Shown here: piece by piece, positions 1 to 64,000 of the stretch
How the letters are laid out: the number at the start of each line of letters is the position of its first letter
Position numbering within the stretch: position 1 is the first letter of the stretch
DNA from: Naegleria gruberi
Taxonomy: Eukaryota
DNA length: 64,000 nucleotides
Direction: 5' to 3' (one strand)
Assembly (NCBI GenBank): GCA_000004985.1
Contig: GG738888.1
Position numbers and translations under genes: made by a program
Notes under the pieces: generated by a model
The model's database searches: none
What the model saw: the letters and a program-made list of their open reading frames with translations, nothing else
What the model was told of the DNA's origin: nothing

Positions 1-1
1 T

Positions 2-784
2 GGCTATTTACACGAAGTAGTATCACAAGCAGAAACTAGTCTTTCCAACAAACTACGTGATGATGATGATGATTCGAATAATATTCAACTAATCCCAACC
101 GATGAAGAACTCAATCGTTTAATCACAAAAAACTTGTGGACTCTAATCAAATCTTATGGTGTTCATATAATTCAATTATTGGCACGTTTATTGAAACTAA
201 TTCCAACAATCTTGTTGACAATCGAAGGAGGAGCAGCCAACCCACAAATAATTGTTGGTTTGGTTAGATCAGTTTTCGAACTTATTGGAATTTCACTTAC
301 ATTGACTGTTAATGATGGAAAGGCAGTGTTTCTCTTGTTTAGAATTGCTAAACGGGCATTACAATTGATTTTGAAACCATTGATGAAGGTAGTTTCTAAT
401 AACAAGTTACCTAGTAGAGAGAGAGAAGAAATTACTACATTGATTAGAGCTGCTCAACCGCTTGTGGAATCTGAAAAACCAAACCAAAAACAAGCCCTCA
501 AGTTATTGGAAACTGCTCGTGCAGTAGAAAGTCAATCAGAAGAAGATGAAGCAGGTGACAGTAGTGATAGCGATGATGAAGATTTCAATGTTCCATCTAG
601 AAGAAGAAGATTCCACTCATCCTCCTTGGACAATAGAGCCATGTACAGGAGAAGAAATCAACCTATTTATCCAAGCTATAAGAAACCGAGAATGAAATGG
701 TGGAAAATTGTGTTAATTGTCTTATTTACAATGATCGTTATTAGTGGAATATTTACATTTTTAAAAATAAATAAATATTTGTAA
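2..784 (+). CDS. hypothetical tail-anchored membrane protein (5' partial; ORF open to window start)
   Basis: Reading frame 2 is open from nt 2 to TAA at 782-784; track ORF 134..784 starts only at an internal TTG. Acidic/Ser-rich region (DSSDSDDED) and a single C-terminal TM helix (WWKIVLIVLFTMIVISGIFTFL). Confidence 0.4.
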   Translation, partial: GYLHEVVSQAETSLSNKLRDDDDDSNNIQLIPTDEELNRLITKNLWTLIKSYGVHIIQLLARLLKLIPTILLTIEGGAANPQIIVGLVRSVFELIGISLTLTVNDGKAVFLLFRIAKRALQLILKPLMKVVSNNKLPSREREEITTLIRAAQPLVESEKPNQKQALKLLETARAVESQSEEDEAGDSSDSDDEDFNVPSRRRRFHSSSLDNRAMYRRRNQPIYPSYKKPRMKWWKIVLIVLFTMIVISGIFTFLKINKYL

Positions 785-798
785 ATATTATAATACTA

Positions 799-1404
799 TT
801 ATATTGTTATAACATTAGTTTTTCCATCCATATTAATAGAACTATCATCTAATCCTTCAACTTGTGTCAAATGTTGTGAAACTCTGCAAAATGAATGAGT
901 AAATGAAATATATTGAACTGTCAAAAACATTAACAATTGGACAAGTAACATGAACAACACTCCATACATGATTTGCTTTTGTGAATAGTACAACAACTTG
1001 AAAAGACTCACAACACTTGTGGCAATATAAAATAAAACATTGAGAATGTGTTTTCCAAATCCAATTACTACATTCATGACAATGACATGAGTTTTAAATT
1101 TCTTTTTCCTTGGTGTGATCATGGATAAATCTTCATCTCCATCCACTTGCCATGATGGTAATAAAGAAATATTTGTTTGAACTTTGATTGTTTTATCATC
1201 GGCTACTTCTTTTCTATATAGATAAGCTGAATAGGTCAACCATAAAATTAACACAATTAACAATGAATAGGGGTAGATATCTTGTATGTAATTATAGATC
1301 AGAAAGATGGATTCAAAGGAAAGTGGTTGGAGAACGGAAAGTATTTTGAGTGAGATGGATTGTGTAGAGCAAATTCCTCGAATGACTGATGAAGCAGCTG
1401 ACAT
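799..1404 (-). CDS. hypothetical multi-pass membrane protein
   Basis: 201-aa ORF with ATG at 1404 preceded by an A-run; several hydrophobic helices; no recognisable family. Confidence 0.35.
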   Translation of the reverse strand: MSAASSVIRGICSTQSISLKILSVLQPLSFESIFLIYNYIQDIYPYSLLIVLILWLTYSAYLYRKEVADDKTIKVQTNISLLPSWQVDGDEDLSMITPRKKKFKTHVIVMNVVIGFGKHILNVLFYIATSVVSLFKLLYYSQKQIMYGVLFMLLVQLLMFLTVQYISFTHSFCRVSQHLTQVEGLDDSSINMDGKTNVITI

Positions 1405-2131
1405 TTTTTTTTTGGAATTGAAATCAAAGAAGTGTTTTCACATTATGTTTATTTGAATGATTTCACAGTGAAAATTCATCATTCAAATTATGGAGATATT
1501 GTAAAATTATCTTGAATATAACTTGAAGATGAAAATCCAATCTCCATTAGTCATCCCAATATTACTATTGACCATGCAGGACAATACTGCATTGATGGAA
1601 TTTGTCATGATGAAGTGTATGTGCTTTAATGATATTGGAAATCCTGCAAGGTAATTACTGGACAAATATTGAAAGTAATGATGAGAACGTTGTTAGGAGT
1701 GCAAATAAACAATACTAATCGAAGAAAGTGTTTGAAATGGTCAAGTACATGTTCTTGTATTTTAAAAAGTAAATTTTCAGCAACTAATATCATCATGATA
1801 ACTTTGATGAAACTATTAGGAGAGAATTTTCCCCCTGATAGAATTGATCATGCTGAACAATCCAAATATATTGTGATGGTTTTCCGAATGACCAAGTACA
1901 TCTGGAAGTGATGATAATTTTCCCAATATAAATTACTATTATATTGATAATGAATATCATTCATGATGGTTGGTATTTGTTTCAACATTGACTATTACTA
2001 CTATTCACATGATGAGGAGATGAAACGTGAAAGTATTGGTTCCTATACTTGCAATATTTTTAAAAGCTCCAATTTTTTAAAAATTGTTTTTGAAGAGATG
2101 TTGGGAAATTCACATCTTGTTGACTGACTTG

Positions 2132-4366
2132 TCATCTTCTTCTAATTTCAGAGCTTCTATCATATTCTTCTGGTCCCTCATACTGGGTAATAAAACTAAT
2201 TGTGGACATTAGTTCTTCCTCAGTCAAGCTTTCCTTTGGTAGATTTACAGACATCCATGCTGGAACACCATTTTCACAATTTACCATATGTGCATAATCT
2301 TCTAATTTTTCCTCCCATTGACGAGGTAAAACTTTGGCTATTGATGATACCTTTGAAAGATTTTTCAATAAGAATACCAACAATCTCATATTTGTATCGT
2401 CGTCATAAATTGGTGAGAGGGCAAGGAACGACTCTTGATTGGATGAATTCAATCTCTCACTTAACATGATCTTGCAACATTCCCTCATAATTTCCTTCAT
2501 TTCAAATATATGGCTCATTGAAAGAATGTAAATAAATGTCTGATCACTACACAGCCTTAAATTTGAATAATTACAATTACAAGCTTCTGAAAGAAGAATT
2601 CGAATAGCTTCTATTTTTTCAGTTTCTGCTCCAATTTCCTCACTCTTTACAAATTCAAAAACATCATAAGAAATCCTACTTGATGAATACTTTTCAAAAT
2701 ATACTGCAAGAACTGGACTCGATTTTGTTACTATTTGCTTATTGACCTGAATTTCAGTTCCCTTATCATCAATTATTAGAGTACAATCATAATTATGCTG
2801 TGAACACAACAGAATAGCATCTGACAATGAAAAAACTTGTGTGAAAATCTCTTCATTCCATGTCACTTCTATTGATTGAAATGATTGTTTGGATTCTTCA
2901 ATTCTTGAGGAAAGTTTAAGTAATTTTTCATCAGCTCCGTGAAGATATCGAACTTGAGTATAATTACTCTTAATAAAGGCAATGCATTTCTTTACAAGTA
3001 GCATGAGAATTGAATTGTGAGAATTTTTAAGAACCTTTCTCGACAAATAATCAGAAATTTGGTCAATTATTTGCATGACATTTTCTACTTGAATGAAAGT
3101 AGACAGTTTGGAAAATATGGTCTCTTTCAAATCAATTCCACAATCTCGAACATCATTCAATAAAAATAAAAATAATGTCAAACTCTTGATATCATCAAAG
3201 TACTTGGAGAGAAAGTTATCTTCATGAAAAATGTCAATACAAGACTGTTTCCCAGAATTAATATAAGGAATCACTTCACAAATGTATATGATTAATTCTC
3301 TAGATAATACCAGCTCATCACGTGAGAGACCTTTGATCAATTTTTCATTTTTGAACACTTTACAAAGGTCTGGTGAAATAATTTCAATGAGTGGAAAGTA
3401 AACTTGAAGATATGGTTCGTCCTCAATTTCCTCATTGATAACCACTAAATTATGTAGCAAGGATTTTGCATGATAATCAATTGTTGTTTTCTGGTTGGAA
3501 TATGTAACTGCAACTGTACATAAAGGGCCTACAAACACATCCAATTCCAAACTATTGTCAAAATCTAAATAGAGCCGTTCGAAATTGTCATCACCAACTG
3601 CCTCATGTGAAATAAAGTGATTTTGTGCAGTACTCCCAATTCCAAGTTTTCCAAATTGATTACTTCCAAACGATGTCAAGTATTTGTCAAAATGTAAATT
3701 GACTAAATGAGTTTCAGATGCCTCTACTTTGATTATCTTTGAATTAACACTGTTGAAATGTACAGATCCATAACAATGCTCATAGAAGAAATGAGGTAAA
3801 CTACTCCCAGACAAAGTAATCATGCCATACTTTTTCTCATACTTGTACTTCATTGATCCCCTATTAAAGTAAAAAGCAGGTTCTTCATTTCCCTTTGGTT
3901 GAGTACAATCAACAAAACCTGTCGATTTCACTCTAAAAGACTTGTATTTTGCAATTGCAAAAGGTGTATCTCCAATAATTGTCACTTTTTCCAATCCAAG
4001 TTTCAACCCGTCAAGTTTAAAAACTCTTCCATCATAGTACCAAGAAACAATTCCATCAAAATCCAAGAAAATTGAACATTGATAACCTAGAGCACAATGT
4101 CTAATACCCTTCTTGAAGATGGGCACTGGAAATCGTTTCATCTGACGATCTTGGGGTTGTAACAACTCTCCGAACGAATTCAATCCACACCCGAGAACTT
4201 GTCCCATTTGTGATCTGATGAGAACATTGTTATATTTCATTTCAACTTGAACAATTTCATCATCTGGATGATCAAGTAGATATTGAAAAAAAGGCACGGG
4301 TTGCAATGTATTTTCGTTTTGGTTAATGAAGGGAGTGAAGAAACCCTTGCCAACTCCGTATAACAT
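2132..4366 (-). CDS. RCC1-like repeat protein, possibly with C-terminal BTB-like region
   Basis: Long ORF; probable ATG at 4366 (MLYGVGKGFF; track start 4390 is TTG). N-terminal RCC1-type motifs (VLGCGLNSFGELLQP, SFGSNQFGKLGIGS); remainder unassigned. Confidence 0.4.
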   Translation of the reverse strand: MLYGVGKGFFTPFINQNENTLQPVPFFQYLLDHPDDEIVQVEMKYNNVLIRSQMGQVLGCGLNSFGELLQPQDRQMKRFPVPIFKKGIRHCALGYQCSIFLDFDGIVSWYYDGRVFKLDGLKLGLEKVTIIGDTPFAIAKYKSFRVKSTGFVDCTQPKGNEEPAFYFNRGSMKYKYEKKYGMITLSGSSLPHFFYEHCYGSVHFNSVNSKIIKVEASETHLVNLHFDKYLTSFGSNQFGKLGIGSTAQNHFISHEAVGDDNFERLYLDFDNSLELDVFVGPLCTVAVTYSNQKTTIDYHAKSLLHNLVVINEEIEDEPYLQVYFPLIEIISPDLCKVFKNEKLIKGLSRDELVLSRELIIYICEVIPYINSGKQSCIDIFHEDNFLSKYFDDIKSLTLFLFLLNDVRDCGIDLKETIFSKLSTFIQVENVMQIIDQISDYLSRKVLKNSHNSILMLLVKKCIAFIKSNYTQVRYLHGADEKLLKLSSRIEESKQSFQSIEVTWNEEIFTQVFSLSDAILLCSQHNYDCTLIIDDKGTEIQVNKQIVTKSSPVLAVYFEKYSSSRISYDVFEFVKSEEIGAETEKIEAIRILLSEACNCNYSNLRLCSDQTFIYILSMSHIFEMKEIMRECCKIMLSERLNSSNQESFLALSPIYDDDTNMRLLVFLLKNLSKVSSIAKVLPRQWEEKLEDYAHMVNCENGVPAWMSVNLPKESLTEEELMSTISFITQYEGPEEYDRSSEIRRR

Positions 4367-4669
4367 TTTTTTTACATTAATGTTTTTCAAAGTTCCACTC
4401 TACGTCAGTTTTGATAAATTGTACCCACAATCTTCAAATGAAAAAAAAAGACTACAGCACCACAGGTTCCCAAGTTGTCTCCAACCTCAGTACTGATGTG
4501 GCTCGACGATGCTTAACTTCTCAAATCGGACGGGATGAGGTGCATTCATCGTGATATGGCCGTAGCCATAAACAATAGAAAAATCTTAATCATAAATAAT
4601 ACAATGTTAGGCTATAAAGCCAAATAGTTTTTTATTATGCTTTGTATTTGTTTCAAGAACAATTGAGAG

Positions 4670-5216
4670 TTAACACTTTTCAATCCATTTGGAAACAAAT
4701 TGACGATATTGTTCAGCAGTTTCTTCCAATTCTTCAACTGATTTCTTATTGGCACGATAAGTAATGAATGGTTCGCTCCATTCCAATTTACATCTGTGAG
4801 CGAGAGCTTTCAATGGATTCAACAAGTCATCGAGTGGAATCAAATTCTGACCCTCTGGAGTGTATGCCTCTTCAAAATTACCAGCTGTTACAGAAATCAA
4901 TAATGGTTTGCCCTCCAATTTCAATCCTTCCTCTCCATAACGAATATAGTACATTCTTGTGAATGTTTCATCAATCCATTGTTTCATGAAAGCTGGCATT
5001 GAGTACCATTGGATTGGAAATTGGAAGATAATTCTGTCTGCATTCAAAAGTTCTTTGGACATCAGAATTGGAATCAAACTTTTTACCATTCTCAGTAAAT
5101 AATTGATGCATGTTGATAATTTCAATATTGTCAAGAGTTGACAAGGCCTTGATCATTGAACGATTGGCTTGAGAGCTTTCAAATCTTTCGTGGAAGAAGA
5201 GGACAAGAGTAGACAT
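4670..5216 (-). CDS. flavodoxin-fold NAD(P)H:quinone oxidoreductase (KefF/MdaB/NQO-type), reading frame interrupted
   Basis: Track ORFs 4971..5216 and 4670..5134 in different frames together align along the KefF family (HQLF..., RIIFQFPIQWYSMPAFMKQWIDETF, LISVTAGNFEEAY). Removing one base from the T5 run at ~5080-5084 (plus strand) fuses them into one ~180-aa ORF. Confidence 0.55.
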
Positions 5217-5440
5217 TTATTTGTTTTGTTGTTGTTTGTTTTCGAATAATTGAAACATTCGAAATTAAATAGTATTTCTGAAATGTCTTCTTTTGGATTT
5301 GTGCTTGCGCTTGGCGGATTATTTTATAGCTCAAGTAAATCGAACATTAAATTTTCTATGCAATAGGGAAGTATTAATACTCACTATTCGTTCTATTTAC
5401 TGTCTATTTGGGAATGATAAGATGATAAATTGAAGGTGTA

Positions 5441-7264
5441 CTAAAACCTTCTGGTCTTTGGTACGGTAATGAAAAGTTTTGCAGCACTGAAATCTGCTTT
5501 GAGTAAGCTTTCTCTATTGATGGTATAAACAAATTGTGCATCGAATGGCATACCTGGATAATTAGCATTGGTTGACAAAAGAATAATATCATCCTTGTCA
5601 GTCTGTAAATCATTTCTAAAGGTTGCTGTGTATTGTCCACAAATGGTACCAATATATGATGGACAATTGGAAGTATGATTGAAATATTCATAATCTTCAA
5701 ATTCTTTTTTGGAATCAGCAAATACTCTTGTATCTAATGAGAGACCTAATTTCAAAGATGAATTTGCAAATTTAGTAATGGTTAATTCGTCTATTTCAAT
5801 TCCAGTAACCAATGGAACGGTTGAATTATCTTGGTAATCTTGATAAATAACATAACCATCATAAGAATCAATATTTGGTACGGAAGCATTGATTTGAAAA
5901 CTATCAATCTTGGCAAAAAAGTATAAATATCCAGATTTTGGTAATTGGCAATCAATGAATGAGCTTATTTCAGAAAAATCAATTTGTCCAATAAAAGCAT
6001 ATCTCTTTTTCCAAAGTTTGGATTTGTCAATCATGTTGGGATTTCCTCCAATCTTGGTTCTACGCCCATCGGTGGGGATTGAGGAATTGAATATGAAAAT
6101 TTCCCGATAAAAGTTAACAGATAATGAAACGGACTGTTTTAAAATCTCCCTGAAACTATTGTCACATGAATCCGTTCTCATTTTGCTTTCAACTAGTGAA
6201 TCTCTGCTACTAATATATGGATATATATCCGAAAAGAATTTGTTTTTCCATCCTTTCGAATCAAAGTTTCTAATATCTGAAAGAGTTCTACTGGTTCCAA
6301 ATGTTAAAAATAAAGGATCTTCAATCTTAGTCAAATGATAGCAATACTTCCAAATATCATCATTTTCAACAATTAAACTATTCCAATACTTGCAAACTGT
6401 TCTCATTTTCAAAAGGTCATCAACATTTCCCACAAATTTCAAAATATTTGAATGAACATCTGGTGAGATGGATGAAAAAAATGGACCTTCTCTAATTGAA
6501 ACTTGAGAAGAATCAGTATGTTGATTGAACAAATTATTAACAAGCACAGAAAGTACATTAGAAATTGAACAAATACTACTTGGAAGAGATTCAAGTAGTT
6601 CAGAATCATATTTGATAGCATTTTCAATGGCAGGTTGACCAACTGAAAAGCAAGAACAATCTCGTGTGTAATTTGAAGCAAGTTCAACAATTTCTCCCAT
6701 GACATAGCATACTATTATTTTCAAACCAACAGCAAGGACCTTCTCTTGTTTTTCAATTTGCTTTAAACTTGACAAGTTAACATTGAAATATAGAGCAATA
6801 AATCTCTCTACAGATTTTCCCTCTTCCGACTCATCTTCCATCACCTTTTCAATTGGTAAAAGAGTAGTCATTGGATATTCACCCAACCTTCCTTTCAAAT
6901 TCTTTCTACAGATTTCCATGATTAAATCATGAATATCTTGACAATGTTCCTGACTATCCATTGCATTTTCATTAGTAAAGCCATCAAGTAATTGTTTAAT
7001 GGCTTCGGAAGAATCTGTTCTCTTCAATAGTACATATGGCTTTAAATCATCAATTAATTTCAACAATAAAACCAAACCAATGGAGGCTAGAGTTTTATGA
7101 CCATGACAAGACATGAACATGTCATTATTGTGGCCAGTAGTGGGTGGAAAGTAATAGTGCTCGGCTAGATTTTTGATTAACTGATCGGCATTGAATATGG
7201 ATTGAAAAGAGGTGAGTGAACAAAAATTGATCACTGTTTGTGGAGGCTCTGTACGTGATGTTGC
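5441..7264 (-). CDS. F-box-like domain protein with C-terminal DUF1963 (YwqG-like) domain
   Basis: Single long ORF. Mid-protein F-box-like stretch (ILKFVGNVDDLLKMRTVCKYWNSLI). C-terminal GGNPNM...YLYFFAKIDSF...DGYVIYQD resembles bacterial YwqG/DUF1963 (family name from memory). Confidence 0.5.
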   Translation of the reverse strand, partial: ATSRTEPPQTVINFCSLTSFQSIFNADQLIKNLAEHYYFPPTTGHNNDMFMSCHGHKTLASIGLVLLLKLIDDLKPYVLLKRTDSSEAIKQLLDGFTNENAMDSQEHCQDIHDLIMEICRKNLKGRLGEYPMTTLLPIEKVMEDESEEGKSVERFIALYFNVNLSSLKQIEKQEKVLAVGLKIIVCYVMGEIVELASNYTRDCSCFSVGQPAIENAIKYDSELLESLPSSICSISNVLSVLVNNLFNQHTDSSQVSIREGPFFSSISPDVHSNILKFVGNVDDLLKMRTVCKYWNSLIVENDDIWKYCYHLTKIEDPLFLTFGTSRTLSDIRNFDSKGWKNKFFSDIYPYISSRDSLVESKMRTDSCDNSFREILKQSVSLSVNFYREIFIFNSSIPTDGRRTKIGGNPNMIDKSKLWKKRYAFIGQIDFSEISSFIDCQLPKSGYLYFFAKIDSFQINASVPNIDSYDGYVIYQDYQDNSTVPLVTGIEIDELTITKFANSSLKLGLSLDTRVFADSKKEFEDYEYFNHTSNCPSYIGTICGQYTATFRNDLQTDKDDIILLSTNANYPGMPFDAQFVYTINRESLLKADFSAAKLFITVPKTRRF

Positions 7265-7331
7265 CATTTTTTTTAATTTCACAATTTTCTGGAATATTTT
7301 TTCTGAGAGATTGTTACAAATAGTAAACTAT

Positions 7332-8646
7332 TTACTTGGAATAAACAACACTTCCGTTCATGATAACAGCAGAAATTGGAGGATCACACAATTCATAAAT
7401 GATATGTTCCCAATTCTTAGAGTCAACAATGACACAATCACCAACCTTTCCAACAGCCAAACTACCATGGGTTGCAGACTTTCCAATAGATGCAGCAGCA
7501 TTCAAAGTACAAGCAACAAGAGCTTCATTCAATGTCATTCTCATATTCACACAACTCAAATGCATAACAAATGGAAGTGACATACAGTGAGCATTTGGAT
7601 TGTAATCAGTTGACAAAACAACTGGAACTCCATTGTCAATCATTTTTCTTGCAGGTGGATAAGCAATTCTTAAAATATAGGCAGTTGTTGGTAAGAGAGA
7701 TGCACAAATATTCTTCTCTGCCATCAATTCAATTCCCTTATCACTCACATGTTCACAATGACTAACAGCCAATGCATCTAATTCATGAGCTAGTTCAGCA
7801 CTTCCCATTGGATTCAATTCATCTCCGTGGAAGTTGATTCCAAGTCCTAATTGTTCCTTTCCTGCTTTGAGAACTTGTCTTGTTTCTTCAGTTTCAAAAA
7901 CTCCCTTCTCATGGAAAACATCAATCAAAGTTGGACCAATTTCATCCTTTTCAATCATTTTAGCAAGGGCAGGAACTTGTTCTTCAAGAATTTGCTTGGT
8001 ATAAGCTTGCAAATTGGAATCTTTTGGAACTGAATGTCCTCCAAGATAATTACTAACAATTTCAGGAATTCCCAATTCGATATGCTTCTTATTGGCTCTA
8101 TGCAAAACCTTCAACATTTTAATTTCAGTTTCAGTTTCCAAACCATAACCAGATTTTCCTTCAATCAATGTAGAACCATTCTTCAACATGGTCTTACATC
8201 TCTTTACCAATAAATCCAACAATTCATCTTCACTCGATTCACGTGTATGTCTAACAGTAAATCCAATTCCTCCTCCCATCTTGTGAATATCCATATAAGT
8301 AGCTCCTTGCAATTTTAACACAAATTCATGACAACGATCACCACTCCAAACAGGATGAGTATGACTATCAACCAATCCTGGAATGACACTCTTTCCCGAG
8401 CAGTCAATTTCTTGTTCAAACAATTTTCCATTATTTTCATCACCATGATGATATCATGAATCCAATTCTTTAATTCCGCTTCATTTCCAATAAATACAAT
8501 TTTACCATCATGACCAATAATCATGGCCCCGGACCCTCCTTGAATAATCTCCAACTCGTTTTGTTCCTTTCCTTTTAATAATTTCTTGGAGGCATCTCGG
8601 GAAATGCAACAATTTGCTCTGCATTCTTGAGGAGTGTTTTATACAT
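7332..8646 (-). CDS. hutI: imidazolonepropionase (HutI, EC 3.5.2.7), ORF interrupted by two apparent 1-nt frameshifts
   Basis: Main ORF 7332..8423 has DSHTHP metal site and aligns full-length to HutI. Upstream ORF 8315..8554 encodes the N-terminal beta-strand region (GKIVFIGNEAEL). True ATG at 8646 (MYKTLLKNAEQIVAF, A-rich context) is in a third frame. Adding one base near 8599-8601 and one A to the A4 run at ~8424-8427 restores one ORF of ~437 aa. Confidence 0.7.
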
Positions 8647-8792
8647 TTTTTTTCAAGTGTTTTTTACAACAAGATTTGCTGTTGTGTTGGATAAGATATT
8701 TTATGGAGGATTCTCAGGATTGTAAACAAGAGGTCAAGTAATATGTAATGGAGGTAAGGTCAATGTGTTGAAACACCGAGTTGATGAGATTT

Positions 8793-9828
8793 TTAATTGG
8801 ATTTGGTTGGTGGGATGGTGAATGGAAGTTTGAATTTGATACCTAATTCATTTTCTAACAAGAGACAGCAAGCTTGTTGAGTATCGGTGGTATCTAGAGG
8901 TCTATATTCAATATTGTTTGGTTTGTAGAAAGTTTCAGCCAATTCTGGGAACTTATTATAGGAATAATCAACAATTTCAAATTCATTCTTCATGTACTTT
9001 CCATTGAAATAGTGGAATTTTCCATTATATTGTGAGGAAGAAAGAGGTTCCACCATTCTATTCTTTGCATGAATATTAGTTGGATCAAATTCAATTTGTT
9101 GGGTTTTGTAATCTGTCCAATCTTCAGTATAGAAATGCTTGTGATTTCCCAATCGATAGGCACTCTCGTGTCTATCAGCACTCAATTGCATTACTAGAAC
9201 TTTCTTTTCCTTCATGACTTGAAGAGTATGATGGAAGAGTGAACCAACCTTATTATTTGGATTTTTAACTTCACTCTCAATATTTGGATCATAAATTAAT
9301 GGATAAATTGGTGAAATCTGTACATTCATACATTTCCAATATTTGAATATTTTAATTATCAACATGTTCCGAAAATTAATTCCGATTATTAAATTCATCA
9401 TCATCATCACTAAATTACTCCACACTTACATCAACAAATACAACACCATTCTTAATCTTTTCAAAGTAAGTTTCAGGCTTTTCCAAAAACTTGTTCAATT
9501 GTCCAAAATAATTCATCAAAAAGTGATGAACAATCGAGGTGGAAAACAACTCCTCAGCATCAACAGTATTATGAAGTAACTCCCTAGAAAATAGTGTATT
9601 ATTATGAGGAGTCATCAATTGAACCGAGTAGCCAACCTTCTTCAAACGATCACACAGTTTATGTTTACTAGTCATGATATTCTCACCTTCCAATAGAACA
9701 ATCCGTGGTTCTTGTTCCGATGCATTCACTGAGGAGGAATGAAAGAATCGGAGGAGAGAGGAACAAACTTGTTGTGGCTTATTAGATTTGTGCAGCAATA
9801 GTGAATTGACGATTTGCTTTTTAAACAT
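8793..9828 (-). CDS. hypothetical protein, probable mitochondrial presequence, 2 exons (very tentatively dNK/NDUFA10-like fold)
   Basis: Exon1 9828..9430, intron 9429..9318 (GTAAGT...ACAG, 112 nt), exon2 9317..8793. Both exons phase 0 and joining track ORFs 9415..9828 and 8793..9425. N-terminus MFKKQIVNSLLLHKSNKP...RFFHSS looks like a targeting peptide. Confidence 0.5.
9318..9429 (-). other. spliceosomal intron (112 nt, GTAAGT...ACAG)
   Basis: Joins ORFs 9415..9828 and 8793..9425 in phase 0. Confidence 0.6.
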
Positions 9829-9942
9829 TTTTTTTTAAAATTGAAAATTGTAAAAGAATTTTAAATATTTAAAGTATTTAAAAAACAAACTTTTGCTAAA
9901 ATTTTGTAATGGAATATAGAACAAGTTCTAATTTTAAAAAAA

Positions 9943-11229
9943 ATGGCTCCAAAATTTACAGTGAAAGATCTTTCGTGTGATGAGTGGTTGGAAATTTGCA
10001 AGTTTTTGTCCCCTTGTGAAATGTTCAGATTGTCGCAATCTTGGAGACAGATGTATTTTCATGTGTTTAGAGAAGGAGATTCGGAAATGTTATTCGAATT
10101 GATCAAAAAAAAAGTTTCCGATGAATTTCAAAGAAAACAGAATAATAATGTATTTTTGAGTGATGAAGAGAAGGAATGGATGGCTAAGAAAGTGGAAAAT
10201 AGAAGAGATTGGAAGAATTTATTAAGAATTTATTTAAAGTTTAATTATTTGAAATTAGAAAAACATTCGAATGAATGTGTTGAATTTCTACTCTATCAAC
10301 CGTTCAATGCAATAATAACTGAATTGGATGAGAATGGGAATTGGATTCAACACATTAATTTGAACATATATCTCACTAGAAAACAAATGATAGATCCAGT
10401 TTTAATTCATGGTTACAGAGATAATGATGACAAGATCAGAGTTTTTCATTGGGAAAGACAAGATTCATCAAAACCTCCGAGAAGAAGAACATTTCGTGAT
10501 ACTATTGTTAATCATTTAGGAGTAATTGATGACCAGCGTAAGAAGCAATACTTTAGATCTCTTGTTTGGGATTGTAAGGATGGAAGAACTGAAAATCTCA
10601 TTCAAACACAAGAATTCATGATTCCCAATTTAGAAATACGAGAAACTTGTTTAGCACACCAACATGGAGGAGCTGTTTCCTTGAATTTCGGATCTTCAGA
10701 TCCGTCTGAAATAATTGTTAGAACTAATCCATTTTCTATTCGTCGTATTTTTTCAATTCGAACATTAATTAAGCAAGTATCATTTTATCATGATTTCATC
10801 ACACTTGGATTTCTGATATGGTTTGGATATAATTACCAGTACAAGTATGATTGTTTCAGACACGCCAAACAATTGTTATTCCTTCCATATAATCATATTG
10901 ATTTACAAGATCATGCTATGTATCAGCTATTTTACTCAATAGCATTTTGGAGTCTCTATTTGGGTTATGGGATTGGATTTGCGTTTCTTGGCACGTATTT
11001 TAGTCCTGGAGTAGTTACAATGTTAGTGAACTGGATTATTTACAAATATCTCGATAGTATTGAATATCCAGAAACAAGAGAACTGAGATCTCCTTGGAAT
11101 TTGCTCGCTGTTTTGGAGGCGTCTCAAACACTTTGGTGCATGGGATCTGTTGCAATATTTACAAGAAAAGTGTATACTTGGGGAAGATTTTGGAAAGATT
11201 CAATATTGGATTTAATAAGAAAGAAATAA
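9943..11229 (+). CDS. hypothetical protein with N-terminal F-box-like motif and hydrophobic C-terminal region
   Basis: ATG at 9943 after A7 run; LSCDEWLEICKFLSPCEMFRLSQSW F-box-like; C-terminal aromatic-rich TM-like segments. Confidence 0.45.
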   Translation: MAPKFTVKDLSCDEWLEICKFLSPCEMFRLSQSWRQMYFHVFREGDSEMLFELIKKKVSDEFQRKQNNNVFLSDEEKEWMAKKVENRRDWKNLLRIYLKFNYLKLEKHSNECVEFLLYQPFNAIITELDENGNWIQHINLNIYLTRKQMIDPVLIHGYRDNDDKIRVFHWERQDSSKPPRRRTFRDTIVNHLGVIDDQRKKQYFRSLVWDCKDGRTENLIQTQEFMIPNLEIRETCLAHQHGGAVSLNFGSSDPSEIIVRTNPFSIRRIFSIRTLIKQVSFYHDFITLGFLIWFGYNYQYKYDCFRHAKQLLFLPYNHIDLQDHAMYQLFYSIAFWSLYLGYGIGFAFLGTYFSPGVVTMLVNWIIYKYLDSIEYPETRELRSPWNLLAVLEASQTLWCMGSVAIFTRKVYTWGRFWKDSILDLIRKK

Positions 11230-11233
11230 AAGT

Positions 11234-11307
11234 TACGCCGTAAGGGAGTCGAACCCTTGACCTTCAGCGTGTAAAGCTGACGATCTAACCAACTGATCTA
11301 ACGGCGC
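11234..11307 (-). tRNA. tRNA-Val (anticodon UAC)
   Basis: 74-nt cloverleaf on minus strand: acceptor GCGCCGU/ACGGCGU (G1:U72 wobble), D-stem GAUC/GAUC, anticodon stem UCAGC/GCUGA, loop UUUACAC, T-arm AAGGG-UUCGACU-CCCUU, discriminator A, no encoded CCA. Confidence 0.75.
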
Positions 11308-11366
11308 TTACAGTGAGTTATTAAACAACATATTTGTTACCTTAATCCGCCTTAAAATAATTTATC

Positions 11367-12230
11367 TTACAAATATTTTTGGATTAGTTTTGTAATAGTT
11401 TCACGAGAATGGTCATCAGCTGCTTTACACGTTTTACAAATGAGTGTGTAAGGGTTTTTAACATTTTCATTCTTAATTATCATCACATTAAAATGTTCAC
11501 ATTCTATTTGTTTTCTTTCTTCTTTTTGAATTTCTGATATTGTTTCATTATCCAAAATTCCGAAACCCTTCTCACCAGCTGCTTTGAATAGTTTCATTTT
11601 CCCTCTCTTGTACGCATCAAATTCAATCTCACTTCTTGTTCCAATATAAGCTTTTCCTCTGATTAAAGTCCTCAATTTCATATTTCTATTGATGAATTTA
11701 GTTCTCTTATTCAAAAACTCCATATACAAGTTTTCGAATACTTGTTGTGAGTCCACTATCGAAGGCAACAATTCATCAGTTGCCTTTTTTTTCTTCTTCC
11801 TATTATTATTATCATTATTAATGGCTGTTCGAAATTTGAAAATATTTGTTGGATCGTTACTTTCCAGTATTCTTTCAAGACTTCCTTGAAAACGCATATT
11901 TTTATAGAGAGCAGCATGATCTGTTTCATTCTCTCCAGAAAATATATCAACAAAATCACGACTCAGAATAAATCTCTGAAATTCAATGGTATTCACAATT
12001 TCATACACTTTCTTATCAACTAGTAGAATAGAAGTGTACAATGATTTCAAATCTAAATATTGCAAAATCACATGCCATACTTCCGTCAAATGTATTTTTG
12101 TAAACTCAGTTTCTTGAGGTTTAAGCTTTGCAATAGGAGTTGATTTTTTCTTGTTTTTTGTTTGCTTATTCTTTTTAAAATTGTGTAGATTGATCAATTC
12201 CTCGTCATCCAACAAATCAAATGCAGACAT
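11367..12230 (-). CDS. hypothetical protein (F-box-like region; Lys/Asn-rich linker)
   Basis: 287-aa ORF, ATG at 12230 with A-rich 5' context; VWHVILQYLDLKSLYTSILLVDKKVY F-box-like. Confidence 0.4.
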   Translation of the reverse strand: MSAFDLLDDEELINLHNFKKNKQTKNKKKSTPIAKLKPQETEFTKIHLTEVWHVILQYLDLKSLYTSILLVDKKVYEIVNTIEFQRFILSRDFVDIFSGENETDHAALYKNMRFQGSLERILESNDPTNIFKFRTAINNDNNNRKKKKKATDELLPSIVDSQQVFENLYMEFLNKRTKFINRNMKLRTLIRGKAYIGTRSEIEFDAYKRGKMKLFKAAGEKGFGILDNETISEIQKEERKQIECEHFNVMIIKNENVKNPYTLICKTCKAADDHSRETITKLIQKYL

Positions 12231-13175
12231 TTTTTTTGAAAATGTTTTCTTTTCGTTGTTGAAGCGTAAAGTTCAAATTTTTATCTTCACCGATCTGCAA
12301 CTATTTTCTTAAATTTCTTTACAGTTAATTTCGCGCCAACTAAAAACCGCTGAAAGTTGTCTATTCTTACCGTTAAATATTCAACAAAAAAAAAACAATT
12401 ACTCATCATGATTTCATCACCATGAGGAAAGTTCTCCCTTTTCTTCCTTCCACATCAGCCATGACCACATTCAAACCATAACAACATCTATATAAATTTG
12501 CCTGCCATTTACCAGGAAGATGTTGGTACACATTATAGTGAAGGTTCATGAACCGAAGTACATTATTGCTAGAAGAACACGCATATAATTGATACTTTGG
12601 AACAGCCCTGTCTCACTCTCTTTGATATGTTTTTCTATTTTGTAAAGAAGGATTGACTGGTCTAGGTAAGAATAGTGAAAAGGTAACTTTGAAAGAATAT
12701 CGCTGGTGGATACATTGTGGAGAGTTTTGATTCTTTGGAAGAAATTCCAATCACTGAAGATTTATACCGATTAAAATAAACACTGTAACACTATCCATCT
12801 CAATTTAAGAAACTTTATTCTAATCTCTATAAAACAATTCCCAATTTAATACAACACAAATTACCCAAATTTCAATCAAAAACATTTCACACCTTCAACA
12901 AACTTTTTCATCCCTCACTTTTTATCTGAAACTTTTACTGTTTGCAAGTGAAACACGAAACACCAAATTGCACCTTCGCATTCTAAAAATAAAATTATAT
13001 CAATCATCAACATGTTCATCGCTTGTTCATAAAATGCAGACGCAATCAATGCTGATTATCACAGATCAAAAAAAAACGCAACAATTTTTCTTCGCGGCGA
13101 CGATTTTAATTTCTTTTTCCTATTAATTTCTTCTTTCTGTGCACACAACTACTTTTAAACCAACTCTCTCTGAAA

Positions 13176-14629
13176 ATGATCACTACACATCAATGTGCTC
13201 CATCGAATGCTACTACTGGATCAGCTCGTCTTGATTTATTCTTTAAAGCTGCTCGTGGTATTGAAGAAAGTTTCTTGTTGCAATTGGTTGAAGCTTCATG
13301 GAATGAAAATCCATTAGATACTTTAAAGTTAATTTTCCAAACACGTGATTGTCGTGGAGGAAAAGGAGAACGTGAAATTTTTCACAAGTGTTTGAACTGG
13401 TTGATTGACAATCACCCAGAAGATTTACTTGTCAATTTGGAACTTTTACCAGAATATGGTAGATGGGAAGATTTGTTGAGATATATCAATCAAGAAAAGG
13501 GAAAGATTGGTGAAACAATTTCCAAGCTCTTTGCTGAACAATTACGTAAAGATTATGCTGCTATGCATGATGGAAAGCCAGTTACTTTATGCGCCAAGTG
13601 GGCACCAACTGAGAATTGTAAACATGACAAGAAGTTTAGTGCTGTGAAACTTATTGCTAAAGAACTCGGAATTAAAAAGGCAGAATATAGAAAGCAATAT
13701 CTTTCACCACTCCGTGAATATATCAAGGTTGTTGAAAGATACATGTGTTTGAAGCAATGGGATGCTATTGATTATTCCAAAGTTCCAGGTAATGCCATGA
13801 ATAAGCTCAAAAAGGCATTCAACAAGCATGATCCTGAAAGATTTGCCGAATATATGAAAAAGTTAGAAAAGGGTGAAACAAAGGTCAATGCCACAACTGT
13901 TGAGCCACACGAAATTGTAGCTCAATTCATGTATGGACAAGCACAATCTGAAACTGATCAAATTTTGGAATCTCAATGGAAGGAAATTGTCAAACGTGTC
14001 CAATCTCTTGGAAACATGGATCATGCATTGGCAGTTGTGGATGTATCAGGATCAATGAGTGGAACACCACTCAAGTAGCAATTTCCATTGGGCTGTTGGT
14101 GTGTGAATTATCAATGCCACCTTTCAGAGGAAAATTGATTTCTTTCCATGAAGATCCTCAATTCTGTACCATCAATCTCAACACTACTTTACGTGAAAGA
14201 GCTCAAGAAATCATGCTTATGCCATGGGGTATGTCTACAAACTTTTACAAGGTCTTTGAAACAATTTTGAGAGAGGCCAAGCAAAATAAGTTGACTCAAG
14301 ATGAAATGCCAACTTCCATCTATGTCATTTCTGATATGCAATTCGCATCTGCTGCTGGTAGTTCAATGAGCAATTTGGAATATATCAAAAAGTCCTATGC
14401 TGAAGCTGGTTATGAATTGCCAAAACTCATTTTTTGGAATGTCAATGGTAATTCTCGTGATTTTGTCAGTGGTAATGCTCTTGAAAATAATGTTGCCATG
14501 ATTTCTGGTTTCTCACCATCTCTTCTCAAAGCTGTTTTGAATGGTGATGATTTTACCCCATTTGCTATCATGATGAAGGCCATTCAAGATGAAAGATATT
14601 CCAAGATTAAATTGGCCAGCTCTGAATAA
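13176..14629 (+). CDS. von Willebrand A (MIDAS) domain protein of the DUF2828-like family, frame interrupted
   Basis: ORF 13176..14078 ends in the MIDAS motif VVDVSGSMSGTPLK*. ORF 13976..14629 continues in another frame with the expected post-MIDAS helix (QVAISIGLLVCELS...GKLISF). Adding one base near 14066-14072 gives one ~484-aa ORF. The alternative 53-nt GT..AG intron would delete a conserved helix and is disfavoured. Confidence 0.55.
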
Positions 14630-14771
14630 GCAAATTGACCTTATCAAAGTAGATAATGTTTGTAAAAAAACAAAAAATCCTTATTAAAAAGTAAAAACTC
14701 CAAAAAAGTACTCTACAATTTCTTTTTAGTTCTTTTTTGTGAATTTTTTTAAGTGAAAACAGTAGAAAAAA

Positions 14772-16690
14772 ATGTGTCAATTTATCAAGAAGGCACTGTT
14801 TACATTGTGTTTGTCCATCATAATGTTGTGGATGTATCAATATTTCAATCCCGAACATTCAATTATTAATCATGAACATTATGGAGCTGGATATAAATTG
14901 AATGCACCAATGCCTTCACGTTCCGAGCTGATTTCCAAATTGGAGAAGCATAAGAGCCAATCTGAAGATGAATTTGATGTTTTAATTATTGGAGGTGGAG
15001 CAACAGGTTTGTTTTCTTTTATTTAAAATTGGAGAACAAAATACTTGAATTATGTTGAATTTAAATTGATTAAAAGGAAGTGCAATTGCATTGGATGCCA
15101 ATTCTAGAGGACTCAAAGTTGCTTTATTTGAAAAGGAAGATTACAGCAGTGGTACATCCAGTCGTTCAACAAAATTACTTCATGGTGGTGTAAGTATTAA
15201 AGCAAATTTGAAAATTTACAAAAATTGTAAGGTGAGATATTTGAAAAAAGCAATGACAAATTTGGATGCTTCACAATTCTTCCTTGTCAGAGAAGCTCTC
15301 CATGAAAGATATCTCCTCTTCAATCAAGCTCCACACTTGACCAATTTCATTCCACTCATTACACCAATCTATTCATGGAGTGAAATTATTCCAACATTTA
15401 TTCAATTGAAACTCTATGATTGGATTGCATATCCACATCTTCATGATAGTTATTTTGTTAGCGCAGAGGAAGCTAGCAAATTATTCCCAATGATTAAGAA
15501 GGAAGGTCTGAAGGGAGCCATGATTTATTATGATGGTCAATTTGATGATGCCAGAACTAATCTGGGATTAATTTTGACTTCCATTCAGAGAGGAGTATTG
15601 TCATTGAATAGATTTGGAGTTGTTGAACTCACTCATAATTCCACAGGAAAATTGAATGGAGCTATTGTGAAGGATGAATTGACTGGAAAAACATATCCAG
15701 TTAGAGCTAATACTATTATTAATGCAGCTGGACATTTTGCTGATGATATCAGATTGATGGATGATGCAACATCTACCAAACTTCTTCAAGCAGCTTCTGG
15801 AATTCACATTGTTTTGGATGGTAAATTCTGTCCAGCCAATGAAGGACTCTTAATTCCAAAAACGAAGGACAATCGTGTGTTATTCTTACTTCCATGGAAG
15901 GGTAAAACACTTGCTGGAACAACTGACTCTCCAAGTCCAATAACCAATAATCCAAAACCAAGTGAAGCTGATATTCAGTACATTCTCGATCACATTAATA
16001 TGTACTTCCAGGTGAAGGTTTCGAGAGAGGATGTCTTATCTGCCTGGAGTGGAATTAGACCATTGAAGAAGGCGACTGAGGAGAAGGATACTGCATCAAT
16101 CTCTAGAGAGCATGCCATTTATACATCACCAAGGTAAGTAGTTGGCACTTTGCTCAATAATTATTCATATTGAGTGAAGTGGATTAATGACAATTATTGG
16201 AGGAAAATGGACAACTACTAGAAGTATGGCTTCAGATATTATGGAAAAGGCCATCAAACAATCTCCACAACTCCAAGAAAGAATAATTGGCCCACCATTC
16301 ACTGATAGAATCAAATTAGTTGGTGGTGAGGAGTTCAATCCTCTCTATGTTAAAAAGATGAAGCTCGATCCAATCATTGCTGAGCATTTGAATTCAGTTT
16401 ACGGAGATCAAGCTTATTTAGTTGAAGAAATTGCTTTGAAGGAAGGACGTACAGCAAAGCTTCATCCACTCTATCCATTCATTGAGGCAGAAATTATCTA
16501 CTCAATTAGATATGAATATGCTGTAAAGATTTTGGATATTCTAGAAAGAAGAACTAGAATTCAGTTCATTGATACCAAGACATCTTCATCTCTCATTCCA
16601 ATTATTTCTCAAATTATGGCTGAAGAATTGAAATGGACTACAGAACAAAAAACTGCTGAAGAACAAGAAGTTCATAAATATTTACAATAA
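14772..16690 (+). CDS. GPD2: mitochondrial FAD-dependent glycerol-3-phosphate dehydrogenase (GlpD/GPD2-type), 3 exons
   Basis: join(14772..15006,15077..16133,16180..16690). Exon1 ends in FAD motif DVLIIGGGATG. Intron1 15007..15076 (GTTTGT..AAAG, 70 nt). Exon2 aligns to human GPD2 (SAIALDANSRGLKVALFEKEDYSSGTSSRSTKLLHGGV ... SISREHAIYTSP). Intron2 16134..16179 (GTAAGT..GAAG, 46 nt). Exon3 SGLMTIIGGKWTTTRSMA... Phases consistent; ~600 aa, no EF-hand tail. Confidence 0.8.
15007..15076 (+). other. spliceosomal intron (70 nt, GTTTGT...AAAG) in G3P dehydrogenase
   Basis: Spliced product GGGATG|SAIALDANSRGLK matches GPD2 alignment; phase 1. Confidence 0.7.
16134..16179 (+). other. spliceosomal intron (46 nt, GTAAGT...GAAG) in G3P dehydrogenase
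   Basis: Spliced product YTSP|S|GLMTIIGGKWTT matches GPD2 (SESGLITIAGGKWTT); phase 2. Confidence 0.7.
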
Positions 16691-16717
16691 AGAACTTACC
16701 TTTACAAAATACAAGAA

Positions 16718-17683
16718 TTAAAATAATGCCTTGTAAACATTCATTAAAAACTCTTGATCAAATAAAATCATTTCAACATTGAATTTCATCCAATCTACAT
16801 CAAACTTTCGTTTGGCAGCTCTAATCACAAGTTTCAAAACAATTTCTCTATCCTCCACAATATCCTCACCAAGATAATCTATTTTTTCCACAATCTTGAA
16901 TAATTTCTCATAGGGCTGGTCAAGTGCAAAGAGTACAGTTTCCTTACTATTCCTAAATAGAGAAGCAGCAAATTTTAGAGCATATCCATTCGATTTGATG
17001 GCCTCCATTACAATATTGTTGTCGTAGGAGCAATCACTATTCAATAATCTGAGATTCAAACCATCTCTCCGCACATATTCCAATAATTCTTCCAAAGTTG
17101 TTTCCTGAGATAGTATAAAATCACAGGGAGAGTATGGGCTATCAAGGAGTGAACATCTTTTCTTAGATGGAGAATTGAGAAATTCATGGATAGAATCCAC
17201 CTCCACATATAGCTTTCGTTTGTGAGATGGTATAAACTTAATAGAATCACTATTTTGCTTCAAGGCTTCTGAAATTACGTCATCATTCATTAATTCATCA
17301 GGTACATGCTTGATTACAAATCCATTCACTTTAACAGCATCCATCACAAATGATTTGTCCTGAAATAGTTTTGTCATTAATCGACAAGATTCCAAATTTT
17401 TCACACTTTCCAAAGCAATTTCCCTATCCAAATGAAACTTTTTCTGAAACCAATGTAAACAACTATTATTGACCATCAATGATCTCTTCACAAATTCTCT
17501 ATCATTCTGTAACTTTTTCGAAGCAAACGTAACAGCAAAATGATAATTTCGAATAGCTGCCAACATGATCTCCCAATCATTCCTAAAATTCATCGTTAAC
17601 TTCTTCACATCATTCGCAGTAAGAGTTTTATATTGCAATAATAGTTGCAATACTAATTCCCTTGAGATGTAACCACCTCCCAT
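16718..17683 (-). CDS. DUF4116-type repeat protein (KxDREvvLxAv repeats)
   Basis: 321-aa ORF with repeated ~30-aa units (FRNDWEIMLAAI, LQNDREFVKRSL, LHLDREIALESV). Upstream same-strand ORF 17653..17985 in another frame may be its 5' part via a frameshift. Confidence 0.45.
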   Translation of the reverse strand: MGGGYISRELVLQLLLQYKTLTANDVKKLTMNFRNDWEIMLAAIRNYHFAVTFASKKLQNDREFVKRSLMVNNSCLHWFQKKFHLDREIALESVKNLESCRLMTKLFQDKSFVMDAVKVNGFVIKHVPDELMNDDVISEALKQNSDSIKFIPSHKRKLYVEVDSIHEFLNSPSKKRCSLLDSPYSPCDFILSQETTLEELLEYVRRDGLNLRLLNSDCSYDNNIVMEAIKSNGYALKFAASLFRNSKETVLFALDQPYEKLFKIVEKIDYLGEDIVEDREIVLKLVIRAAKRKFDVDWMKFNVEMILFDQEFLMNVYKALF

Positions 17684-18256
17684 CCCATCAAATTCTCTCG
17701 TAAACGATCCAATAAATTCACACTTTGCAACACAGCCTGATCAAAACAAATTCGGGAGATGAGAAAAGCTAAAACCTGATTACATAAATCTATTCTCTGC
17801 CTCCGATGATAGAGTTGGAGAAGTATATCGGATTGGAATGATTGATCGAGTAATAGTATTACATTGTCAATATTATGATCGGAGGATGATGATTTATTTT
17901 CCTTTAGTCTTTTGCAAGACTCTTCGGAATTGATTTGAAAAGTTTCATCATCACTTTGCAAGAAACATTCACGATTTCTTTTCATTTTTTTTAAATTAAT
18001 TTTTTTTGAATTAAAATTGAAAAATCATTTATGGAAATTTAATTTGAGATAGAAAGACCAATTCAAATTATTAAGTTTAGGGGTAGGTTGAAAGAGAAAA
18101 AATTATTGCAAAATGGGGTTTCGAAAGAAGTTGAAAGTTTATACAATAAAAAAATTGAGATGGATTTTTCTATTTACATATCTCCATCTATTGAATAAAT
18201 ATAAATCTGAAATCTAATCTTGATAAGTTAGATTCTAGGGTATAGTACAATTAGAT

Positions 18257-18937
18257 TCAATCAGTTTCAGATTTAATTTCAATCTTTGGTTCAATCTTAA
18301 TAGATTGGTCAAACTTCTTCTTCTTTCTCTTAGGACCATTCAAGGTCAAATAAGTTGAGGCAAACTTGCTGACATATCCAGCTGATGGTTGCTTGCCAAT
18401 CAACTCAAAAATGATTTCACCAATCCTCTTATTGGAAAAATCCTCATTATCACCCTGTTCAGACTTTATAATCTGCAACACCTTTTCAATTTGGGATGCA
18501 TTCATCAATGCTGAAGGGTGACCTCTCTCGATTGTATGGGTTGTTGAGCTATTAGTAGCACAAGTCAATTGACCCGCGTCATACGCCCTCAAATATCTTG
18601 AAAGTTGGGACTTGTTAATGTGTTTCTTTTGTGAGTACTCCATGATGGAGCCTCTTTCTCGAGCTGGATGTTCCTTTATAAAATCCAATACAATTTCCAA
18701 TTGTTCCTCCTTACTTCTCTGCTTGTAGACAACCTTTTCCTCCTTCTTTAAGCCACTAGTCACAGTGGAGGAAACTACATGTTCATATGGCAATACAAAA
18801 GCAGCCGAATCGCTAATTAATCTATCAATGGACAATTCCTTGAAAAGAACAACATCCTCTTGATCGACAAGATTCTTGGAAAACCTTGTTTCCGATGAGT
18901 TTCTATCAACAAAGGTGGTTGAGCCCAATCTCTTCAT
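18257..18937 (-). CDS. hypothetical protein with CENP-B/psq-type HTH-like N-terminal region (pogo/Tigger transposase-like DNA-binding module, no DDE domain)
   Basis: 226 aa, ATG at 18937. EEQLEIVLDFIKEHPARERGSIMEYSQKKHINKSQLSRYLRAY resembles the HTH of CENP-B/pogo N-termini; second helical region follows; C-terminal KRKKKK. Assignment from memory, weak. Confidence 0.35.
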   Translation of the reverse strand: MKRLGSTTFVDRNSSETRFSKNLVDQEDVVLFKELSIDRLISDSAAFVLPYEHVVSSTVTSGLKKEEKVVYKQRSKEEQLEIVLDFIKEHPARERGSIMEYSQKKHINKSQLSRYLRAYDAGQLTCATNSSTTHTIERGHPSALMNASQIEKVLQIIKSEQGDNEDFSNKRIGEIIFELIGKQPSAGYVSKFASTYLTLNGPKRKKKKFDQSIKIEPKIEIKSETD

Positions 18938-19209
18938 TTTTTGTGTGTTGTATTATTGTGTAATCTACTTTTGATCAGTGATTTTGTTCCGATCTGGTGG
19001 TGATTCCGCGTTCTAGTTGATCGATTTTTTTAAATTGATTTTTTATTAATAGATTTTTTTAAATGCAATCTACAACTTGCACCATTTTTATTTTTGGATT
19101 CTTTAAAGTTCGATGGTGAACTTGGGCATAGAAAAAATTTGTAGCAATTTACAATACCCTAATCCAAGGGGTTGAAAAAATTCTTAGTAACAGTCCAATC
19201 ATGCATAAG

Positions 19210-19290
19210 GCGGTCTTGACCGAGTGGTTAAGGTGATTGACTAGAAATCAATTGGGGAGACCCGCACAGGTTCGAGTCCTGTAGATCGCG
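19210..19290 (+). tRNA. tRNA-Ser (anticodon AGA)
   Basis: 81-nt class II cloverleaf: acceptor GCGGUCU/AGAUCGC, 3-bp D-stem, anticodon stem AUUGA/UCAAU, loop CUAGAAA, long variable arm UGGGGAGACCCGC, T-arm ACAGG-UUCGAGU-CCUGU, discriminator G73 typical of tRNA-Ser. Confidence 0.8.
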
Positions 19291-19330
19291 ATGAGTTTTT
19301 GCTTTTGAAGCCCTATCAATTAATTGTTGT

Positions 19331-22300
19331 TTATTTGTTGAGTAATTCCTCAAATGCCATCAATTTCTGAGTAATTTCTGAGAAATTGGGTCTATTGCTA
19401 GGAGAGGAATCCCAACAATATTTAACCAATTGAATAAAGGAGAAGACTATTTCGTATTTTGATTTCTCGTTTCCTAAATATTCTTCACACCACTCTTTAC
19501 ATGACAGCAAAGTGGAAAATGGAATAATTGGACGAATTCCTCGAGAAACCAATGCAGGTACCTTGAAACTATTATTCTCTACCTTCTTGTATTCTGAAGT
19601 TTCGTATTCAATTTCTCTGAATAACTTCTTTCTATTCTTTTCTTGATAAATATAAGGATTCTCTTCAAAGAAAATTTCCCAACAAATTATTGCAAAACTG
19701 TAAACATCTGAAGCTGTCGCTGTGTCTGTGGTCATTGAGTTTCCATTCTCTTCGAAATGCATATAAAATAAAGTTCCCAAGTTATTGGTCAGGTTTGTGT
19801 TTTTAGTGAGAGCTCGAGAAAGTCCAAAATCAGCAACTTTACACTTATTGGAATTATCCATTAAAACATTTCCTGGTTTCAAGTCTCTGAATATAGTTAT
19901 TTTGGTTATTTCAATATGGATGTTAAAACTTACCTGTGAATAATGGGAGGTTTCAGTGAATGTAAATAATCCATTCCTTTTGAAATATCCAACAAGATTG
20001 AAATTTTATCCGAAAGCTTAATGTTCGGCAAGCTTCCAATTCTCAATTGATATAAGAAACTTTCCAAAGATCCTTTCGTCATGAATTCCATCACAATCAA
20101 ATAATATCCCTGTAAAAATGAAACTCCATATATAGTAATAATATTTGGATGTTTCAAATTGTGCAATAAAGTTACTTCCTTTAAAAATGATTCCAATTCT
20201 TCCACTTTCTTTACGGCAACTTGATTTTGCTTCCACTTAGCTTTGTAAACTTCACCTCCCGATCCAGATCCGAGTTTCTTCTCAAATTCTAAATCCTTAT
20301 AAGGTATAAATATTTTAGATTCTGTTATAGATTTGATTCCAACAGCCACAGCACTTTCGGATGAATTATTATTAGCTGTATTTCCTGAACTAGACATGTT
20401 TAATGAACTACTTATCGATGCAGGATCACTAAACTCATCCAATTCTCTATAATCACCCAATGAAGGTCTTAATAAATGGAATGGAGAATCTTGACCTTCC
20501 AAATGTTCAGCAGTTAATGACATTTCCATTAGTTTCCTATGAACTTCTTTTTCTTGAGTATTCTTTCGATTCCATCTTCTTGAATTGTAACAGTAAATAA
20601 CACAACAACCAATAGTAGCAACACACATTACAAAAGAAATTGGAACACTCACTGTAATTCCAATAATCCAACCTGTTTCAGATTGTGAACCCAAATCCGT
20701 ACCCGTACTTCTATCTTGGCAATGTTGTCCCTTGTATCCTGATATACACTTGCAATTATCTTTGCCTAAACAGGTCCCATTTCCATGATTACAAACAGAT
20801 GAGTCATTGAATGGAATACCATTACAGGTAAATAATTCACAAAATTGTCCTAAAAAACCAGAGTTGCATTTGCAAACATTAGGCGAAAAACAGACACCTT
20901 GAGAGTTACAGACATTGGTTTTGTTTGCTGAGATTTCATTACATTTAGGGAATTCACATTGAGAACCTGTGTAGTCGGTATCGCATAGGCATGTATCTTT
21001 GGTTATACATTTTCCATGCCCATAACAAACATTGGATGCGTCAGAGGAAAGTTCAAAACATGTTGTAAATTGGCATCTTTCTCCAAAAAAACCAAAATTA
21101 CATTCACATGTATCTGGTGCCAAACATGATCCGTATCCAGAGCAAACTGATCTATTATTCGAAAGTGTTCCAAAACAAATTGGAATGGAACAATCAGAAC
21201 CTCCGTATTTGGAATTACAAACGCAAAGGTTAGGCTCAACACAAGTACCATTAAGATTATTACAGACATTTGAATTATTAGATGGAATTCCAAAGCAAAC
21301 TGGTTGTTCACAATCCAATCCTACAAACTTTCCATTTTCACAGGAACAATAGTCTGGTTTCGTACAATTTCCTTTGCTATTGCAAACTGCTGATTCGTTA
21401 GCACCAATACCATAACATATCGCATATTGACATGATGGCCCTTGATAACCTTGTGAACAATTACATGAATCAAAACCAATACATTGCCCATGACCACTGC
21501 AAACCAATGGAGAATCTGATCCATAGTTGAAGCATTTCCAATGTTCACATTGTAAACCAGATCTTCCAGGATAACATTGACAAGTATTTGGAGATGTACA
21601 ACTTCCATTAGAATTGGTACAAACTGACTCATTAAGAGCTGAAATATTATAACACAACGGAATCTGACATTCCAATCCTTCATAATTTTCTTCACAATTA
21701 CAGATATTGGGTAATATACACTTTCCATTTCCAGAGCAAACTAAACTTCCATTATTCATGATAATTGAAGAATTATTATCTATCTTTCCAAAGCAAACAG
21801 GATATTGGCACTCATTTCCTTTCCAACCAGTTTCACATTCACAATTGTCAGCTTGACTACAATTTCCATGTCCATTGCAAATTAAGGAACTGTTGTATGC
21901 CAAACTCTTTCCAAAGCAAATTGGGTATTGGCATTCGTTTCCTGTAAAACCAGATGGACAGTCACAAATATTTGGTGAAATGCAATTTCCAGTTCCAGAA
22001 CACACTAAACTGTCATCTGCACGCTTTCCAAAACAAATAGGATATTCACAATATTGTCCTGTAAATCCTGTTGGGCATTCACAAAGTCCTGGTTGAGTGC
22101 AATTTCCCACTCCTGAACAAACTCTTGTATCATTGGATACGAAATCACCACACACTGGGAATTGACAATTTGGATAACCCCAACCAGGATTACATTCACA
22201 TTCATTAGTATAGATACAGACACCATGAGAACTACACACAGATGAATCGTTGGAACTAATGCCGAAACAAAATGTAAATGGATACATGAATGGTATTTCG

Positions 22301-23826
22301 AATAATGTGAAGGCATAGTGATCTTGATGGAATGTGTAATTTGAAATTGATTCTGTAAAATAACCGTCTGTGGTTATCAATACATTGACACTCTTTGTAT
22401 CTTCATGCCTTTGCAAAGCCATTGAACTGTAATTTCCATACATGATATATGAAACTTGCCATTCTCCCTTTCTATAATTGGTAATCGATCTTACATTCAC
22501 CTTATACTCCACTTTATTCCTTCCTAACATATCTTTATAGAGACATCTCATTGCAAGGTACAAATCTTTTGAAATTCCTGAAATACTGTAAACTTGAACT
22601 CTTTCACAAGGTCTGTCAAAATTTTCCGCATGATTCATCTCTGAATTGTAGGAAGAATAATATTTGAGTTTCTTATCGTCTAATAAGGTTATACATGTAA
22701 ATGATTTCAACCCTTCATTGTCCATACATGATGTAACAAATTGGTCATTTCCTATCTGTTTCGAATATAAATCAACTTTCAAATCAAATCTGTATGAAGT
22801 ATTGGTCCACAAGTCAAGGATATTTCCACTTGTATCGAATTTAAGAATGTAAAATGAATGAAAATCAACATTGACATTGTCTATGATTGTGAAATTCTTT
22901 TGTTTTCTATCGAGCCAAGTTGTTGTACCGCTATAGTATCCACTCAGATACATTGTGGTATTTGAAATGGTTGCTTGATAGATCCTAACATAGGCAGTAG
23001 AATTGGTATTGTGTGTTTGGAAAGTCCACAATGGTTCCATTTCATAACTGTTCGATTTTCGACGAAATGCTTGGACAAAAGAATTCGAAACCAATTCGTT
23101 ATTTGCATTTGCATCTCTGTAAACCTTAAAAGATCCGTAAGAAAGGTAGGTATCTTCTTTTCCTCTTCCAGAAACATAAACTTCATCTCCTTTGACTAAA
23201 ACACTGAAAGGATTGTAACAATCTTTCGAATAGCAAAGATATTGAGTGTTCCATTGAAGTGTGCCATCATCAAGTGAAAATACAAAGAAAAGAGGACCTC
23301 CTGGTTGAGAAAATGGATGAATCTTGTTTGAAAGTGGCACATAGGCTGAAAGAAATACAAAAGCATATTTTTGATAATCAGAGGAAACTCCAACATCATA
23401 AAACTTGCAATCGTTTGTCTCACAATCTATTGAATATTGCCACAATATCGTTCCATCTGATTCGTTTAGTTTGATTACAAACAATGATTCCCTTGTGAGT
23501 GAATAGGGTGAAGTATTAAGAAATGAGGCACTTGGTTCAGTTTCGTTGGCTTTCGTCCCATTCACAAACTGATCTTCTACATTGACATTTGGATATAAAT
23601 ACAAATTCTCAGTAAATGTTCCACCCACTACCAAGTGTCCACTAGTAGTTGCAGTAAAACATTGGACACGAGCATCCTTTCCAGTCTTTGACGTGAGGAA
23701 CCAATTAATTTTGTGTGGTTGAAGATTTACAGAGGTTTCATGAGAGAAGGACGAGAAAAACACAAGAAACAGAAGAGTGATGAAGAATGACTTGTCGATG
23801 AAGGTGGATTTTGTCTCTAGATTCAT
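19331..23826 (-). CDS. receptor-like protein kinase: signal peptide, N-terminal globular region, ~16 EGF-like Cys repeats, TM helix, TKL-type kinase domain; 2 exons
   Basis: Exon1 23826..19934 (ATG MNLETKST... with A-rich context and signal peptide; track ORF starts earlier at 23889). Intron 19933..19887 (GTAAGT..TTCAG, 47 nt) splits the catalytic loop HR|DLKPGN. Exon2 19886..19331. Repeats of CxCxxG[WF]xGxxC[EQ][YF]P[IV]C; TM GWIIGITVSVPISFVMCVATIGCCVIYCY; kinase motifs VAVKK, HRDLKPGN, DFGLSR. Confidence 0.7.
19887..19933 (-). other. spliceosomal intron (47 nt, GTAAGT...TTCAG) in EGF-repeat receptor kinase
   Basis: Restores HR|DLKPGN catalytic loop; phase 2 (Arg codon ag|a). Confidence 0.75.
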
Positions 23827-23991
23827 TTTTTTTGTTTGTGCGTTGAATATTGAATGTTGAGTTGTTGTCACGGTTTTGTGGTGCAGCAACCTTGAAATGG
23901 AAGGAGCAGAAATTGCTAATATAGAAGTTATGGTTTAGTTGGTAGAATTAGTAAGTTAGACTGAATTAGTTTATAAATACAAACTTTTAAA

Positions 23992-26649
23992 TTAGAATCT
24001 ATTCACAGCGTCAATAGCATCATCCCTATCAGAGTAAAATTGCACTTTTTCCCCAAAATTTTTGTTTGCTTCTTGGATGTATTTGTTAGATAAACTATCT
24101 TCTCGAATTAAATTTGGATTGAATTCTTGATATTCACTTAGAGAGATGGTCGAATAACAATCATTACCAATGCCATCGAAGTCTTTGGTGATTTTGCAAA
24201 CCGTAGATACCATACTATCTGAAGAGCATGAGGACATATTGTCAATATAATCATCATCCTCATCATCAGCTCCACTATTTGTGGTGAAGGTCTCAAATAG
24301 GTCAATACAGATAAATACATCTTTTGATAAATTTTCAATATTTTGAATATAGCAGTCATAAGAGTCATCTCTTAATAGGGCATTAAACTGGCTATGGCAT
24401 GAATTGAAAGGTCCAAACATTATTCCAAATTTATCCATTAAAGTCTTGTTAGATTGGAATGTGTTCAACATGTCATGATCTATCAATGTTGAGTGTTGAT
24501 AGTTACATAATTGAGAATGTGCATTGGCTGTTTTAAATGTTTCATTTACAAAGTTTTCACAAGCTTGTTGAAGCAACATTCTAGCATTTGGCAACCAAAT
24601 ACTACTACTTCTATAATCTTGTGAAACTTGATAGATGAGGTTATTAAATAGTTTTTTTGGAATGGTACACGATTCTGCTCTAGATGTAACCATTGCTTCA
24701 TCAAAATGTTCTTCTCTCATGTTGATTGTATGCATTTCCTGATTGTTTAACTTGGCCTTCTTTACACCATTTCTAGAAAGAAGTGAAATGAATGAGTCTT
24801 CACATGGAATTTCCTGCAAAGCCAATTCAGTATCCCAATCATCCGACTCGAAATAACGTACACAATCTTTCACATCAATTTGAGAGAAATTATGCATATC
24901 TTCATCGAAAACCAAAGGATCAAATCTTTTTCTTTTTAGAACATTGTGATCTTGCTCAATTTCTTTATATCTACCAATCAAGCTCGAATAAGACAATCCT
25001 TCCTCATATTCTTCATCACTAGAATAATCGTCAATGTTAGTTTCTGGGCAATAATCTACCATTTCAACAACGCAATGCTCGTTTAGAGGAACTGGATCAA
25101 ACTCTGAATCATATGAATAATCTATTTCATCCCCCTCTTGATGGTATGAGTCTGTATTGTATAAAACTTGGTTGGCTTCAAAATTTTCATTCTCCAAGCA
25201 CTTGAGCCCATATCTATCAGTAATAATTTTAAGAATGGCATCTTCCTCGTTTTTTCTTCCTCTAAGAATATTAAAGGTATTTTGTATGGCAAGGTAGAGA
25301 CTCGATTTTCTTGAAAAATGTTTGTGAAAAGGATTGGCCATATATTTGTTAATTAATATATCAACCATTTCAACATTGCTCATCAGGACAGCATAGTGAA
25401 GCACAGAAAACATAGAATGATCTGAAATATAAGATTTTGAGTATGAATTGAGGCTAATATTGCTAATATTAACATTTTGATTATCAAAATAATCCAAAAG
25501 TGTCTGTTTTGTCAAGGTAGAGTCCACACTCAAGCAATACTCAAGCAATGGAATGCTATTTATCCATACAGCAAAGTGTTGCAAGTAAAACCCATTCGAA
25601 GATAATGGAATAATTCTATTCAAAGAGGTTGTTCTCTCAAAATTGCACATTTTAGACCTTCTGTCAATAAATTTGAGCTTTTCTACACAAATTCCAAACT
25701 TTCTTAATTCCTCAAAAATATAAATAGAGCACACTTTCTCCTCTCCATTCGATAATTTGATATTGAGATGAGAAAAGTTCTCTGCTATGAACAAGATGAT
25801 CTGCCTAGGAATGGAATTATTCATCGTCTCCATTTCGAACCAAAAAACTGACATTTCATCCTTTAAAAAGGTTTCCTTTTTCATGTTCATTTCTAAAAAT
25901 TCATATAAATTTCTATTGAAAATATCTGAAAATTCTAACTCTGGCTTTGGTTGATCTCTCCAATTGGTCACTGTTTGAATTGCTGGTTCAAATAGTTTGT
26001 GGAAAAAAACAACAATAGAATAACCAATATTTCTCATTCCCAAATGCTCAATCATTTCCTTTCCAAGAGATATTTCCAATAATAATTGCAAAATACAAGA
26101 CCTATTGTCAATAGAATATGCCTCTATCCATTCTTCAACCAAATCATGAAGTTGAGGACCATCATCAAACAAGTCCAATTCAGAACGTGCCACTAAAAGA
26201 CCTCTAACCATGTAATTCCAATTATTATTTTTCTTGTAGCCTATAAATTGATTTCTGAGAGAATGTTGCAGTAAGCCATCAATAAATGTATGACTCTTAT
26301 AGAATTGACAATTTTCTGATTCATTATCACTTTCAGAATCATCATCGGAATTATCCTCCATGTTATTCTTGTTTTCCTGTGTAGGTTCTCTATCTACCAC
26401 CATCAAATCACCAGCTGATGAAGCCACACGTTGAGTCTTTGATTTTCTTTGGTGATAATCCTTCTTTAAATTGGCTGGATCTCGGATCGAGCACAAATCC
26501 AATAACAATGAGAATGTAGAAGCATTATCGAGCATTTCATATGTTGTTCTATTAATTTGTCTCCACACAATCAAGTCTCTAACAAAAGAATATGGCTCTG
26601 CAAAGTAGCCAAATATCAAACACATAATCTCCGGTGGTAATTGATACAT
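23992..26649 (-). CDS. large hypothetical protein with N-terminal F-box-like motif and acidic low-complexity tracts
   Basis: 885-aa ORF; MYQLPPEIMCLIFGYFAEPYSFVRDLIVW F-box-like; DDDSESDNESE acidic runs. Confidence 0.45.
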   Translation of the reverse strand: MYQLPPEIMCLIFGYFAEPYSFVRDLIVWRQINRTTYEMLDNASTFSLLLDLCSIRDPANLKKDYHQRKSKTQRVASSAGDLMVVDREPTQENKNNMEDNSDDDSESDNESENCQFYKSHTFIDGLLQHSLRNQFIGYKKNNNWNYMVRGLLVARSELDLFDDGPQLHDLVEEWIEAYSIDNRSCILQLLLEISLGKEMIEHLGMRNIGYSIVVFFHKLFEPAIQTVTNWRDQPKPELEFSDIFNRNLYEFLEMNMKKETFLKDEMSVFWFEMETMNNSIPRQIILFIAENFSHLNIKLSNGEEKVCSIYIFEELRKFGICVEKLKFIDRRSKMCNFERTTSLNRIIPLSSNGFYLQHFAVWINSIPLLEYCLSVDSTLTKQTLLDYFDNQNVNISNISLNSYSKSYISDHSMFSVLHYAVLMSNVEMVDILINKYMANPFHKHFSRKSSLYLAIQNTFNILRGRKNEEDAILKIITDRYGLKCLENENFEANQVLYNTDSYHQEGDEIDYSYDSEFDPVPLNEHCVVEMVDYCPETNIDDYSSDEEYEEGLSYSSLIGRYKEIEQDHNVLKRKRFDPLVFDEDMHNFSQIDVKDCVRYFESDDWDTELALQEIPCEDSFISLLSRNGVKKAKLNNQEMHTINMREEHFDEAMVTSRAESCTIPKKLFNNLIYQVSQDYRSSSIWLPNARMLLQQACENFVNETFKTANAHSQLCNYQHSTLIDHDMLNTFQSNKTLMDKFGIMFGPFNSCHSQFNALLRDDSYDCYIQNIENLSKDVFICIDLFETFTTNSGADDEDDDYIDNMSSCSSDSMVSTVCKITKDFDGIGNDCYSTISLSEYQEFNPNLIREDSLSNKYIQEANKNFGEKVQFYSDRDDAIDAVNRF

Positions 26650-26973
26650 TTTTTATAATCCATTTTCAACTGAAAAGATAATCTATTTTACAACAACACT
26701 ATTTGTTTGCCCATCGTCATCATGCAAATTATTTTAGTTGCTTACTAAATTTTTGGTGTAGGCTGTAGTTGATTTTTTAATGATAAAATTTAAAATATTT
26801 ATTTAATTTAAAAAACCAAATGTAACGGCAAGCATTTCGATTGCAGAGATCATTCAGTGGTAGAGAAAAAAACCTCCGCAATACTTTCACTTATCAGTGT
26901 AGTAAACACAACATATTTCATAAGCCGCTTATCCTTTGAAGCAGCATCAGAAACTAACCATCAATCCATCACC

Positions 26974-27886
26974 ATGATTTTCAAAGGCTCACCCGTGTCA
27001 TCTTTTAGAAAAATAACAACCAACTACTTTTCTTCAGTTCATCATCACAACATTAATAATTTAATGATGACATCACAGCAGCCACACAGAAGGTTTTTCC
27101 AATTCAACCTCCAACTATTATCAAGTACATTATCGGCGAGGGTGGTAAAAACATTAAAGATATTCAAGAACGAAGCAAGTGCAAAGTGTCAATTAATAGT
27201 GCCAATAGTTCGGTTTTGATTAGTGGAGAAACGAGTGGCAATGTTGAAAATGGATGGAAATTGGTAGAGGAAACGATGAGGTCTTTCGGTTGGAGATATT
27301 CTCACGATTTGAAGGTTTTTCAAGAGGTCATTAATGAAGGTTTGTTTCTTTGGAATTTAAATTCAAAACATGTTATGGAAATAGCACAAAAACTATTTGC
27401 TGAGTTGGAGTCTAAAATTGAGCAGGAAGCAAATGAGATGGGTTCTTGTTTTGAAAAGTCACAAAAGGCCTTTAAACAAGACAAGAAGGCAGATGCCAAA
27501 AAGTGGAGTGATGAAGGAAAGAAACATCAGATACTGATGGAACAATACAGGAGAGAATCATCGGCAAAGATGTTAAATTTTGTGTAAGTATTCGCCTTTC
27601 GCTATTGGTTGAATTGACCACAAAATTACTACAAAGAAACAAGAATAATGGAGTTGAAGTGCTGGATTTACATGGACAATATTCTGAATTTGCTTTGGAT
27701 ATTCTGAAGAATAGAATAGCAGAGTTGAGAAAGAAACAAATTAAACAATTAACAGTAATTTATGGAGCTGGAAATCACTCAAACAAAAAGTATCCAATTA
27801 TCAAGAATTCTGTAACAACCTATCTCAAGAATCAAAGAATTTCTTACGAAGAAAGCAATGCTGGTCAACTAGTTGCAAAGATTTAA
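26974..27886 (+). CDS. KH domain - DUF1771 - Smr domain protein (N4BP2/Cue2-like architecture), 2 exons plus one apparent frameshift
   Basis: Three track ORFs. KH motif (TIIKYIIGEGGKNIKDIQERSKCKVSI) lies in frame 0 opening at 27060 while the upstream part is frame 1. Adding one T to the T5 run at 27094-27098 joins them. DUF1771-like helical region (KKADAKKWSDEGKKHQILMEQYRRES). Intron 27584..27636 (GTAAGT..AAAG, 53 nt, phase 2). Last exon 27637..27886 encodes Smr (VEVLDLHGQ...VIYGAGNHS). Start codon uncertain (26974 or 27064). Confidence 0.55.
27584..27636 (+). other. spliceosomal intron (53 nt, GTAAGT...AAAG) before Smr exon
   Basis: Phase 2 (gt|a); joins DUF1771 region to VEVLDLHGQ. Confidence 0.6.
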
Positions 27887-28660
27887 TCCTTTAAAGCTTT
27901 CTCAATATCTTTTGCAATAGAAAGAGGATCAGTTGTTGGAGCATATCTTCCAATTACTTTTCCTTCCTTATTGATGAGGAATTTGGTAAAGTTCCACTTG
28001 ATATTGGTTGATCCGAGAAATCCTCCAGGTCCTTCTTGCTTTAAGAATTGGTAAATTGGGTGAGCATTGTCACCATTCACTTCAATCTTCTCCATGATTT
28101 TGAAGGTTACTTTGAAACGATCTTTGGTGAATGCACAGATTTCTTCTGTGGAACCCTTTTCCTGATTGAAAGAGTTGGAAGGGAAGGCAATGACTTCAAA
28201 TTTGCCATCCTTCCCGTACTTGTCATATAATTCTTGTAGTCCCTCTAACAATATTTAATTAATAATATATATATTAATATGATTATCAAATTATTATATA
28301 ATATAATATATTCTACTTACTGTACTGAGGAGTAAAACCACAATTTGAAGCAACATTAACAATCAAGCACACTTTCCCTCTCATTTCACTCATACTGATG
28401 GTTTCACCAGTTTGTCCACTGGTAGCACTCAAGTCATAAAACTTTGATGATGCTTGTGCTTCATAGGACTGTTGAGTAGTATGAAAGTACATTAATGAGC
28501 ATCCTCCGACAATAGCTGTTGTGATGAGCTTGGTTGATAAAGTAGGATGGACAACAATACCATTCTTGCTATTATTGAAAGATTTGATAGAAGAAGAGGT
28601 TGATACTAGTGTTGATCGAATATGGCGACCACAATTTCGGATCAATTGATTTCTGAGCAT
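27883..28660 (-). CDS. glutathione peroxidase (Cys-type) with N-terminal extension, 2 exons
   Basis: Exon1 28660..28321 ends [16 protein letters not shown]. Intron 28320..28245 (GTAAGT..TTAG, 76 nt, AT-rich). Exon2 28244..27883 ([28 protein letters not shown]...WNFTKFL). Phases 1+2 consistent; N-terminal ~70 aa looks like a targeting/anchor sequence. Confidence 0.75.
28245..28320 (-). other. spliceosomal intron (76 nt, GTAAGT...TTAG) in glutathione peroxidase
   Basis: Joins CGFTPQY to (K)[10 protein letters not shown]; phase 1. Confidence 0.7.
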
Positions 28661-28760
28661 TTTGTTTTAAATTGATCAATCCCTATCATTGAAGTTCCAA
28701 CTAGTTATTGTGTTACAATCACAACTTCTTGTATTATGACGATTTTCCCACACAAAAAAA

Positions 28761-31700
28761 ATGGAGCAAAACCTAAAGAGAAGTCATGATGACATGGTTG
28801 AGAATGAGCAGAGATCTACTACCTTGTCCTCTGTTGATGCTAGTGTTCAAGAACCGGAAAGGAAAAAGATAAAAGCTAACAATGTTGAAGAACTTGTGGA
28901 GGAGACTAAATATTGGTATCATATTATTGCTAGTTTGGATAATGGTCCAGTTAATTATAAGAGTTTTGATCAATTAGAGAAGGGGCTCACAGATAGGGAA
29001 AAAGTGATTGAAAATATCAATCAATTATGGCATGTTCACAAAGCTAGATTGATTTTGGAAAGTTTGGATTTGTCCAATCCATATTGGAATGAAGATTGGT
29101 TCGAATTAACAAACAATGTTGGTGAATTACCAGATACTGAATATGAAGATGTCAAACTAAAAGATAAGGTTACAGCAGAGGAATTGGGACTAACAAGTGA
29201 AATATCCAAAGATCTACTCAAGGAATATATTAGTAAGAGAGAGGATATTGAATCACACAGCTTATTCTTGGTAGAAAAGCTGTTCAAGAAATGTTTGGTT
29301 CAATCTGTTGAAGAAATCACAGAAATGATAGACAAATGTATTGAAATAGATGAAAAGAATGTTGAGGTTTACTTTAGACAATTAATGGATTCAGATCTGC
29401 CTTATGATATGAGCTCCAGAAAGACAATTCTTGATCAATGGAGCAAGTACATTTTACCACAAATTGTGAAAACTCAAAATGAGTTGAATATGATAGATGA
29501 TCCAGTTAGTTTGTCAACAAACGAAGAATCCAAAACAGTTAGCAAGTTTGTACTTGAAAATGATAGTGAAGATACTGACGCCTTCTTACTGGAGACAATG
29601 CTCTTTGGAGATGAGGAACACATTAAAATAGTCAAGCAAGATGAAAAAGATGATGAAGAGGATTTCAACGATGATTACGTCCCTGATATCTTTTACTGCT
29701 CATATTTATTTGACATGGAGCTTCCTGACGAGAAGGGAAAAATAGGATCAAACTTTTTAGGATTATTGCATTGTGAGCACAACAATTCTAACGAAAACAT
29801 CTACCTTAAAATTATAGAAATTGTGATGAAAATGCATATGATTGGTGTTGCTCCTCAAGAACACCAGGAAATTGAGGTATCAGAATTGAGATTGGCAGTC
29901 TCTTTAATGATTTTGGATTGTCTTAACAAGGAGTTGACTTATTTGATTCTATCTCAGAGTAAAGAATCCACATACATGCTTTATAGACCATTAGTGAGAG
30001 CAATCCTTGACCAATTTATTGTTGACTATTGTAACCCAACCAAGTATGACAAGTATATGTTTGTGATATGCACAAATCCTGACATCCAACCAATGATAAA
30101 TGTCATGTTTGAAGAAGAGTCTGTAGTAGACACTGATAATTTAACATGGGATGTTGTGCAAACTCAAAGAGGTTCATGTTTAGATGAGGAAGAAGAAAAT
30201 AATGACGTACAACAATCAGTAAAAGAAAAACATCCTATTTGGGAGAGTACTGTCGACAAATTGAAGGAAAAATACTTTACACACCAAACAGAGGCACATT
30301 CTAAAATAAGTAGACAGAATTTGGATGATTCAATGTATATTACCTATTATACAGATAGAGACAATGCTATTAGTGAACCATTATCAAATCAAAATTTGGT
30401 TTCCTTTTACAGATATGTAAGTTTTCAAATATTCAAAATCTCTAAAACTTTTTAAAGGATTTTTTCGATTACAGTGAAGAACCATTTACCTATGAACAAA
30501 CAGCTGATAATCTGATTGAAAATAGATCAATAGATTGTTATTACAAGAATGATAAATCTCTACATCTGGATTTAACAAGATTATTGAGAAGAGGTGGTGT
30601 TGCATCATTTGATGAAGGACTACTTCTTGAGGCATATAGTACTTTGAAGAATTATATTTCACTCAGCTTGCAAACTCTTGAAGATATTTCTGAAGATGGC
30701 ATTGTTGAAGTAGATCATGTGGAAAAAGTTGCCAAACTACTGGCTATAAAAGGCGGTACTAATGGAAGAGAGTACATTCGTCTAGAACTTCCATACTATT
30801 ACAAACTAGACTATCAACAAGATACTCCAGTTGCAAAAGAGCTGGATGATGTCAGAGATTTAGAAGAAGATTTATTGAGAGGTACCGAAATTGTTGAACT
30901 TGAACCAGTTAGTGCTAGTACCAATCAAGAAATACCAGAGGGTTTAGGAAAGGATCTCTACAATGCTTTAAATAATGAACAATTTAGTTCATTGTGTGAT
31001 AGTTTTATTCAAACTGAGGATGGTGCCAAGGTTGGAGTTTTTACTCCAATCATTAAAGATAGATTACCAGAGTTTTATAGTCAATACTTTGATAGCGAAG
31101 AAAAGAGAAAGAACGGCCTTTGCATAACATCAGTACATTTTGAAGTTCAGGAGGGAGAACAATTAATCTTTGATGAAGTGGTTATCACCAAATGGTTGAC
31201 TTGCATTTATACTGGTATATTTGAAATCGAGTCTTCAGAAGAAGAGAAAAATATATTAACAATTGAGAAGTTATTGGCCAAATGGGTTCCAAGAGAAGAA
31301 GTCTCTTTGAAAGAACCAAAACATGAAACGCAACCACCACAAGCAACTGCTATAATGATAGACGAAAATGAGGAGGAGGATTCAGAAGAAGAATCAAGTG
31401 AGGAAGATTCAGAAGAAGAAAGCCAAGCTTATCAAGAAGAATCTGATTCAGACTCGGAAGAAGGCATATATAATTATAGTGATGAAGAAGAAGAATCCAT
31501 ATATTACAAAAAAATTAAAGAAGAAGAGGAAAAAACATTTAAATGTGAACCACTTTCTAGACTATTTCTTGATGAAGAAGGAAAGGATTTCTCTCTGGTT
31601 GTGAATAGCCATATAGTTAAAGTTCACAAGTACATTCTTAGCATTAGAAGCTCTTATTTCAAAGTACTATTTTTAGGAAATTTCTCTGACAAGAACATTT

Positions 31701-32332
31701 CAGAATATGATGTTTCAGATTTCTTAAAGAATCCACATTCGTTGGACTTGTTCGTCTACTTTTTGTACCACGACACGTTGGAGAATGAAAACTTTACACT
31801 AGAACATTATAAGTATCAAAATTTGATTGATTTGGAAGAATTTTCGCAATTTGTATTGTCTGAAAGATTGAAATCAGAATGCGTCTCGAAACTTATTAGC
31901 CATTCAACTTTGGAACAAACAGTTGAAATGTTAAGAACAAGTTTAGAAGCAAACAAGGAAGAAGTTTTCAACATTGCACATACCATCCTCCTCAAAACTC
32001 AATATCCATACTTTAATGGCACTATAATTGATGATGTCACCACTCAATACTATCAAGTTATGTGCACTTCTTTAACATTGGAAAACTCTCTTGTAAAATT
32101 GGACTATCTCAACAAGATTGAACAAACAACCACAGCCTTACATCCATTCATACTCAATCAAATCAAATCCCAAATAGAAAACCTTCACTGGTTCATTGCC
32201 AACCGAGCTTCATCTCTCGATAACAAATTTATCCGAACTTTACCTCAACCTGTTCAAGAGTTAATCTCTCGCTTCTTCACGCATGATAATTTGGGCATGG
32301 CAAGTTTTGAGGAGGTAACTATTGAAGAATAA
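28761..32332 (+). CDS. large acidic hypothetical protein (composite of ORFs 28761..30455 and 30584..32332)
   Basis: Downstream ORF has no ATG for ~250 codons and its frame is open back to 30446, so it must be 3' to the upstream ORF (ATG 28761 in cacaaaaaaaATGg context). Two junction models, each needing a single 1-nt correction. One is a canonical 58-nt intron 30417..30474 (GTAAGT...TTACAG) that leaves a 1-nt phase error. The other is read-through with one extra T in the T5 run 30449-30453. Glu/Asp/Ser-rich stretches; no family assigned. Confidence 0.4.
30417..30474 (+). other. putative spliceosomal intron (58 nt, GTAAGT...TTACAG) with 1-nt phase discrepancy
   Basis: Canonical donor, pyrimidine-rich 3' end and AG; as written, splicing gives an immediate TGA. 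Confidence 0.35.
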
Positions 32333-32485
32333 TTCAATCATACATAGATATTTATTATTAACTAGTGTATTTCTTCTCTGAGATTGTGAGTAAAATTGTA
32401 CAGTATTCTGTTTCATATCTTTACATCAGTTAGGTGTAGAAATGAATTTATTTTACAATTATCAGAAAGAATATATCTATTGGTT

Positions 32486-32911
32486 TTAGAAAATATTATA
32501 AACCTTATCTGATTTCTTTGCCTTTCTAGCGCATTCCAATCTCTTCTCTTCAGTCTTGACAATCTCCTGACAGAATGGTTTGTGAACTTTCCAATTGGAT
32601 TTCATACACTCTACAGAACAATATCTTTCAATCTTGCATCCACCACAATAATGATTTGCTTTCTTTCCACAATTGGCACATTTAAAGTCGAATTTCAAAC
32701 GACACTTTGCAGGATGAGACAGAATTGGATAGTTTGGCTTGAACAAGATAGCACCCTTAGTATTGAACAATGCATAAATAACTTGTTGAACGGAAACATC
32801 GACGAGACCTCTATCTGTTCTGGCTATTTCAAGCTTCTCTAAAGTGTCACGTTTTTCTTCTTCTGAAGTGTCAGGAGAGAAACCAAATTTTACAGGTTTT
32901 GGAAAGGTCAT
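32486..32911 (-). CDS. MYND-type zinc finger protein
   Basis: 141 aa; CANCGKKANHYCGGCKIERYCSVECMKSNWKVHKPFC is a canonical MYND C4-C2HC finger. Confidence 0.6.
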   Translation of the reverse strand: MTFPKPVKFGFSPDTSEEEKRDTLEKLEIARTDRGLVDVSVQQVIYALFNTKGAILFKPNYPILSHPAKCRLKFDFKCANCGKKANHYCGGCKIERYCSVECMKSNWKVHKPFCQEIVKTEEKRLECARKAKKSDKVYNIF

Positions 32912-32945
32912 GCAACAAATCTTTTCAAAGTAAGCTTGTTGTTCC

Positions 32946-34066
32946 TTAATCCATTGAGCTGAAATAAATTGGTTGAAAATGATGAATATTTAGAATGTTA
33001 AACGACTTACCTTGAGCTGGGAAACATGGAATTCTTGAATTGATTGGTACATCTTGACACATCTCAGCAATAAGATTTGGAATTTGTGCAAATAACGAAT
33101 CAACAAAAATAAATTGGATCATATTTAACCAATCTTGGAAATTCTCATTCTTGTGCAAAGTTGTTCCAAACTCAAAGGCCAACTTGATACTTTGCATTCG
33201 TGTAAAATTCTCCTTGTATATTTCAACAATTTTCTCTCTAAACACGTATCTCCTTTCTTTGGTTCCTTTCATTAAAGTGCTTTCCAATTGTTCTGGAATG
33301 TCTTCATATTCTGCATTGATCATTTCCCAGCCTTTCTGAACTATTACAAGATTATGCTTGAATAATTCCATTGCAATTTTGTCTTTGGAGTTATTCTCAT
33401 AAGTTTTGGAACGCTTGGCTATTTCTTCTTGAATCATTTCTACTTTCTTTGATGAAATCTTCTTTTTGGCAAGTGATTGACTGGCATTGGCAGTTGTTTT
33501 TTCATGTTCTTTAGGAGAAAAAGCAGCTCTATACGAATCAAAAGTTGGATCCAAACGTTTTCTCATTTCATACGAGCCAGAAAAAATTATTTCATTATCA
33601 ACTTGATGCATGAGAATCTTTTTGAGATAAACGAGAGTGAAAATAGTGCACATCTTGTCCTGAGTTTCGGTTAATCTTGTTCCCTCAATAACTTCTCCCT
33701 CAATTTCATGAAATTGAACTGATAATTGCTTTCTCAATATGAAATTGCTGAGAAGATTACAGACGAAACAAAGCTTGTGTTGAGGAGAAAGATTATCGTA
33801 CATATTTCTGAAAACAGTGTTATGTGAAAAGAAGCCACTATATTCAACAAAGACTATTCACCAAGATGATTTACAACCTTATTCGAAACAAGTTTAAACT
33901 TACCTTCCTTTTCAGGATGAGAAACATTCAAATCTACAAAACGCTCCCAATCTCTAATAATTCGTGGAATCAACAATTTGAATAATTCACAATACTTTTC
34001 ATACATTGGCAATCTCTCCAAAGGAAATGCTATAACTTTACTACACAATTCGTCCCAATCATACAT
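32946..34066 (-). CDS. hypothetical protein, 2 exons (phase discrepancy at splice)
   Basis: Exon1 34066..33904 (first in-frame ATG MYDWDELCSK; track ORF begins at TTG 34135). Intron 33903..33808 (GTAAGT...TTTTCAG, 96 nt). Exon2 33807..32946. Phases sum to 2 nt, so one base seems missing, likely in the A3 run at 33805-33807. Confidence 0.4.
33808..33903 (-). other. spliceosomal intron (96 nt, GTAAGT...TTTTCAG), 1-nt phase discrepancy
   Basis: Canonical signals join ORFs 33854..34135 and 32946..33803 but phases sum to 2. Confidence 0.45.
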
Positions 34067-34284
34067 TCCAGTCCTTTCGTATTTGGTTGTGTTGACATTT
34101 TTTTTTGGTTGTTTTTTCTTGAAACTAACTCTCAAAGGAGGAACATATTGGGCTAGGCTTGCGCGACAATATTGTAAACTAGGCTATTTTTTTCAAAGCC
34201 TTTGTTTTTCTGGGTTAGTTTCTATACAACAAGTTTAACAAGTTTGGTTGGTGGTTCGATTCCTGGCGCTGTTAACAATATTTT

Positions 34285-36342
34285 TTAATGATGATTTCCC
34301 ATTGTTAATGAATAATTCTTATTGAGTATCTTATTTGTGGTTGTATACATTTCAAAGCTTACCAAAGGGGAAGTAATGAATGGCAATAGATTCCTTCCTG
34401 CCTCTCCCTTCTCCAACACTTTAAATCTCAAATTTTCCATGGCTAGACTTGCCAAAAATGGTTCATTGGTGTTAAATTTTCCCAATCTCAATGTCATGTA
34501 AATGCATTTCATGTTATATCGACAAGATTCCAATAAAAATTCTTCATCTATGAATGGTGCTTTTGCTGCAAGTCCCAATACATTCACGTTAATGTCATGC
34601 AGTTTCAATGTTTCTCTTACAATGTCCTTATCCAATTTGTCAGGACAATCAGGGAGAGTATATCCATCGTATTTGACAACTTGTAACATGAAGCTTTTAT
34701 CAGCTTTCAATTCATCAGCAAGATAGTAGAAACAAAAATGTTTCGTTTTGGAAATTAGTTTGAGCATGAATTCCTTGTCTTTTGCTAGGTGTTTGAATTT
34801 TCTCGACTGTAATAAACTAGGTTGCTTTCTAATCATTAACTCAATGACATCAGGATCATCACTTAAACTACTATACTTGTCTAGGACAGAAATGGAATTA
34901 CTGGCTGCTAGTAAAATTAAATCTCTTTCGTTTTTCAAACCTTTGGACGCGTGGAAAATGGATTGACCATCTTGTTGAACTGCAATTGAAACTACCTCTC
35001 TGTCATTCTTGAGTTCAGCAGAAACATGTTTGAGAATTTCAGGATTGAATTTTAAGGCTTTCATTACAAAAGTTTTGTCAGATTTCAATTCTGAAGTTTT
35101 GATAATGTCAGCACTTTCTCTGATAGCTTGAATCATGATATCTTGATCAGTTTTCAATTCGTTTCGTATGAGAGAGAAAACCTTATTTGGTTTGACAATT
35201 TTTAACAATCTCAAAACGAAACTCTTATTCTGTTTCAACTCGTGTGGAATCTTGTCGAGCATTTTAGGAAATCTAGAAATGGCAGCAATGGAAACATCAT
35301 GATCTCTCTTCACTTCTTCAAAGGCCAATTCATAGGTATTATTGGAGGGATCACATTGTTGAATGGCATCCAGGAAGAACCTCTTATTCTTTTTCAAATC
35401 ATCAGTTAAATATTTGAGAATTGTTGTCTTTTTCTCTGAAATGAGATATTGTAAAATGACTCTTCCATCAGTTTTGAATTTTTCAGGAACCTTTAAATGT
35501 AAATTATTGAGATTATATGCATTTCTGGTAAATTCCAAATCATTTTGCATTGTTTCCTCTATTATTGTTGAATATGGACAGCATCCATGTTTAAATCCTT
35601 CTAATATAATGTAGGGATCCTTCTTTAATTCTGGAGATAATCTATTGAATAGATCTTTTGCACTTTCCAAATTAGGAGACCTCTTTCCCATAATTTTAAA
35701 AGTAAAAAGTGCAAATTCTCTATCATTAAAGAACTGAGATGGTATATGTATGAAAAGTTCAGGTAAATGAGATGAACGTTCGACTGCTTGATAAATTACA
35801 TCTCTATCATTTCTAAAAGTATCAGAAACTGACTCATAGATACAAACATTATTTCGAATACTATCCAAAATGAACTGTTTCTCCTTTAGAAAATGGTCTG
35901 GAATTCCAGCAAATAATTTTCCAAAACGCAACAAATGCAAAACCACATCCCTATCATTCTTCAACTCATCTGACAAGTACGGAAAACACTGTTCATGATG
36001 CACATTAGCAAGTACCAACTCCTTATTTGCTCTCCATTCCAGTGGTACTTTCGATATTGTTAAATCTCCCATGACCAAAGGTATTTTACAACCCCAATAT
36101 TTTCTTCCCTTATTACGTCTGACTAGAATGTTGATGAGATGAGTGTCTTTCAAAATGACATGTCCAAAATGTTCAATCATGATTGAATACTCTTCCGAGC
36201 TGAATGTTTTAAATAGAAAGGAATCGAATTGAAATTTAGTTTTTAACAAATGGGAAGATGGTGTAGAGTCGAGTAGAATTTTCACACAAGCACCGGGAAG
36301 TGAATTTTCAAGTTTTGGCAGCATTATCAAGAGTTGACTCAT
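34285..36342 (-). CDS. DUF4116-type repeat protein (685 aa, >15 tandem KxDR[ED]vvLxAv units)
   Basis: Single ORF with ATG at 36342; repeats such as LKNDRDVVLHLL, FRNDRDVIYQAV, LKTDQDIMIQAI, LKNDREVVSIAVQQDGQS, LKNERDLILLAAS. Confidence 0.55.
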   Translation of the reverse strand: MSQLLIMLPKLENSLPGACVKILLDSTPSSHLLKTKFQFDSFLFKTFSSEEYSIMIEHFGHVILKDTHLINILVRRNKGRKYWGCKIPLVMGDLTISKVPLEWRANKELVLANVHHEQCFPYLSDELKNDRDVVLHLLRFGKLFAGIPDHFLKEKQFILDSIRNNVCIYESVSDTFRNDRDVIYQAVERSSHLPELFIHIPSQFFNDREFALFTFKIMGKRSPNLESAKDLFNRLSPELKKDPYIILEGFKHGCCPYSTIIEETMQNDLEFTRNAYNLNNLHLKVPEKFKTDGRVILQYLISEKKTTILKYLTDDLKKNKRFFLDAIQQCDPSNNTYELAFEEVKRDHDVSIAAISRFPKMLDKIPHELKQNKSFVLRLLKIVKPNKVFSLIRNELKTDQDIMIQAIRESADIIKTSELKSDKTFVMKALKFNPEILKHVSAELKNDREVVSIAVQQDGQSIFHASKGLKNERDLILLAASNSISVLDKYSSLSDDPDVIELMIRKQPSLLQSRKFKHLAKDKEFMLKLISKTKHFCFYYLADELKADKSFMLQVVKYDGYTLPDCPDKLDKDIVRETLKLHDINVNVLGLAAKAPFIDEEFLLESCRYNMKCIYMTLRLGKFNTNEPFLASLAMENLRFKVLEKGEAGRNLLPFITSPLVSFEMYTTTNKILNKNYSLTMGNHH

Positions 36343-36633
36343 CAGCAGCCAAGCTTCTTTTCATTTTTTTTCTAATATTTTCCAACGAAATTCACTAGAA
36401 CTTGAAAATGTATACAGATAAATGGCGGGAAACTTAAACCACAAACAAATTGAAATTCCTCACCGGACAATTTTAATGTGCTTTTATCCTCATTTAACCT
36501 CCCTCAATTTCTCAACTTTAAAAAAAAATACATCCAACTAACAACCACGAAATCTTTGCCAATTTTTTAAAGAAAACGTGATTCGGAAGTTATTAGATTT
36601 ACCTATTGCGATCATCAATATTAATATTAAAAA

Positions 36634-37463
36634 ATGGATTTTCAAAAGGCTGCAACCAAGTTGAAGGAACGAGGCAATGAACACTTTAAAAAGAATGAAT
36701 TATCGGAGGCTATTAAATGTTATCAACAAGCCTTTGAACATGATGAAGATGCCTTCTTTAAAACAAACTTGGCTCTTTGTTATATTAAATTAAAACAATA
36801 TGAGAAGGCTACGGAGGAGTGTAAATCTGCAATCAAGTTGAATCCAAAGTTTGTAAAGGCTTATTTCTTGTTGGGAGAATGTCATTTGAATTGTTTGAAT
36901 TATGAGCAAGCTGAGAGTGCTTATTTGAAAGCTGAAGTATTGGCTAAGGAATTACATAATACATCCAAATCTATATTGCTGAATATTTATAAAGGAGTCG
37001 ATAGATCGAGAGCAAGGAGATATGAGAAACAAGAACAGGAGAGACAATCAGTAGTTGCAGAATTGAAAAAGTATGTCGAAAAGACGATGGACAATTATGA
37101 AAATATGGAATGGTCAAATCATCAACTGAAAGAGAAGAGTTTAATCTGAAAAAGTTTCAATTAGAGTCCTTCTTTGAACAGAATTTGCATCCACACAAGG
37201 AAACTGAAGTCCCAGATGTTTTGTGTTGTAAAATAACCTATACTATTATGAGAGATCCTGTCATTACAACATCAGGTATAACTTATGAACGATCTGCCAT
37301 TGAGAAACATTTACGAGAGAATGGAACGTTCGATCCTGTAACTAGACAACCTTGTACAATATCACAACTTTATCCAAATTTAGCTGTTAAAGAAATGGTG
37401 GAATCTTGGATTGAGAAACATCCTTACACAATAACAGAAGATCACTACTATATAATGGATTAA
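36634..37463 (+). CDS. CHIP/STUB1-like E3 ubiquitin ligase (3 TPR + coiled coil + U-box), frame interrupted
   Basis: ORF 36634..37149 has TPR repeats (KERGNEHFKKNELSEAIKCYQQA...). ORF 37110..37463 has the U-box (PDVLCCKITYTIMRDPVITTSGITYERSAIEKHL...DPVTRQPC), very close to metazoan CHIP. Adding one A to the A3 run at 37129-37131 fuses them (~276 aa). Only a 26-nt non-canonical GT..AG is available as an intron. Confidence 0.65.
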
Positions 37464-37492
37464 AAAAGTATTTATATATTATCAGCTAATAA

Positions 37493-40400
37493 CTATTGAC
37501 CTTCAATAATGAGTCTCGATTTTAGAGAGCTCAAAATGGTGCTTATTATGGTAAATGATGGACGTTGTTTTGGATCAGAATTCCAACATTGTGTCATTAA
37601 CTTGATGAACTCTCCAACAATATTTCTAAATCTTTCCTTGCATTGGTCTCGATCGAGTGGAACATCACTACTAGAAAAATCATACTCTTGCACATAGGAG
37701 CTCAAATAGGAATCCATTTCTGTATCATTGCTGAAGGGAATAACTGGTCGTTCTCCTTTTAGAACTCTTGGTAGCACTGTGAAGGGAGAAACTTCATTCT
37801 GTCTCGCTTGTGTAATCTTGGTGTTTTTTGTGTGAATGTATGGATTCTCCTCAAAGAATAATTCATACATGATGATCGCAAAACTGAAAACATCAATGGA
37901 TGGAGCTAGGGTGGAACTTGTATGAGATAGTTCAGAATCTAAAAGTTCTGGAGCTATATAGAATAAAGTGCCCATTCCTGTTGTGGTGTTTGTTTGGTTA
38001 TTACCATTCATTAGTCTACTCAATCCAAAATCGCAAACTTTTGCAGTATTATTCGAATCTAGAAGAATGTTTCCAGGTTTTAAATCTCTGTGAATAATTG
38101 GTGGTTTCAGACTGTGCAAATATTCCATTCCACATGCAACATCAATCAGAAGTGATAATTTAGAAATCAAGTCTAGAGAAATCTCACCCTTCCTACATTG
38201 ACTTATTAAATTCTCAATACTTCCCTTCTCCAAATACTCAACCACAAGATAGTGTTTTTTCGGAGTGATTGAAATTCCATAAAACATTAAAACGTTTGGA
38301 TGACGTAATTTGCACAATAGAGATGCCTCCTTTTCAATGTCATCTCTCAATGCATAATTTTCCACATCAACTCTTAAACATTTGATTGCAACAGTATTGT
38401 GATCCCAACGACCTTTAAAAACTACTCCAGATCCACCCTCTCCAATCTTCTTTTCTATAAACAGCTTATCCAATGTAATTATAAAAACAGCACCACTCTT
38501 TGAAGAACTATCATCACTATTTCTGAGATCTTCCTGTGCATCCACAATGTCATTTTCCAATAATCTCTTTTCAATGTCCTTTTCAGCACGTTCTCTACCC
38601 CTCCAATATCGAATAATTTTAGCTAATTTGTAAACTCCATATCCAACACCTGATAATATAATTAGCAAGCTACAAAATGCGAAAAAGGAAGCTACCACAG
38701 CAACGATAATGATGGACTCATAATTTGGCTTGACCTTACAGATAAATGATGATTCTGAACCATAAGTTGCTGGTGTTGATTCATAATCAACTGGACAAGG
38801 TATAATCTCCAATGGAATATCACTATTCGCATGAAAGAATGAGAGTGTGAGAGATGCCTTAATTGGTTGTGTGAATTGCCTCTCAGAAACTGTAATGAAA
38901 ATTCCCTCCACCACTTCAGAAACTCGTGTCTGTTTGGGAATGGTTGCAGTGATCGAGTCAGTACTCACTGAATTAGAATACACTTCCCACATGTACTCTA
39001 CTGAATTTCCAAAAGTGTCCTTGGATGTCGGTTTCAATGTAAATCTCTGTCCTGGAAAGAGAGTTACCACTCCATTCATTGGTTCAAAATCTCCACTCAA
39101 TTTTCCATTAATTTCTTTAGAGACTTGCCAAGTGATTTGTCTAATTGAGGATCCTATATTTCCACCATAGTTTAGAGCACTATTTCCAGTAAAGTTGCTC
39201 TGCAGAAATTCTTTCTTGACAATTTTGTGGAAGAAAATTCCTCCACCAGAGTAGTCAGCTTGATTATCCGAAATTTCCACATCTTCCCAAAGGCAAGCTA
39301 GAGTATCATATTTCAGGTTGAATGAAATTGCTCCTCCTCTCAATGCTCTGTTCATATGGAATTTGGAGGAATAAATTGCAAACTTGGTATGGAAACCTGT
39401 TCCCGTAAAACTCAAAGCACCTCCATTTCCAAGACATTTCGTTGAGGAGCACATTAAACTGGATGTGATGTTTTCAGTGAGTACTGAATTATTTACAAAG
39501 AGTGTTTCATAGGATGAGAAATTGCCTGAACAGAGTATAGCACCACCACTATTTTTTGCTGTATTTGATCGAAATACTGATTCTCCAATTGCTATATTCG
39601 AATCTATTCCACTAATGGCTCCTCCTCCTGCTGATGAATAATTTTCAATAAACTCTGAAAGGAATACGATGATATCACTCCCATAGGATGAGAGAGCTCC
39701 ACCAGTCTTACCATTTCTGTTTCTAATAAATTTCGAGGAGGTAACCAGAGTTTTGTGAGAGGAAAGTGAGCTGGACAATATAGCTCCTCCCAAGACAGAT
39801 ACGTTATCTGTGAAAGTAGATTCGACAATATAGGTTGCTACTACATTGCTCAACAGTAAAACTCCAGTAGAACCTCTATTATGGGCAAATATGCATCTTC
39901 TCACAATGACATTCCTCGAATTTCTAACAGTGACAATGCTTCCCTCTGTATTTTGACTTCCAACGAATTGACAATCTTGAAATTGGACCTCAATTGATTC
40001 TCCAATTGTTATAATATTTCCATTTGATTTGCCAAATATTGTGTGAGAAATTCTGACAACATTCGAGAAGAGAATATTCAAACTTCCATCATTAATTGTA
40101 CTCGTTTTCGTATTAACCAAGCAACCAATCATCACAATCTCCTTAACTTCCTCTATAAATACCAATTTGTCAATATTTATAGTCCCATTGAGGAACCACA
40201 TATTTGTGGCAGCCAATGTGAACTGATCTAGAAAGAAAGACAACTCAGACTCTGTAAATATCGAAATCTCTTCATATTTAAACTCAACTACAGGTCTCGA
40301 ATCATCAAAATCATATCTAACCTTCTTAAATAATGAAAGATGAGCGTCAGTTTCAAATTGTCCACTAATTTTCGAATTTTGCACAATGACATAATTTCCA

Positions 40401-41134
40401 AGAAATTTCCCACCTTTTAGTGTGCAATTTTCAATAAATGCATTTCGATTCTGTTGTAATATTTGCAAATTGAAACCCTTGAATATTGTAACTGCCTTAT
40501 CAAAGGTTTCTCCATAATCAATAAAATATGATTCACAATTAATTGTGGAATTGATCTTGCTTTCCAATTCGATGAATAGTTTGATATCACGCAATAAATT
40601 ATTTGTGGTTAATTCTTGAATTTTCAAATTGTTTTGACAATTATTCGAAACTATATCCGATTCCACATTAATTTTCATGTAAATGATGGCACCGGGACGT
40701 TCCACAGATGGAACATTTCCTATTTGATATTCAATTTCATTCGTAAAATAATTAATTAATTCCTTCATTGATGAAAAACTAATTGTTGAATTTAAAGTGG
40801 ACGAAACATTCGAAAAGGTATATTCGAAATCCAAAGATAAACAATTTACACTAAAAATTGATTCCTCCCGTTGTGTTTTACAAATTTCGTATTCCATCAC
40901 TTTCGAATATTGTGCCATATTTAATAATCTCGTAACCTCTACTTCTGCATTCGAATAGCCTTTATCCGCCGATAGAAATGAAGGTAGTTTATAATTGGTA
41001 TCAAATGGTGAAATGTAATCGGAAAGAGAATAATTAGAAATTGAAATTATATTCGAAGGTCCAATAACCACTAAAAGAAGCAAAATAAACACACTAGAAG
41101 GTGTCAGTGTTTCGTTTCTGTATATTGTAGTCAT
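37493..41134 (-). CDS. receptor-like protein kinase with Pmp-type (FxxN / GGA[ILV]) parallel beta-helix ectodomain, TM helix, TKL kinase domain; single exon
   Basis: 1213-aa ORF; signal peptide; at least 7 tandem units with FxxN followed by GGAI/GGAL; TM IIIVAVVASFFAFCSLLIILSGVGYGVY; kinase motifs VAIKC, HRDLKPGNILLD, CDFGLSR, FYIAPE. Kinase domain paralogous to 19331..23826 (YLHSLKPPIIHRDLKPGN in both). Confidence 0.7.
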   Translation of the reverse strand: MTTIYRNETLTPSSVFILLLLVVIGPSNIISISNYSLSDYISPFDTNYKLPSFLSADKGYSNAEVEVTRLLNMAQYSKVMEYEICKTQREESIFSVNCLSLDFEYTFSNVSSTLNSTISFSSMKELINYFTNEIEYQIGNVPSVERPGAIIYMKINVESDIVSNNCQNNLKIQELTTNNLLRDIKLFIELESKINSTINCESYFIDYGETFDKAVTIFKGFNLQILQQNRNAFIENCTLKGGKFLGNYVIVQNSKISGQFETDAHLSLFKKVRYDFDDSRPVVEFKYEEISIFTESELSFFLDQFTLAATNMWFLNGTINIDKLVFIEEVKEIVMIGCLVNTKTSTINDGSLNILFSNVVRISHTIFGKSNGNIITIGESIEVQFQDCQFVGSQNTEGSIVTVRNSRNVIVRRCIFAHNRGSTGVLLLSNVVATYIVESTFTDNVSVLGGAILSSSLSSHKTLVTSSKFIRNRNGKTGGALSSYGSDIIVFLSEFIENYSSAGGGAISGIDSNIAIGESVFRSNTAKNSGGAILCSGNFSSYETLFVNNSVLTENITSSLMCSSTKCLGNGGALSFTGTGFHTKFAIYSSKFHMNRALRGGAISFNLKYDTLACLWEDVEISDNQADYSGGGIFFHKIVKKEFLQSNFTGNSALNYGGNIGSSIRQITWQVSKEINGKLSGDFEPMNGVVTLFPGQRFTLKPTSKDTFGNSVEYMWEVYSNSVSTDSITATIPKQTRVSEVVEGIFITVSERQFTQPIKASLTLSFFHANSDIPLEIIPCPVDYESTPATYGSESSFICKVKPNYESIIIVAVVASFFAFCSLLIILSGVGYGVYKLAKIIRYWRGRERAEKDIEKRLLENDIVDAQEDLRNSDDSSSKSGAVFIITLDKLFIEKKIGEGGSGVVFKGRWDHNTVAIKCLRVDVENYALRDDIEKEASLLCKLRHPNVLMFYGISITPKKHYLVVEYLEKGSIENLISQCRKGEISLDLISKLSLLIDVACGMEYLHSLKPPIIHRDLKPGNILLDSNNTAKVCDFGLSRLMNGNNQTNTTTGMGTLFYIAPELLDSELSHTSSTLAPSIDVFSFAIIMYELFFEENPYIHTKNTKITQARQNEVSPFTVLPRVLKGERPVIPFSNDTEMDSYLSSYVQEYDFSSSDVPLDRDQCKERFRNIVGEFIKLMTQCWNSDPKQRPSFTIISTILSSLKSRLIIEGQ

Positions 41135-41252
41135 GATGACGGTATTTTTTTAGTCTATTCCTCTTCAAATGTCTGTTGATATTGGTATTTAATGACAGGT
41201 GTTGTGAGCTTTCTAATATTTTGCTATGATTTTTAATTATTAAAAAATTTAT

Positions 41253-44200
41253 TTACAATTTGAAGGCAGCAGTCATGATGGATTCAATTTCCTTCAAATG
41301 GTCATACTTCAAACCAGTAGCTGGAGCAGAGGCAGCATTTCTACCAATATATTTGATAAGGTTATATCTGTTATCACCGTGGACAACAGTATTGATTGCC
41401 TTATTAAGTCTTGGAGCAACATAGGTCTTTGAAGAATATTAATAAAAACAAAATACTATGGAAATTATATACTTACATAGGCACCCATGTTTTCATGTTC
41501 TTCTTGAATCCAAGTCCAGTTAACAGTCTTCATCCATTCCTTGTCCCATTTGTCCATAACTTGATATAATTGTTCGAATGGGAATGGACTCAATTGTTCC
41601 AATCTGATAATCATAACTTCATTTTCCATATTCTTCTTGGCTCTTTCTTCAAACAAGTCATAGTAAATCTTACCACTACAGAAAAGAACCTTCTTAACCT
41701 TTGTGATATTAGCATGTTTGTAATCATCAGTCAAAACTCTTTGGAAGATGGTTCCTTCATCGAATTCAGACAAATTGCTGACACATTCCTTCTTCTTCAA
41801 GAGAGTCTTTGGTGAGAAGACAACGAGTGGTTTTCTGAACTTTCTCTTCATTTGTCTTCTGAGAACGTGGAAGTAATTAGCAGGTGTAGTACAATTGACA
41901 ACACACATATTAACTCTCTTTTGAACAAGTTCGTCAGTGTTAATATCACTGTCACATAATTGGAGGAATCTTTCAATTCTACCACTTGAATGTTCTGGAC
42001 CAGCTCCATCATAACCATGTGGTAAGAGAAGAGTCATACCACTGCATAAACACCATTTGTCTTCACCAGAATTGATGAAAGTATCAATGATGATTTGAGC
42101 ACCATTAAAAAAGTCACCAAATTGCATTTCATTGACAGAGAAATTGTTTGGATTATCAATAGTATAACCATATTCAAAGCCCATAACAGCAAATTCAGAA
42201 AGTGGAGATTGAGCCAATTCAAATCTTCCTCTAGCACCTGGAATGGCATCCAAAAGTGGGAGAACTCTCTTTTCTGATTCTTGATCTACAAATTCCAAGT
42301 GTCTTTGATTGAAAGTACCTCTGATAACATCTTGACCACTCAATCTGACAGTATAACCTTCATCCAAGAGGGAACCAAAGGCCATAACTTCAGCAGTTGC
42401 CCAATCAACATTAACATCCTTATTATCCTTTTGGAGAGCTTGTAATCTTGAACCAATGTGATGCTTTTCCAAATGCTTGTGAACATTAAATCCTTCAGGA
42501 ATCTTGACACTGAAAATGGCAATTTCCTTCAGTCTATCAATATTGTAACCAGTCATTGGAAGAGAAAGCTTTGAAAAGTCAGAAGCTTGAATAATATTAT
42601 GCCAATCTCCGAGGAAATAACGCTTTTCTGGCTTGTATCCTTCAACTGCCTTGAATTCAGCATCCAAATATTGATTACATTTATCCTTGATTTGTTGAAC
42701 TTCTTCAGTAGTGACAATATTCTTACCAATCAAATCTTCAGTGTAGGTAGCTGGGAATGTTGGCTTCTTTCTAATAACTTGGTACATCTTTGGTTGAGTG
42801 AATGCAGGTTCATCCAATTCATTGTGACCATGTCTTCTATAACCAACCAATTCAACAATAATATCCTTAGCGAACTTATTTCTGTATTTAGCAGAAATGC
42901 TCATAACCTTCTTAACAGCTTCAACATCTTCAGCATTGACAGCAAGAATTGGACAACCAACCATTTTACCAACATCTCCTGAATATCTTGTACTTCTGGA
43001 AAGAGTTGGAGAGGTTGTGAAACCAATTTGATTGTTCAAAATAATGTGAATAGTACCACCAGTTCTGAAAAGTGGCAATCTAGATAAGGTAAATGTTTCA
43101 GCAACGATACCTTGACCAGCAAATGAAGCATCACCATGCATTAAGATACAAGCAGCATTAGAACCATGACTTTGCTTGGCACGAGTCTTACCAAGAGCAA
43201 CAGGATTGATAGCTTCAAGGTGAGATGGATTATTCAAGAGATGGAGTTGCACCTTCTTATTATGATAATCAAGTTCAGTACTAACACCAAGGTGAGACAA
43301 GACATCACCAGTGGCAACCAATTCCTCAGGGAATTCACTATATCCCTTAACCTTATGGAAGAGAGCTCTAGTTGGGAAATTCAATAAACCAGTCAAGAGA
43401 TTTAATCTACCTCTGTGTGGCATACCCAAAATAATATCGGAAATATCACTATTGGCCAATTCTTCAAAAACAACATCCATAGCATAAATCATTGATTCAC
43501 AACCTTCCAAACCATATCTCTTAACAGATGGGAACTTTTTAGCCATGAAATGATCAAAAGCTTCACTTTCAACCATTAAAGACATGGCTCTCTTTTGTTC
43601 TTCATTGGTCATGTGATCGGCTTGCAATGATTCCAATTGTTTAGATAACCACATTTGTTCCTTTGTAGTTTCCAAGTGAGAGAATTGAGCAGCAATATTT
43701 CCACAATAAACATCTCTCAAGTGATCAACAATTTCAGGAATGGTTGCTTGTTTCTTTGGTATGGTCTTTTCACCAATATGAACAATACCATCAATATCAA
43801 CTGGTGTAGTTCCCAATGATTCTATATCCTTTAAATGATAAACTCCGGGATTTAATTCAATAGTTGTTCCTCTTTTTTGTTATCAGTATGATGATGATGA
43901 TGATTTTTAATATTAAATAATAATAATAATATTAAACAATAGTAATATTATTGTAAATATTAATATTTTGATCAAAATAATTGTCATCAAATATGATTAA
44001 ATAATATCAAAACAACCTACTTTTTAGGAACATTCAATCCGAGAGGATCAATATTAGCTTCCAAATGTCCATAATTTCTATAGGCTCTCACCATTGAATG
44101 AACTCTACACAACAATTCATCCTTACTCACAGCAGAGGAGGAAGCATAACATCTCATGGCAGTTGCAATAAATTCCTGTTGGAGAAGTTGATGAGAAGTT

Positions 44201-44301
44201 GAGTGTTGGAAAGTAGAAGAGGAGGAAAACTTCAAGCCGCTACCTGTTGTTGCTTGCTTAACAGCTTTCGAGGTGGTGCTGCGGGCAGCGTGTCTGTACA
44301 T
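41253..44301 (-). CDS. OGDH: 2-oxoglutarate dehydrogenase E1 component (OGDH/SucA), mitochondrial, 3 exons
   Basis: join(44301..44021,43871..41477,41426..41253), minus strand. Exon1 has presequence and RAYRNYGHLEANIDPLGL. Intron1 44020..43872 (GTAGGT..AAAG, 149 nt, phase 2). Exon2 aligns to OGDH throughout (MPHRGRLNLL, HGDASFAGQGIV, RRHGHNELDEP, CVVNCTTPANYFHVLRRQ). Intron2 41476..41427 (GTAAGT..AAAG, 50 nt, phase 0). Exon3 TYVAPRLNKAI...GRNAASAPATG...AAFKL*. About 950 aa. Confidence 0.8.
41427..41476 (-). other. spliceosomal intron (50 nt, GTAAGT...AAAG) in OGDH
   Basis: Joins ...HENMGAY to TYVAPRLNKAI..., matching OGDH C-terminus; phase 0. Confidence 0.75.
43872..44020 (-). other. spliceosomal intron (149 nt, GTAGGT...AAAG) in OGDH
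   Basis: Joins presequence exon (..GLNVPK) to K|GTTIELNPGVYHL; phase 2; contains AAT/ATT-rich low complexity. Confidence 0.65.
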
Positions 44302-44802
44302 TTTTTTTCTTGTTGTGTGCTGGATAATTATCTCAACGATCTCGTTGTGTGAGCGGAGATGTTTTGTTCGGACCTTGAGTTTACAAAATAATTGTCATGA
44401 GCATAAAAAGTATTCACAGTGAATGTGTAACGGTAAAGTGAAAGGTCCTTTTTTAAAGTTGAGGATATCGGAGCAAAATATTTTACTGTGTTGTTAAAAA
44501 GTTGTTGAATCCTCAAGTCGGGTAAGTTTGTGATGAGAAGAAAATTTTAATGGCAAGGTTGAGTATGTACCAATTCAATCAATTTCATGTGGGTGCTAAT
44601 CTTCAATGCACTCCATCAAGAAAGTATCCTCTTCTCAAATTGCTTGTGGTTTAGGGAAGGGAGTATTTCAACTTGATCTGCAGGATATTGTTATACCATT
44701 CGACGTATAGAGAAATGCAATATGTTCCTTTGGTGAGTCTTCTTCTAACATTATTGATTTCATTCTTTAATTTAGCATTGTATATTAAGGAATAAATATA
44801 TC

Positions 44803-46425
44803 TCAATCCAGATCATCAATAGTAGGTCCAATACTATTGGTTCCCATAATTGGAATTGTATCTGAAGCCATTTGAAGCAATAATTCTTCAATTTCCTCAG
44901 GTTTGAGTGGTACTGGTCGAGAGGGAATGAAAGAATCCTCTGTGCCATAAGTTGGACTTCTGGCAGACACTGTCATATTCAAATTCAGGGAAAAGAAGAG
45001 TTCGAAAATGAGTTCAACCTCAAAATGAGCATCTTGATAATTGTCGGGAATGTCCAATCTTAAAGTCCCAATCTTTTCACAATCTTTCACGAATTTTCTG
45101 TTCCCCTCATAAATGTCAATGCTTATAAATTTCTCATTTCCGGTTAATGGTATTGAAATAGTTTGAGTTTTCGAATAAGGCACTGATGTTCTAGGAACAA
45201 TAACTATCATTTCACCATTTTCGTTTGAAATTCCATAATTACAGCATGTATTATCGTTCATTAGTATATTTGGGTCATTACTAATATAGCTTTCAATACA
45301 GCCACCAAGTTCAATAGGACATTCTATCCAATCGCATATTTCTGCTTCTGGTTGTTCTGTAGAAATCAATTTTCTAATCATTTCTTTTAACTTGGGAATT
45401 CTAGTTGATTTCCCACACACGATAATGTATTCAAAAGTCTCCTTATTCATGAATTCAAGTATTTCTACAATAAGTCTATTGATAACGTCTAGAGTCAATT
45501 CTTCAAATAAGCTTTTGCTAAATTCTGGAATATTTAAATCAATGTTATTGTAAAATTTAGGAATATGTAAATGCCAGGAATCATGATCTGATAACTTGGC
45601 TTTAACTTCTTCGCAAGCTCTTCTCAATTTGATCATGGAGAGTGGATTTTCCTGGATTGAATATTTGCTTTCCCGTTTAAATAGGTCATCACAATATTCC
45701 ATCATTTTCAAAGTGATGGCTTCTCCTCCCAATTCATCATTCCTATAAAATCGTTCCTTAAATATTTGCCCTTCATCAATAGAAAATGCACCTATTTTCA
45801 AAGATTGACCTACATCCAAATACAGAGCTTTCTTGTCATTCATTGATGGAAAGAAAAGATTATAAGCAATTAATGAAAGTCTTGATTCTGAATAAACATT
45901 CATTACATTATAGCCCCATTCACTAACTTTCTTTCTAATTAATTGATAAACTGCATAGGGAAAGTAATCTGGAACTGCTATTGCCAATCGATTTTTCATA
46001 TTTGCACAATTTCGTTCCAACATTGTTTTCATAATTTTCAAATATAAATCTAGAGGTGAAACAGTGATGCCATTGCCTATTTCAATTTCAATTTCTTCTT
46101 CTCTACTGTTCATGAACTGCAAAGCACGATATGGGGAATATATGTGGTTATCATCTCGTTGCTGCTTTCCATTAATTATTAAATTTGCAATATTGGTTAC
46201 TAGTCGATGAGGATTCAAATCATCATCACTTGGTTGAATTTCTCTTCCAATTTTTTCATCATCAAATTCATCCGACAACGACAACGATAGCAAGATTATT
46301 GCTTCATCTTCTTCGAGCAATTTATAATCAAAGAGTCGGAATCTGTTCCGAGATGATTCCTTCAAAGTAGAACTGACCAGTGTTGCATGTGAATTGCCAA
46401 CATGCAAACAGCATGGTGCATTCAT
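44803..46425 (-). CDS. divergent Hsp70-superfamily (actin-like ATPase) protein
   Basis: 540 aa; IAVPDYF, LDVGQSLKIGAFSIDEG (phosphate-2-like), IIVCGKSTRIPKLKEMIRK (connect/adenosine motif), IYEGNRKF in a putative substrate-binding half; canonical N-terminal DLGTTNS absent, so HSPA12-like or degenerate. Confidence 0.5.
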   Translation of the reverse strand: MNAPCCLHVGNSHATLVSSTLKESSRNRFRLFDYKLLEEDEAIILLSLSLSDEFDDEKIGREIQPSDDDLNPHRLVTNIANLIINGKQQRDDNHIYSPYRALQFMNSREEEIEIEIGNGITVSPLDLYLKIMKTMLERNCANMKNRLAIAVPDYFPYAVYQLIRKKVSEWGYNVMNVYSESRLSLIAYNLFFPSMNDKKALYLDVGQSLKIGAFSIDEGQIFKERFYRNDELGGEAITLKMMEYCDDLFKRESKYSIQENPLSMIKLRRACEEVKAKLSDHDSWHLHIPKFYNNIDLNIPEFSKSLFEELTLDVINRLIVEILEFMNKETFEYIIVCGKSTRIPKLKEMIRKLISTEQPEAEICDWIECPIELGGCIESYISNDPNILMNDNTCCNYGISNENGEMIVIVPRTSVPYSKTQTISIPLTGNEKFISIDIYEGNRKFVKDCEKIGTLRLDIPDNYQDAHFEVELIFELFFSLNLNMTVSARSPTYGTEDSFIPSRPVPLKPEEIEELLLQMASDTIPIMGTNSIGPTIDDLD

Positions 46426-46510
46426 TTTTTTGTTTAATGTTTACAAAATATTGACCAATATTAAAGGTAAAAATGAAATATTTAATTTGATTAGTTCACA
46501 CAGTAATACT

Positions 46511-48229
46511 TTACCGCACCACTAGAAAATGAATACATTGAATAAGTTTCCCAAGTTGTTTCTTGAGCATTGTATCAAAATTTGGGGAATCACTAATTTT
46601 AAGTTCAGAAATGCTTCTGTTTTGAGCATAGCTTATCAATGCCTGTAATGTCATATTGCTCAACTTGTTAGATTTAATGTGGAGAGTTGAAATTTTTGGT
46701 TCAAAGTTCAAATAATCAATTATTCCTGAATCAGAAACACCACAATTATTAGCTTCCAATTTAATTATGGATAGAGGGCTCAATAAAGATAAACCAGTAT
46801 CTCCAATACTTGGATTGTTAGAAATATTCAATTCTTTCAACTGATTCATCTTTGAAATGACATCACAACATTTATACGAAACATAATTATGACTAATGTC
46901 TAGATGGATAAGATTCCTAAATTCACTTCTGAATAATTCAATAACTGATTCATCTCCAATATCATTTGATCCAACGTGTAAATATTCCAACTCATTACAA
47001 TTACTCAAATATTTCAATCCATTTCCAATTTTGTTATTATTTAACATTAAATATTTCAGTAATTTTAAATTTCCAAAGTTTCTCAAACCCTCTTCACCAA
47101 TTAAACTTTCTTTCAAAGATAAATTTTCAAGTTTGACATTTTCTGATAGATAATTAGCTCCAACATCTCCAACTTGATTACTTGACAAGTTTAATATTTT
47201 GAGTTGAGAAAGTTTATAAAAATATTTCAAACCTTGCCCACCAATTAAATTATTCGAAAGATTAAGTTCTGTTAAATTAGAAAGTGAGCACAAATTAATT
47301 GCTCCTTCATTTCCAATCCTATTATTCTGTAAATTCAAACTTTTCATATTTTCCAAATATGGAAAATTACAAGCAGTTATTAAATTGTTATCCAAATGGA
47401 GCTCCTCAAGCTTCTTCAATGTTGAAAGGTCTTTAACTGCTTCCTCTTTAATTCTTCCCTTGGAAATGAAATGAAATTTCTTTAAATTTCCAAGTGGAGA
47501 AATAAATTTCATCTCTTCTTCAAATAAATTGTTTCTAAATGTTAAACAAAATAGATCAGTAATGGATTCCAATTTCCGAATATGTTCAAAAATTGATTTC
47601 TCTATAAAAGTGTTACAAATTCCAAAGTTCTTTAACTTGTTGGCGAATTTGCTTTCGAATATTGAAATGTATGATTTTGAATTCAATTGACCATGCAGAA
47701 ATAACCTCTCCAATGGCCAATCCAATTGATCAAATAATAAATCTTCAACTTGTACATTTACGCGCTCTGGTGACCATGTTTTAATGAAGAGCGTTTTAAT
47801 CTTGGACTTGGTTTCGAATAGTAATCGAATACTATTAATATTCATTTTCACTAATTGCACATTTTCCAATGTCTTCAATTTGGAAAATTCAACAATTACA
47901 TCATTACTGCAATTAGACAGTTTCAATGACTTTAAATTGGTCAACTTGGAAATAAACTCTATATTCGAATCTAAATATTCGCTCGGATGGCATTCTAAAT
48001 GAGTTATTTTGTGTAATTCATCGGAATGTTTCGTTAAAATAATTTCTAAATGTTTACTTTCTTCAGAAAATTGCATTGGAAAGTAAAATGTTGGAGTTGA
48101 TTTGTAATTTTCATTCCAATTTTTACAAACTAATCTTACAGTATTTAAAATCCATGTATATTCGAAATTGGAAAGAATTTGATCGAATATTATTTCGGAG
48201 GGAATTACACCAAACTCTCCTTTCATCAT
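46511..48229 (-). CDS. F-box-like / leucine-rich repeat (RNI-type) protein
   Basis: Probable ATG at 48229 (MMKGEFGVIPSEIIFDQILSNF...VCKNWNENY F-box-like); >12 LRRs (LNLSNNLIGGQGLKYF, LNLSSNQVGDVGANYL, LHVGSNDIGDESVIEL). Confidence 0.5.
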   Translation of the reverse strand: MMKGEFGVIPSEIIFDQILSNFEYTWILNTVRLVCKNWNENYKSTPTFYFPMQFSEESKHLEIILTKHSDELHKITHLECHPSEYLDSNIEFISKLTNLKSLKLSNCSNDVIVEFSKLKTLENVQLVKMNINSIRLLFETKSKIKTLFIKTWSPERVNVQVEDLLFDQLDWPLERLFLHGQLNSKSYISIFESKFANKLKNFGICNTFIEKSIFEHIRKLESITDLFCLTFRNNLFEEEMKFISPLGNLKKFHFISKGRIKEEAVKDLSTLKKLEELHLDNNLITACNFPYLENMKSLNLQNNRIGNEGAINLCSLSNLTELNLSNNLIGGQGLKYFYKLSQLKILNLSSNQVGDVGANYLSENVKLENLSLKESLIGEEGLRNFGNLKLLKYLMLNNNKIGNGLKYLSNCNELEYLHVGSNDIGDESVIELFRSEFRNLIHLDISHNYVSYKCCDVISKMNQLKELNISNNPSIGDTGLSLLSPLSIIKLEANNCGVSDSGIIDYLNFEPKISTLHIKSNKLSNMTLQALISYAQNRSISELKISDSPNFDTMLKKQLGKLIQCIHFLVVR

Positions 48230-48390
48230 TTTTTTAACTCGAATATTTTGCAACTTTCTGTTTTGCTCTCTTCCGTATTACTGTTATTAGATTGAATATT
48301 CCTCTGAATTAATTGATGATTTTCAAAATCTTGTCTGTTTCGTTTTTGCTCATTTTTACATCTTGAACATTGATGATTTAATTATGATGT

Positions 48391-50911
48391 TTATACAACT
48401 TGATTTGCTTGTTTGAGTTTTTCAATTTCTTGTTTGAGAAGTTCATTTTCATTTCTGAGTGTGGATATTTCATTACTCAAGAGTAAGTTTTCTTGTTTTA
48501 GGGTTGTGTTTTGTTGAATAATATCATAATAGTTGATTAATTGTTGAATATTGAGAAGATCATCCAGTTCCTTGTGAATATTTTCAGAATAATCATTAAT
48601 TTCACCACGGAGATATTTTGTTAAATTGTCGATAATAATCTTGTAAGTAAAGCAGTCCAATCTTTTACGAGGATCTCTTTGAATCATGGTGATGAGACAT
48701 CTGGTAAGTATTTCATTCACACCCCAAGATTTGTTAATCTGCTTATCAATGGTCATTCTTATGGCATGGTGCACTCTCATTTCTCCCTCAGCTGTTACAA
48801 CAGCGCTGTGAAAATATAATCCCTCCTCTGAACTAAAATATGTGAAATTCGAATCAAATTGTGAAATGTCAGTACCTCCAATAAATTGTTTGCTTACTTT
48901 CAACAAACAATCAGTCAATAATTCCAAAAATATACATCCTAATGAAAAGATATCTGATGCTGTTGAAATCTCCCTCTTGTTTTGAATTAATTTCTCCTGA
49001 TATTCATGAACTAAATGTTGTTCGTTGGATTTTTCATAGGTTGAATCTGAAACCTCTGGAGCCATATAAGTATACTTTCCCACATTGATTGTAATTGATT
49101 TTCCTACTTCAATAACTCTCGATTGATCAAAATCAATAATCTTAAACTTGTCACCAATTTTTAAAATATTATTAGGATCCAAATCTCTATTATAATTATA
49201 ATAATAATAAATATTAAAATAATTACCTATGTGCAATGTTTTGATTGTGAACTGATTGGACTGCCTGAAGGATTTTTGCAAACATTTCCAGTACCTCAAT
49301 CATTTTATCCTTTTCCAAGGATGTTCCAACTCCGCTGCTATGGTTTCTTTCTATAATATTTCTTAAAGTTTCTTCACCCAACTCCATGATGGAAAATAAA
49401 TGTTTCGTCTTAATCTTATCTTGACCATATTCCAGAATACCACATTCAAAACAATTAATCTTTCCATCAATTTGTCTCTTTAAGAATTCAATTTTAGCAT
49501 CCATCTTTTTCATGTCATACTCTGGTTGGAATTTAATCTTTACAGCAACAAAAACTTCTCTACGTTTATCAAAAGCTTTGAATACTACACCCTCACCTCC
49601 AAATCCTAAAGAAGAAATCAACTCGTAATTTTTAACTTTCTTCTGCGTAGTAAAAATTTGGAACGACGAAATGACCTTCTTACTGTCACCTGTTGTTTTC
49701 ATATACTCGCTTATCAGCATTTTCCAATCCCAGTTTGGATTTTCATGTTTCAAAATTCGCTTAATAAGAAATACAATTCCAGGGTGTTCCTTTTTCGAAT
49801 AGTGGTGATAGGGAAAATCGTCGACTATCGTCTTTAGAGCTTCCTTAAAGTGTTTTTTACCAACAGGATGTTTAGGTGACTTGGATTCTATATGTTGTTC
49901 CAACTTTATGCAAAATAAGTGGTAATCCAAATCCGCAATTGTTTCAGTTTCAATTTTCAAACTACTTTCGTTCAGTTTCTTCAAAATCATCAGCATGGCA
50001 AATGTTTGCACAAATTTCACACTATAGGTAAATGAAGAAAATATTCCTTTTGAAATAATTTCAGGTTTCTTATCTTGAAAAAGAAAAGGAATCAATCCAC
50101 TCTCATCCAAAGTCTCCTCCTTAAATGCATTCATTACTGTTTTTAAATTTCCGTGGAATATAATCAATTTATCTGCCTTACAAGGATTTCCCTTTGGCAA
50201 ATATTTGAAAACTCTATAATTCAAAGCTACAGCCTCCAACACAACTTGTCGATCAGTCTTTAATTCCTCAGAAGCAAACATGAATGAGAAAGGCTCATGT
50301 TGAATGGCCATAAACACAACTTCCTTATCCCTTCTCAATTCTTCAGAGGCACTTTTGAAAGCAATTCTATCACTCTTCAAAGCTAACATGACAATTTCCC
50401 TATCATTTCGAAATTCATCTGAAATGTCCTGAATAGCACCAGGAGCACTCTGAATGGCTGCCATGACAACTTCCCTGTCCTTCTTCAATTCATCCCCGAC
50501 CAAAAACAACTCCGAAGCTGCTGCATTATTTTGATTATCCTCTTTTTCATGATTTTGTTGTGAATGATGATGCTGATGATTTTTAAAAGCAGGTGCCGAT
50601 GAAGAATTCTCATCAATTCGTTTTTTAGTCAAAGCCGCCAAAACTACTTGTTTATCGTGGCGCCATTTTTCTGAAATTAATTTCAATGAAAAATCAAATT
50701 TTACAGCTGCGTATTGTAGTATGAAATTTCTATCCAATTCTTCCCGCGCTTTTTCAGAGCTTATCTGCAAGACTTGAGCTGATTTACTCTTTTCCAAGGC
50801 TTGGAGAAGAAAGTCACGATCATTCCGAAGTTCGTCTGGTAGTTTGGCATAATTATATGAGGTTGGATTTTGGATAATATCTTTCAGGTAGCGTTCTCTA
50901 CCTGGAGCCAT
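48391..50911 (-). CDS. DUF4116-repeat protein kinase (N-terminal KxDREvv repeats, C-terminal atypical kinase domain and coiled coil), 2 exons
   Basis: Exon1 50911..49227 (ATG in A-rich context; repeats LRNDRDFLLQAL, LKKDREVVMAAI, FRNDREIVMLAL, LRRDKEVVFMAI, LKTDRQVVLEAV; then LGFGGEGVVFKAFD...VAVKI). Intron 49226..49187 (GTAATT..ATAG, 40 nt) again inside HR|D (IAHR|DLDPNN). Exon2 49186..48391 has DFD instead of DFG, MAPE, and a C-terminal heptad coiled coil. Confidence 0.65.
49187..49226 (-). other. spliceosomal intron (40 nt, GTAATT...ATAG) in DUF4116-kinase
   Basis: Restores IAHR|DLDPNN; phase 2, same position/phase as intron 19887..19933. Confidence 0.65.
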
Positions 50912-51448
50912 TTTTTTTAAAGTGAAATTTGACAGTAATGATGCTATTCAAATCTGAATTAGGTCAGAATTTAATGTATTATTTAATTTCTTTTTAGTAA
51001 ACAAAATGAAATTAGATCCAATACACGTTTTTCAATCTTGCCATCACTCAAATCACTTGGGCTATCGAAATGAGTGAGATTTTCCAATACTTGAGGAATG
51101 AATTTGGTCTCTGTTAAAATAATCTTTACAAATTCTTATAGTTATCATTTGGAATATTGTAATCGGTTGGTGTGTTCAATGAGCAAACAAATGGAAGAGA
51201 GTTGCTTGTTAACAATTCATTTCGCATTGTTTGGAAGGATGAATATTCAAAACATTCTGGAAATTGGGGAAGACAGCATCCTCTCTTATCGTTGGTCAAT
51301 ACAACCATTCCTTTTTTAGCCAATTCAATACCAATCTCATAGAAAGGGTTACAGTAATTCAATTTATACACTTTCTGTTTAGTATTTGGAAAGGCTAAAA
51401 AGGTTCATTTGTTTCCTTCCTTCCCGTGTTCACTGCTGTTGGATGGTT

Positions 51449-52948
51449 TTAATGTAATATTTCAATATCAAAGAGGGGATGGCCTGCCACAATGTCCTTG
51501 TTTTGAATCAGTCTTTTCATGTTTTGTCGCATCCATTGAGTTCTCTTACTGTTTTCCAATCGTACCATAAAGAAAATATTGGAGGAGAAGGAGCTGGTGA
51601 AGATTCGCCATACCATTTGAGAAGTTGTAATTGGTGGTTTTGGTAATTGGAGAGGCGTAAATTTGTTAATTGCGCTGATATTGCTGATAGAGCACAATTC
51701 TCCAGCACTGTTGGAACCAGCTCCTAAGAATTCTCCATCAACTGTTTGGAGAATCGAAAAGTGCCATCCACAAAAGATGTCCTTGATCTTCTTTGGCAAT
51801 TCGATCAAGACTGGTAATGGATGATGGTCTACCTCACTCTCACTTCCACATTGTCTATAGGAATTGTATCCAAATGCCCAACAATTTCCGCTTTCGCAAA
51901 GACAAATAGTATGAAGAGCTCCCAAAGCTACCTTAATAACCTTTTCTCCAGTCTTGGCCATTGGTTCATGTAGGGTAAATGCCAAAATATTATCGGCATG
52001 TCCAATACCTTGTTGACAAAAAACTCCCCAACCAGTGACATATAATTTACCAAATTTGGTAACCACCAGAGTTCTGTAATAAGCTGCATAGACATCCAGA
52101 ATTGAATCTCCTCTTTCTAATGGAATATGTGGTTGGTAGGTTTCAAAAGTAGCAGTTGAGGCCATATTTCCACTCCCACAAGCCCCATAAGTATCGTATT
52201 GACTTGCTGCAAATAATTCCCCATCCTCTGAAAGAGCCATCAAATGGCTGAGACCACTAGTTATATATTTAATTCTAGCCAATTCATTCTTTTTCTTAAA
52301 TTCCAATAGTGTCCAATTATCTGAGGATGATAACTTGAAAACTAATCCCATTTTAGTTAATATACATAAATGAGTTGAGAGAACACAGACTTGTTGAATA
52401 CCAAACACATATCCCTCCTGTTGACTCATGAGGTCTTCCTCTCCTTTTTTCACTTCTTCCAAATTCAATTCCACAACCATTCCATCATTAGTATTCACCT
52501 TTGTATCAGAATATGACAAACATATAAAAGTTGGTACTTTTGAAGCGTCATGAGTTTCAGAATTTGCTGAAGTAAAAACCCTTCCTTTTGAAGTGAGAAA
52601 ACAACTTGATGATTCACCACACGATATATCCTGAATAAATTCATCATCATAATCCATTGTGGCACCATAAACATTTTCATAATCATTATAACGTTGTGGT
52701 TTTACACCTCTCATCTTGTAGATCAAACATGAACATGGAAGAACCCTCTTTACATAGCCTCCATATTCCTGTGATCCAGATCCACTACTACTTGTTACTT
52801 CTTCCATCGGAATTCCAAGAGAAATATTTTTATTTCCTGATCCATATAATAATGTTGTTCTACATGGTCGATAAATAGATTCGCGATCAGTTTCATTCAA
52901 CAGGGTTTTAATATGATGCTGATAAAAATTGGTGTGATAGTTGGACAT
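51449..52948 (-). CDS. RCC1-repeat (beta-propeller) protein; 3' end uncertain
   Basis: Probable ATG at 52948 (MSNYHTNFYQ; track ORF begins at TTG 53050). Multiple RCC1-type blades (SGLSHLMALSEDGELFA, WGVFCQQGIG, GALHTICLCESGNCWAFGYNSYRQCG, AGSNSAGELC). Last ~55 codons are non-conserved. Small same-strand ORF 51126..51371 could be a 3' exon (possible GTAAGA donor at ~51615, acceptor AACAG at ~51380); unresolved. Confidence 0.45.
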   Translation of the reverse strand: MSNYHTNFYQHHIKTLLNETDRESIYRPCRTTLLYGSGNKNISLGIPMEEVTSSSGSGSQEYGGYVKRVLPCSCLIYKMRGVKPQRYNDYENVYGATMDYDDEFIQDISCGESSSCFLTSKGRVFTSANSETHDASKVPTFICLSYSDTKVNTNDGMVVELNLEEVKKGEEDLMSQQEGYVFGIQQVCVLSTHLCILTKMGLVFKLSSSDNWTLLEFKKKNELARIKYITSGLSHLMALSEDGELFAASQYDTYGACGSGNMASTATFETYQPHIPLERGDSILDVYAAYYRTLVVTKFGKLYVTGWGVFCQQGIGHADNILAFTLHEPMAKTGEKVIKVALGALHTICLCESGNCWAFGYNSYRQCGSESEVDHHPLPVLIELPKKIKDIFCGWHFSILQTVDGEFLGAGSNSAGELCSISNISAINKFTPLQLPKPPITTSQMVWRIFTSSFSSNIFFMVRLENSKRTQWMRQNMKRLIQNKDIVAGHPLFDIEILH

Positions 52949-53037
52949 TTTTTTAAAATGAAAAAAAGTAACTTTGGCGGATTTTGTAAGGAAAATAATT
53001 GGCGCCAAAATAAATCGCTCAACTGGATTTATAAAAA

Positions 53038-54762
53038 ATGAAAAGAACAACTACACAGGAATCTTCGGAAGAAGCACTCTCAGAGCAATCATCATCCAAA
53101 AAGCTAAAACTTGATCAAAATTGTCAGCTTGGTCTTTATTCCTTGCACTCAGATATCAAACTTTACATTTTAGAATTTATTCAATTTTTTCTTTCTCGTC
53201 ACTTGATAGTTTCTGAATTTGATGAGCATTCGTTAGAGCTTGAACATGTTGATGTTTCATCGAAGGAGAAATTGTGGGAACATACCAAGGTGATGGCTAG
53301 GAGACAATTGTTAAAGTTAATGTTTGGTTATTTCGTGGATGAAAGTAGACGAATTCATCTCCTATTCAAGCATGTGAATTTTTGTGCAAGTGGTATTTTT
53401 CATCAACATGAGTTGTTCACAGAGTTGAGATTTAGAGATTTGAAATCAATTGAGTATTCGAGAAATTACTTGTTTTCAAGTAAATATTTTGATTTTAAAG
53501 AGTATTTGCCGAGATTGGAAGCTGTTTGGGGATTAAATATTGAAGTAGAAGAGGATGCAAAGAGTTTTCTTGCTCATGATTTGAGTAGAATGAAATCTGT
53601 TTCTTTTGGTTACCTCGAGAAAGATGTTTGTGTACCAGAATCTATTGGATTTGAAACTTTCTTTTCCAAATTGACCAATCTTACCACTCTCGAACTGTCT
53701 TGTGGTTATATTGATGAAGAGTTTGTTTTTGCCCTGATGAAAAGCGTAAAACATTTGAGAAAGGCCACATTCACAGAGGCCACCTTGAACAATGATGCCT
53801 TACAAATGTTATTGGAACAAGCAGAGTTTTTGGAGGAGTTGGATGTTAGCATGCCAAATGATTCCTTCGATCTTGATTATATATTTGATAGAGTCAAGAG
53901 GCCACTCAAGCTTACTAAACTTTTTGCTGAGAGTAATGATGTTACAGAAAAATTCTTTGTAAATATTGTAAAGGCAGCAAAATACCTTGGTAATTTGAAA
54001 GTTTTATCAATCTCACCTTATATGATCAATGATGAAGAACTTTGGAAAAATTTATTTAATAGCTTCCCTCAATTGACTGAGCTGGAACTAAGCGATCAAA
54101 CTTTAACAGAGTCAATCATGTCACATATTCATGTATTGAAAGAATTACGCTCTCTGAAATCGAATTTAGAAACCACCAAAGGTCTTGAACTTCTTCTCCA
54201 TTTCAAGTCACTCACTCTCTCATGCTTGACTAGAGAAACTAATTTGGATTTCTCCAAGCTGAACCATTTGGAATTTCTTGCCATTGATGCCTTGTACAAT
54301 ACCATATTGGACAATTTCGATAAGGATGAAAGCTTACCAAAGTTAAAGAGAGTCAAACTTTACCTTATTAATGATGTTGAACGCACTATTGATGAAGTTA
54401 AACAAATTGCAGAAAAAAGGCCTGAAATTAGATTTTCCTTGATATTGCATGAAGGTGTAACTCCAGTCGATATCTTTGAGAGAATTCTTTCCTGTAAAGG
54501 AATTGATGAATTGGATAGTTTTAATGCAAAAATTCCAGATGCCATTGAAACTAACTCCACCCTTAAATCCTTAACTATACTTAACGCGAAATCATTAGCT
54601 AATTTGGAACTTTTACAAAACAACAAGACTTTGGAAGTATTGAATCTCTATTCAGCGGATATTTTTGAAGGTGAATATGTGAGTGAAATTTGTAATTTAT
54701 TCCGTAACTCACAAGCTGAGCATATTTCACTTATTGATCCATCTATTGTTGGTGAACCATAA
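53038..54762 (+). CDS. leucine-rich repeat protein (F-box-like N-terminus)
   Basis: 574 aa, ATG 53038; divergent from the RCC1 gene with ~90 bp between start codons; LRR units (LTTLELSCGYIDEEF, LEELDVSMPNDSF, LTELELSDQTLTESI). Confidence 0.5.
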   Translation: MKRTTTQESSEEALSEQSSSKKLKLDQNCQLGLYSLHSDIKLYILEFIQFFLSRHLIVSEFDEHSLELEHVDVSSKEKLWEHTKVMARRQLLKLMFGYFVDESRRIHLLFKHVNFCASGIFHQHELFTELRFRDLKSIEYSRNYLFSSKYFDFKEYLPRLEAVWGLNIEVEEDAKSFLAHDLSRMKSVSFGYLEKDVCVPESIGFETFFSKLTNLTTLELSCGYIDEEFVFALMKSVKHLRKATFTEATLNNDALQMLLEQAEFLEELDVSMPNDSFDLDYIFDRVKRPLKLTKLFAESNDVTEKFFVNIVKAAKYLGNLKVLSISPYMINDEELWKNLFNSFPQLTELELSDQTLTESIMSHIHVLKELRSLKSNLETTKGLELLLHFKSLTLSCLTRETNLDFSKLNHLEFLAIDALYNTILDNFDKDESLPKLKRVKLYLINDVERTIDEVKQIAEKRPEIRFSLILHEGVTPVDIFERILSCKGIDELDSFNAKIPDAIETNSTLKSLTILNAKSLANLELLQNNKTLEVLNLYSADIFEGEYVSEICNLFRNSQAEHISLIDPSIVGEP

Positions 54763-54990
54763 ATTAATCAAATCCTATTGTTTAGAACTTTCGCCAACTT
54801 TATTCAAAACCTTAATTACTCTAATAATGAAAATAACTAACTTCAATATTTCCAATGGGAAATGGATGGTCAACTCGAATATCCACCAAACCCCTATTCC
54901 GATAATTATCGGAACTGCTCATCACATTTCATTGTCCGAAAAGTCCATTAATGCAATTTTGTAACAAACTTGTCCAATTAATCAAAAAAA

Positions 54991-56376
54991 ATGAAAGAAA
55001 ACCACAGCAACTTGATCCTCACACTGCTGTTCATATGTTGTGTGTGTATTGTTGCCTCTCATCAACAAGAAAAAGAGCAATCAACCTCCGATGAATATTC
55101 ATCAAAAATTAGAAAATTCACAATTCCCTACGATGAGAAAGAATGGCACGATTTAAAACAAACACTGAACAAATCAATTGCCAAATTAAAATCCCATCCA
55201 GATTCTATGGTTCCTTTCTATTCCGAAACTGATCGTGCTTGGAAAATGGGAAGTCAAATTAATCAAGTTTTGGAATTGGCTGAATATTGGAAGAATGAAT
55301 TTGATTGGAAGAAACAAGTTGATTTAATGAATGAATTGTTTCCACATTACGAATCCCAAGTTGATGATCATGTTACTGTTAGATTTGGTTGGAGACAAGC
55401 TAAGAGTCAAATTGAAAAACCATTGAAAGAGAGAAAGGTATTGATGATTGTTCATGGTTGGCCAGGATCAATTATTGAATTCCATAGAATTATTAACACA
55501 TTGGTAGATGTTCATGGTTTTGATGTTGTGGTCCCTTCAATTCCAGGTTATGGATATAGCTCTATTCCAAGAAAGGAAGGTTATCATATTGGCAAGGTTG
55601 GCCAAATTTTCGCTCAACTCATGAAAAACATTGGCTATGGCAAATATATTGTACAAGGTGGTGATTGGGGATCAATGATCACAATGTACGTTGCCAGAGC
55701 AGATCCAGAGAATTGCATTGGATACCATTCCAATATGTGTCTCGTTATTCCTAATTGGAGAGATTGGATTGATGTTGCCAAAGATTTAATTACCCAACTC
55801 GTGAGTGGAACTCCATACAGTTCAAATACCAACAGTTTCTCATCATTCCTCTCGGGTTGTTTAACTTACATCACTGAGGAAATTGGTTATCAAGCTATGC
55901 AAAGCTCAAAACCAGATAGTATTGGAGTAGCTCTCTTAGATTCACCTCTTGGATTGATGAATTACATTTTGGAAAAGTTTGTTTCTTGGACAGATATTGA
56001 GCCACGTGATACAACTGGTCTTTTCAAGGTGATTACCAGAGATGAATTCTTAACCAATGTCATGATTTACTATACTACCAATACTATTGATTCTAGTATG
56101 AGAAAATATTACAATGTTGCTAAAGGAGCTGAAGAACACAAGTTGGGTACCAAGAATTATTTGCAAACTCCAACTGCTTGTGCTGTTTTCAAAGATTTAT
56201 TTAGAGCTCCAAAGTCAACTGCTGCCCGAAACTTTAATCTCATTCAATATAATAGGTATGAAAAGGGAGGACACTTTGCTGCTTTGGAAAATGGTCAAAC
56301 TCTTGTGGATGATTTGATTTCATTCACTGAAAAGGTCTATAACCTTCAAAAAACCAACACTAAGAATGAATTGTAA
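54991..56376 (+). CDS. microsomal-type epoxide hydrolase (EPHX1-like alpha/beta hydrolase with N-terminal EH domain and membrane anchor)
   Basis: 461 aa; N-terminal anchor LILTLLFICCVCIVAS; EH N-domain; HGWPGS oxyanion motif; nucleophile elbow GGDWGS; C-terminal HF pair (GGHFAALE). Confidence 0.7.
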   Translation: MKENHSNLILTLLFICCVCIVASHQQEKEQSTSDEYSSKIRKFTIPYDEKEWHDLKQTLNKSIAKLKSHPDSMVPFYSETDRAWKMGSQINQVLELAEYWKNEFDWKKQVDLMNELFPHYESQVDDHVTVRFGWRQAKSQIEKPLKERKVLMIVHGWPGSIIEFHRIINTLVDVHGFDVVVPSIPGYGYSSIPRKEGYHIGKVGQIFAQLMKNIGYGKYIVQGGDWGSMITMYVARADPENCIGYHSNMCLVIPNWRDWIDVAKDLITQLVSGTPYSSNTNSFSSFLSGCLTYITEEIGYQAMQSSKPDSIGVALLDSPLGLMNYILEKFVSWTDIEPRDTTGLFKVITRDEFLTNVMIYYTTNTIDSSMRKYYNVAKGAEEHKLGTKNYLQTPTACAVFKDLFRAPKSTAARNFNLIQYNRYEKGGHFAALENGQTLVDDLISFTEKVYNLQKTNTKNEL

Positions 56377-56441
56377 ATATTAAGCAAATAATTCACTGAT
56401 TTGGTTACTTCTTTGAGTTTCACATTCTCTATCGGTAACCA

Positions 56442-57356
56442 TTACTGGATAATACATTTCTTTTTCTTAGATACAGTTTCAACACTTTCTTTCTCCATTC
56501 TATCCATTTCTTGTTGACTATAATAGTATAACCTTATTAGGGAAGATCCAAAATTATCGAAACCATAAGAAACCTCCTTCAGTGGACACGCTGTTTCAAA
56601 AAAGGACAAACAGTTCAACTCCTTGGCTAAATTCGATCCTTCCTCATAGCTCACAAAAGTTTCATTCATCAACTCCAGTTCAGTTTGTACCTCCTTGTCA
56701 TTTCTCAAATCAATTTGGCTTGCTACCAAAACACGAGGAGTATACGGTGCTTTTAACACTGCCTCTTGATTGAATTTAGTTTTCACACATTCGACTATAT
56801 CTATTATTGACTGAATAACAGATAAAAATGATATCTTTCTGTTTGTATTGTAATTGTCTAAATTTTTCATATCTATATCAAATTATACATTATCCTATTT
56901 GTAAACTAATCGTTGAACAACTTACTCTTCCTTACCAATAATTGGCAAACTATAAAAATCCCTCTCTCTATACCATCTTGAATTAACAAAATCTTCCATT
57001 TTCCCTTCTCCCAAACATTTCAAAATCATGCAAGTTGTTCCAACATATCCATTTCCAACAAAAAGAACATTAACACTCAATTTTTGATTTTTCTCCATGA
57101 ACAGATAATCATCCAACAACTCTATTTGTTCAATCTCCTCTCGGGAGAGAAAATTGAATGGTCTGTTATATTTTCTATTGTGTCTGTGATTAGTCCTTGC
57201 ATTTTCAATACACATTCGATTCATGAATTTATTCACAAGCATGAATGAGTGAAAATCAGAAATTTTCATAAATTTGAAAATTATTCGGAACAAGTCATCA
57301 TATAAATCATAAATATTAGCAGCCTCAGCAACAGTAGCATAAGCATTTTGATTCAT
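56442..57356 (-). CDS. F-box-like + degenerate Rho-family GTPase-like protein with CAAX box, 2 exons (tentative)
   Basis: Exon1 57356..56936 (MNQNAYATV..., F-box-like DLYDDLFRIIFKFMKISDF, then G1-like VLFVGNGYVGTT lacking the P-loop Lys). Proposed intron 56935..56873 (GTAAGG..ATAG, 63 nt, phases 1+2). Exon2 56872..56442 has Rho-like G4/G5 region (VLVASQIDLRNDKE, SYEEGSNLAKELNC..FETAC) and C-terminal CIIQ. Confidence 0.4.
56873..56935 (-). other. putative spliceosomal intron (63 nt, GTAAGG...ATAG)
   Basis: Only GT/AG pair with compatible phase (1+2) joining ORFs 56922..57413 and 56442..56870. Confidence 0.4.
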
Positions 57357-57618
57357 TTTTTTTGATAGACTAGCTGAATATTGCCACCGATTCAGGTTTT
57401 GCAACTTACACATTCCATCCCCAAATAATCAATTCATCCAAAAAAAGCATCTTTCCAATCGTCAAACAATCTGTGCTGCCCAGATTCTAAATTTACAGTT
57501 TCATATAAGGTAATTTCCAAGCTTTCCAAGCTTATCTCAAGTGGGGCATCTCCAACATCATCCTTGATAGAAAAAAAAAGAGATTTGAATTTGTGTTCAA
57601 AAAGCCTGCGCAATCTTT

Positions 57619-59850
57619 ATGATGATTTCTTCCAAGACGAACGGAACACGGAATGGTGATATTCATCAGCTGCAAAATCATCATCATACCAATGAGACAA
57701 TTACGGAATTTCCATCACACACTAATGAACATGAGTATTATGATCTTAAAAAGGAGGCTCCTCTTCAATTTTTTGATGAGAATGATAAGGATTTGTGGGA
57801 AAATAAGGAAAAACAACAAGTTGGATTGAAATCAGAGGAAAAGATTGGAGTGGCTGATCCAAGAACTGGATTCGCCAATACAGAAAAGACAAATACCTCT
57901 TCCGATGGAGAGGGTCATTGGGAAGCAACAATTGGAAGGTTTCTATTAAGATTAACAACTGCTAGGAGAATTGTTTCTCTAGTTCTTCTCTGTCAATATT
58001 TTCTTCTACTATTGGGTGCCTACCAACAGGGAACAACAATGTTTTGTATAATGTTATTCACCTGTATTCTTGGAGTAATTAATAATAGCAAATATGTTAG
58101 ATTATCCTTCACCCATAGTGATGATAATGTGGGACATTCGGAGGAGAGAAATAGAGTCTTGATAAGTTTGGCCATCTTCTCTTTTAGATATTGTTTGTTT
58201 CCAGAGCTTCGGATTGTGTTGGTACCATTGTATTTGCTAATTGTCATGTCCTCAAATGTTTTGAGTATCAATTCGTGGTTTTACACATTGGCTCCTATTT
58301 ACTTTACTTTGGCACATTTTGGATGCTCTGGTGTTTATGGATTTATCCAGCATGGAATTTCAAAAGAGTTCTATGATAACTGGGCCTTATTCCTCTCAAT
58401 ATTGATTTTCAGTTATTATGTGATTTCTACTTCAGTGCATTTGAGATCGAAATTGGACAAGTTGGAGCAGACAACAGCTCAGTTGGAGAATGCTCTCTCT
58501 GCAAAAAGTGTATTTCTGAGGCATATTTCACATGAATTTAGGTTTGTATTGAAATTTATGTTTCTATTTTAAAAAACGTTTTGTTTTGTAGATCACCATG
58601 TTTGAGTAGTTTGGGAAGTGTTGAATTATTGAGGGAAACCACCTTGACCGATTATCAGAGAGATTTAGTGGAGACAATTGCATCATCGGATGGAATTTTA
58701 TTGAACCTTATTGAGGATGTTCTCACACTAGTGAAAATTGAACATGAGGAAAGAATTGCTGAAAAGGAGGAAATTACTGAAAAAACAAAATTCTTGACAG
58801 TTTTCAGTTTGGATAATTGTGTGAAAATGATTGGAAATATTATTAAGAGTTACTCTACTCAATTCGAAGTGAATGTTTGCGTTTCAGTTGAGGCTCTGGC
58901 AAAGAACGTTTACGTGAGAGCCAATCAAACAAGAATTCATCAAATTATTTCCAATTTGATGACCAATAGTGTGAAAGCGTCTAAAAAGGGTGATTCAGTT
59001 GAGTTGAGGTGCTATTTGGATGGAATAGAATCTGTTTCGAATGGTGTCACCGAACAAAATGTTGTTTTTAAAGTTATAGATCATGGCATTGGTATTCCAA
59101 AAGAGAAACAGGAAAGAATCTTTGAGCCATTCTCTCAACTTCACAATTTGAATGAATCTGTTTATCCAGGAACAGGATTGGGTTTGTCAACGGTATGTTT
59201 CTATGTATTCTTGCTAATTTCAAATATCATTTAGGTTCTTCATAATGTGAGAGCAATGAAAGGAAATATCATTCTCAAATCGGATCTACATCAAGGAGCC
59301 GAATTCACAGTTACCTTACCGCTAGAAGTTGTAAAACCTGATGAAAAAGATCTGTCGACAGAACAGCACGATATTGACCCTTCCATTAAGAGACAATTGA
59401 AAATTCAAGAAAATTACATTAAACTCTTCTCAACCTTTGATAGATCGGGAGAATGTAAAGGGGAGGCCAGTATTTTGGTAGCTGATGATAATGCCATCAA
59501 CAGAAAAGTCATTCTCAAGCTGATTGAAAGTCTAGGATATAAAGCAGATGCTGTTTGTGACGGGAAACAATTGGTCGAACAGTATGATCCAAAGAGGCAC
59601 AAATTGATCATTACAGATTTTGTAAGTTTTCACGCAATCTTAAATTTCAATAACCATTTATTAGAATATGCCTGTTATGGATGGATTGGAAGCGTCAAAG
59701 GAGATTAGAAAGATACACGGCACTGCAAGGATTGTTGCCCTCACAGGTGACGTCATGGCTGAGACACCAAGCTCTGTATTTGATAAGGTTCTTGTAAAGC
59801 CCATCCACAAGGGTACATTGAAGAAGTGTATTGAGGAAAGTTTGGTCTAG
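57619..59850 (+). CDS. hybrid sensor histidine kinase: 6-TM N-terminal sensor, HisKA, HATPase_c and C-terminal receiver domain; 4 exons
   Basis: join(57619..58541,58592..59192,59235..59621,59665..59850). H-box HISHEFR|RSPCLSSLGSVELL split by intron1 58542..58591 (GTTTGT..TGTAG, 50 nt). N, G1 (IDHGIGI) and G2 (GTGLGLS) boxes in exon2. Intron2 59193..59234 (GTATGT..TTTAG, 42 nt). Receiver ILVADDNAINRKV...LIITDF|NMPVMDGLEASKEIR split by intron3 59622..59664 (GTAAGT..TTAG, 43 nt). All phases consistent. Confidence 0.7.
58542..58591 (+). other. spliceosomal intron (50 nt, GTTTGT...TGTAG) in histidine kinase H-box
   Basis: Phase 2; product SHEFR|SPCLSSLGSVELL fits the HisKA H-box consensus. Confidence 0.7.
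59193..59234 (+). other. spliceosomal intron (42 nt, GTATGT...TTTAG) in histidine kinase ATPase domain
   Basis: Phase 0; joins GTGLGLST to VLHNVRAMKGNIILKSD. Confidence 0.65.
59622..59664 (+). other. spliceosomal intron (43 nt, GTAAGT...TTAG) in receiver domain
   Basis: Phase 0; product LIITDF|NMPVMDGLE is the classic receiver D-x-x-MP motif. Confidence 0.7.
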
Positions 59851-60480
59851 TTTAAAAGTTTGCCAACAAAATCGGAATTTATTACAAATCCTTAATAATG
59901 GACGATTCTTCGTCATATGGAGATTTATTAAGATTCTTTGTAAAGAACCAATATTCCATTTTGCTAGCGGTTTCTATCATCAAACATGTTAGACCTATTC
60001 CAAAAACATCCAGAACCAACATGATCTTGTTCTTAGAAATATCTCTAAACGTGAGCACGAAATTTCCCTCCTTATTTGCTTAACTCTCCTAAATAATCAC
60101 CAACTCGGAAACCTTATTGAGATGAAGTCCTTAGAGAGTTCCACAACCTCCAAAACTCTCCACTACTCGGGCTATTATATATAATTTGTTAATCACTTGC
60201 ACACACAAACCCTCATGGTCTAACCAAATAATGTGAAGATAATGGGAATTTCTCTGTAGTTGATTCTCAATTGGATTGAATTATCTCGAAGGCAACACCT
60301 TCGTTGTGTCTGTTATCAAACTGTCCGCAAGCTTCACCTTTTTGAAATTTTTGGTTGTGGAGTTTTTTGAAAGAAAAAAAAGCACGACAATTATTTCTTG
60401 CATCCTCACACAACATATCATCGATCATCTGCATCGTTGATACCTATTTTTGCGATTGACCCATATTTCCACCTCCGCGA

Positions 60481-61203
60481 ATGTCTATTGAAATGATGAT
60501 GGATACTAGTAGTGCTGCCTCTGCTGAATTGAATAATATGCAACAACAACAAGAACAACAACTTGATAGAAATTATTATATTCAATTCTATACGCAAAAG
60601 CTGTCAGCAATGGCCATTGAGAGACAAATTTCCTCTCTTTCTCATATTGAACAACTTTTAAATTATCAGACCGAGTTGGTGCCACAATTAATTCATACAG
60701 AATTAATTTCATCATCATCAATTTCATCACTCTTGACGGAACCTTGTCTAAAGTGCTTGAAATCACTTTTATTCATATTGACCACAACCCATATTCTTAT
60801 TCAACAACAAGAAAAGAAGGATTTGCAAATTGTTGAACAAGGAATGATTCATAACGAACAAGCCATTCTTGCCTATTTTCTTGAAGCTGGATGTAAAACA
60901 AATACAGACATGATTAATTGGTTGAGAAAGATTCAAGAAAAGTCACAAATGGCTCAGCTCGCACCAGAACAACAACAAGAGGAAGCTAAGAGATGGTACC
61001 AAGTTTTGGAAAGGTATTTTGAACCTGTTTTATTCCCTGAACTTTCCGAAACTTTTGTGAATGCTCACACTAGACCATCCATGAATACATGTTCAATTGC
61101 TGAAGGTAAAGCAGTGGATTTTAATGTGGATAAGAAGGCTTTTATTTTCATGTTGTACGAATTTGTTGATGCCATTCACACAATTTTGAAGATTAGAAAA
61201 TAA
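60481..61203 (+). CDS. hypothetical Gln-rich protein
   Basis: 240-aa ORF from ATG 60481; QQQQEQQ tracts; no family recognised. Confidence 0.3.
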   Translation: MSIEMMMDTSSAASAELNNMQQQQEQQLDRNYYIQFYTQKLSAMAIERQISSLSHIEQLLNYQTELVPQLIHTELISSSSISSLLTEPCLKCLKSLLFILTTTHILIQQQEKKDLQIVEQGMIHNEQAILAYFLEAGCKTNTDMINWLRKIQEKSQMAQLAPEQQQEEAKRWYQVLERYFEPVLFPELSETFVNAHTRPSMNTCSIAEGKAVDFNVDKKAFIFMLYEFVDAIHTILKIRK

Positions 61204-61357
61204 TTTATTAGAATTTGATGACATGGCATGAATCAATTTTTCGAAGTTTTAGCTAAGATTTTATAACACATTGTAGAGTATTATTGTTCTGTTGATAGAT
61301 ACAATAAAGTTTTGTAACCATTTATTTAAAAGAACAAGAAACTTCTTTCCTTGATTC

Positions 61358-63787
61358 TCATCTTTGGTTCCTCCTTTTCTTTGAGCTTTTTCTTGCACTG
61401 CTTTTCATACTTTTGTTGAATGGAAATTCTTGTTTGTTCGGGTATTGTTTCAGTAAATGAGGAAGTTGTGATAGGGATTGAAAATTGTCAACCATAAAGT
61501 TTTCACATGCATTTTGCAACGCTTTATCGTTGTGAAAAGTAGCCACCTCGAAAATGGAGCAAACATTCGATTTATCCAATAAAGAAGCTACCAAGGTTCT
61601 GCAACATGAGGCAAGCTCATCCATATCAAATAAGAGTGAATATATCAGTAAACCAAGGGCATTATTTGGATTCAATTGTAATCGATCAGTGTACAAGTAT
61701 TTCAACATGTCAATCATTACTTCCTTATAATAATCTTTCAAATGGACTGTCTTTTCTATTGTTTCAAGCATTCCACTACTGACAAGCATTTTGGAGAAGA
61801 ATGGTGATCTTGATAGGAATAATCTATGAGCGTGAATGATAACTTCTTCATTTGTACCTTGGTTGGCTGTTTCATTGTTATTATCCAAGACGAGAGTAAG
61901 ATCACTATCGACTGAATCACCCAATAAGGTATTGAAATCATTTTGTATCGTGTTGAGAATTTCCATTGTAGTTTCAATATTCTTTGATTCTGCTGAAGAG
62001 TAAATCTTTTGAATGATAGGATAATGCTTTTGTTCAGATGTTGCTTGAACGAAGGAAAGAAATGGAAGAGATTCACTAGCTTTCAAGTGAATAGTACCAG
62101 TATATAGATATTTGAGGTATTTCATCAGAGTATTCGAATCACATTCTGCTATATCAACTATTATCATTTCCTTTTCCAAAAATACTCCCTCCAATTGATT
62201 GGTATTAATCCATTGTTTGCTTGATTGTATCTTTTGGTACAGTATTGGACACCTGGCTTTGATAATACATTTGTGAGCCAAAATATAAGGAGAGCTGCTA
62301 CTGGGGGCTAGGTCATTAACTTGGAATGATACATCGCAAAGATAACCTTCCTCTCTCTTTTGATTCAGATATTGAAGTACAGAAACTGACTTGAAAGAAT
62401 CTCCTACATTCAATAATTTCGAGAATGATCGGTGATTCTTTTCCTTTTGCGAGGATCCAATAGCAAATACTTCCCCTTTCAATGTTGTCAAACACTTGTA
62501 ACCAGAAATATTTTGCTTCATTTCATCAGAAACAATTTCAATAAAATTCCACTTATTATCAATAATATCATATCCATAGAAGCAGTCAGATATTCCTTCT
62601 GATTTGTTTCCTCCATAAATAAAAAAGGATCGTTCATTAACACTAAATGAACAATGCTTGAAAAGTGGAGGTGGAATAATTGATTGCACAATTATTTCAG
62701 TCCAAGTTTTGCTAGAAATATCAAGCATGAATAAATCATTGAGTATTTTGTCGCCAGTAGTTACTCCTCCATAAATAAATATTGAATTGGATACTTTGCA
62801 TGCAGAATGTCCATATCTAGCTGATGGCCATCTTCTTAGCTCTTTAAATTGTTTAGGGGGTGAATATGTTGTACAAGTAAAGGGATTATAACTCGCTCCA
62901 TTAAAATATATCATATAGAGATTTTCATCTAATACACCCTTATCAGATTTACCTCCAAATACATACAGATACAATTTGTTTTCAATTAATACCTTTGTCA
63001 TTGTAAAGTGGATTCTATTGGGCAAAGCAGACCTTTCCACTTGAGTTAAATAGGATAGATTTAAGGGATCAGTAACCTTTTCAATTCTGTGAATTTCCCC
63101 TTTTCCAAATATGAAAATTAGTTGGTCAAGTTCTATCATTTCATATCCAATTAAACCAATTGGCAAGCGAATATTTTTGTAAAAAGGGCCATGACATGCC
63201 AAATATAAATTCTTATAGACATATAACACATTTGATGCAATATCATAGCTAATGAAATCGTCATGCATGACATTTCCAGTTCTACCTCCATAAACAAACA
63301 GAAATTTGCAATCACTAGACATGCAACTCAAATACTCAGTTCTACTTAGAAGCTGCTGTACAAAGCTAAATGATTTTGCCCTTGGATAGTGCTCAACTTC
63401 AAATCTTGGATATTCCAATTTCTTTTCGAGCATCTCCTGCTTTGACTTATAGTTATACCAAGTAAATTCGTTTTTCATCAAATATTTGTAGTTTTCATCA
63501 TATTTTGCTGTTCCAGATAGAATAATCACTTGAGGATCCAGTGCATCAAAAAACAAGGATAATGGCTGAGAAACATCCAAATCCAAATTAATTTCCAATT
63601 CCTTGTTTGAAACTTTTTCATCGACAACAACATTTAAATCATCATTATTCAATTCCTGCTCCTGATCAATTAATATTATTGTTTCTCTATTTTCCTTCTT
63701 ATTTGATGGAAGAATTTTCCTTGTTGTTTTCTTCTTATTTTGTTTCTTTTCCGAAAGCTTTTTAAAAACCAATCCATCAAATGACAT
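61358..63787 (-). CDS. Kelch-repeat beta-propeller protein with two C-terminal BTB/POZ-like domains
   Basis: 809 aa, ATG 63787 in A-rich context; N-terminal half has Kelch-type blades (YVFGGKSDKGVL, IYGGVTTGDKILNDLFMLD, FIYGGNKSEG); C-terminal DVSFQVNDL...ILAHKCIIKARCPILY and DLTLVLDNN...IIHAHRLFLSRSPFF are BTB-like. Confidence 0.55.
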   Translation of the reverse strand: MSFDGLVFKKLSEKKQNKKKTTRKILPSNKKENRETIILIDQEQELNNDDLNVVVDEKVSNKELEINLDLDVSQPLSLFFDALDPQVIILSGTAKYDENYKYLMKNEFTWYNYKSKQEMLEKKLEYPRFEVEHYPRAKSFSFVQQLLSRTEYLSCMSSDCKFLFVYGGRTGNVMHDDFISYDIASNVLYVYKNLYLACHGPFYKNIRLPIGLIGYEMIELDQLIFIFGKGEIHRIEKVTDPLNLSYLTQVERSALPNRIHFTMTKVLIENKLYLYVFGGKSDKGVLDENLYMIYFNGASYNPFTCTTYSPPKQFKELRRWPSARYGHSACKVSNSIFIYGGVTTGDKILNDLFMLDISSKTWTEIIVQSIIPPPLFKHCSFSVNERSFFIYGGNKSEGISDCFYGYDIIDNKWNFIEIVSDEMKQNISGYKCLTTLKGEVFAIGSSQKEKNHRSFSKLLNVGDSFKSVSVLQYLNQKREEGYLCDVSFQVNDLAPSSSSPYILAHKCIIKARCPILYQKIQSSKQWINTNQLEGVFLEKEMIIVDIAECDSNTLMKYLKYLYTGTIHLKASESLPFLSFVQATSEQKHYPIIQKIYSSAESKNIETTMEILNTIQNDFNTLLGDSVDSDLTLVLDNNNETANQGTNEEVIIHAHRLFLSRSPFFSKMLVSSGMLETIEKTVHLKDYYKEVMIDMLKYLYTDRLQLNPNNALGLLIYSLLFDMDELASCCRTLVASLLDKSNVCSIFEVATFHNDKALQNACENFMVDNFQSLSQLPHLLKQYPNKQEFPFNKSMKSSARKSSKKRRNQR

Positions 63788-64000
63788 TTTTTCTTCTCAA
63801 GTAAATCTGTTAGTTGAAACATCATCTTTCTTCATCATCATTTAAAATAGTTAACTTTAGAGTTTCGGAAAAGCATTCTAGATTTGATATCATTTTCAAG
63901 CTTGCTTTTTGGCGCCATTTTTTATTTTAAAAAATATTAAAAAAAATACAAAACATTCAAAGCCTTAATTTTTTTTCATTTTTCATTTAAGGTGCAAAGA

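What the first reader, a model, noticed from the sequence alone, without database searches (positions are those of the whole stretch)
4670..37463. At least eight genes are split by single-base indels, mostly in A/T homopolymers
Nine adjacent same-strand ORF pairs or gene junctions need an indel. They are the KefF-like reductase (T5 at 5080-5084), HutI (two sites, ~8599-8601 and A4 at 8424-8427) and the DUF2828/vWA protein (~14066-14072). They also include the KH-Smr gene (T5 at 27094-27098), the 28761..32332 composite (T5 at 30449-30453 or the intron at 30417..30474) and the 32946..34066 gene (A3 at 33805-33807). The last two are CHIP (A3 at 37129-37131) and possibly the DUF4116 gene at 17653-17683. 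In each pair the two ORFs are neighbouring segments of one well-conserved protein. A single-nt change restores a continuous ORF, and no phase-compatible GT..AG intron fits. Seven of the nine needed corrections are an extra base in a short homopolymer. That pattern is typical of long-read or pyrosequencing homopolymer under-calling, not of random pseudogenisation. The flanking codons remain conserved, which argues against decay. Any proteome predicted from this assembly would be systematically fragmented.
Basis: seen in the sequence. Interest (0 to 1): 0.6.

Follow-up and report, generated by a model that had tools for sequence, protein, structure and literature searches.

The report
Frameshift lesions in Naegleria reference assembly
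Six conserved genes in this stretch of the Sanger-era Naegleria gruberi reference genome are broken by seven small insertions or deletions that are absent from a nearly identical strain, so they are most likely flaws of the reference sequence and matter mainly for gene annotation.

Summary
The window is the Naegleria gruberi NEG-M reference: seven ORF or gene-model translations are exact RefSeq proteins. That assembly is Sanger, not long-read or 454.

Of the nine junctions, seven are true frame breaks in six genes: KefF-like, HutI (two), DUF2828/vWA, DUF4116, KH-Smr and CHIP. The other two (30417 and 33805) are ordinary 41- and 50-nt GT..AG introns; the second reproduces XP_002673825.1 exactly.

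Illumina contigs from run ERR1078381, from a strain 98-99.6% identical, carry intact ORFs at five sites. A protein 98% identical (origin not traced) is unbroken at a sixth. Against the contigs the reference lacks one base at 8452/3, 8607/8, 14074/5 and 37105/6, and has a 5-nt tandem duplication at 17678-17687. At KH-Smr it holds two extra bases at 27075-27080.

The broken genes show purifying selection and no stops once repaired. RefSeq is already affected: HutI is truncated, DUF2828 is bridged by a false intron, and CHIP was not found.

Best explanation: consensus errors in the draft (about 0.6). Rival: real NEG-M alleles (about 0.3). Recoding is excluded. Interest is low.

The parts
4670..5216 (-). 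KefF-like / Flavodoxin_2 NAD(P)H quinone reductase gene. The frame break is +1 type, meaning one extra base in the reference. It is placed at about 5056-5062 (gene strand CAAAGAA), not at T5 5080-5084.
   Evidence: Pfam Flavodoxin_2, E=3e-32. The protein repaired by removing one base aligns as a single stretch, 1-176, to PDB 5lva, KefF 3eyw and 4gi5. The spacing from the conserved D to AD is 13 residues, as in the homologues. The 34- and 49-nt GT..AG candidates would delete this segment, which I read as the helix between two strands of the fold. No independent DNA was available for this site.
7332..8646 (-). Imidazolonepropionase (HutI) gene with two one-base deletions in the reference. One is between 8607/8608 (+ strand AAA to AA). 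The other is between 8452/8453 (+ strand GATGAT[G]ATC, not a homopolymer).
   Evidence: Alignment to ENA contig L004 (98.0% identity) shows exactly these two 1-nt gaps inside the gene. Inserting the two bases gives a 438-aa ORF that is 436/438 identical to P0079. RefSeq XP_002673820.1 is the 320-aa truncation starting at MDIHK.
13176..14629 (+). DUF2828/DUF7788 (vWA-like) gene. The reference lacks a C between 14074/14075 (AA[C]GTA). This follows directly on a patch of 8 substitutions at 14054-14072.
   Evidence: Alignment to ENA contig L005. Inserting the C gives 484 aa, 478/484 identical to P0077. RefSeq XP_002673754.1 (466 aa) equals the model with a false 53-nt intron, 14075-14127.
16718..17985 (-). 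DUF4116-repeat gene, disrupted by a 5-nt tandem duplication at 17678-17687 (+ strand TCCCATCCCA; gene strand TGGGATGGGA).
   Evidence: L005 lacks one copy and encodes an uninterrupted 420-aa ORF. Removing 5 nt from the window gives 420 aa, 415/420 identical. This refutes the 47-nt intron candidate, 17737-17783.
26974..27886 (+). KH / DUF1771 / Smr gene. The frame break lies at 27075-27080 (TCACAGCAGCC), where the reference has two extra bases; it is not at T5 27094-98. The gene has two real introns: 27340-27384 (45 nt, in frame, stop-free) and 27584-27636 (53 nt).
   Evidence: P0085, 98% identical, reads MMTSSATQKVFPIQPPTIIKY. That joins window frame 1 (MMTS) to frame 3 (ATQKVFP). Only the removal of 2 nt reproduces this peptide; no single insertion does. 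P0088 shows the MIFK... N-terminus contiguous with the KH domain. The gene is syntenic with the N. fowleri locus L001.
30417..30457 (+). A canonical 41-nt intron (GTAAGT..TTAAAG, phase 0) that joins ORFs 28761..30416 and 30458..32332. No frameshift is needed.
   Evidence: Phase-compatible, with the consensus donor, and within the 40-53 nt size class of 10 of the 13 accepted introns listed for this window. It was not verified against an orthologue, and the 1176-aa model is not the annotated protein.
33854..33903 (-). A canonical 50-nt intron (GTAAGT..GAATAG, phase 1) in the MYND-finger gene 32489..34135. A second intron lies at 32959-33010. There is no frameshift at 33805-33807.
   Evidence: The three-exon model built with these introns is identical to XP_002673825.1 (NAEGRDRAFT_71092, 492 aa).
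36634..37463 (+). CHIP/STUB1 (TPR + U-box) gene. The reference lacks a C between 37105/37106 (ATA[C]TGG), not in a homopolymer and not at A3 37129-31.
   Evidence: This is the only indel within the 4.5 kb shared with contigs L006 and L007 apart from L006's adapter-contaminated end. Inserting the C gives 276 aa, 257/257 identical to the related strain's partial ORF. That length equals N. fowleri CHIP, and 190/276 residues are identical. The 26-nt and 62-nt intron candidates would remove conserved residues (YVEKTM, REEFNLKKFQLE).

Best explanation
The seven frame breaks are defects of the 2010 Sanger draft consensus of Naegleria gruberi NEG-M, not biology. Small indel errors were fixed into the reference sequence. 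They then propagated into RefSeq as truncated, falsely spliced or missing gene models.

Shown:
- The breaks are in the reference.
- They interrupt otherwise constrained genes.
- A 98-99.6% identical genome sequenced with Illumina has none of the five breaks that could be compared as DNA, and a 98%-identical protein (P0085, origin not traced) is unbroken at a sixth.

Inferred:
- They arose when the consensus was built.
- A plausible setting is a region where two roughly 2%-divergent haplotypes were assembled apart, or as a mosaic, at about half the nominal coverage.

The mechanism is not homopolymer under-calling.
For: Identity of the assembly. Seven ORF or gene-model translations from the window are exact N. 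gruberi RefSeq proteins on a 351,708-bp contig. PMC9928731 Table 1 lists NEG-M as Sanger-sequenced.

Intact copies elsewhere. Contigs from run ERR1078381 (L004, L005, L006, L007) carry intact HutI (438 aa), DUF2828 (484 aa), DUF4116 (420 aa) and CHIP. P0085 is intact at the KH site.

Selection. Between the two genomes there are 43 synonymous and 32 non-synonymous codon differences in 3676 codons, giving dN/dS of about 0.2. HutI shows 8 and 2, CHIP 1 and 0. Repaired ORFs contain no stops.

Other coding indels. The two other indels seen inside genes away from a contig end are 3 and 15 nt, so in frame.

Signature. All 8 one-base indels in non-coding DNA between the strains lie in runs of the same base. 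Only 1 of the 4 one-base coding deletions does (Fisher p=0.018). This points to a different process from natural slippage.

Asymmetry. All five DNA-compared breaks, and the KH-Smr break judged from protein P0085, are on the reference side.

Density. Six of roughly 25 genes broken in 33 kb is far above any plausible load of real loss-of-function alleles.

Local mosaic signal. 900 nt of identity is followed abruptly by 8 substitutions and a deletion within 22 nt at 14054-14075. A second N. gruberi contig, EFC35546.1, carries the other strain's variant, so haplotigs exist in the assembly.
Against: - No reads from NEG-M itself were available. The comparison genome is a different strain or haplotype (0.4-2% divergent), so NEG-M-specific real mutations cannot be excluded.
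- A 5-nt tandem duplication (17678-17687) and a 2-nt gain in a CAGCAG context look like replication slippage, not base-calling error.
- The substitution patch beside the 14074/5 deletion keeps codon sense, with three synonymous and three conservative changes. It is real divergence, not noise.
- The other strain has its own 40-nt frameshifting deletion in the F-box/DUF1963 gene. Real frameshift polymorphism therefore exists in this species, unless that is an assembly artefact near a contig end.
- About 2 errors per 10 kb is several-fold above what I recall as usual for an 8x Sanger draft.
- BUSCO figures for the assembly are only slightly worse than for its relatives (PMC6125883).
Confidence: 0.6

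Rival explanations
1. The lesions are real. NEG-M carries a haplotype with genuine frameshift alleles in these genes, and the assembly happened to report it. Function is supplied by an intact second allele that resembles the ERR1078381 haplotype. NEG-M is a clonal, axenic, heterozygous and possibly polyploid laboratory strain.
For: - The 5-nt tandem duplication and the +2 change in CAGCAG are typical slippage mutations.
- The deletion at 14074/5 borders a patch of real, codon-respecting divergence.
- The other strain has a 40-nt frameshifting deletion in a neighbouring F-box gene.
- The NEG-M assembly holds a haplotig with the alternative variant (P0074).
- Naegleria is described as a heterozygous diploid with changes in ploidy (PMC9928731).
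- The affected genes (HutI, quinone reductase, CHIP, DUF proteins) could be dispensable in rich axenic medium.
Against: - Six of about 25 genes broken in 33 kb, all on one haplotype, is implausible for real alleles. The probability under random assignment of seven lesions to two haplotypes is about 0.016.
- There is no relaxed constraint and no additional stop in the broken genes.
- My rough estimate is that decades of laboratory culture are too short to gather this many lesions in 33 kb.
- Three of the four one-base deletions are outside runs, unlike all 8 natural one-base indels in non-coding DNA.
Confidence: 0.3
2. The breaks are homopolymer under-calling by a long-read or pyrosequencing platform.
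For: Most breaks are of the one-base-missing type, and A/T runs occur near every junction.
Against: - The assembly is Sanger.
- The directly mapped deletions are at GAT[G]ATC, AA[C]GTA, ATA[C]TGG and AAA to AA. At most one is in a run, and that run is only 3 long.
- One lesion is a 5-nt duplication and one is +2 nt.
- A/T runs of 3 or more occur in 85% of random 30-nt coding windows.
Confidence: 0.02
3. The breaks are tiny or unusual spliceosomal introns, or are recoded at the RNA or ribosome level by programmed frameshifting or editing.
For: - Phase-compatible GT..AG pairs exist at most junctions: 34 or 49 nt in KefF, 26 nt in HutI, 53 nt in DUF2828, 47 nt in DUF4116, 53 nt in KH-Smr, and 26 or 62 nt in CHIP.
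- Real introns here are only 40-112 nt, and some use GTTTGT donors.
- Two of the nine junctions really are introns.
Against: - At the seven sites the segments that splicing would remove are conserved coding sequence in orthologues.
- At six of the seven sites the related sequences (DNA contigs at five, protein P0085 at KH-Smr) encode the protein in one uninterrupted ORF with the missing bases present. No conserved recoding signal or intron exists there.
- In CHIP the shift lies 41 nt upstream of the zero-frame stop, unlike shifting at stop codons as described for Euplotes (from memory).
Confidence: 0.02

Closest known systems
Frameshift (indel) consensus errors in draft whole-genome shotgun assemblies, and the false gene models they cause
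   Same: - Isolated small indels lie inside otherwise conserved ORFs.
- The genes are intact in independently sequenced close relatives.
- Annotators bridged or truncated the genes: a false 53-nt intron in XP_002673754.1 and an N-terminally truncated HutI in XP_002673820.1.
   Different: - The local density is high for an 8x Sanger draft, at seven lesions in 33 kb.
- Two of the lesions (5-nt tandem duplication, +2 nt) are not typical base-calling errors.
- Read-level proof is missing.
Homopolymer-length errors of 454, Nanopore or PacBio assemblies
   Same: One-base deletions that split genes into adjacent ORFs in different frames.
   Different: The platform is Sanger. Three of the four mapped deletions are single G or C bases outside any run. 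The longest run involved is A3.
Sheltered loss-of-function alleles or haplotype decay in heterozygous clonal eukaryotes, with collapsed or mosaic haplotype assemblies
   Same: - The reference differs by 0.4-2% from a second haplotype-like sequence that is intact.
- A haplotig of the neighbouring gene exists in the same assembly.
- Some lesions look like slippage.
   Different: - All lesions are on one side.
- The broken genes show no relaxed constraint.
- The density is far above known loads of loss-of-function alleles.
Programmed ribosomal frameshifting (for example +1 at stop codons in Euplotes, or -1 at slippery heptamers)
   Same: Adjacent ORFs in different frames encode one protein.
   Different: No conserved shift site exists, because close relatives have a plain ORF. 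The shift positions are neither at stop codons nor at X XXY YYZ motifs.

Membership tests
Reference-assembly indel error | The frame break lies inside a gene whose two parts are contiguous segments of one conserved protein. | tested here: met
   Shown for KefF, HutI (two sites), DUF2828, DUF4116, KH-Smr and CHIP.
Reference-assembly indel error | Independent sequencing of the same genome shows the uninterrupted sequence. | tested here: inconclusive
   Contigs from Illumina run ERR1078381 are intact at five sites, and protein P0085 (origin not traced) is intact at a sixth. They come from a genome 98-99.6% identical, not demonstrably NEG-M. No NEG-M reads were available.
Reference-assembly indel error | The broken genes show no relaxed selection and no further disabling changes. 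| tested here: met
   43 synonymous and 32 non-synonymous codon differences in 3676 codons. HutI shows 8 and 2. Repaired ORFs have no stops.
Reference-assembly indel error | Read depth or base quality is low at the sites. | not testable with these tools
Homopolymer under-calling (454 / long reads) | The assembly was made from pyrosequencing or long reads. | tested here: not met
   The window is N. gruberi NEG-M. PMC9928731 Table 1 gives Sanger as the technology.
Homopolymer under-calling (454 / long reads) | The indels sit in homopolymer runs, typically 4 or longer. | tested here: not met
   One of the four mapped deletions is in A3 and the rest are outside runs. There is also a 5-nt duplication and a +2 change.
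Spliceosomal intron | GT..AG boundaries, phase-compatible, size and donor like the accepted introns of this genome, and the removed segment is not conserved coding sequence. | tested here: met
   Met for 33854-33903, where the model equals XP_002673825.1. For 30417-30457 the boundary, phase and size criteria are met; conservation of the removed segment could not be checked. For the other seven junctions it is not met, because the removed segments are conserved and are present in the related strain's ORFs.
Programmed ribosomal frameshift / recoding | The shift site is conserved in close relatives and carries a slippery motif. | tested here: not met
   The related strain encodes each protein in one frame. 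No X XXY YYZ motif was seen at the HutI junction that was examined; the other sites were not formally scanned.
Unitary pseudogene | Fixed disabling lesions, with neutral evolution afterwards. | tested here: inconclusive
   Lesions are present, but constraint is not relaxed and there are no secondary stops. Fixation in NEG-M was not testable.

The most novel reading that the evidence does not exclude
NEG-M really carries one haplotype in which at least six conserved genes within 33 kb have frameshift alleles, while the partner haplotype, which resembles ERR1078381, stays intact. That would be one-sided allele decay in a long-clonal, heterozygous or polyploid amoeba. It would be visible only because the 2010 assembly reported the decaying copy.
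Probability: 0.2. Interest if true: 0.6.

Novelty: not a real feature. Interest (0 to 1): 0.2.

Why it matters
N. gruberi NEG-M is the reference proteome for Heterolobosea and is used in many studies of gene presence and absence across eukaryotes. At this locus the reference yields three faults. HutI is N-terminally truncated (XP_002673820.1). The DUF2828/vWA protein lacks 18 residues just after its metal-binding DxSGS motif because of a false intron (XP_002673754.1). No CHIP model was found at all.

Claims that Naegleria gruberi lacks or has altered these genes would be artefacts. The seven exact repair sites given here allow correction.

If the lesions were instead real alleles, they would bear on ploidy, clonality and allele decay in Naegleria.

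Tried and rejected
Dead ends:
- Exact-protein look-ups of three intact ORFs in the gene-position index found nothing. Look-ups for the N. gruberi proteins P0066 and P0069 also found nothing, so that index lacks this assembly. This first misled me into thinking the species was absent from the databases.
- A 1601-aa chimeric query for the last word-indexed homologue search returned one irrelevant hit and wasted the search.
- Two scans of JGI metagenome contigs, with KH-Smr and with KefF, found no relative.
- The Willaertia and ENA CHIP loci (L002, L003) held no syntenic KH-Smr gene.
- Guessed annotation models were not in the collection: CHIP with 62- or 89-nt introns, KefF with 34- or 49-nt introns or internal starts, KH-Smr with a 53-nt intron, DUF4116 with a 47-nt intron, and the 1176-aa composite.
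- Paper searches for PRJEB11402, ERR1078381 and ERZ929261 found nothing. The 2010 genome paper is not held.

Rejected hypotheses:
- An alternative genetic code, because ORFs are long under the standard stops.
- A giant virus or ciliate origin, because canonical GTAAGT introns are present and the best hits are Naegleria.
- My own earlier placement of the CHIP shift at 37113-37131, and of the KH-Smr break as either the T5 run or a 53-nt GTTCAT intron. Both were overturned by the related-strain sequences.
Full report
**What the window is.** The window has about 33% G+C and is densely packed with long ORFs of eukaryotic type: EGF-rich receptor kinases, F-box, BTB, RCC1, LRR and DUF4116 proteins. 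A repaired CHIP protein hits Naegleria fowleri best (68%), then an ENA contig (67%) and Willaertia magna (61%). Exact-sequence look-ups then settled the source. Seven ORF or gene-model translations from the window are identical to Naegleria gruberi RefSeq proteins on one 351,708-bp contig. Examples are XP_002673823.1, XP_002673834.1, XP_002673757.1, XP_002673829.1, XP_002673760.1 and XP_002673827.1. So the window is the NEG-M reference genome. PMC9928731 (Table 1) lists its sequencing technology as Sanger. PMC6125883 gives 1977 contigs, 784 scaffolds and a contig N50 of 160 kb.

**Introns of this genome.** Thirteen junctions with clear support define the local intron type.
- Length is 40-112 nt, and 10 of the 13 are 40-53 nt.
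- The donor is nearly always GTAAGT, with single cases of GTATGT, GTAATT and GTTTGT.
- The acceptor is CAG, TAG or AAG.
- G+C content is 5-36%.

An in-frame, stop-free 45-nt intron with a second GTTTGT donor hides inside the KH-Smr ORF at 27340-27384.

**Two of the nine junctions are introns.**
That makes a 58-nt intron in the wrong phase. The acceptor AAAG at 30457 gives a 41-nt, phase-0 intron and a continuous 1176-aa reading frame. I could not confirm it with an orthologue, and it is not the annotated model.
- For the 32946..34066 gene, the donor at 33903 pairs with the acceptor at 33854 to give a 50-nt intron. Together with a second intron at 32959-33010, the resulting 492-aa protein is exactly XP_002673825.1. 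No indel is needed at 33805-33807.

**Seven true frame breaks in six genes.**

*CHIP.* Orthologues from N. fowleri, Willaertia and an ENA contig align without a gap across the junction. Residues the intron candidates would remove are conserved (YVEKTM, REEFNLKKFQLESFF).

*KefF-like.* Removing one base gives a protein that aligns as one stretch to PDB 5lva, 3eyw and 4gi5. It keeps the conserved 13-residue spacing from D to AD. The 34- and 49-nt GT..AG candidates would delete that whole stretch, which I read as the helix between two strands of the fold.

*HutI.* The three segments match the N-terminus of ten homologues in three different frames.

*Independent DNA.* Cluster look-ups showed that the 90%-identity clusters of the N. 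gruberi models also hold proteins from ENA assembly ERZ929261 and Logan, both made from run ERR1078381. Their contigs were fetched.

| Contig | Length | Window span aligned | Identity |
|---|---|---|---|
| L004 | 2298 nt | 6421-8737 | 98.0% (over 6564-8737) |
| L005 | 5587 nt | 12491-18143 | 98.2% (over 12491-18040) |
| L006 / L007 | about 4.5 kb | 36688-41182 | 99.6% |

In these contigs HutI (438 aa), DUF2828 (484 aa), the DUF4116 gene (420 aa) and CHIP (258 aa, running to the contig end) are single uninterrupted ORFs.

*Base-level differences at the junctions.*
- The reference lacks one base between 8607/8608 (AAA to AA).
- It lacks one base between 8452/8453 (GATGAT[G]ATC).
- It lacks one base between 14074/14075 (AA[C]GTA).
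- It lacks one base between 37105/37106 (ATA[C]TGG).
- It has a 5-nt tandem duplication, TCCCATCCCA, at 17678-17687.

Making these edits in the window restores the ORFs.

| Gene | Identity of the repaired ORF to the related strain |
|---|---|
| HutI | 436/438 |
| DUF2828 | 478/484 |
| DUF4116 | 415/420 |
| CHIP | 257/257 |

*KH-Smr.* An exhaustive profile search returned P0085, 98% identical, which reads MMTSSATQKVFPIQPPTIIKY. That joins window frame 1 (MMTS) to frame 3 (ATQKVFP). Only the removal of two bases within 27075-27080 reproduces this peptide. P0088, at 61% identity, shows the MIFK... N-terminus contiguous with the KH domain. This refutes both the T5 site and my own 53-nt intron candidate.

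The lesions comprise four one-base deletions, one inferred one-base insertion, one +2 change and one +5 change. Only one lies in a homopolymer, of length 3. The proposed sites were wrong by 14-25 nt at four junctions. A/T runs of 3 or more occur in 85% of random 30-nt coding windows here, runs of 4 or more in 38%, and runs of 5 or more in 11%. A nearby run therefore carries no information. Phase-compatible GT..AG pairs do exist at most junctions by chance. The JGI annotation used one of them, at 14075-14127, to bridge the DUF2828 break.

**What the lesions are.**

*Recoding and introns are excluded.* For the six sites with a related sequence, the relative simply has the bases.

*Decay is unlikely.*
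- Between the two genomes there are 43 synonymous and 32 non-synonymous codon differences in 3676 codons, giving dN/dS of about 0.2.
- The broken genes look like their neighbours, with HutI at 8 and 2 and CHIP at 1 and 0.
- The two other indels seen inside genes away from a contig end are 3 and 15 nt.

*Points in favour of error in the reference.*
- All compared breaks are on the reference side.
- Six of about 25 genes broken in 33 kb is too many for real alleles.
- All 8 one-base indels in non-coding DNA between the strains lie in runs, as natural slippage predicts. Only 1 of the 4 coding one-base deletions does (Fisher p=0.018).
- At DUF2828, 900 nt of identity ends in a 22-nt patch with 8 substitutions plus the deletion. 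That looks like a junction between haplotypes.
- A separate 4229-bp N. gruberi contig (EFC35546.1) carries the other strain's variant of the neighbouring gene, so haplotigs exist in the assembly.

I infer that where the two haplotypes differ by about 2%, they were assembled apart or as a mosaic at roughly half coverage, which raised the consensus error rate. This step is inference and was not shown.

*Points against error.*
- The 5-nt duplication and the +2 change in CAGCAG look like real slippage.
- The substitution patch respects codons.
- The related strain has its own 40-nt frameshifting deletion in the F-box/DUF1963 gene at window 6524-6563.
- No NEG-M reads were available.

I therefore give reference error 0.6, real NEG-M alleles 0.3, and the rest to mixtures and other causes.

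**Consequences already visible.**
- XP_002673820.1, named imidazolonepropionase, is the 320-aa C-terminal part of a 438-aa protein.
- XP_002673754.1 lacks 18 residues just after its metal-binding DxSGS motif.
- No N. gruberi CHIP appeared among the CHIP hits.

**Verdict.** The reading as an artefact is reasonable, but its mechanism (homopolymers, long reads or 454) is wrong. Biologically this is most likely not a real feature. Its value is for curation.

Noticed in passing
window 27340-27384 (+): A hidden 45-nt intron in the KH-Smr gene. It is in frame and stop-free, so it reads as ORF. The donor is GTTTGT, the acceptor is ATAG, and it is phase 1. A Naegleria homologue reads ..EIQSE|AQKLF.., and the related strain's ORFs P0085 and P0087 break exactly there.
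   Followed up: partly
window 58542-58591 (+): A 50-nt intron with the non-consensus donor GTTTGT splits a histidine-kinase-like phospho-acceptor motif (my reading; no Pfam match): ..ISHEFR | SPCLSSLGSVELL... The overlapping ORFs 57589-58569 and 58542-59231 are therefore not a frameshift.
   Followed up: partly
window 6524-6563 (-), L004:2185-2195: The related strain lacks 40 nt, flanked by an 11-nt direct repeat (ATTGAACAAAT), inside the F-box/DUF1963 gene. This shifts its frame and ends the ORF at 268 aa. It is either a real frameshift polymorphism in the other strain or an assembly artefact close to the contig end.
   Followed up: partly
window 13155-14075 (+): About 900 nt with no difference from contig L005 is followed by 8 substitutions in 19 nt (14054-14072). 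Three are synonymous and three conservative (SMSGTPL against SMTGQPM). The frameshifting deletion comes next. This looks like a boundary of haplotype switching or gene conversion.
   Followed up: partly
window 50986-51404 (-), junction about 51125-51135: Two adjacent same-strand ORFs (51129-51404 and 50986-51135) with positive coding scores sit in frames one base apart. No plausible intron joins them; the only GT..AG there is 19 nt. There is no Pfam match and no homologue was checked.
   Followed up: partly
window 32489-34135 (-); protein P0074 (EFC35546.1): A second, partial N. gruberi protein on a 4229-bp contig duplicates the MYND-finger gene. It carries the ERR1078381-strain variant (EIEGDVIEG) and an extra upstream exon. 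It is probably an allelic haplotig in the NEG-M assembly.
   Followed up: partly
window 26.9-37.5 kb; L001 (N. fowleri VFQX01000034.1): There is partial synteny with N. fowleri. The KH-DUF1771-Smr gene, glutathione peroxidase and CHIP are neighbours there. In N. gruberi about 8 kb is inserted between them, holding the BTB composite gene, the MYND gene and a DUF4116 gene.
   Followed up: no
window 61264-61487 (-): At the 3' end of the 809-aa BTB/BACK-like gene, three frames stay open and overlap in a lysine- and glutamate-rich stretch. No evidence of a break was obtained, and the annotated protein XP_002673834.1 equals the plain ORF.
   Followed up: partly
L006 (Logan ERR1078381_749956), last about 25 nt: The Logan contig ends in Illumina adapter sequence (AGATCGGAAGAGC). 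This explains its extra apparent differences from the window at 41173-41207.
   Followed up: yes

Follow-up and report, generated by a model that had tools for sequence, protein, structure and literature searches.

We describe a 608-amino acid protein of Naegleria gruberi in which a fused pair of H2B-like and H2A-like histone folds precedes an F-box and a C-terminal YwqG-type TYPP domain (DUF1963), encoded by one gene in a 64,000-nucleotide stretch of contig GG738888.1 (hereafter the window). It is about an even call, in our judgment, that the protein represents a heterolobosean family of SCF substrate receptors in which the histone-like doublet serves for docking. The analysis shows which three modules are present and in what order, that they are conserved across three species in two genera, and that the histone-like part has lost its basic character. 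The features, from the whole gene through its modules in protein order to a pair of repeats, are:

5441..7267, minus strand: complete coding sequence, 608 codons plus stop, intronless; equals NAEGRDRAFT_71080 plus 49 N-terminal codons
6833..7210, minus strand: H2B-like histone fold, aa ~20-145 (family profile, AF2)
6572..6826, minus strand: H2A-like histone fold, aa 148-232 (family profile, hhalign, Foldseek)
6338..6478, minus strand: F-box, aa 264-310, 'ISPDVHSNILKFVGNVDDLLKMRTVCKYWNSLIVENDDIWK' (Pfam PF12937 and PF00646)
6086..6337, minus strand: helical linker from the F-box to the C-terminal domain, aa 311-394 (AF2 helices)
5465..6085, minus strand: YwqG-type TYPP domain (DUF1963), aa 395-601
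6524..6574, minus strand: two 11-bp direct repeats (ATTTGTTCAAT) at 6564-6574 and 6524-6534 (alignment with contig L003)

The uninterrupted minus-strand open reading frame (ORF) runs from 5441 to 7282, and its start ATG lies at 7265-7267. The original prediction (5441-7264, 607 aa) had identified a real ORF but placed the start one codon past this ATG. At the base composition of the window, about 7.5% of random codons would be stops, and 608 stop-free codons would occur by chance with a probability of roughly 4e-21. From Met50 on, the protein is 100% identical to N. gruberi NAEGRDRAFT_71080 (P0001), which carries precomputed matches to PF09234 and PF12937 and the UniProt name 'F-box domain-containing protein'. 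This public model begins at Met50 of the ORF (7120), leaving out two upstream elements, the 'SLxDF' motif of family N termini and the helix resembling H2B alpha1. In a 98% identical strain contig (L003) the start ATG is conserved, and the only differences ahead of Met50 are in-frame indels. GC content of the gene is similar to that of its surroundings (genome GC 33%). Neither tblastn with the three modules nor Pfam models run over 20 further large ORFs revealed another DUF1963, F-box, or histone-like gene in the window. Between the F-box and the C-terminal domain, AF2 placed helices at residues 303-316, 325-334, 340-364, and 370-388 with mixed confidence, and the linker (aa 311-394) matched no family. 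The full-length model had a pTM of 0.43, with inter-domain geometry carrying no confidence.

Word-indexed searches, with either the protein or an N-terminal profile, came back nearly empty, and the family was recovered by exhaustive phmmer. Sixteen relatives of the same architecture were found in N. gruberi (at least six paralogues), Naegleria lovaniensis, Willaertia magna, and metagenomes. Naegleria and Willaertia together account for at least 15 family proteins, and the fusion is common to three species in these two genera. Identity among paralogues and orthologues is 17-33%; the window copy is among the most divergent members, its closest relative being 30% identical. The F-box-TYPP core was common to all 16 relatives. 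The N terminus varies, with a BRCT domain in P0015 and a histone signal that is weak or absent in P0016 and P0017. Scanning IMG/VR with family patterns returned no viral copies.

The N-terminal 260 aa, handled as featureless in the original prediction, were identified as an H2B-H2A doublet by family profile, hhalign, and Foldseek, and the probable role of the protein therefore changes. Taken singly, the N-terminal 263 aa of the window protein matched histones among PDB sequences only below threshold (E=0.06-2), and the Pfam Histone model matched neither this protein nor seven paralogues, even at E<=10. It is therefore the family profile, together with a model derived from the family alignment, that carries the doublet call. 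Against the PDB, the family profile matched H2A and H2A.Z at E ~1e-11 to 1e-9 and single-chain H2B-H2A chimeras at 2e-14, and hhalign of the family gave 97.2% (E=3.3e-11) across window residues 116-230. The H2B half of the profile matched H2B chains only, in two collinear segments (best E=0.001 and 0.0096), and it contributes to the match with the scH2B-H2A chimeras. This H2B-like fold includes an alpha1-like helix (23-40), alpha2 (58-74), an inserted helix with an acidic loop, and alpha3-alphaC (111-137), where 'LKGRLGEY' corresponds to H2B 'LPGELAKH'. The H2A-like fold includes alpha1 (152-161), alpha2-L2 (177-203), where 'YVMGEIVELASNYTRD' corresponds to H2A 'YLTAEILELAGNAARD', and alpha3-alphaC (211-228), where 'AIKYDSELLESL' corresponds to H2A 'AIRNDEELNKLL'. 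The H2B and H2A matches are collinear in that order, and intramolecular pairing of the two folds is predicted. In Foldseek comparisons the doublet model aligned with scH2B-H2A at TM 0.61-0.70, and Melbournevirus miniH2B-H2A, from a viral library, superposed on it at TM 0.73. The best PDB match of the N-terminal 263 aa was the MarR-type regulator YetL (E=0.0014), a match discounted as spurious, since histones are what both the family profile and the fold search return. On these family-level comparisons and models, the N-terminal ~230 aa are a fused H2B-like and H2A-like histone-fold pair.

The F-box-TYPP core is present in every relative and the N terminus is variable (P0015, P0016, and P0017), a pattern that would also fit a protein in which the F-box-DUF1963 core alone matters, as an SCF adaptor with a bacterial-derived substrate module, and the N terminus is a decaying, functionless relic of a histone gene. 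The sub-threshold histone signal of the window protein and the disappearance of basic, DNA-binding character point the same way. We nevertheless consider a relic unlikely. The doublet can be aligned over ~230 aa in two genera, with invariant or near-invariant positions (E223, L224, G126, Y188, L196, and D221). No other part of the protein is modelled with higher confidence (AF2 pLDDT 70-86), the doublet shows no amino acid change between strains over codons 50-236, and both complete folds are kept in register, which would be unexpected of a relic.

The module has a pI of 5.0 (family range 4.7-6.0) compared with 10.35 for human scH2B-H2A, and contains 21 K+R against 32 D+E. The DNA-contacting Arg/Lys of L1, L2, and alpha1 that characterize a basic histone were not retained; H2A R29, R32, R35, R42, K74, K75, and R77 are all substituted. 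The module is histone-derived and is not a histone. Because it is acidic and its DNA-contact arginines are lost, the doublet probably docks proteins rather than wrapping DNA. Equivalents of the H2A acidic-patch residues E61, E64, D90, and E92 are retained in the window protein, both histone folds are complete, and a segment resembling the H2A docking domain ('G..VLPxI') is kept in paralogues. Viral H2B-H2A doublets, moreover, form nucleosome-like particles (PMC8357426). Such features would suit a doublet that takes the place of an H2A-H2B dimer within a nucleosome or hexasome, tethering SCF to chromatin, with the remainder of the protein as a macroH2A-like extra domain. We regard this as highly improbable, given the net negative charge, the loss of nearly all H2A L1/L2 DNA-contact Arg/Lys, the long insertion in the H2B-like fold, and the docking-like segment, which is unconserved in the window protein. 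Assembly of the module with DNA into nucleosome-like particles is unlikely because of its charge.

An H2B fold placed before an H2A fold in one polypeptide is also seen in giant-virus doublets, among them those of Marseilleviridae, and in engineered scH2B-H2A; these are the best structural matches of the module in the PDB and the viral library. Unlike the viral doublets, which are basic and assemble nucleosome-like particles, the module is acidic and without the DNA-contact residues; its H2B part contains an insertion, and an F-box and a TYPP domain follow in the same chain. In sequence, the family is nearer to eukaryotic H2A/H2A.Z (~1e-11), and viral doublets are absent from its top 60 matches. 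The histone domain of Son of sevenless (SOS, PDB 1Q9C), itself a Foldseek match (E=2e-3), also has N-terminal tandem folds that form an intramolecular pseudo-dimer with a non-nucleosomal role. However, SOS is an animal Ras GEF, whereas motifs specific to H2B and H2A remain recognizable here and the partner domains are an F-box and TYPP. Among eukaryotic histones no fused doublet is confirmed in a review of viral histones (Talbert et al. 2022). The fused H2B-H2A pair is the unexpected part of the protein, doublets being otherwise a hallmark of giant viruses of amoebae: a cellular amoeba genome appears to hold a conserved, multi-copy H2B-H2A fusion that has lost its DNA-binding charge and is tied to the ubiquitin system. 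The H2B-then-H2A order is common to this family and the giant-virus doublets, so the family may bear on where the viral doublets came from or went.

Both F-box models scored above their gathering cut-offs in the window protein, at 24.8 bits against 24.3 for F-box-like PF12937 (aa 270-308) and 21.3 bits against 20.5 for F-box PF00646. These scores are marginal for the window protein alone, and the assignment is secure at the family level, where the F-box-like Pfam model matched all 16 relatives (best 6.6e-11). The F-box-like motif reported in the original prediction is hence real. The family F-box profile matched F-boxes from Skp1-complexed structures (FBXO44, Cdc4, FBXL17, beta-TrCP, Fbw7, and Skp2), with FBXO42 also among its PDB matches. 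It resembles Skp1-binding F-boxes in the pattern (L/I)Pxx(I/L)...CKxW...W, and the family keeps the residues R, C, N, I, W, and K without exception. SCF substrate receptors usually carry the F-box ahead of a domain that binds proteins or peptides, and the layout here agrees with such a receptor, for which Skp1 binding and ligase activity are predicted.

For the C-terminal domain, DUF1963 (PF09234) scored 31.8 bits against a gathering cut-off of 23, covering aa 405-596 and profile positions 2-210 of 216, and the same model matched 10 of the 16 relatives (best 3.4e-10). The DUF1963 assignment made earlier thus holds, and the strings GGNPNM, YLYFFAKIDSF, and DGYVIYQD cited for it all occur in the protein. 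By profile match the domain is a member of the mainly bacterial YwqG family, and it conforms to the two-repeat, all-beta fold of YwqG (1PV5). In the first repeat the GGxP motif is present (GGNP, 407-410), and the conserved Gln, Q428 in 'FIGQIDF', is invariant in the family and in 13 bacterial homologues. The domain also has 'LPKSGYLYFF' at 442-451. A weakly conserved insert (~485-553) is followed by the second repeat, with 'DIILLSTN' at 560-567. Here the GGxP motif and pocket Gln were not recovered: 'ICGQY' stands for the bacterial 'LLG.P' and 'ILLSTN' for 'LLLQxD', leaving Ser565 in place of the Gln. That Gln is nearly invariant in TYPP domains (PMC4275035), and it is retained in paralogues P0005, P0015, and P0016. 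Since the pocket Gln is Ser565 and the second GGxP is degenerate, the ancestral TYPP binding pocket may be unused in the window protein. Bacillus subtilis YwqG (PDB 1PV5) differs in both these respects and is a stand-alone protein of ~200-290 aa, whereas the domain here forms the C-terminal third of 608 aa. Unlike the eukaryotic TYPP cousins Tsr4, PDCD2, and PDCD2L, the window protein had no Pfam match to PDCD2_C at E<=1 and therefore does not belong to the ribosome-biogenesis branch.

The nearest relatives of the C-terminal domain outside the family are stand-alone bacterial DUF1963 proteins of Bacteroidales. All 14 profile matches were stand-alone DUF1963 proteins. A P0024-like query, representing six of these 14 and leaving out the two best (P0022 and P0023), led to 272 confirmed loci in Bacteroidales genomes. 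The profile comparisons thus demonstrate a bacterial affinity of the TYPP domain. An exhaustive single-sequence search with phmmer recovered no bacterial protein at E<1e-3 and only the 16 eukaryotic relatives. A recent acquisition is contradicted by this missing single-sequence match, by identities of at most ~30%, by ordinary GC, and by a fusion common to two genera, and on these grounds the TYPP domain is not a recent arrival. From the original reading of an SCF adaptor with a horizontally acquired bacterial module, the F-box and YwqG domains, their layout, and the bacterial nearest relatives stand; the transfer itself is a putative event and, if it took place, not a recent one, and the N-terminal doublet had been missed.

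Immediately upstream of one close bacterial DUF1963 gene is a gene for an AHH-nuclease polymorphic toxin, which puts the DUF1963 gene where an immunity gene would be. The ten sampled upstream neighbors of Bacteroidales DUF1963 genes were unrelated housekeeping or unknown genes, and with this single toxin neighbor against ten unrelated ones a general toxin-immunity role for DUF1963 was not adopted.

In FBXO3/SKIP16 and fungal F-box-SUKH proteins, a mainly bacterial domain, inferred to be of bacterial acquisition, lies C-terminal to the F-box (Zhang, Iyer & Aravind 2011, PMC3113570). As in these proteins, a protein-binding domain of a bacterial family occupies the substrate-recognition position behind the F-box. 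Unlike them, the domain is YwqG/TYPP, an N-terminal histone doublet is added, and the architecture is restricted to heteroloboseans. With SUKH in FBXO3 as precedent, the YwqG/TYPP domain is therefore a new domain in a known theme, and the uncharacterized YwqG family gains a first eukaryotic context hinting at substrate binding.

In the SCF-receptor scheme, the F-box would bind Skp1 and make the protein the substrate receptor of an SCF (Skp1-Cul1-Rbx1) ubiquitin ligase. The TYPP domain, in the position held by WD40 or LRR domains in classical F-box proteins, would probably bind an extended or disordered, perhaps basic, substrate peptide; the model is that of the eukaryotic cousins Tsr4/PDCD2, which bind the N-terminal tail of ribosomal protein uS5, and TYPP domains are described as peptide binders in PMC4275035 and PMC7736825. 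The doublet would fold on itself into an H2A-H2B-like pseudo-dimer that does not wrap DNA and probably offers a docking surface mimicking the H2A-H2B dimer. Candidate partners are H3-H4, histone-handling factors, and readers of the H2A-H2B acidic patch, and such mimicry would steer the ligase to chromatin-related clients. Skp1 binding, ligase function, a substrate-binding module, and the chromatin link are all predicted elements of this scheme.

More tentatively, and with confidence well short of even, these adaptors may be built on a natural single-chain H2B-H2A mimic that acts as decoy or docking site for histone-binding clients or pathogen effectors and delivers them to SCF-mediated degradation. 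The clients could be endogenous, for example free H3-H4, or effectors aimed at host H2A-H2B, and the doublet would possibly be the first example of fused core histones from a cellular eukaryote. If confirmed, the family would offer a natural counterpart of the single-chain H2B-H2A constructs of structural biologists, a testable case of histone mimicry within an E3 ligase, and a fresh data point on the origin of viral histone doublets. A separate reading, an integrated decoy, would make the family a fast-evolving defence set whose acidic H2B-H2A mimic baits viral or bacterial effectors aimed at host H2A-H2B, whose YwqG domain, with relatives beside bacterial toxins, binds injected toxins, and whose F-box sends the catch to the proteasome. 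It would accord with the lineage-specific expansion at low identity (17-33%), with the immunity position of the one DUF1963 gene behind an AHH-nuclease toxin gene, with the recruitment of SUKH immunity domains behind F-boxes, and with Naegleria being both prey and host where bacteria and giant viruses are concerned, H2B-H2A doublets being encoded by some of these viruses. The toxin neighborhood, however, is one case beside ten unrelated Bacteroidales neighbors, scans of viral contigs turned up neither family members nor close relatives, and the integrated decoy is unlikely.

A 40-nt segment flanked by the 11-bp direct repeats is deleted in the second strain (L003), which shifts the frame and leaves a truncated 268-aa copy (P0002) that ends before the F-box. 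The segment was rejected as an intron: GT...AG boundaries are impossible within the 11-bp repeat, 40 nt would be too few, and excising them shifts the frame. The deletion is seen in a single metagenome assembly, and an artefact or a private allele could account for it. Because the second strain carries this frameshift, the gene may be dispensable. The deletion and the high divergence of the window copy (closest relative 30%, repeat-2 Gln lost) would suit a gene without current function or becoming a pseudogene in N. gruberi. This is very unlikely, as the evidence for the deletion is confined to that assembly and a 608-codon ORF is kept in a genome of 33% GC. Over codons 50-236, the window and the second strain differ at three synonymous and zero nonsynonymous positions, which, with the 608-codon ORF, speaks for a live gene.

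The 608-aa window protein is, we are confident, built in the order H2B-like fold, H2A-like fold, F-box, helical linker, and YwqG/TYPP domain, and the doublet, F-box, and TYPP modules are conserved across a family of relatives. The original prediction of an F-box joined to DUF1963 in one protein was correct: from Met50 onward the protein was 100% identical to the Naegleria gruberi entry NAEGRDRAFT_71080, which bears the name 'F-box domain-containing protein' and precomputed Pfam PF09234 and PF12937; the pair is therefore real, and automatic annotation already contains it. No discussion of an F-box linked with DUF1963 was found in literature mentioning DUF1963, nor was anything relevant found for Naegleria together with F-box/histone. 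The histone doublet makes the locus more interesting than a pairing of F-box and DUF1963.

The minus-strand ORF was uninterrupted from 5441 to 7282. Its predicted start at 7264 fell one codon inside the first ATG (7265-7267), from which the 608-aa protein is read. At the base composition of the window (~33% GC throughout), ~7.5% of random codons are stops; hence 608 open codons (calculated probability ~4e-21) cannot arise by chance. L003, a 2.3-kb metagenome contig from a 98%-identical strain, shared the upstream neighbor and the ATG at window position 7267, and differed from the window upstream of Met50 by three in-frame indels and a few substitutions. This region also encoded the family motif 'SLxDF' and an H2B alpha1-like helix. 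Together, these features indicate that the public start is probably too late and that the true start lies 49 codons before it.

7118-7267 (minus strand), stretch concerned by the public gene model (559 aa, starting at Met50)
6564-6574 and 6524-6534 (minus strand), 11-bp direct repeats (ATTTGTTCAAT); L003 counterpart, 2185-2195

The L003 gene copy lacked 40 nt between these two repeats, and the resulting frameshift ended the product (P0002) at 268 aa, before the F-box; the missing stretch reflects a genuine null allele or else an artefact of assembly. That the gene is decaying is very unlikely; set beside the truncated copy are the open window ORF and codons 50-236, where the two strains differed by three synonymous and no non-synonymous changes.

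The best-defined part of the full-length AlphaFold model was aa 50-230 (pLDDT 70-86). Against the PDB, Foldseek ranked 17 H2B-H2A single-chain constructs first (E ~2e-4 to 2e-3, target TM 0.61-0.70), with the SOS histone domain (1Q9C), the Melbournevirus H2B-H2A doublet (7N8N), and YwqG next in rank. In a viral structure library, the Marseillevirus H2B/H2A fusion was among the top matches, together with Melbournevirus miniH2B-H2A (TM 0.73). Between its alpha2 and alpha3, the H2B-like fold carried an additional helix and an acidic loop. Within the family, the window protein ranks among the more divergent sequences; searched alone, its N-terminus reached histones only at E=0.06-2, with the Marseillevirus doublet as the strongest of these matches, and the Pfam Histone model matched none of the members scanned. 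A MarR-type match of the N-terminus alone (E=0.0014) was judged probably spurious. In the same viral library, several 'uncharacterized' Klosneuvirinae proteins (Catovirus, Gaeavirus, Yasminevirus, Fadolivirus, Terrestrivirus, Hokovirus, and Klosneuvirus) matched the model's doublet region at E ~0.006-0.2 and may be unannotated histone doublets. Klosneuvirinae include Naegleria-infecting members.

Unlike human scH2B-H2A (pI 10.35), the doublet was acidic, with a pI of 5.0 in the window protein (K+R 21, D+E 32) and 4.7-6.0 across the family, and the H2A DNA-contacting residues R29, R32, R35, R42, K74, K75, and R77 were replaced. The module is therefore histone-derived, not a histone, and its true incorporation into nucleosomes is highly improbable. 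Hydrophobic core positions were retained, as were the equivalents of acidic-patch positions E61, E64, D90, and E92 in the window protein (all six positions in some paralogues). A docking-domain-like 'G..VLPxI' segment was also kept in some paralogues. This combination of kept core and patch with lost DNA contacts and basicity suggests a pseudo-dimer that resembles H2A-H2B in shape and in its protein-facing surfaces but does not wrap DNA, as in the SOS histone domain. A functionless histone relic, with which the lost basicity would agree, is unlikely.

SOS offers a precedent for tandem histone folds in a signaling protein, and, according to Talbert et al. 2022, eukaryotic histones included no confirmed fused doublet. 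A fused doublet of clear H2B and H2A descent in the genome of a cellular eukaryote is new, as is its placement in a putative E3 adaptor. By sequence, the histone halves resembled eukaryotic H2A/H2A.Z more than viral doublets, which favors a cellular fusion; no family members were found in viral contigs. Members came from the following sources, with others on metagenome contigs.

N. gruberi: 71080, 69753, 69196, 71992, 51545, 50706
N. lovaniensis: C9374_009456, C9374_007668, C9374_009365
Willaertia magna: five ABK040 loci

Pairwise identities were 17-33%, the nearest relative of the window protein being 30% identical. One metagenome relative (P0015) had an N-terminal BRCT domain (E=5.8e-12) ahead of the F-box-TYPP core and another (P0017) had RNA-polymerase-II-CTD-like heptads ('YSPTSPS') repeated at its C-terminal end; what is added to the core at either terminus thus varies and is nucleus-related.

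DUF1963 corresponds to the YwqG family, part of the TYPP superfamily, whose name comes from Tsr4, YwqG, PDCD2L, and PDCD2 (Burroughs & Aravind 2014, PMC4275035). The window protein kept the diagnostic repeat-1 features, with GGNP at 407-410 and Q428, F425, P443, G446, and F451 invariant with bacterial homologues. In repeat 2, the GGxP-like motif was degenerate ('ICGQY') and the pocket glutamine of 'LLLQxD', retained by some paralogues, was Ser565 ('ILLSTN'). Outside the family, the TYPP profile matched only stand-alone DUF1963 proteins (156-322 aa, best E=1.4e-10), and the one subgroup tested mapped to Bacteroidales genomes (272 confirmed loci). The proposed bacterial source is therefore plausible. 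Acquisition of the domain appears old: it predates the Naegleria-Willaertia split, and single-sequence search with the window protein detected no bacterial protein.

On a 25-kb bacterial metagenome contig (L001, 2563-5855), the DUF1963 gene nearest to the family directly followed a 776-aa AHH-nuclease polymorphic-toxin gene, the usual position of an immunity gene; a Sel1/T9SS-tail protein gene also lay ahead of it. At ten other sampled bacterial DUF1963 loci the neighbors were unrelated and the toxin setting was absent, so the AHH-toxin context is not general. A pathogen-decoy or immunity role, which the L001 arrangement might recall, is improbable.

The F-box would recruit Skp1-Cul1-Rbx1, and the TYPP domain, C-terminal to it behind the helical linker, is placed like the WD40/LRR modules of classical F-box proteins. 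TYPP domains are predicted peptide/protein binders (PMC4275035) and PDCD2/Tsr4 use theirs to bind uS5 at its disordered, basic N-terminus (PMC7736825), from which we infer that this domain would bind an extended substrate peptide. The doublet would serve as an additional docking surface imitating H2A-H2B, and the BRCT domain at its position in P0015 hints weakly at a chromatin/DNA-damage setting. The proposed SCF-adaptor reading, which missed the doublet, is partly borne out, in its F-box and C-terminal TYPP layout, and an SCF-receptor role is somewhat more likely than not; the specific division of labor among modules is tentative. A histone doublet joined to an F-box/SCF receptor and a TYPP substrate binder is the best explanation of the whole, at roughly even odds. 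FBXO3/SKIP16 and fungal F-box-SUKH proteins are direct precedents for an F-box with a bacterial-type recognition domain (PMC3113570), a theme of which F-box plus YwqG is a variation.

Other genes in the window were as follows.

7332-8646 (minus), imidazolonepropionase-like amidohydrolase, upstream neighbor
4670-5216 (minus), flavodoxin-like-fold gene (NQO-type, PF02525), two overlapping ORFs (4971-5216, 4670-5134)
2132-4390 (minus), RCC1-repeat and BTB protein, directly downstream of the doublet gene
30584-32332 (plus), other BTB protein
51449-53050 (minus), RCC1-repeat protein
61358-63787 (minus), Kelch and BTB protein
16718-17683, 34285-36342, and 49223-50911 (minus), three genes with multiple DUF4116 repeats
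19930-23889 and 37493-41134 (minus), two large receptor-like kinases

The amidohydrolase was uninterrupted in L003 (438 aa); in the window it lacked single bases at two places (near 8610 and 8452), leaving ORFs 8315-8554 and 7332-8423, and these intron-like breaks may be frameshifts, whether assembly errors or real. A short intron or a frameshift may account for the split of the flavodoxin-like-fold gene. Putative ubiquitin-ligase adaptors of other types were numerous in the window. RCC1 binds the H2A-H2B acidic patch; the adjacency of the RCC1-repeat and BTB gene to the doublet gene is probably coincidence. One DUF4116-repeat gene had a C-terminal protein-kinase domain continuing into the next ORF, and of the receptor-like kinases one carried many EGF/teneurin-type repeats and the other Chlamydia-PMP-type repeats before the kinase domain.

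Follow-up and report, generated by a model that had tools for sequence, protein, structure and literature searches.

Phase-2 introns at (H/Y)|RDL of protein kinases have been listed for chicken fps, T. gondii PK1, mouse PKC-delta, PKN, and P. falciparum PKA (de Roos 2007 supplement, PMC1800838). The hosts are AGC-group and tyrosine kinases of animals and Apicomplexa (T. gondii PK1 is left unclassified here), and the introns are of ordinary length. The P. falciparum case is the only one on this list that we confirmed in DNA; the PKAc gene reads TAT AG|gtac...gaag|A GAT, and base-by-base comparison showed that codon and phase are the same as those of two introns in a 64-kb stretch of Naegleria gruberi DNA, hereafter referred to as the window.

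The window contains three protein kinase genes, which we designate K1, K2, and K3 (Table 1). K1 and K3 share with the listed genes the interrupted codon, that for the Arg of H/YRD, as well as phase 2; the Naegleria hosts, however, are heterolobosean, K1 being a TKL receptor kinase and K3 a DUF4116 kinase, and their introns are of 40 to 47 nt. The splice junction of K1 is CAC AG|gtaagt...ttcag|A GAC, which yields H-R-D, and that of K3 is CAT AG|gtaatt...aatag|A GAT, whereas K2 reads YLHSLKPPIIHRDLKPGN without interruption. The preliminary description of this locus had placed introns of 47 nt (K1) and 40 nt (K3) at the HRD Arg codon in the same phase and had reported an uninterrupted motif in K2, and coordinates and sequence are as described in each case. 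At least five kinase groups, drawn from three supergroups, have an intron at HR|D. Given that the same position and phase recur in kinases of other groups and supergroups, the coincidence between K1 and K3 is real but ordinary, one more case of an intron site already known across the superfamily. A literature search found no paper on a shared intron position in these N. gruberi genes. A motif scan of the window revealed no kinases besides K1 to K3; at 4547(+) and 19293(-), strings resembling HRDxxxxN occur outside long open reading frames and were taken as chance.

Table 1 Coordinates of the three kinase genes, their exons and introns, and their predicted domains within the window.
Feature	Position	Strand	Description
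K1 gene	19331..23826	minus	EGF-repeat TKL receptor kinase, 1482 aa once spliced
K1 exon 1	19934..23826	minus	Signal peptide, 520-aa NH2-terminal region, EGF-like repeats, transmembrane helix, and NH2-terminal part of kinase domain, ending with first two bases of HRD Arg codon; based on ORF and translation, Pfam EGF_2, EGF_TEN, and PK_Tyr_Ser-Thr, and repeat count
K1 EGF-like region	20719..22269		13 Cys-repeat units; Pfam EGF_2 and teneurin-type EGF
K1 transmembrane helix	20587..20670		
K1 intron	19887..19933	minus	47 nt, GTAAGT...TTCAG; splits HRD Arg codon AGA in phase 2
K1 exon 2	19331..19886	minus	Third base of Arg codon, D-LKPGN, DFG, activation segment, C-lobe, stop codon
K1 DFG	19823..19831		
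K2 gene	37493..41134	minus	Intronless type-I receptor kinase, 1213 aa, TKL; contains signal peptide
K2 PMP-type repeats	~39155..39997		
K2 transmembrane helix	38630..38713		
K2 TKL kinase domain	37550..38458		
K2 HRD codons	38084..38092		CAC AGA GAT
K3 gene	48391..50911	minus	DUF4116-repeat kinase, 826 aa once spliced
K3 exon 1	49227..50911	minus	DUF4116 repeats, linker, kinase N-lobe to first two bases of HRD Arg codon
K3 DUF4116 repeats	~50192..50854		Five repeats (PF13475), 146.6 bits versus cutoff of 24.9
K3 intron	49187..49226	minus	40 nt, GTAATT...ATAG, 5% GC; splits HRD Arg codon AGA in phase 2
K3 exon 2	48391..49186	minus	D-LDPNN, DFD, APE, C-lobe, COOH-terminal tail, stop codon
K3 DFD	49126..49134		
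K3 COOH-terminal tail	48394..48579		Coiled-coil-like, called from sequence

On the evidence of the genomic sequence, the two intervals appear to be very short U2-type GT-AG introns at the same codon and in the same phase, with one intron per gene in the present models. The alternative to introns would be that the exons represent distinct or decayed genes or that K1 or K3 is a pseudogene. Such a reading might draw on the donor of the K3 intron, GTAATT, which differs from the GTAAGT or GTATGT of the other candidate introns in the window, and on its low GC content and its length, the shortest in the window. It is nevertheless extremely improbable. The ten other candidate introns in the window (41 to 87 nt) resemble those of K1 and K3 in size and donor. 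Exons taken singly encode half a kinase domain, and splicing rebuilds the full domain in a single frame of 1482 (K1) or 826 (K3) amino acids, with all conserved C-lobe residues retained in both downstream exons. Retention of either intron would generate AGG TAA, an immediate in-frame stop ahead of the catalytic Asp. A metagenome contig from a related strain (L002), which is 98 to 99% identical to K1, shows a sole indel across the gene, a frame-breaking 4-nt insertion that lies in the intron and extends it to 51 nt, and the four differences in 1017 nt of flanking spliced coding sequence are all synonymous. The restriction of the indel to the intron together with the synonymous nature of the exon differences supports the K1 intron. 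The K3 intron is supported by the public gene model that employs it: spliced K3 is identical over all 826 amino acids to XP_002673831.1/EFC41087.1 (“protein kinase”) of N. gruberi NEG-M.

The K2 protein is identical to XP_002673827.1/EFC41083.1 (NAEGRDRAFT_80827, 1213 amino acids). Both K2 and K3 are thus already public in the N. gruberi annotation, with the K3 intron included in the gene model, and these identities place the window in the published NEG-M genome. Exact matches to K1, sought with the spliced 1482-residue sequence and with exon 1 only (the latter query contained a stop codon, which possibly spoiled the match), were absent from the public protein collection. A search of a phage collection with K1 DNA, which has no bearing on a eukaryote, likewise gave no match. 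The public gene model for K1, if any, may differ from our spliced model.

K1 and K2 are paralogues within the TKL group, both being Ser/Thr kinases of the single-pass receptor type, and differ in their ectodomains, which are EGF-like and PMP-type, respectively. Their kinase domains are 43% identical, both contain HRDLKPGN, and the scores obtained with the PK_Tyr_Ser-Thr profile were 170 bits for K1 and 171 bits for K2. The solved structures that best matched the K1 kinase domain were those of CTR1, TAK1 (MAP3K7), TNNI3K, ZAK, and DLK (E values of 1e-36 to 1e-29), which are cytosolic kinases, unlike the single-pass receptors K1 and K2 with their EGF-like or PMP-type ectodomains. In the activation segment of K1, HFE replaces APE, and its 520-residue NH2-terminal region showed no Pfam match. 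The Chlam_PMP (PF02415) match in K2 scores 34 bits (cutoff, 20.6), a sum over weak repeats, none of which is individually significant.

The three genes had been described as TKL-type kinases in which different modules were shuffled onto one kinase. Pfam matches agree with the assignment of EGF-like, Pmp, and DUF4116 domains to K1, K2, and K3, respectively, and K1 and K2 are indeed paralogous kinases with distinct ectodomains. The picture of three modules on one kinase fails for K3, however, because K3 lies outside the TKL family. K3 is only 21 to 24% identical to K1 and K2 and scores 85 bits with Pfam Pkinase compared with 36 bits for PK_Tyr_Ser-Thr. Its best PDB matches are TTK, PfMAP2, and CDK, which are weak (E of ~1e-11, ~45 bits) in comparison with the values of ~1e-35 for K1 with CTR1 and TAK1, and no TKL kinase was present among the 60 PDB matches listed for K3. 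K3 is a cytosolic DUF4116-repeat kinase that belongs to a separate Naegleria-expanded family. TTK/Mps1 and CDK are its nearest structural relatives, but K3 is distinguished from them by HRDLDPNN, DFD, the DUF4116 repeats, and the coiled-coil-like tail, and we do not claim orthology to TTK.

None of the nine kinase domains examined, whether of closer relatives or chosen for comparison, contains the HR|D intron. At the DNA level, it is absent from the K2-like genes of N. fowleri and N. lovaniensis, from both kinase domains of the N. lovaniensis K3-family gene P0262, and from the K3 relative P0123. K2 itself also lacks the intron, as do an environmental HRDLDPKN relative (L010), a plant STY-like TKL kinase from Genlisea, with 15 introns but none at HRD, and a crustacean Src-like kinase. 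L010 was obtained by a scan of metagenomes with a K3-family profile, in which it was the sole close relative, five other loci being weak (26 to 29% identity) and excluded. The K1 and K3 introns showed no sign of recent copying or of an introner-like element, their similarity score (6.0) being that of shuffled sequences (5.7 ± 2.7). The lack of similarity is itself uninformative with regard to descent.

An ancestral intron retained in two genes and lost in one, as proposed in the preliminary description, is too simple, in that the ancestor of K1 and K3 precedes the kinase groups and the intron is absent from all nine related or comparison domains. A modified version, in which the HR|D intron predates the divergence of the kinase groups and was subsequently lost many times, has in our judgment an even chance of being correct. 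The ancestral kinase domain would then have carried an intron that later disappeared from most lineages, K2 and the other Naegleria relatives examined among them, possibly by reverse transcript-mediated loss or by way of retroposed paralogs; within the window, it would have been kept solely by K1 and K3. The CAC AGA GAT of K2 is the exact remnant expected after precise intron loss. Between 30 and 50% of N. gruberi intron positions are common to other supergroups (PMC3174169), and 20 to 35% of LECA introns are common to pre-LECA paralogs compared with a parallel-gain baseline of ~5% (PMC9120149). Intron evolution after LECA has generally been characterized by more loss than gain (PMC9120149), and parallel gain accounts for only about 5 to 20% of shared positions (PMC3488318). 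We tentatively suggest, at somewhat less than even probability, that the HR|D phase-2 intron is a relic of a single intron in an ancestral eukaryotic kinase gene, before the split of TKL, AGC, TK, and “Other” kinases, that survives in Discoba, Alveolata, and Metazoa.

Against an old site, parsimony within each family prefers one gain over several losses, given that all closer relatives examined lack the intron. The introns of K1 and K3 would in that case be independent and relatively recent in the Naegleria lineage, inserted in parallel at the invariant protosplice sequence CAY-AG|A-GAY that HRD provides in every kinase gene, and the animal and apicomplexan cases would be further independent hits; we consider this quite possible, if somewhat doubtful. 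Parallel gain is a documented phenomenon (PMC3488318, PMC9120149), the two introns are unrelated in sequence, and the junctions CAG|AG (K1) and TAG|AG (K3) are near the MAG|R consensus in an AT-rich genome. In these genes, Arg is preferentially encoded by AGA (17 to 27 of 33 to 44 Arg codons), and HRD is invariant, a combination that makes for an unusually permanent protosplice site. Estimates of parallel gain may not apply to such a site, and its published rarity may therefore not hold at HR|D. Those estimates and the predominance of loss nonetheless weigh against parallel gain, as does the high proportion of N. gruberi positions shared with other supergroups. Many independent hits would also be needed to fill the site in at least five kinase groups and three supergroups, and the coding sequence of K3 offers 104 AG|R sites among 2481 possible intron positions. 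Pure coincidence, with unrelated introns falling at homologous positions by chance in the absence of both site preference and shared ancestry, is very unlikely. The feature was admittedly picked post hoc from a 64-kb window in which genes are numerous and candidate introns number around a dozen, but the probability of an exact coincidence ranges from ~1/2500 for uniform placement to ~1/100 for AG|R sites only, before correction for this post hoc choice, and the site is occupied in the kinases of other organisms as well. The published listing already suggests an enrichment of kinase introns at this codon. Present sequences do not separate ancient inheritance, the chances of which we put at about half, from parallel gain, to which we attach a probability appreciable but short of half.

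With K2 and K3 already annotated and the intron position catalogued for distant kinases, the observation carries little weight alone. With the Naegleria cases, the known hosts of the HR|D phase-2 intron extend to a third eukaryotic supergroup and to two further kinase groups, and the site provides a handy test of whether introns at an invariant protosplice site are anciently inherited or gained in parallel. If the origin from a single ancestral intron were true, few datable introns would be older, and this one could be used as a marker to order the kinase duplications that preceded LECA.

K3 had also been described as a possible atypical kinase or pseudokinase on the basis of HRDLDPNN and DFD, both of which are indeed present. 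The equivalents of PKA residues K72, D166, N171, D184, E208, and D220 are kept in K3 as well as in P0260, P0261, P0263, and P0123. Asp is found at the equivalent of K168 in K3, and Asp or Glu at that of G186 in the family, and these residues are shared by the paralogues from N. gruberi and by L010, the environmental contig. The K3 family in Naegleria conserves HRDLDPxN and DF(D/E). We rejected the notion that K3 is a pseudokinase because it retains the Lys of VAIK, the Asp of HRD, the catalytic Asn, and the Asp of DFG and because the odd residues are conserved family-wide. K3 is better regarded as atypical than as an obvious pseudokinase, catalytic activity itself not being readable from sequence. 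A full-text literature search for “HRDLDP” returned no paper, and one for “DUF4116” yielded nothing relevant by title or abstract among the matches listed. The charge reversal of the catalytic-loop Lys (HRDLDPxN) and the acidic residue at the DFG Gly in this DUF4116-repeat family may be of interest to kinase specialists. The column of the alphaC Glu is not fixed in K3 and its relatives. The source of one N. gruberi paralogue of K3 names it “TTK family protein kinase.”

Removal of one intron each from the EGF-repeat receptor kinase gene (K1) and the DUF4116-repeat kinase gene (K3) yielded single open reading frames of 1482 and 826 amino acids, respectively. Both introns are phase 2 and split the Arg codon of the catalytic HRD motif. 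The junction sequences and the restored frames bear out the preliminary description, which had placed introns of these sizes at the same codon and phase, and the PMP-repeat receptor kinase gene (K2) is uninterrupted at this motif, as had also been proposed. The window is AT-rich (GC content of ~33%), its genes are closely packed, and its introns are few and very short. The sizes and donors of ten further candidate introns in the window (41–87 nt, GTAAGT or GTATGT) indicate that the K1 and K3 introns match the local pattern, with the K3 intron being the extreme in the window (donor GTAATT, 5% GC). The spliced K3 product is identical across 826 residues to XP_002673831.1 / EFC41087.1 ("protein kinase [Naegleria gruberi]"), the public gene model using the K3 intron exactly, and the K2 protein is identical to XP_002673827.1 / EFC41083.1 (NAEGRDRAFT_80827), which assigns the window to the published genome of N. 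gruberi NEG-M.

Coordinates of the kinase genes, their neighbours and related loci (^ marks an intron position)
Feature	Coordinates	Strand	Remarks
K1 exon 1	23826..19934	-	ORF/splice model
K1 intron	19887..19933	-	47 nt, GTAAGT...TTCAG, CAC AG^A GAC (H-R-D)
K1 exon 2	19886..19331	-	ORF/splice model
K1 N-terminal ectodomain region	22267..23826	-	520 aa
K1 activation segment	19700..19760	-	GTLFYMHFEENGN
BTB protein	30584..32332	+	neighbouring gene
Stand-alone DUF4116 gene	34285..36342	-	685-aa ORF
CHIP-like gene	36634..37463	+	TPR repeats, then U-box
CHIP-like gene, probable intron	37071..37132	+	62 nt, GTATGT...AAAG, phase 2
K2	41134..37493	-	no intron; HRD encoded by CAC AGA GAT
2-Oxoglutarate dehydrogenase E1	41465..43816	-	neighbouring gene
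Hsp70-like protein	44803..46425	-	neighbouring gene
LRR protein	46511..48253	-	neighbouring gene
K3 exon 1	50911..49227	-	ORF/splice model
K3 intron	49187..49226	-	40 nt, GTAATT...ATAG, CAT AG^A GAT
K3 exon 2	49186..48391	-	ORF/splice model
RCC1-repeat protein	51449..53050	-	neighbouring gene
Kelch-BTB protein	61358..63787	-	neighbouring gene
N. fowleri K2 orthologue, PMP-like part	VFQX01000067.1 (L001) 1067..2956		629 aa
N. fowleri K2 orthologue, kinase part (P0002)	VFQX01000067.1 (L001) 3001..4800		530 aa
Environmental K3 relative	L010:2-700		HRDLDPKN...DFE

A metagenome contig (L002, run ERR1078381) is 98–99% identical to positions 18148..20394 of the window, and its sole indel relative to the K1 gene is a 4-nt insertion in the intron (51 versus 47 nt). 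Over 1017 nt of spliced coding sequence there are four differences, all of which are synonymous and at third positions, with no amino acid changes. As judged from this sequence comparison, the pattern is that expected of a non-coding interval between exons under purifying selection. The organism sampled by L002 and the further contig L003 (ENA ERZ929261, PRJEB11402) is 98–99% identical to strain NEG-M over this region, with indels only in the intron and intergenic DNA. Retention of either the K1 or the K3 intron produces AGG TAA, a stop directly ahead of the catalytic Asp. Given that phase 2 and a GTAA donor always yield xxG TAA on retention, an unspliced transcript of either gene would encode a protein truncated just before this residue; the stop is a generic outcome of phase and donor and no evidence for regulation.

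Pfam agreed with the earlier assignment of three different NH2-terminal modules: EGF-like repeats (13 units) followed by a transmembrane helix and kinase domain in K1, Chlam_PMP repeats followed by a transmembrane helix and kinase domain in K2, and five DUF4116 repeats followed by a kinase domain and a coiled-coil-like tail in K3. The NH2-terminal region of the K1 ectodomain had no Pfam match. K1 and K2 share 43% identity in their kinase domains, whereas identity to the K3 domain is only 21% for K1 and 24% for K2. The best solved-structure matches for K1 were the TKL kinases CTR1, TAK1, TNNI3K, ZAK, and DLK (E of 1e-36 to 1e-29), and those for K3 were TTK/Mps1, a Plasmodium MAP kinase, and CDKs, all weak (~1e-11); K3 also scored far higher with Pkinase (85 bits) than with PK_Tyr_Ser-Thr (36 bits). 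The description of all three as TKL-type kinases therefore holds for K1 and K2 but is false for K3. Different ectodomains have been shuffled onto a common TKL kinase in K1 and K2, but K3 is a kinase of another kind, to which the proposed shuffling does not extend.

The activation segment of K1 has HFE at the usual APE position, whereas the canonical YIAPE is present in the paralogue K2. The K2 architecture is kept in N. fowleri, where two adjacent annotated genes, a PMP-like model and a kinase model (P0002), appear to represent a single split orthologue. The annotated introns of P0002 (84 and 123 nt) and of the N. lovaniensis protein P0005 (75 nt) have lengths divisible by three, tblastn runs straight across both of those in P0002, and they may be annotation artefacts. 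The window also contains a DUF4116 gene with seven repeats (Pfam, 188 bits) and no kinase domain; given its location ~12 kb from K3, the repeat module occurs also as a separate gene close by.

An intron at the HRD position is already known from other kinases. According to a supplementary table (de Roos 2007, PMC1800838), phase-2 introns at (H/Y)^RDL are common to chicken fps and Toxoplasma PK1, to mouse PKC-delta and Toxoplasma PK1, and to mouse PKN and P. falciparum PKA. Given that this table does not state which codon is split, we read the DNA of P. falciparum PKAc (L008) directly: the sequence ...GTT TAT AG^A GAT TTG AAA, with an intron running from gtac to gaag, splits the Arg codon identically to K1 and K3. 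With the site catalogued and the K2 and K3 models public, K1 and K3 add a new instance of it, of low interest overall. The intron was absent from K2, P0002, P0005, both kinase domains of the N. lovaniensis K3-family protein P0262, the single-ORF DUF4116-kinase P0123, the environmental relative L010, and an Armadillidium Src-like kinase, and none of the 15 introns of a Genlisea STY-like TKL lies at HRD.

The shared position in K1 and K3 is unlikely to be due to chance alone, with a probability of exact coincidence of ~1/2500 for uniform placement in the K3 coding sequence and ~1/100 if only its 104 AG^R sites are considered. Ancient inheritance followed by numerous losses, to which we give about an even chance, is favoured by occupation of the site across three supergroups and several kinase groups. 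It is also favoured by published estimates: 30–50% of N. gruberi intron positions are common to other supergroups (PMC3174169), parallel gain accounts for only ~5–20% of shared positions (PMC3488318), and 20–35% of LECA introns are common to pre-LECA paralogues, compared with ~5% as the baseline for parallel gain (PMC9120149). Separate acquisition of the two introns at a hot spot is a serious possibility, if short of an even prospect. The HRD motif does not vary, and Arg is preferentially encoded by AGA in the K1, K2, and K3 genes, so that every kinase gene in an AT-rich genome permanently carries CAY-AG^A-GAY as a protosplice site; moreover, the intron bearer is the lone exception in each family among the genes examined, which renders gain more parsimonious. 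The K1 and K3 intron sequences are unrelated and uninformative in this regard. The ancestral phase-2 intron originally proposed is plausible, but it would need to be far older than was implied and is inseparable from recurrent gain.

No functional link was seen between the kinases and the neighbouring E1, Hsp70-like, LRR, RCC1, BTB, and Kelch-BTB genes. The two ORFs of the CHIP-like gene are probably joined by an intron.

The K3 family includes at least six other N. gruberi members, P0260 (60% identity) followed by P0261, P0263, P0122, P0264, and P0121/P0138, with one member being named "TTK family" by its source; remoter members are found in N. lovaniensis and environmental assemblies. Public accessions of N. 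gruberi K3 paralogues include XP_002670182, XP_002679510, XP_002677467, XP_002670476, and XP_002670766. HRDLDPxN and DF(D/E) are conserved among the N. gruberi paralogues (including P0260, P0261, P0263, and P0122) and L010, and in the remoter members the corresponding motifs are HRDLK and D(F/L)D. A full-text literature search for the string HRDLDP gave no papers. In an alignment with PKA, the family keeps K72, D166, N171, D184, E208, and D220, whereas Asp takes the place of K168 (the catalytic-loop Lys), a charge reversal, and an acidic residue, Asp or Glu, that of G186 (the DFG Gly); the alphaC Glu position is variable. In K3 itself, the VAIK Lys is K458, and the two substituted positions are D565 and D582. 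Judged by the standard Lys/Asp/Asp criterion, K3 is predicted to be an active but atypical kinase and not a decaying pseudokinase, which would favour the first of the two options, atypical or pseudo-kinase, initially put forward. The paralogue P0264 (XP_002670766.1), encoded outside the window, has two tandem kinase domains. Domain 1 contains HRDLDPKN, but NFN replaces DFD with loss of the metal-binding Asp, and domain 2 is canonical (HRDLKPQN), so that P0264 may be a pseudokinase-kinase pair.

Follow-up and report, generated by a model that had tools for sequence, protein, structure and literature searches.

A Naegleria receptor kinase family with a predicted Pmp-repeat beta-helix ectodomain

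Chlamydial polymorphic membrane proteins (Pmps) are built from alternating FxxN and GGA[ILV] motifs, GGA following FxxN after 4-5 aa and the next FxxN following GGA after 14-18 (12-23) aa, and the conserved motif residues face the core of the helix (PMC11166332). Repeats of this PF02415 type are known from bacteria, archaea and eukaryotes (PMC11166332, PMC10715098), the Pmp-like proteins of Trichomonas cited in the latter being a eukaryotic example. Other described systems approach the present one from the kinase side. Plant RLK/Pelle proteins and the TMKs of Entamoeba histolytica have a signal peptide and a modular ectodomain, which one transmembrane (TM) helix connects to a Ser/Thr (TKL-like) kinase in the cytoplasm, and form lineage-specific families. 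The ectodomains are of LRR, lectin, LysM or malectin type in plant RLKs and consist of Cys-rich repeats in Entamoeba TMKs. Most Raf-like/MLK kinases are cytoplasmic, MAP3K-like proteins devoid of ectodomain or TM segment.

The window analysed here is a stretch of 64,000 nucleotides from Naegleria gruberi (contig GG738888.1). On its minus strand a frame of 3642 nt, without internal stop, encodes a product of 1213 aa identical to XP_002673827.1 (NAEGRDRAFT_80827), whose existing annotation is that of a hypothetical, kinase-domain protein only; this exactly matching NCBI protein comes from an N. gruberi scaffold of 351,708 nt. The receptor kinase that the first-pass annotation had placed at 37493-41134 is borne out by this one uninterrupted frame. 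Hydropathy analysis detects exactly two hydrophobic segments, residues 14-30 and 807-835, and the sequence displays the layout of a single-pass receptor kinase, namely putative signal segment, ectodomain, one TM segment and kinase. Its parts, from the N-terminus, are:

37493..41134, minus strand: complete, intronless receptor kinase coding sequence, 1213 aa plus stop (single ORF, exact NCBI match)
41045..41134, minus strand: probable signal peptide, residues 1-30, with hydrophobic core SVFILLLLVVIG at about 14-25 (hydropathy)
40268..41044, minus strand: N-terminal ectodomain region with no assigned fold, residues 31-289 (Naegleria alignment)
39149..40267, minus strand: predicted right-handed parallel beta-helix of about 13-14 coils, residues ~290-662 (structure prediction)
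39152..39814, minus strand: eight coils with canonical Pmp FxxN / GG[AGN][ILV] motifs, residues 441-661 (motifs, shuffles, HMMs)
38735..39148, minus strand: membrane-proximal, predicted all-beta (Ig-like sandwich) stalk, residues 663-800 (alignment and model)
38630..38716, minus strand: single TM helix SIIIVAVVASFFAFCSLLIILSGVGYGVY, residues 807-835 (hydropathy peak 3.02)
38459..38629, minus strand: basic stop-transfer/juxtamembrane segment (KLAKIIRYWRGRERAEKD...), residues 836-892 (sequence)
37535..38458, minus strand: TKL-type Ser/Thr kinase domain, residues 893-1200 (Pfam, motifs and PDB relatives)

The repeats are the most recognizable feature of the ectodomain. At least seven tandem Pmp units had been claimed; we count eight, with all six peptides quoted at that time present: FIRNRNGKTGGALS (residues 469-482), FIENYSSAGGGAIS (495-508), FRSNTAKNSGGAIL (521-534), FHMNRALRGGAISF (592-605), ISDNQADYSGGGIF (621-634) and FTGNSALNYGGNIG (648-661). 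The two additional units are FTDNVSVLGGAIL (441-453) and one in which FVNN at 546 and GGAL at 571 are separated by a Cys-x4-Cys loop. The GG pairs fall at residues 449, 478, 504, 530, 571, 600, 630 and 657, with a period of 26-41 residues. Spacing is consistent with the chlamydial pattern of PMC11166332, FxxN preceding GGA by 4-5 aa, with the Cys-loop unit as sole exception, and GGA preceding FxxN by 12-17 aa. This loop (Cys562-x4-Cys567), directly before GGAL in the coil 546-575, is itself conserved in the family, the pattern CxxxxCxGxGGA being kept in five of the six alignment rows that cover the region. Chance clustering of the motifs is ruled out by shuffling of the ectodomain, which yielded eight units in none of 5000 trials (mean 0.08 units). 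Both repeat profiles also scored above their curated cut-offs, Pfam Chlam_PMP (PF02415) with 34.0 bits against 20.6 and TIGR01376 POMP_repeat with 25.6 bits against 15.

Structure prediction agrees with the motifs. While AlphaFold run on the single ectodomain sequence gave an unusable model (mean pLDDT 37), a confident one (pLDDT 85-98 over residues 300-807) was obtained only when an alignment of homologues was supplied. In this model, three-strand coils stack into a right-handed solenoid of pectin-lyase-like fold, which superposes on solved right-handed beta-helices including the adhesins Vag8, PfbA and UpaB. The first-pass annotation had situated the helix at residues ~350-700; a helix is indeed predicted, but its span is shifted to ~290-662 and it has more coils than canonical motifs, these being carried by the eight C-terminal coils of about 13-14. 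With two repeat models matched and a right-handed parallel beta-helix predicted for the repeat region, neither of the outcomes that would speak against a Pmp-like ectodomain was encountered. AF2 is known to predict beta-solenoids too readily from repeat sequences (bioRxiv 10.1101/2024.10.30.621056), and PDB sequence searches with the ectodomain and with the family profile matched no chain.

The remaining parts of the ectodomain appear proper to Naegleria. The N-terminal segment shows a Kyte-Doolittle peak of 2.38 in windows starting at residues 14-15, and residues 1-30 would be cleaved as a signal peptide. Residues 31-289, with 5 Cys and several N-x-S/T sequons, are conserved solely among Naegleria paralogues and orthologues in the family alignment, have no Pfam or PDB sequence match and reach a pLDDT below 50 in both AlphaFold models; they could be the true sensing module. 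The stalk is modelled entirely as strands (pLDDT about 70-94) and contains the invariant columns P694-G695-Q696 and C780-P781...C799. Foldseek matched S-layer SbsC Ig-like domains with probability 1.0 over about 100-185 columns, and these matches probably correspond to the stalk. The single TM helix proposed earlier is present at 807-835, and a hydrophobic segment occupies the equivalent position in every family member; the juxtamembrane motif YW-x-[RK]-R-[DE]-x-AEK is likewise conserved across the five members compared. The basic flank behind the TM helix would, by the positive-inside rule, put the kinase on the cytoplasmic side, and we infer an extracellular N-terminal part.

The resemblance to chlamydial Pmps thus concerns alternating motifs with matching spacing, the matches to PF02415 and TIGR01376, a predicted right-handed three-faced beta-helix and its probable exposure at the cell surface. 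It stops there. The Naegleria protein is eukaryotic, has canonical motifs in just 8 of its about 13-14 coils, relies on an alpha-helical TM segment as membrane anchor and carries a kinase, probably cytoplasmic, behind it. A search of the whole protein retrieved no Pmp middle domain family at E<=1, and a Naegleria-specific beta-sandwich domain stands where this domain would be. Similarly, the autotransporter beta-barrel (PF03797) had no match in Pfam/TIGR searches, the C-terminus consisting of the TM helix and kinase. Membership of the chlamydial Pmp autotransporters is rejected on the lack of both domains, repeat and fold alone being shared.

In the kinase domain, Pfam recognizes Pkinase (6.3e-54) and PK_Tyr_Ser-Thr (2.9e-50). 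All catalytic motifs are present: the Gly-loop GEGGSG (898-903), VAIK with K918, HRDLKPGN (1015-1022) with the HRD Asp and catalytic-loop Asn, DFG (1035-1037), APE (1061-1063), and further DPKQRP (1187-1192); an insert of about 50 aa lies in the C-lobe. These intact motifs suggest that it is a catalytically competent kinase of RD type and not a pseudokinase. The TKL assignment made previously is supported by the ranking of sequence relatives: the best in the PDB is CTR1 (5.5e-42), then TNNI3K, ZAK, TAK1, Roco4 and B-Raf, which we take to be TKL-group kinases. In the databases, kinases of Naegleria and Acrasis come nearest and plant Raf-like (EDR1) and DRK kinases rank next, some relatives being named 'TKL/DRK protein kinase'. 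The closest affinity of the domain therefore appears to lie with Raf-like and MLK kinases (CTR1, EDR1, ZAK, TAK1, Dictyostelium/oomycete DRK), with which it has in common the HRDLKxxN catalytic loop and the RD type. One plant RLK kinase, SOBIR1 (7.9e-31), figures among the top 60 relatives listed, about 11 orders of magnitude behind CTR1, and this ranking suggests a position outside the plant RLK/Pelle (IRAK) family. In spite of the common layout with plant RLKs and Entamoeba TMKs, the greater proximity to Raf-like/MLK kinases than to SOBIR1, together with a Pmp beta-helix in place of the plant ectodomains, points to an independent assembly.

The same ectodomain-TM-kinase architecture is found in N. 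gruberi 70310 and 76450, in N. fowleri (at least two loci, FDP41_011595 and FDP41_009158), in N. lovaniensis C9374_001708 and in metagenome contigs, the fusion being present in at least five further genes across three species. Of the other heterolobosean kinases that are nearest in the kinase domain, an Acrasis kona locus and N. lovaniensis C9374_008101 were examined by tblastn, and no upstream Pmp region was detected at either. Ectodomains of the family members are only 25-35% identical, and the maintenance of the whole architecture at this divergence argues for selection on the fused design. An exhaustive HMMER search retrieved 2669 ectodomain relatives, and among the best 150 of these a kinase domain co-occurs in Naegleria-type proteins only, in line with the unusual receptor design noticed at first pass. 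A word-indexed search with the ectodomain alone returned the protein itself and one weak match, and with the family profile it did not return the Naegleria paralogues. Among these best relatives, Naegleria Pmp-helix kinases thus appear as surface receptors of a small family that is conserved in the genus and restricted to it. In the literature searched, the identifiers of NAEGRDRAFT_80827 and its relatives were absent, and no paper dealt jointly with a kinase and a polymorphic membrane protein in Naegleria. Wider searches, covering the kinome and the receptor kinases of Naegleria as well as receptor kinases with a beta-helix, found nothing on this architecture, and those on Naegleria found no paper describing a receptor kinase in the genus. 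The Pmp-helix receptor kinase architecture is real, conserved in the genus and undescribed in that literature.

We consider that the gene most probably encodes a type I single-pass receptor Ser/Thr kinase whose beta-helix binds a surface ligand, probably polymeric (probability roughly 0.7). Behind the signal peptide, the ectodomain would comprise the family-specific region, a rigid beta-helix and the beta-sandwich stalk at the membrane. The eight C-terminal coils would use FxxN and GGA[ILV] as inward-facing core residues; since these residues are core-facing in chlamydial Pmps, the variable surface of the helix would be free for binding. It may thus offer a long solvent-exposed surface to an extended ligand, most likely a glycan or a structure at the surface of bacterial prey, of particles or of other cells; the Cys562-x4-Cys567 loop is a candidate for the binding face. 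Binding of a multivalent ligand would gather receptors, joined to their kinases by one TM helix and the basic juxtamembrane segment, and the gathered kinases may trans-phosphorylate their Thr-rich activation loops, triggering an intracellular phosphorylation cascade. Pfam and PDB sequence searches matched the ectodomain to no family known to bind carbohydrates or other ligands. A narrower and rather doubtful version would make these proteins genus-specific pattern-recognition receptors, with which a bacterivorous amoeba would read surface polysaccharides of bacteria such as capsule, EPS or LPS and pass the signal straight to a Raf/MLK-like kinase.

Alternatively, the helices could self-associate, in cis or from cell to cell, or attach to the substratum, the kinase then reporting contact or adhesion and not a foreign ligand. 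Pmp passenger fragments are known to oligomerise and their motifs are required for adhesion (PMC11166332), and adhesins are among the closest structural matches of the model. The low ectodomain identity within the family, however, is no less compatible with a diversified recognition of ligands than with homophilic binding, and we regard such an adhesion or self-association receptor as rather unlikely.

The origin of the helix raises another question, as it might have been acquired recently from a bacterium, such as a planctomycete or a Chlamydia-like amoeba symbiont, and fused to a resident kinase. Amoebae host Chlamydiae, and the best match to the ectodomain outside Naegleria is bacterial, a Thermoguttaceae protein (E 2.4e-44). 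Its score is nevertheless spread over 18 repeat stretches of about 35% identity, and similar scores are reached by proteins of the archaeon Methanosphaera, of Caulerpa and Tetrahymena, and of a eukaryotic contig with LRR/TIR genes, while no chlamydial protein occurs among the matches that could be named. More generally, residues about 350-660 have as their nearest relatives by sequence Pmp-repeat/Beta_helix surface proteins at ~30-35% identity, with E-values as low as 1e-44, for instance a Tetrahymena 'transmembrane protein', adhesin-like proteins of Methanosphaera/Methanobrevibacter and Thermoguttaceae beta-helix proteins. Outside Naegleria, neither the N-terminal region of the Naegleria proteins nor their YPGQ/CP...C stalk is present in such relatives, and among the best 150 none has a kinase domain. 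Such a mixture of bacterial, archaeal and eukaryotic relatives indicates no bacterial donor, the base composition of the gene resembles the remainder of the window, and given the divergence within the Naegleria family any transfer would be old; a recent acquisition is therefore improbable. The earlier description of a 'bacterial adhesin-type beta-helix' is right on the Pmp repeat and the predicted fold, but with relatives in three domains of life the repeat is not specifically bacterial and the term overstates the case.

The ectodomain could also be a membrane-tethered polysaccharide lyase, hydrolase or epimerase of the pectin-lyase fold, with the kinase playing a secondary role. Identity to pectin-lyase-fold enzymes in the structural matches is just 8-15%, no CAZyme-type Pfam family was detected even at E<=1, no PDB chain was matched by sequence, and the characterised proteins among the Pmp-repeat relatives are adhesins, not enzymes, which makes this reading very improbable. 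Finally, a merging of adjacent Pmp and kinase genes by mis-assembly or mis-annotation, or a bacterial contamination, to which the two adjacent gene annotations of a related N. fowleri locus (629 aa with Chlam_PMP, 530 aa with TM and kinase) and the slightly higher GC of the 38-40 kb bin (0.368 vs a window mean of ~0.33) could lend some colour, is hardly credible and was rejected, since the frame is open throughout, the fusion recurs in the family, the membrane-proximal domain, TM segment and juxtamembrane motif on either side of the junction are conserved together, the two N. fowleri annotations part at a change of reading frame, as an intron would produce, with tblastn homology colinear across it, and the neighbouring genes (2-oxoglutarate dehydrogenase, TPR/U-box, DUF4116, LRR) are typically eukaryotic.

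The literature says little about the way in which free-living and pathogenic Naegleria perceive prey, surfaces or host cells. The Pmp-helix kinases, which include members in the brain-eating N. fowleri, are candidate receptors for the recognition of prey or host and candidate surface antigens. If they did act as pattern-recognition receptors, they would represent an independently evolved analogue of the plant glycan-sensing receptor kinases, possibly controlling prey discrimination or, in N. fowleri, host-cell recognition. Our results also correct the impression that the 'Chlamydia' Pmp repeat marks a bacterial origin, and point to receptor kinases of Heterolobosea having been assembled independently, by joining a beta-helix repeat of cosmopolitan distribution to a Raf/MLK-like kinase.

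The ORF at 37493-41134 on the minus strand is one open frame of 1213 codons, and its sequence features add up to a probable type I single-pass receptor-like kinase. By exact-sequence look-up it is N. gruberi XP_002673827.1 / EFC41083.1 (NAEGRDRAFT_80827, UniRef D2VPY1), carried on a 351,708-nt scaffold and named in databases only 'hypothetical protein / protein kinase domain-containing protein'. Hydropathy reveals exactly two strongly hydrophobic segments, one at residues about 14-30, signal-peptide-like in sequence, the other at 807-835, where the first-pass annotation's single TM helix can now be placed. After the latter comes a strongly basic stretch, KLAKIIRYWRGRERAEK; 12 N-x-S/T sequons and 14 cysteines precede the segment.

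The C-terminal protein kinase domain (Pkinase 6.3e-54, residues 894-1195) has the full set of catalytic motifs: GEGGSG at 898, VAIK with K918, HRDLKPGN at 1015-1022, DFG at 1035, APE at 1061 and DPKQRP at 1187. It is of the RD type, and its activation segment is rich in Thr (DFGLSRLMNGNNQTNTTTGMGTLFYIAPE), a combination suggesting activation through activation-loop phosphorylation. Among solved kinases it is closest to CTR1 (5.5e-42), TNNI3K, ZAK/MLT, TAK1, Roco4 and B-Raf, which we take to be members of the TKL group of Raf-like and MLK flavour, in line with the initial TKL assignment. SOBIR1 (7.9e-31) is the sole plant receptor kinase among the solved matches listed. In a large protein collection the nearest kinases come from Naegleria and Acrasis, followed by plant Raf-like (EDR1) and TKL/DRK-labelled proteins. 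The protein shares the working layout of receptor-like kinases. Its kinase ranks with Raf-like and MLK kinases instead of plant RLK/Pelle, which suggests that this receptor was assembled independently of the latter.

The ectodomain had been described as built from Pmp-type repeats, and every peptide unit then quoted was recovered. Eight units of the pattern [FIVL]xx[NS]-x(2-9)-GG[AGN][ILVF] are present, with GG at residues 449, 478, 504, 530, 571, 600, 630 and 657; shuffling the ectodomain yields a mean of 0.08 units, and eight were reached in 0 of 5000 shuffles. Both Pfam Chlam_PMP (PF02415; 34.0 bits vs a gathering cut-off of 20.6) and NCBIfam TIGR01376 POMP_repeat (25.6 vs a cut-off of 15) are matched, confirming that the repeat occurs far beyond chance. 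FxxN and GGA are separated by 4-5 residues, with one exception due to an inserted Cys-x4-Cys loop, and GGA and the following FxxN by 12-17, in agreement with the 4-5 and 14-18 (12-23) residues of chlamydial Pmps (PMC11166332). The inserted loop (residues 546-575, nt ~39410-39499) lies immediately N-terminal of one GGA motif (LMCSSTKCLGNGGAL). In the family alignment, five of the six rows covering that region keep its CxxxxCxGxGGA form, and its model confidence is lower (pLDDT about 72-76); it is a candidate disulfide-stapled surface loop. Repeat and fold are common to this protein and chlamydial Pmps. Profile searches with Pfam and NCBIfam models found neither the Pmp middle domain nor the autotransporter barrel, both defining that family, so the protein is not a Pmp.

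Single-sequence AlphaFold prediction of the ectodomain was uninformative (mean pLDDT 37). An alignment of this ectodomain with six family ectodomains and 35 Pmp-repeat segments from an exhaustive search gave a model of pTM 0.70, with pLDDT mostly 85-98 at about residues 300-807 and below 50 at residues 1-290. Residues about 290-662 are modelled as a regular solenoid of 13-14 coils with three strands per coil, followed by an all-beta domain (663-800). The FxxN strands are at 415-417, 440-442, 468-470, 494-496, 520-522, 545-547, 591-593, 620-622 and 647-649, the coils N-terminal of them being more degenerate. For repeat sequences, AF2 may predict beta-solenoids too readily (bioRxiv 10.1101/2024.10.30.621056); the confident beta-helix, however, required homologues as input and is consistent with the separate HMM evidence, and relatives also carry Pfam Beta_helix PF13229. 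The HMM search and structure prediction proposed in the first-pass annotation returned the repeat models and a beta-helix, the opposite of the outcome that it had named as refuting.

In chlamydial Pmps, the conserved motif residues are turned towards the inside of the helix, where their role is structural (PMC11166332). By analogy, the repeat motifs would form a rigid rod, leaving the variable surface and loops free for binding. Ligand or contact may then cluster the receptors, after which kinase domains would trans-autophosphorylate, a scheme proposed because of the RD kinase and its Thr-rich activation segment. We infer both activation mode and ligand class. The most plausible ligand would be polymeric and surface-borne, e.g. 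a bacterial or cell-surface glycan, favoured because of the ligands of solved beta-helices and the bacterivorous lifestyle of Naegleria gruberi. Solved structures matched by the model include the alginate epimerases AlgG (27.4, 2.6 A over 294) and AlgE4, PL6 lyases, the pneumococcal adhesin PfbA, NosD and the autotransporter UpaB; by Foldseek they are tailspikes and a polygalacturonase. Ig-like S-layer (SbsC) domains are also matched locally by Foldseek at high probability, and we attribute these matches to the predicted membrane-proximal domain. Less likely rival readings make the ectodomain a homophilic or adhesion sensor, or an enzyme.

A further unlikely rival is recent acquisition of the beta-helix from bacteria by horizontal transfer. 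Outside the family, residues about 350-660 are best matched by proteins with multiple repeats, at about 30-35% identity, and the nameable ones span all three domains of life: a Thermoguttaceae bacterium (P0007), the archaeal Methanosphaera (P0021), the green alga Caulerpa (P0018) and Tetrahymena (P0170). The top non-Naegleria match to the family profile is P0004 (1010 aa, Beta_helix and Chlam_PMP), encoded at 10001-13033 of L001 (ENA ERZ25070786 ctg142885l), an apparently eukaryotic contig also encoding LRR, LRRNT and TIR domains; a second Pmp/beta-helix gene lies at 510-1307. Chlamydial proteins make up less than one third of PF02415, and almost 200 of its members are not bacterial (PMC11166332); Pmp motifs are reported from Trichomonas, Methanobrevibacter and Phycisphaerae (PMC10715098). 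The initial 'bacterial adhesin-type' label is therefore too narrow, and these matches do not point to a bacterial donor. The window is AT-rich (GC about 0.33), with densely packed long ORFs; Pmp-type motifs are absent from all its other ORFs of at least 200 aa. The flanking genes, ordinary eukaryotic ones, include an LRR protein, an Hsp70-like protein and the following:

36634-37463, plus strand: CHIP-like gene, TPR repeats then U-box, over two overlapping ORFs (36634-37149, 37110-37463) whose different frames imply a short intron; it and the receptor-kinase gene are convergent, with their stop codons 29 bp apart
41465-43816, minus strand: 2-oxoglutarate dehydrogenase E1 gene (E1_dh, Transket_pyr, OxoGdeHyase_C), probably with exons on both sides given its TTG start and profile matches incomplete at both ends
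34285-36342, minus strand: first of two DUF4116-repeat proteins
49223-50911, minus strand: second DUF4116-repeat protein, at whose C-terminal end only the N-terminal half of a kinase domain is matched (Pkinase 3.9e-06, which does not reach the Pfam cut-off); possibly a DUF4116-kinase fusion with the remainder in another exon

Exhaustive HMMER search of 1.84 billion representatives yielded 2669 ectodomain relatives at E<=0.001. Among the matches listed, only a handful cover most of the ectodomain:

N. gruberi NAEGRDRAFT_70310 (P0005), E 1.5e-90
N. fowleri FDP41_011595 (P0006/P0154)
N. gruberi NAEGRDRAFT_76450 (P0009), cut off at a contig end
N. lovaniensis C9374_001708 (P0105)
two metagenome fragments (P0052, P0057)

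In all of them a kinase domain comes after a hydrophobic segment, and no other protein among the 156 retrieved of the 2669 has such a domain; that the ORF is a gene-fusion artefact is effectively refuted. In the family alignment, members are 25-34% identical to the window protein, and invariant residues cluster in the final Pmp coils and, within the stalk domain, in a P-G-Q motif (694-696) and a C-P...C pair (780/781, 799); a juxtamembrane YW-x-[RK]-R-[DE]-x-AEK is likewise conserved. At N. fowleri L003 2067-5800 (VFQX01000067.1), a 629-aa Chlam_PMP gene model has FDP41_009158 (530 aa, TM and kinase) as its immediate downstream neighbour. Since tblastn shows this locus colinear with residues 427-665 and 772-1205 of the window protein across a frame change, it is probably a single Pmp-helix receptor kinase split by annotation. 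Metagenome contig L002 (ENA ERZ929261, k127_291569) carries at 1325-5025 a full-length member, colinear with residues 267-1209 by tblastn and cut into three genes by a prokaryotic gene caller; a Ras/Roc GTPase gene adjoins it. At the kinase-nearest loci, in Acrasis kona and at a second N. lovaniensis kinase, tblastn found no Pmp region. On present evidence, the ectodomain-TM-kinase architecture is limited to Naegleria and environmental contigs.

Public databases already list the protein with its Pfam domains. A search of a paper library that excludes about 1.4 million PMC manuscripts and most subscription journals found neither mention of the gene or its relatives nor a described Pmp/beta-helix receptor kinase. 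Receptor-kinase evolution normally proceeds by ectodomain shuffling, and the new element here is the sensor module, undescribed for a receptor kinase. For Naegleria, N. fowleri among them, the Pmp-helix kinase family provides specific candidates for the sensing of environment, prey or host.
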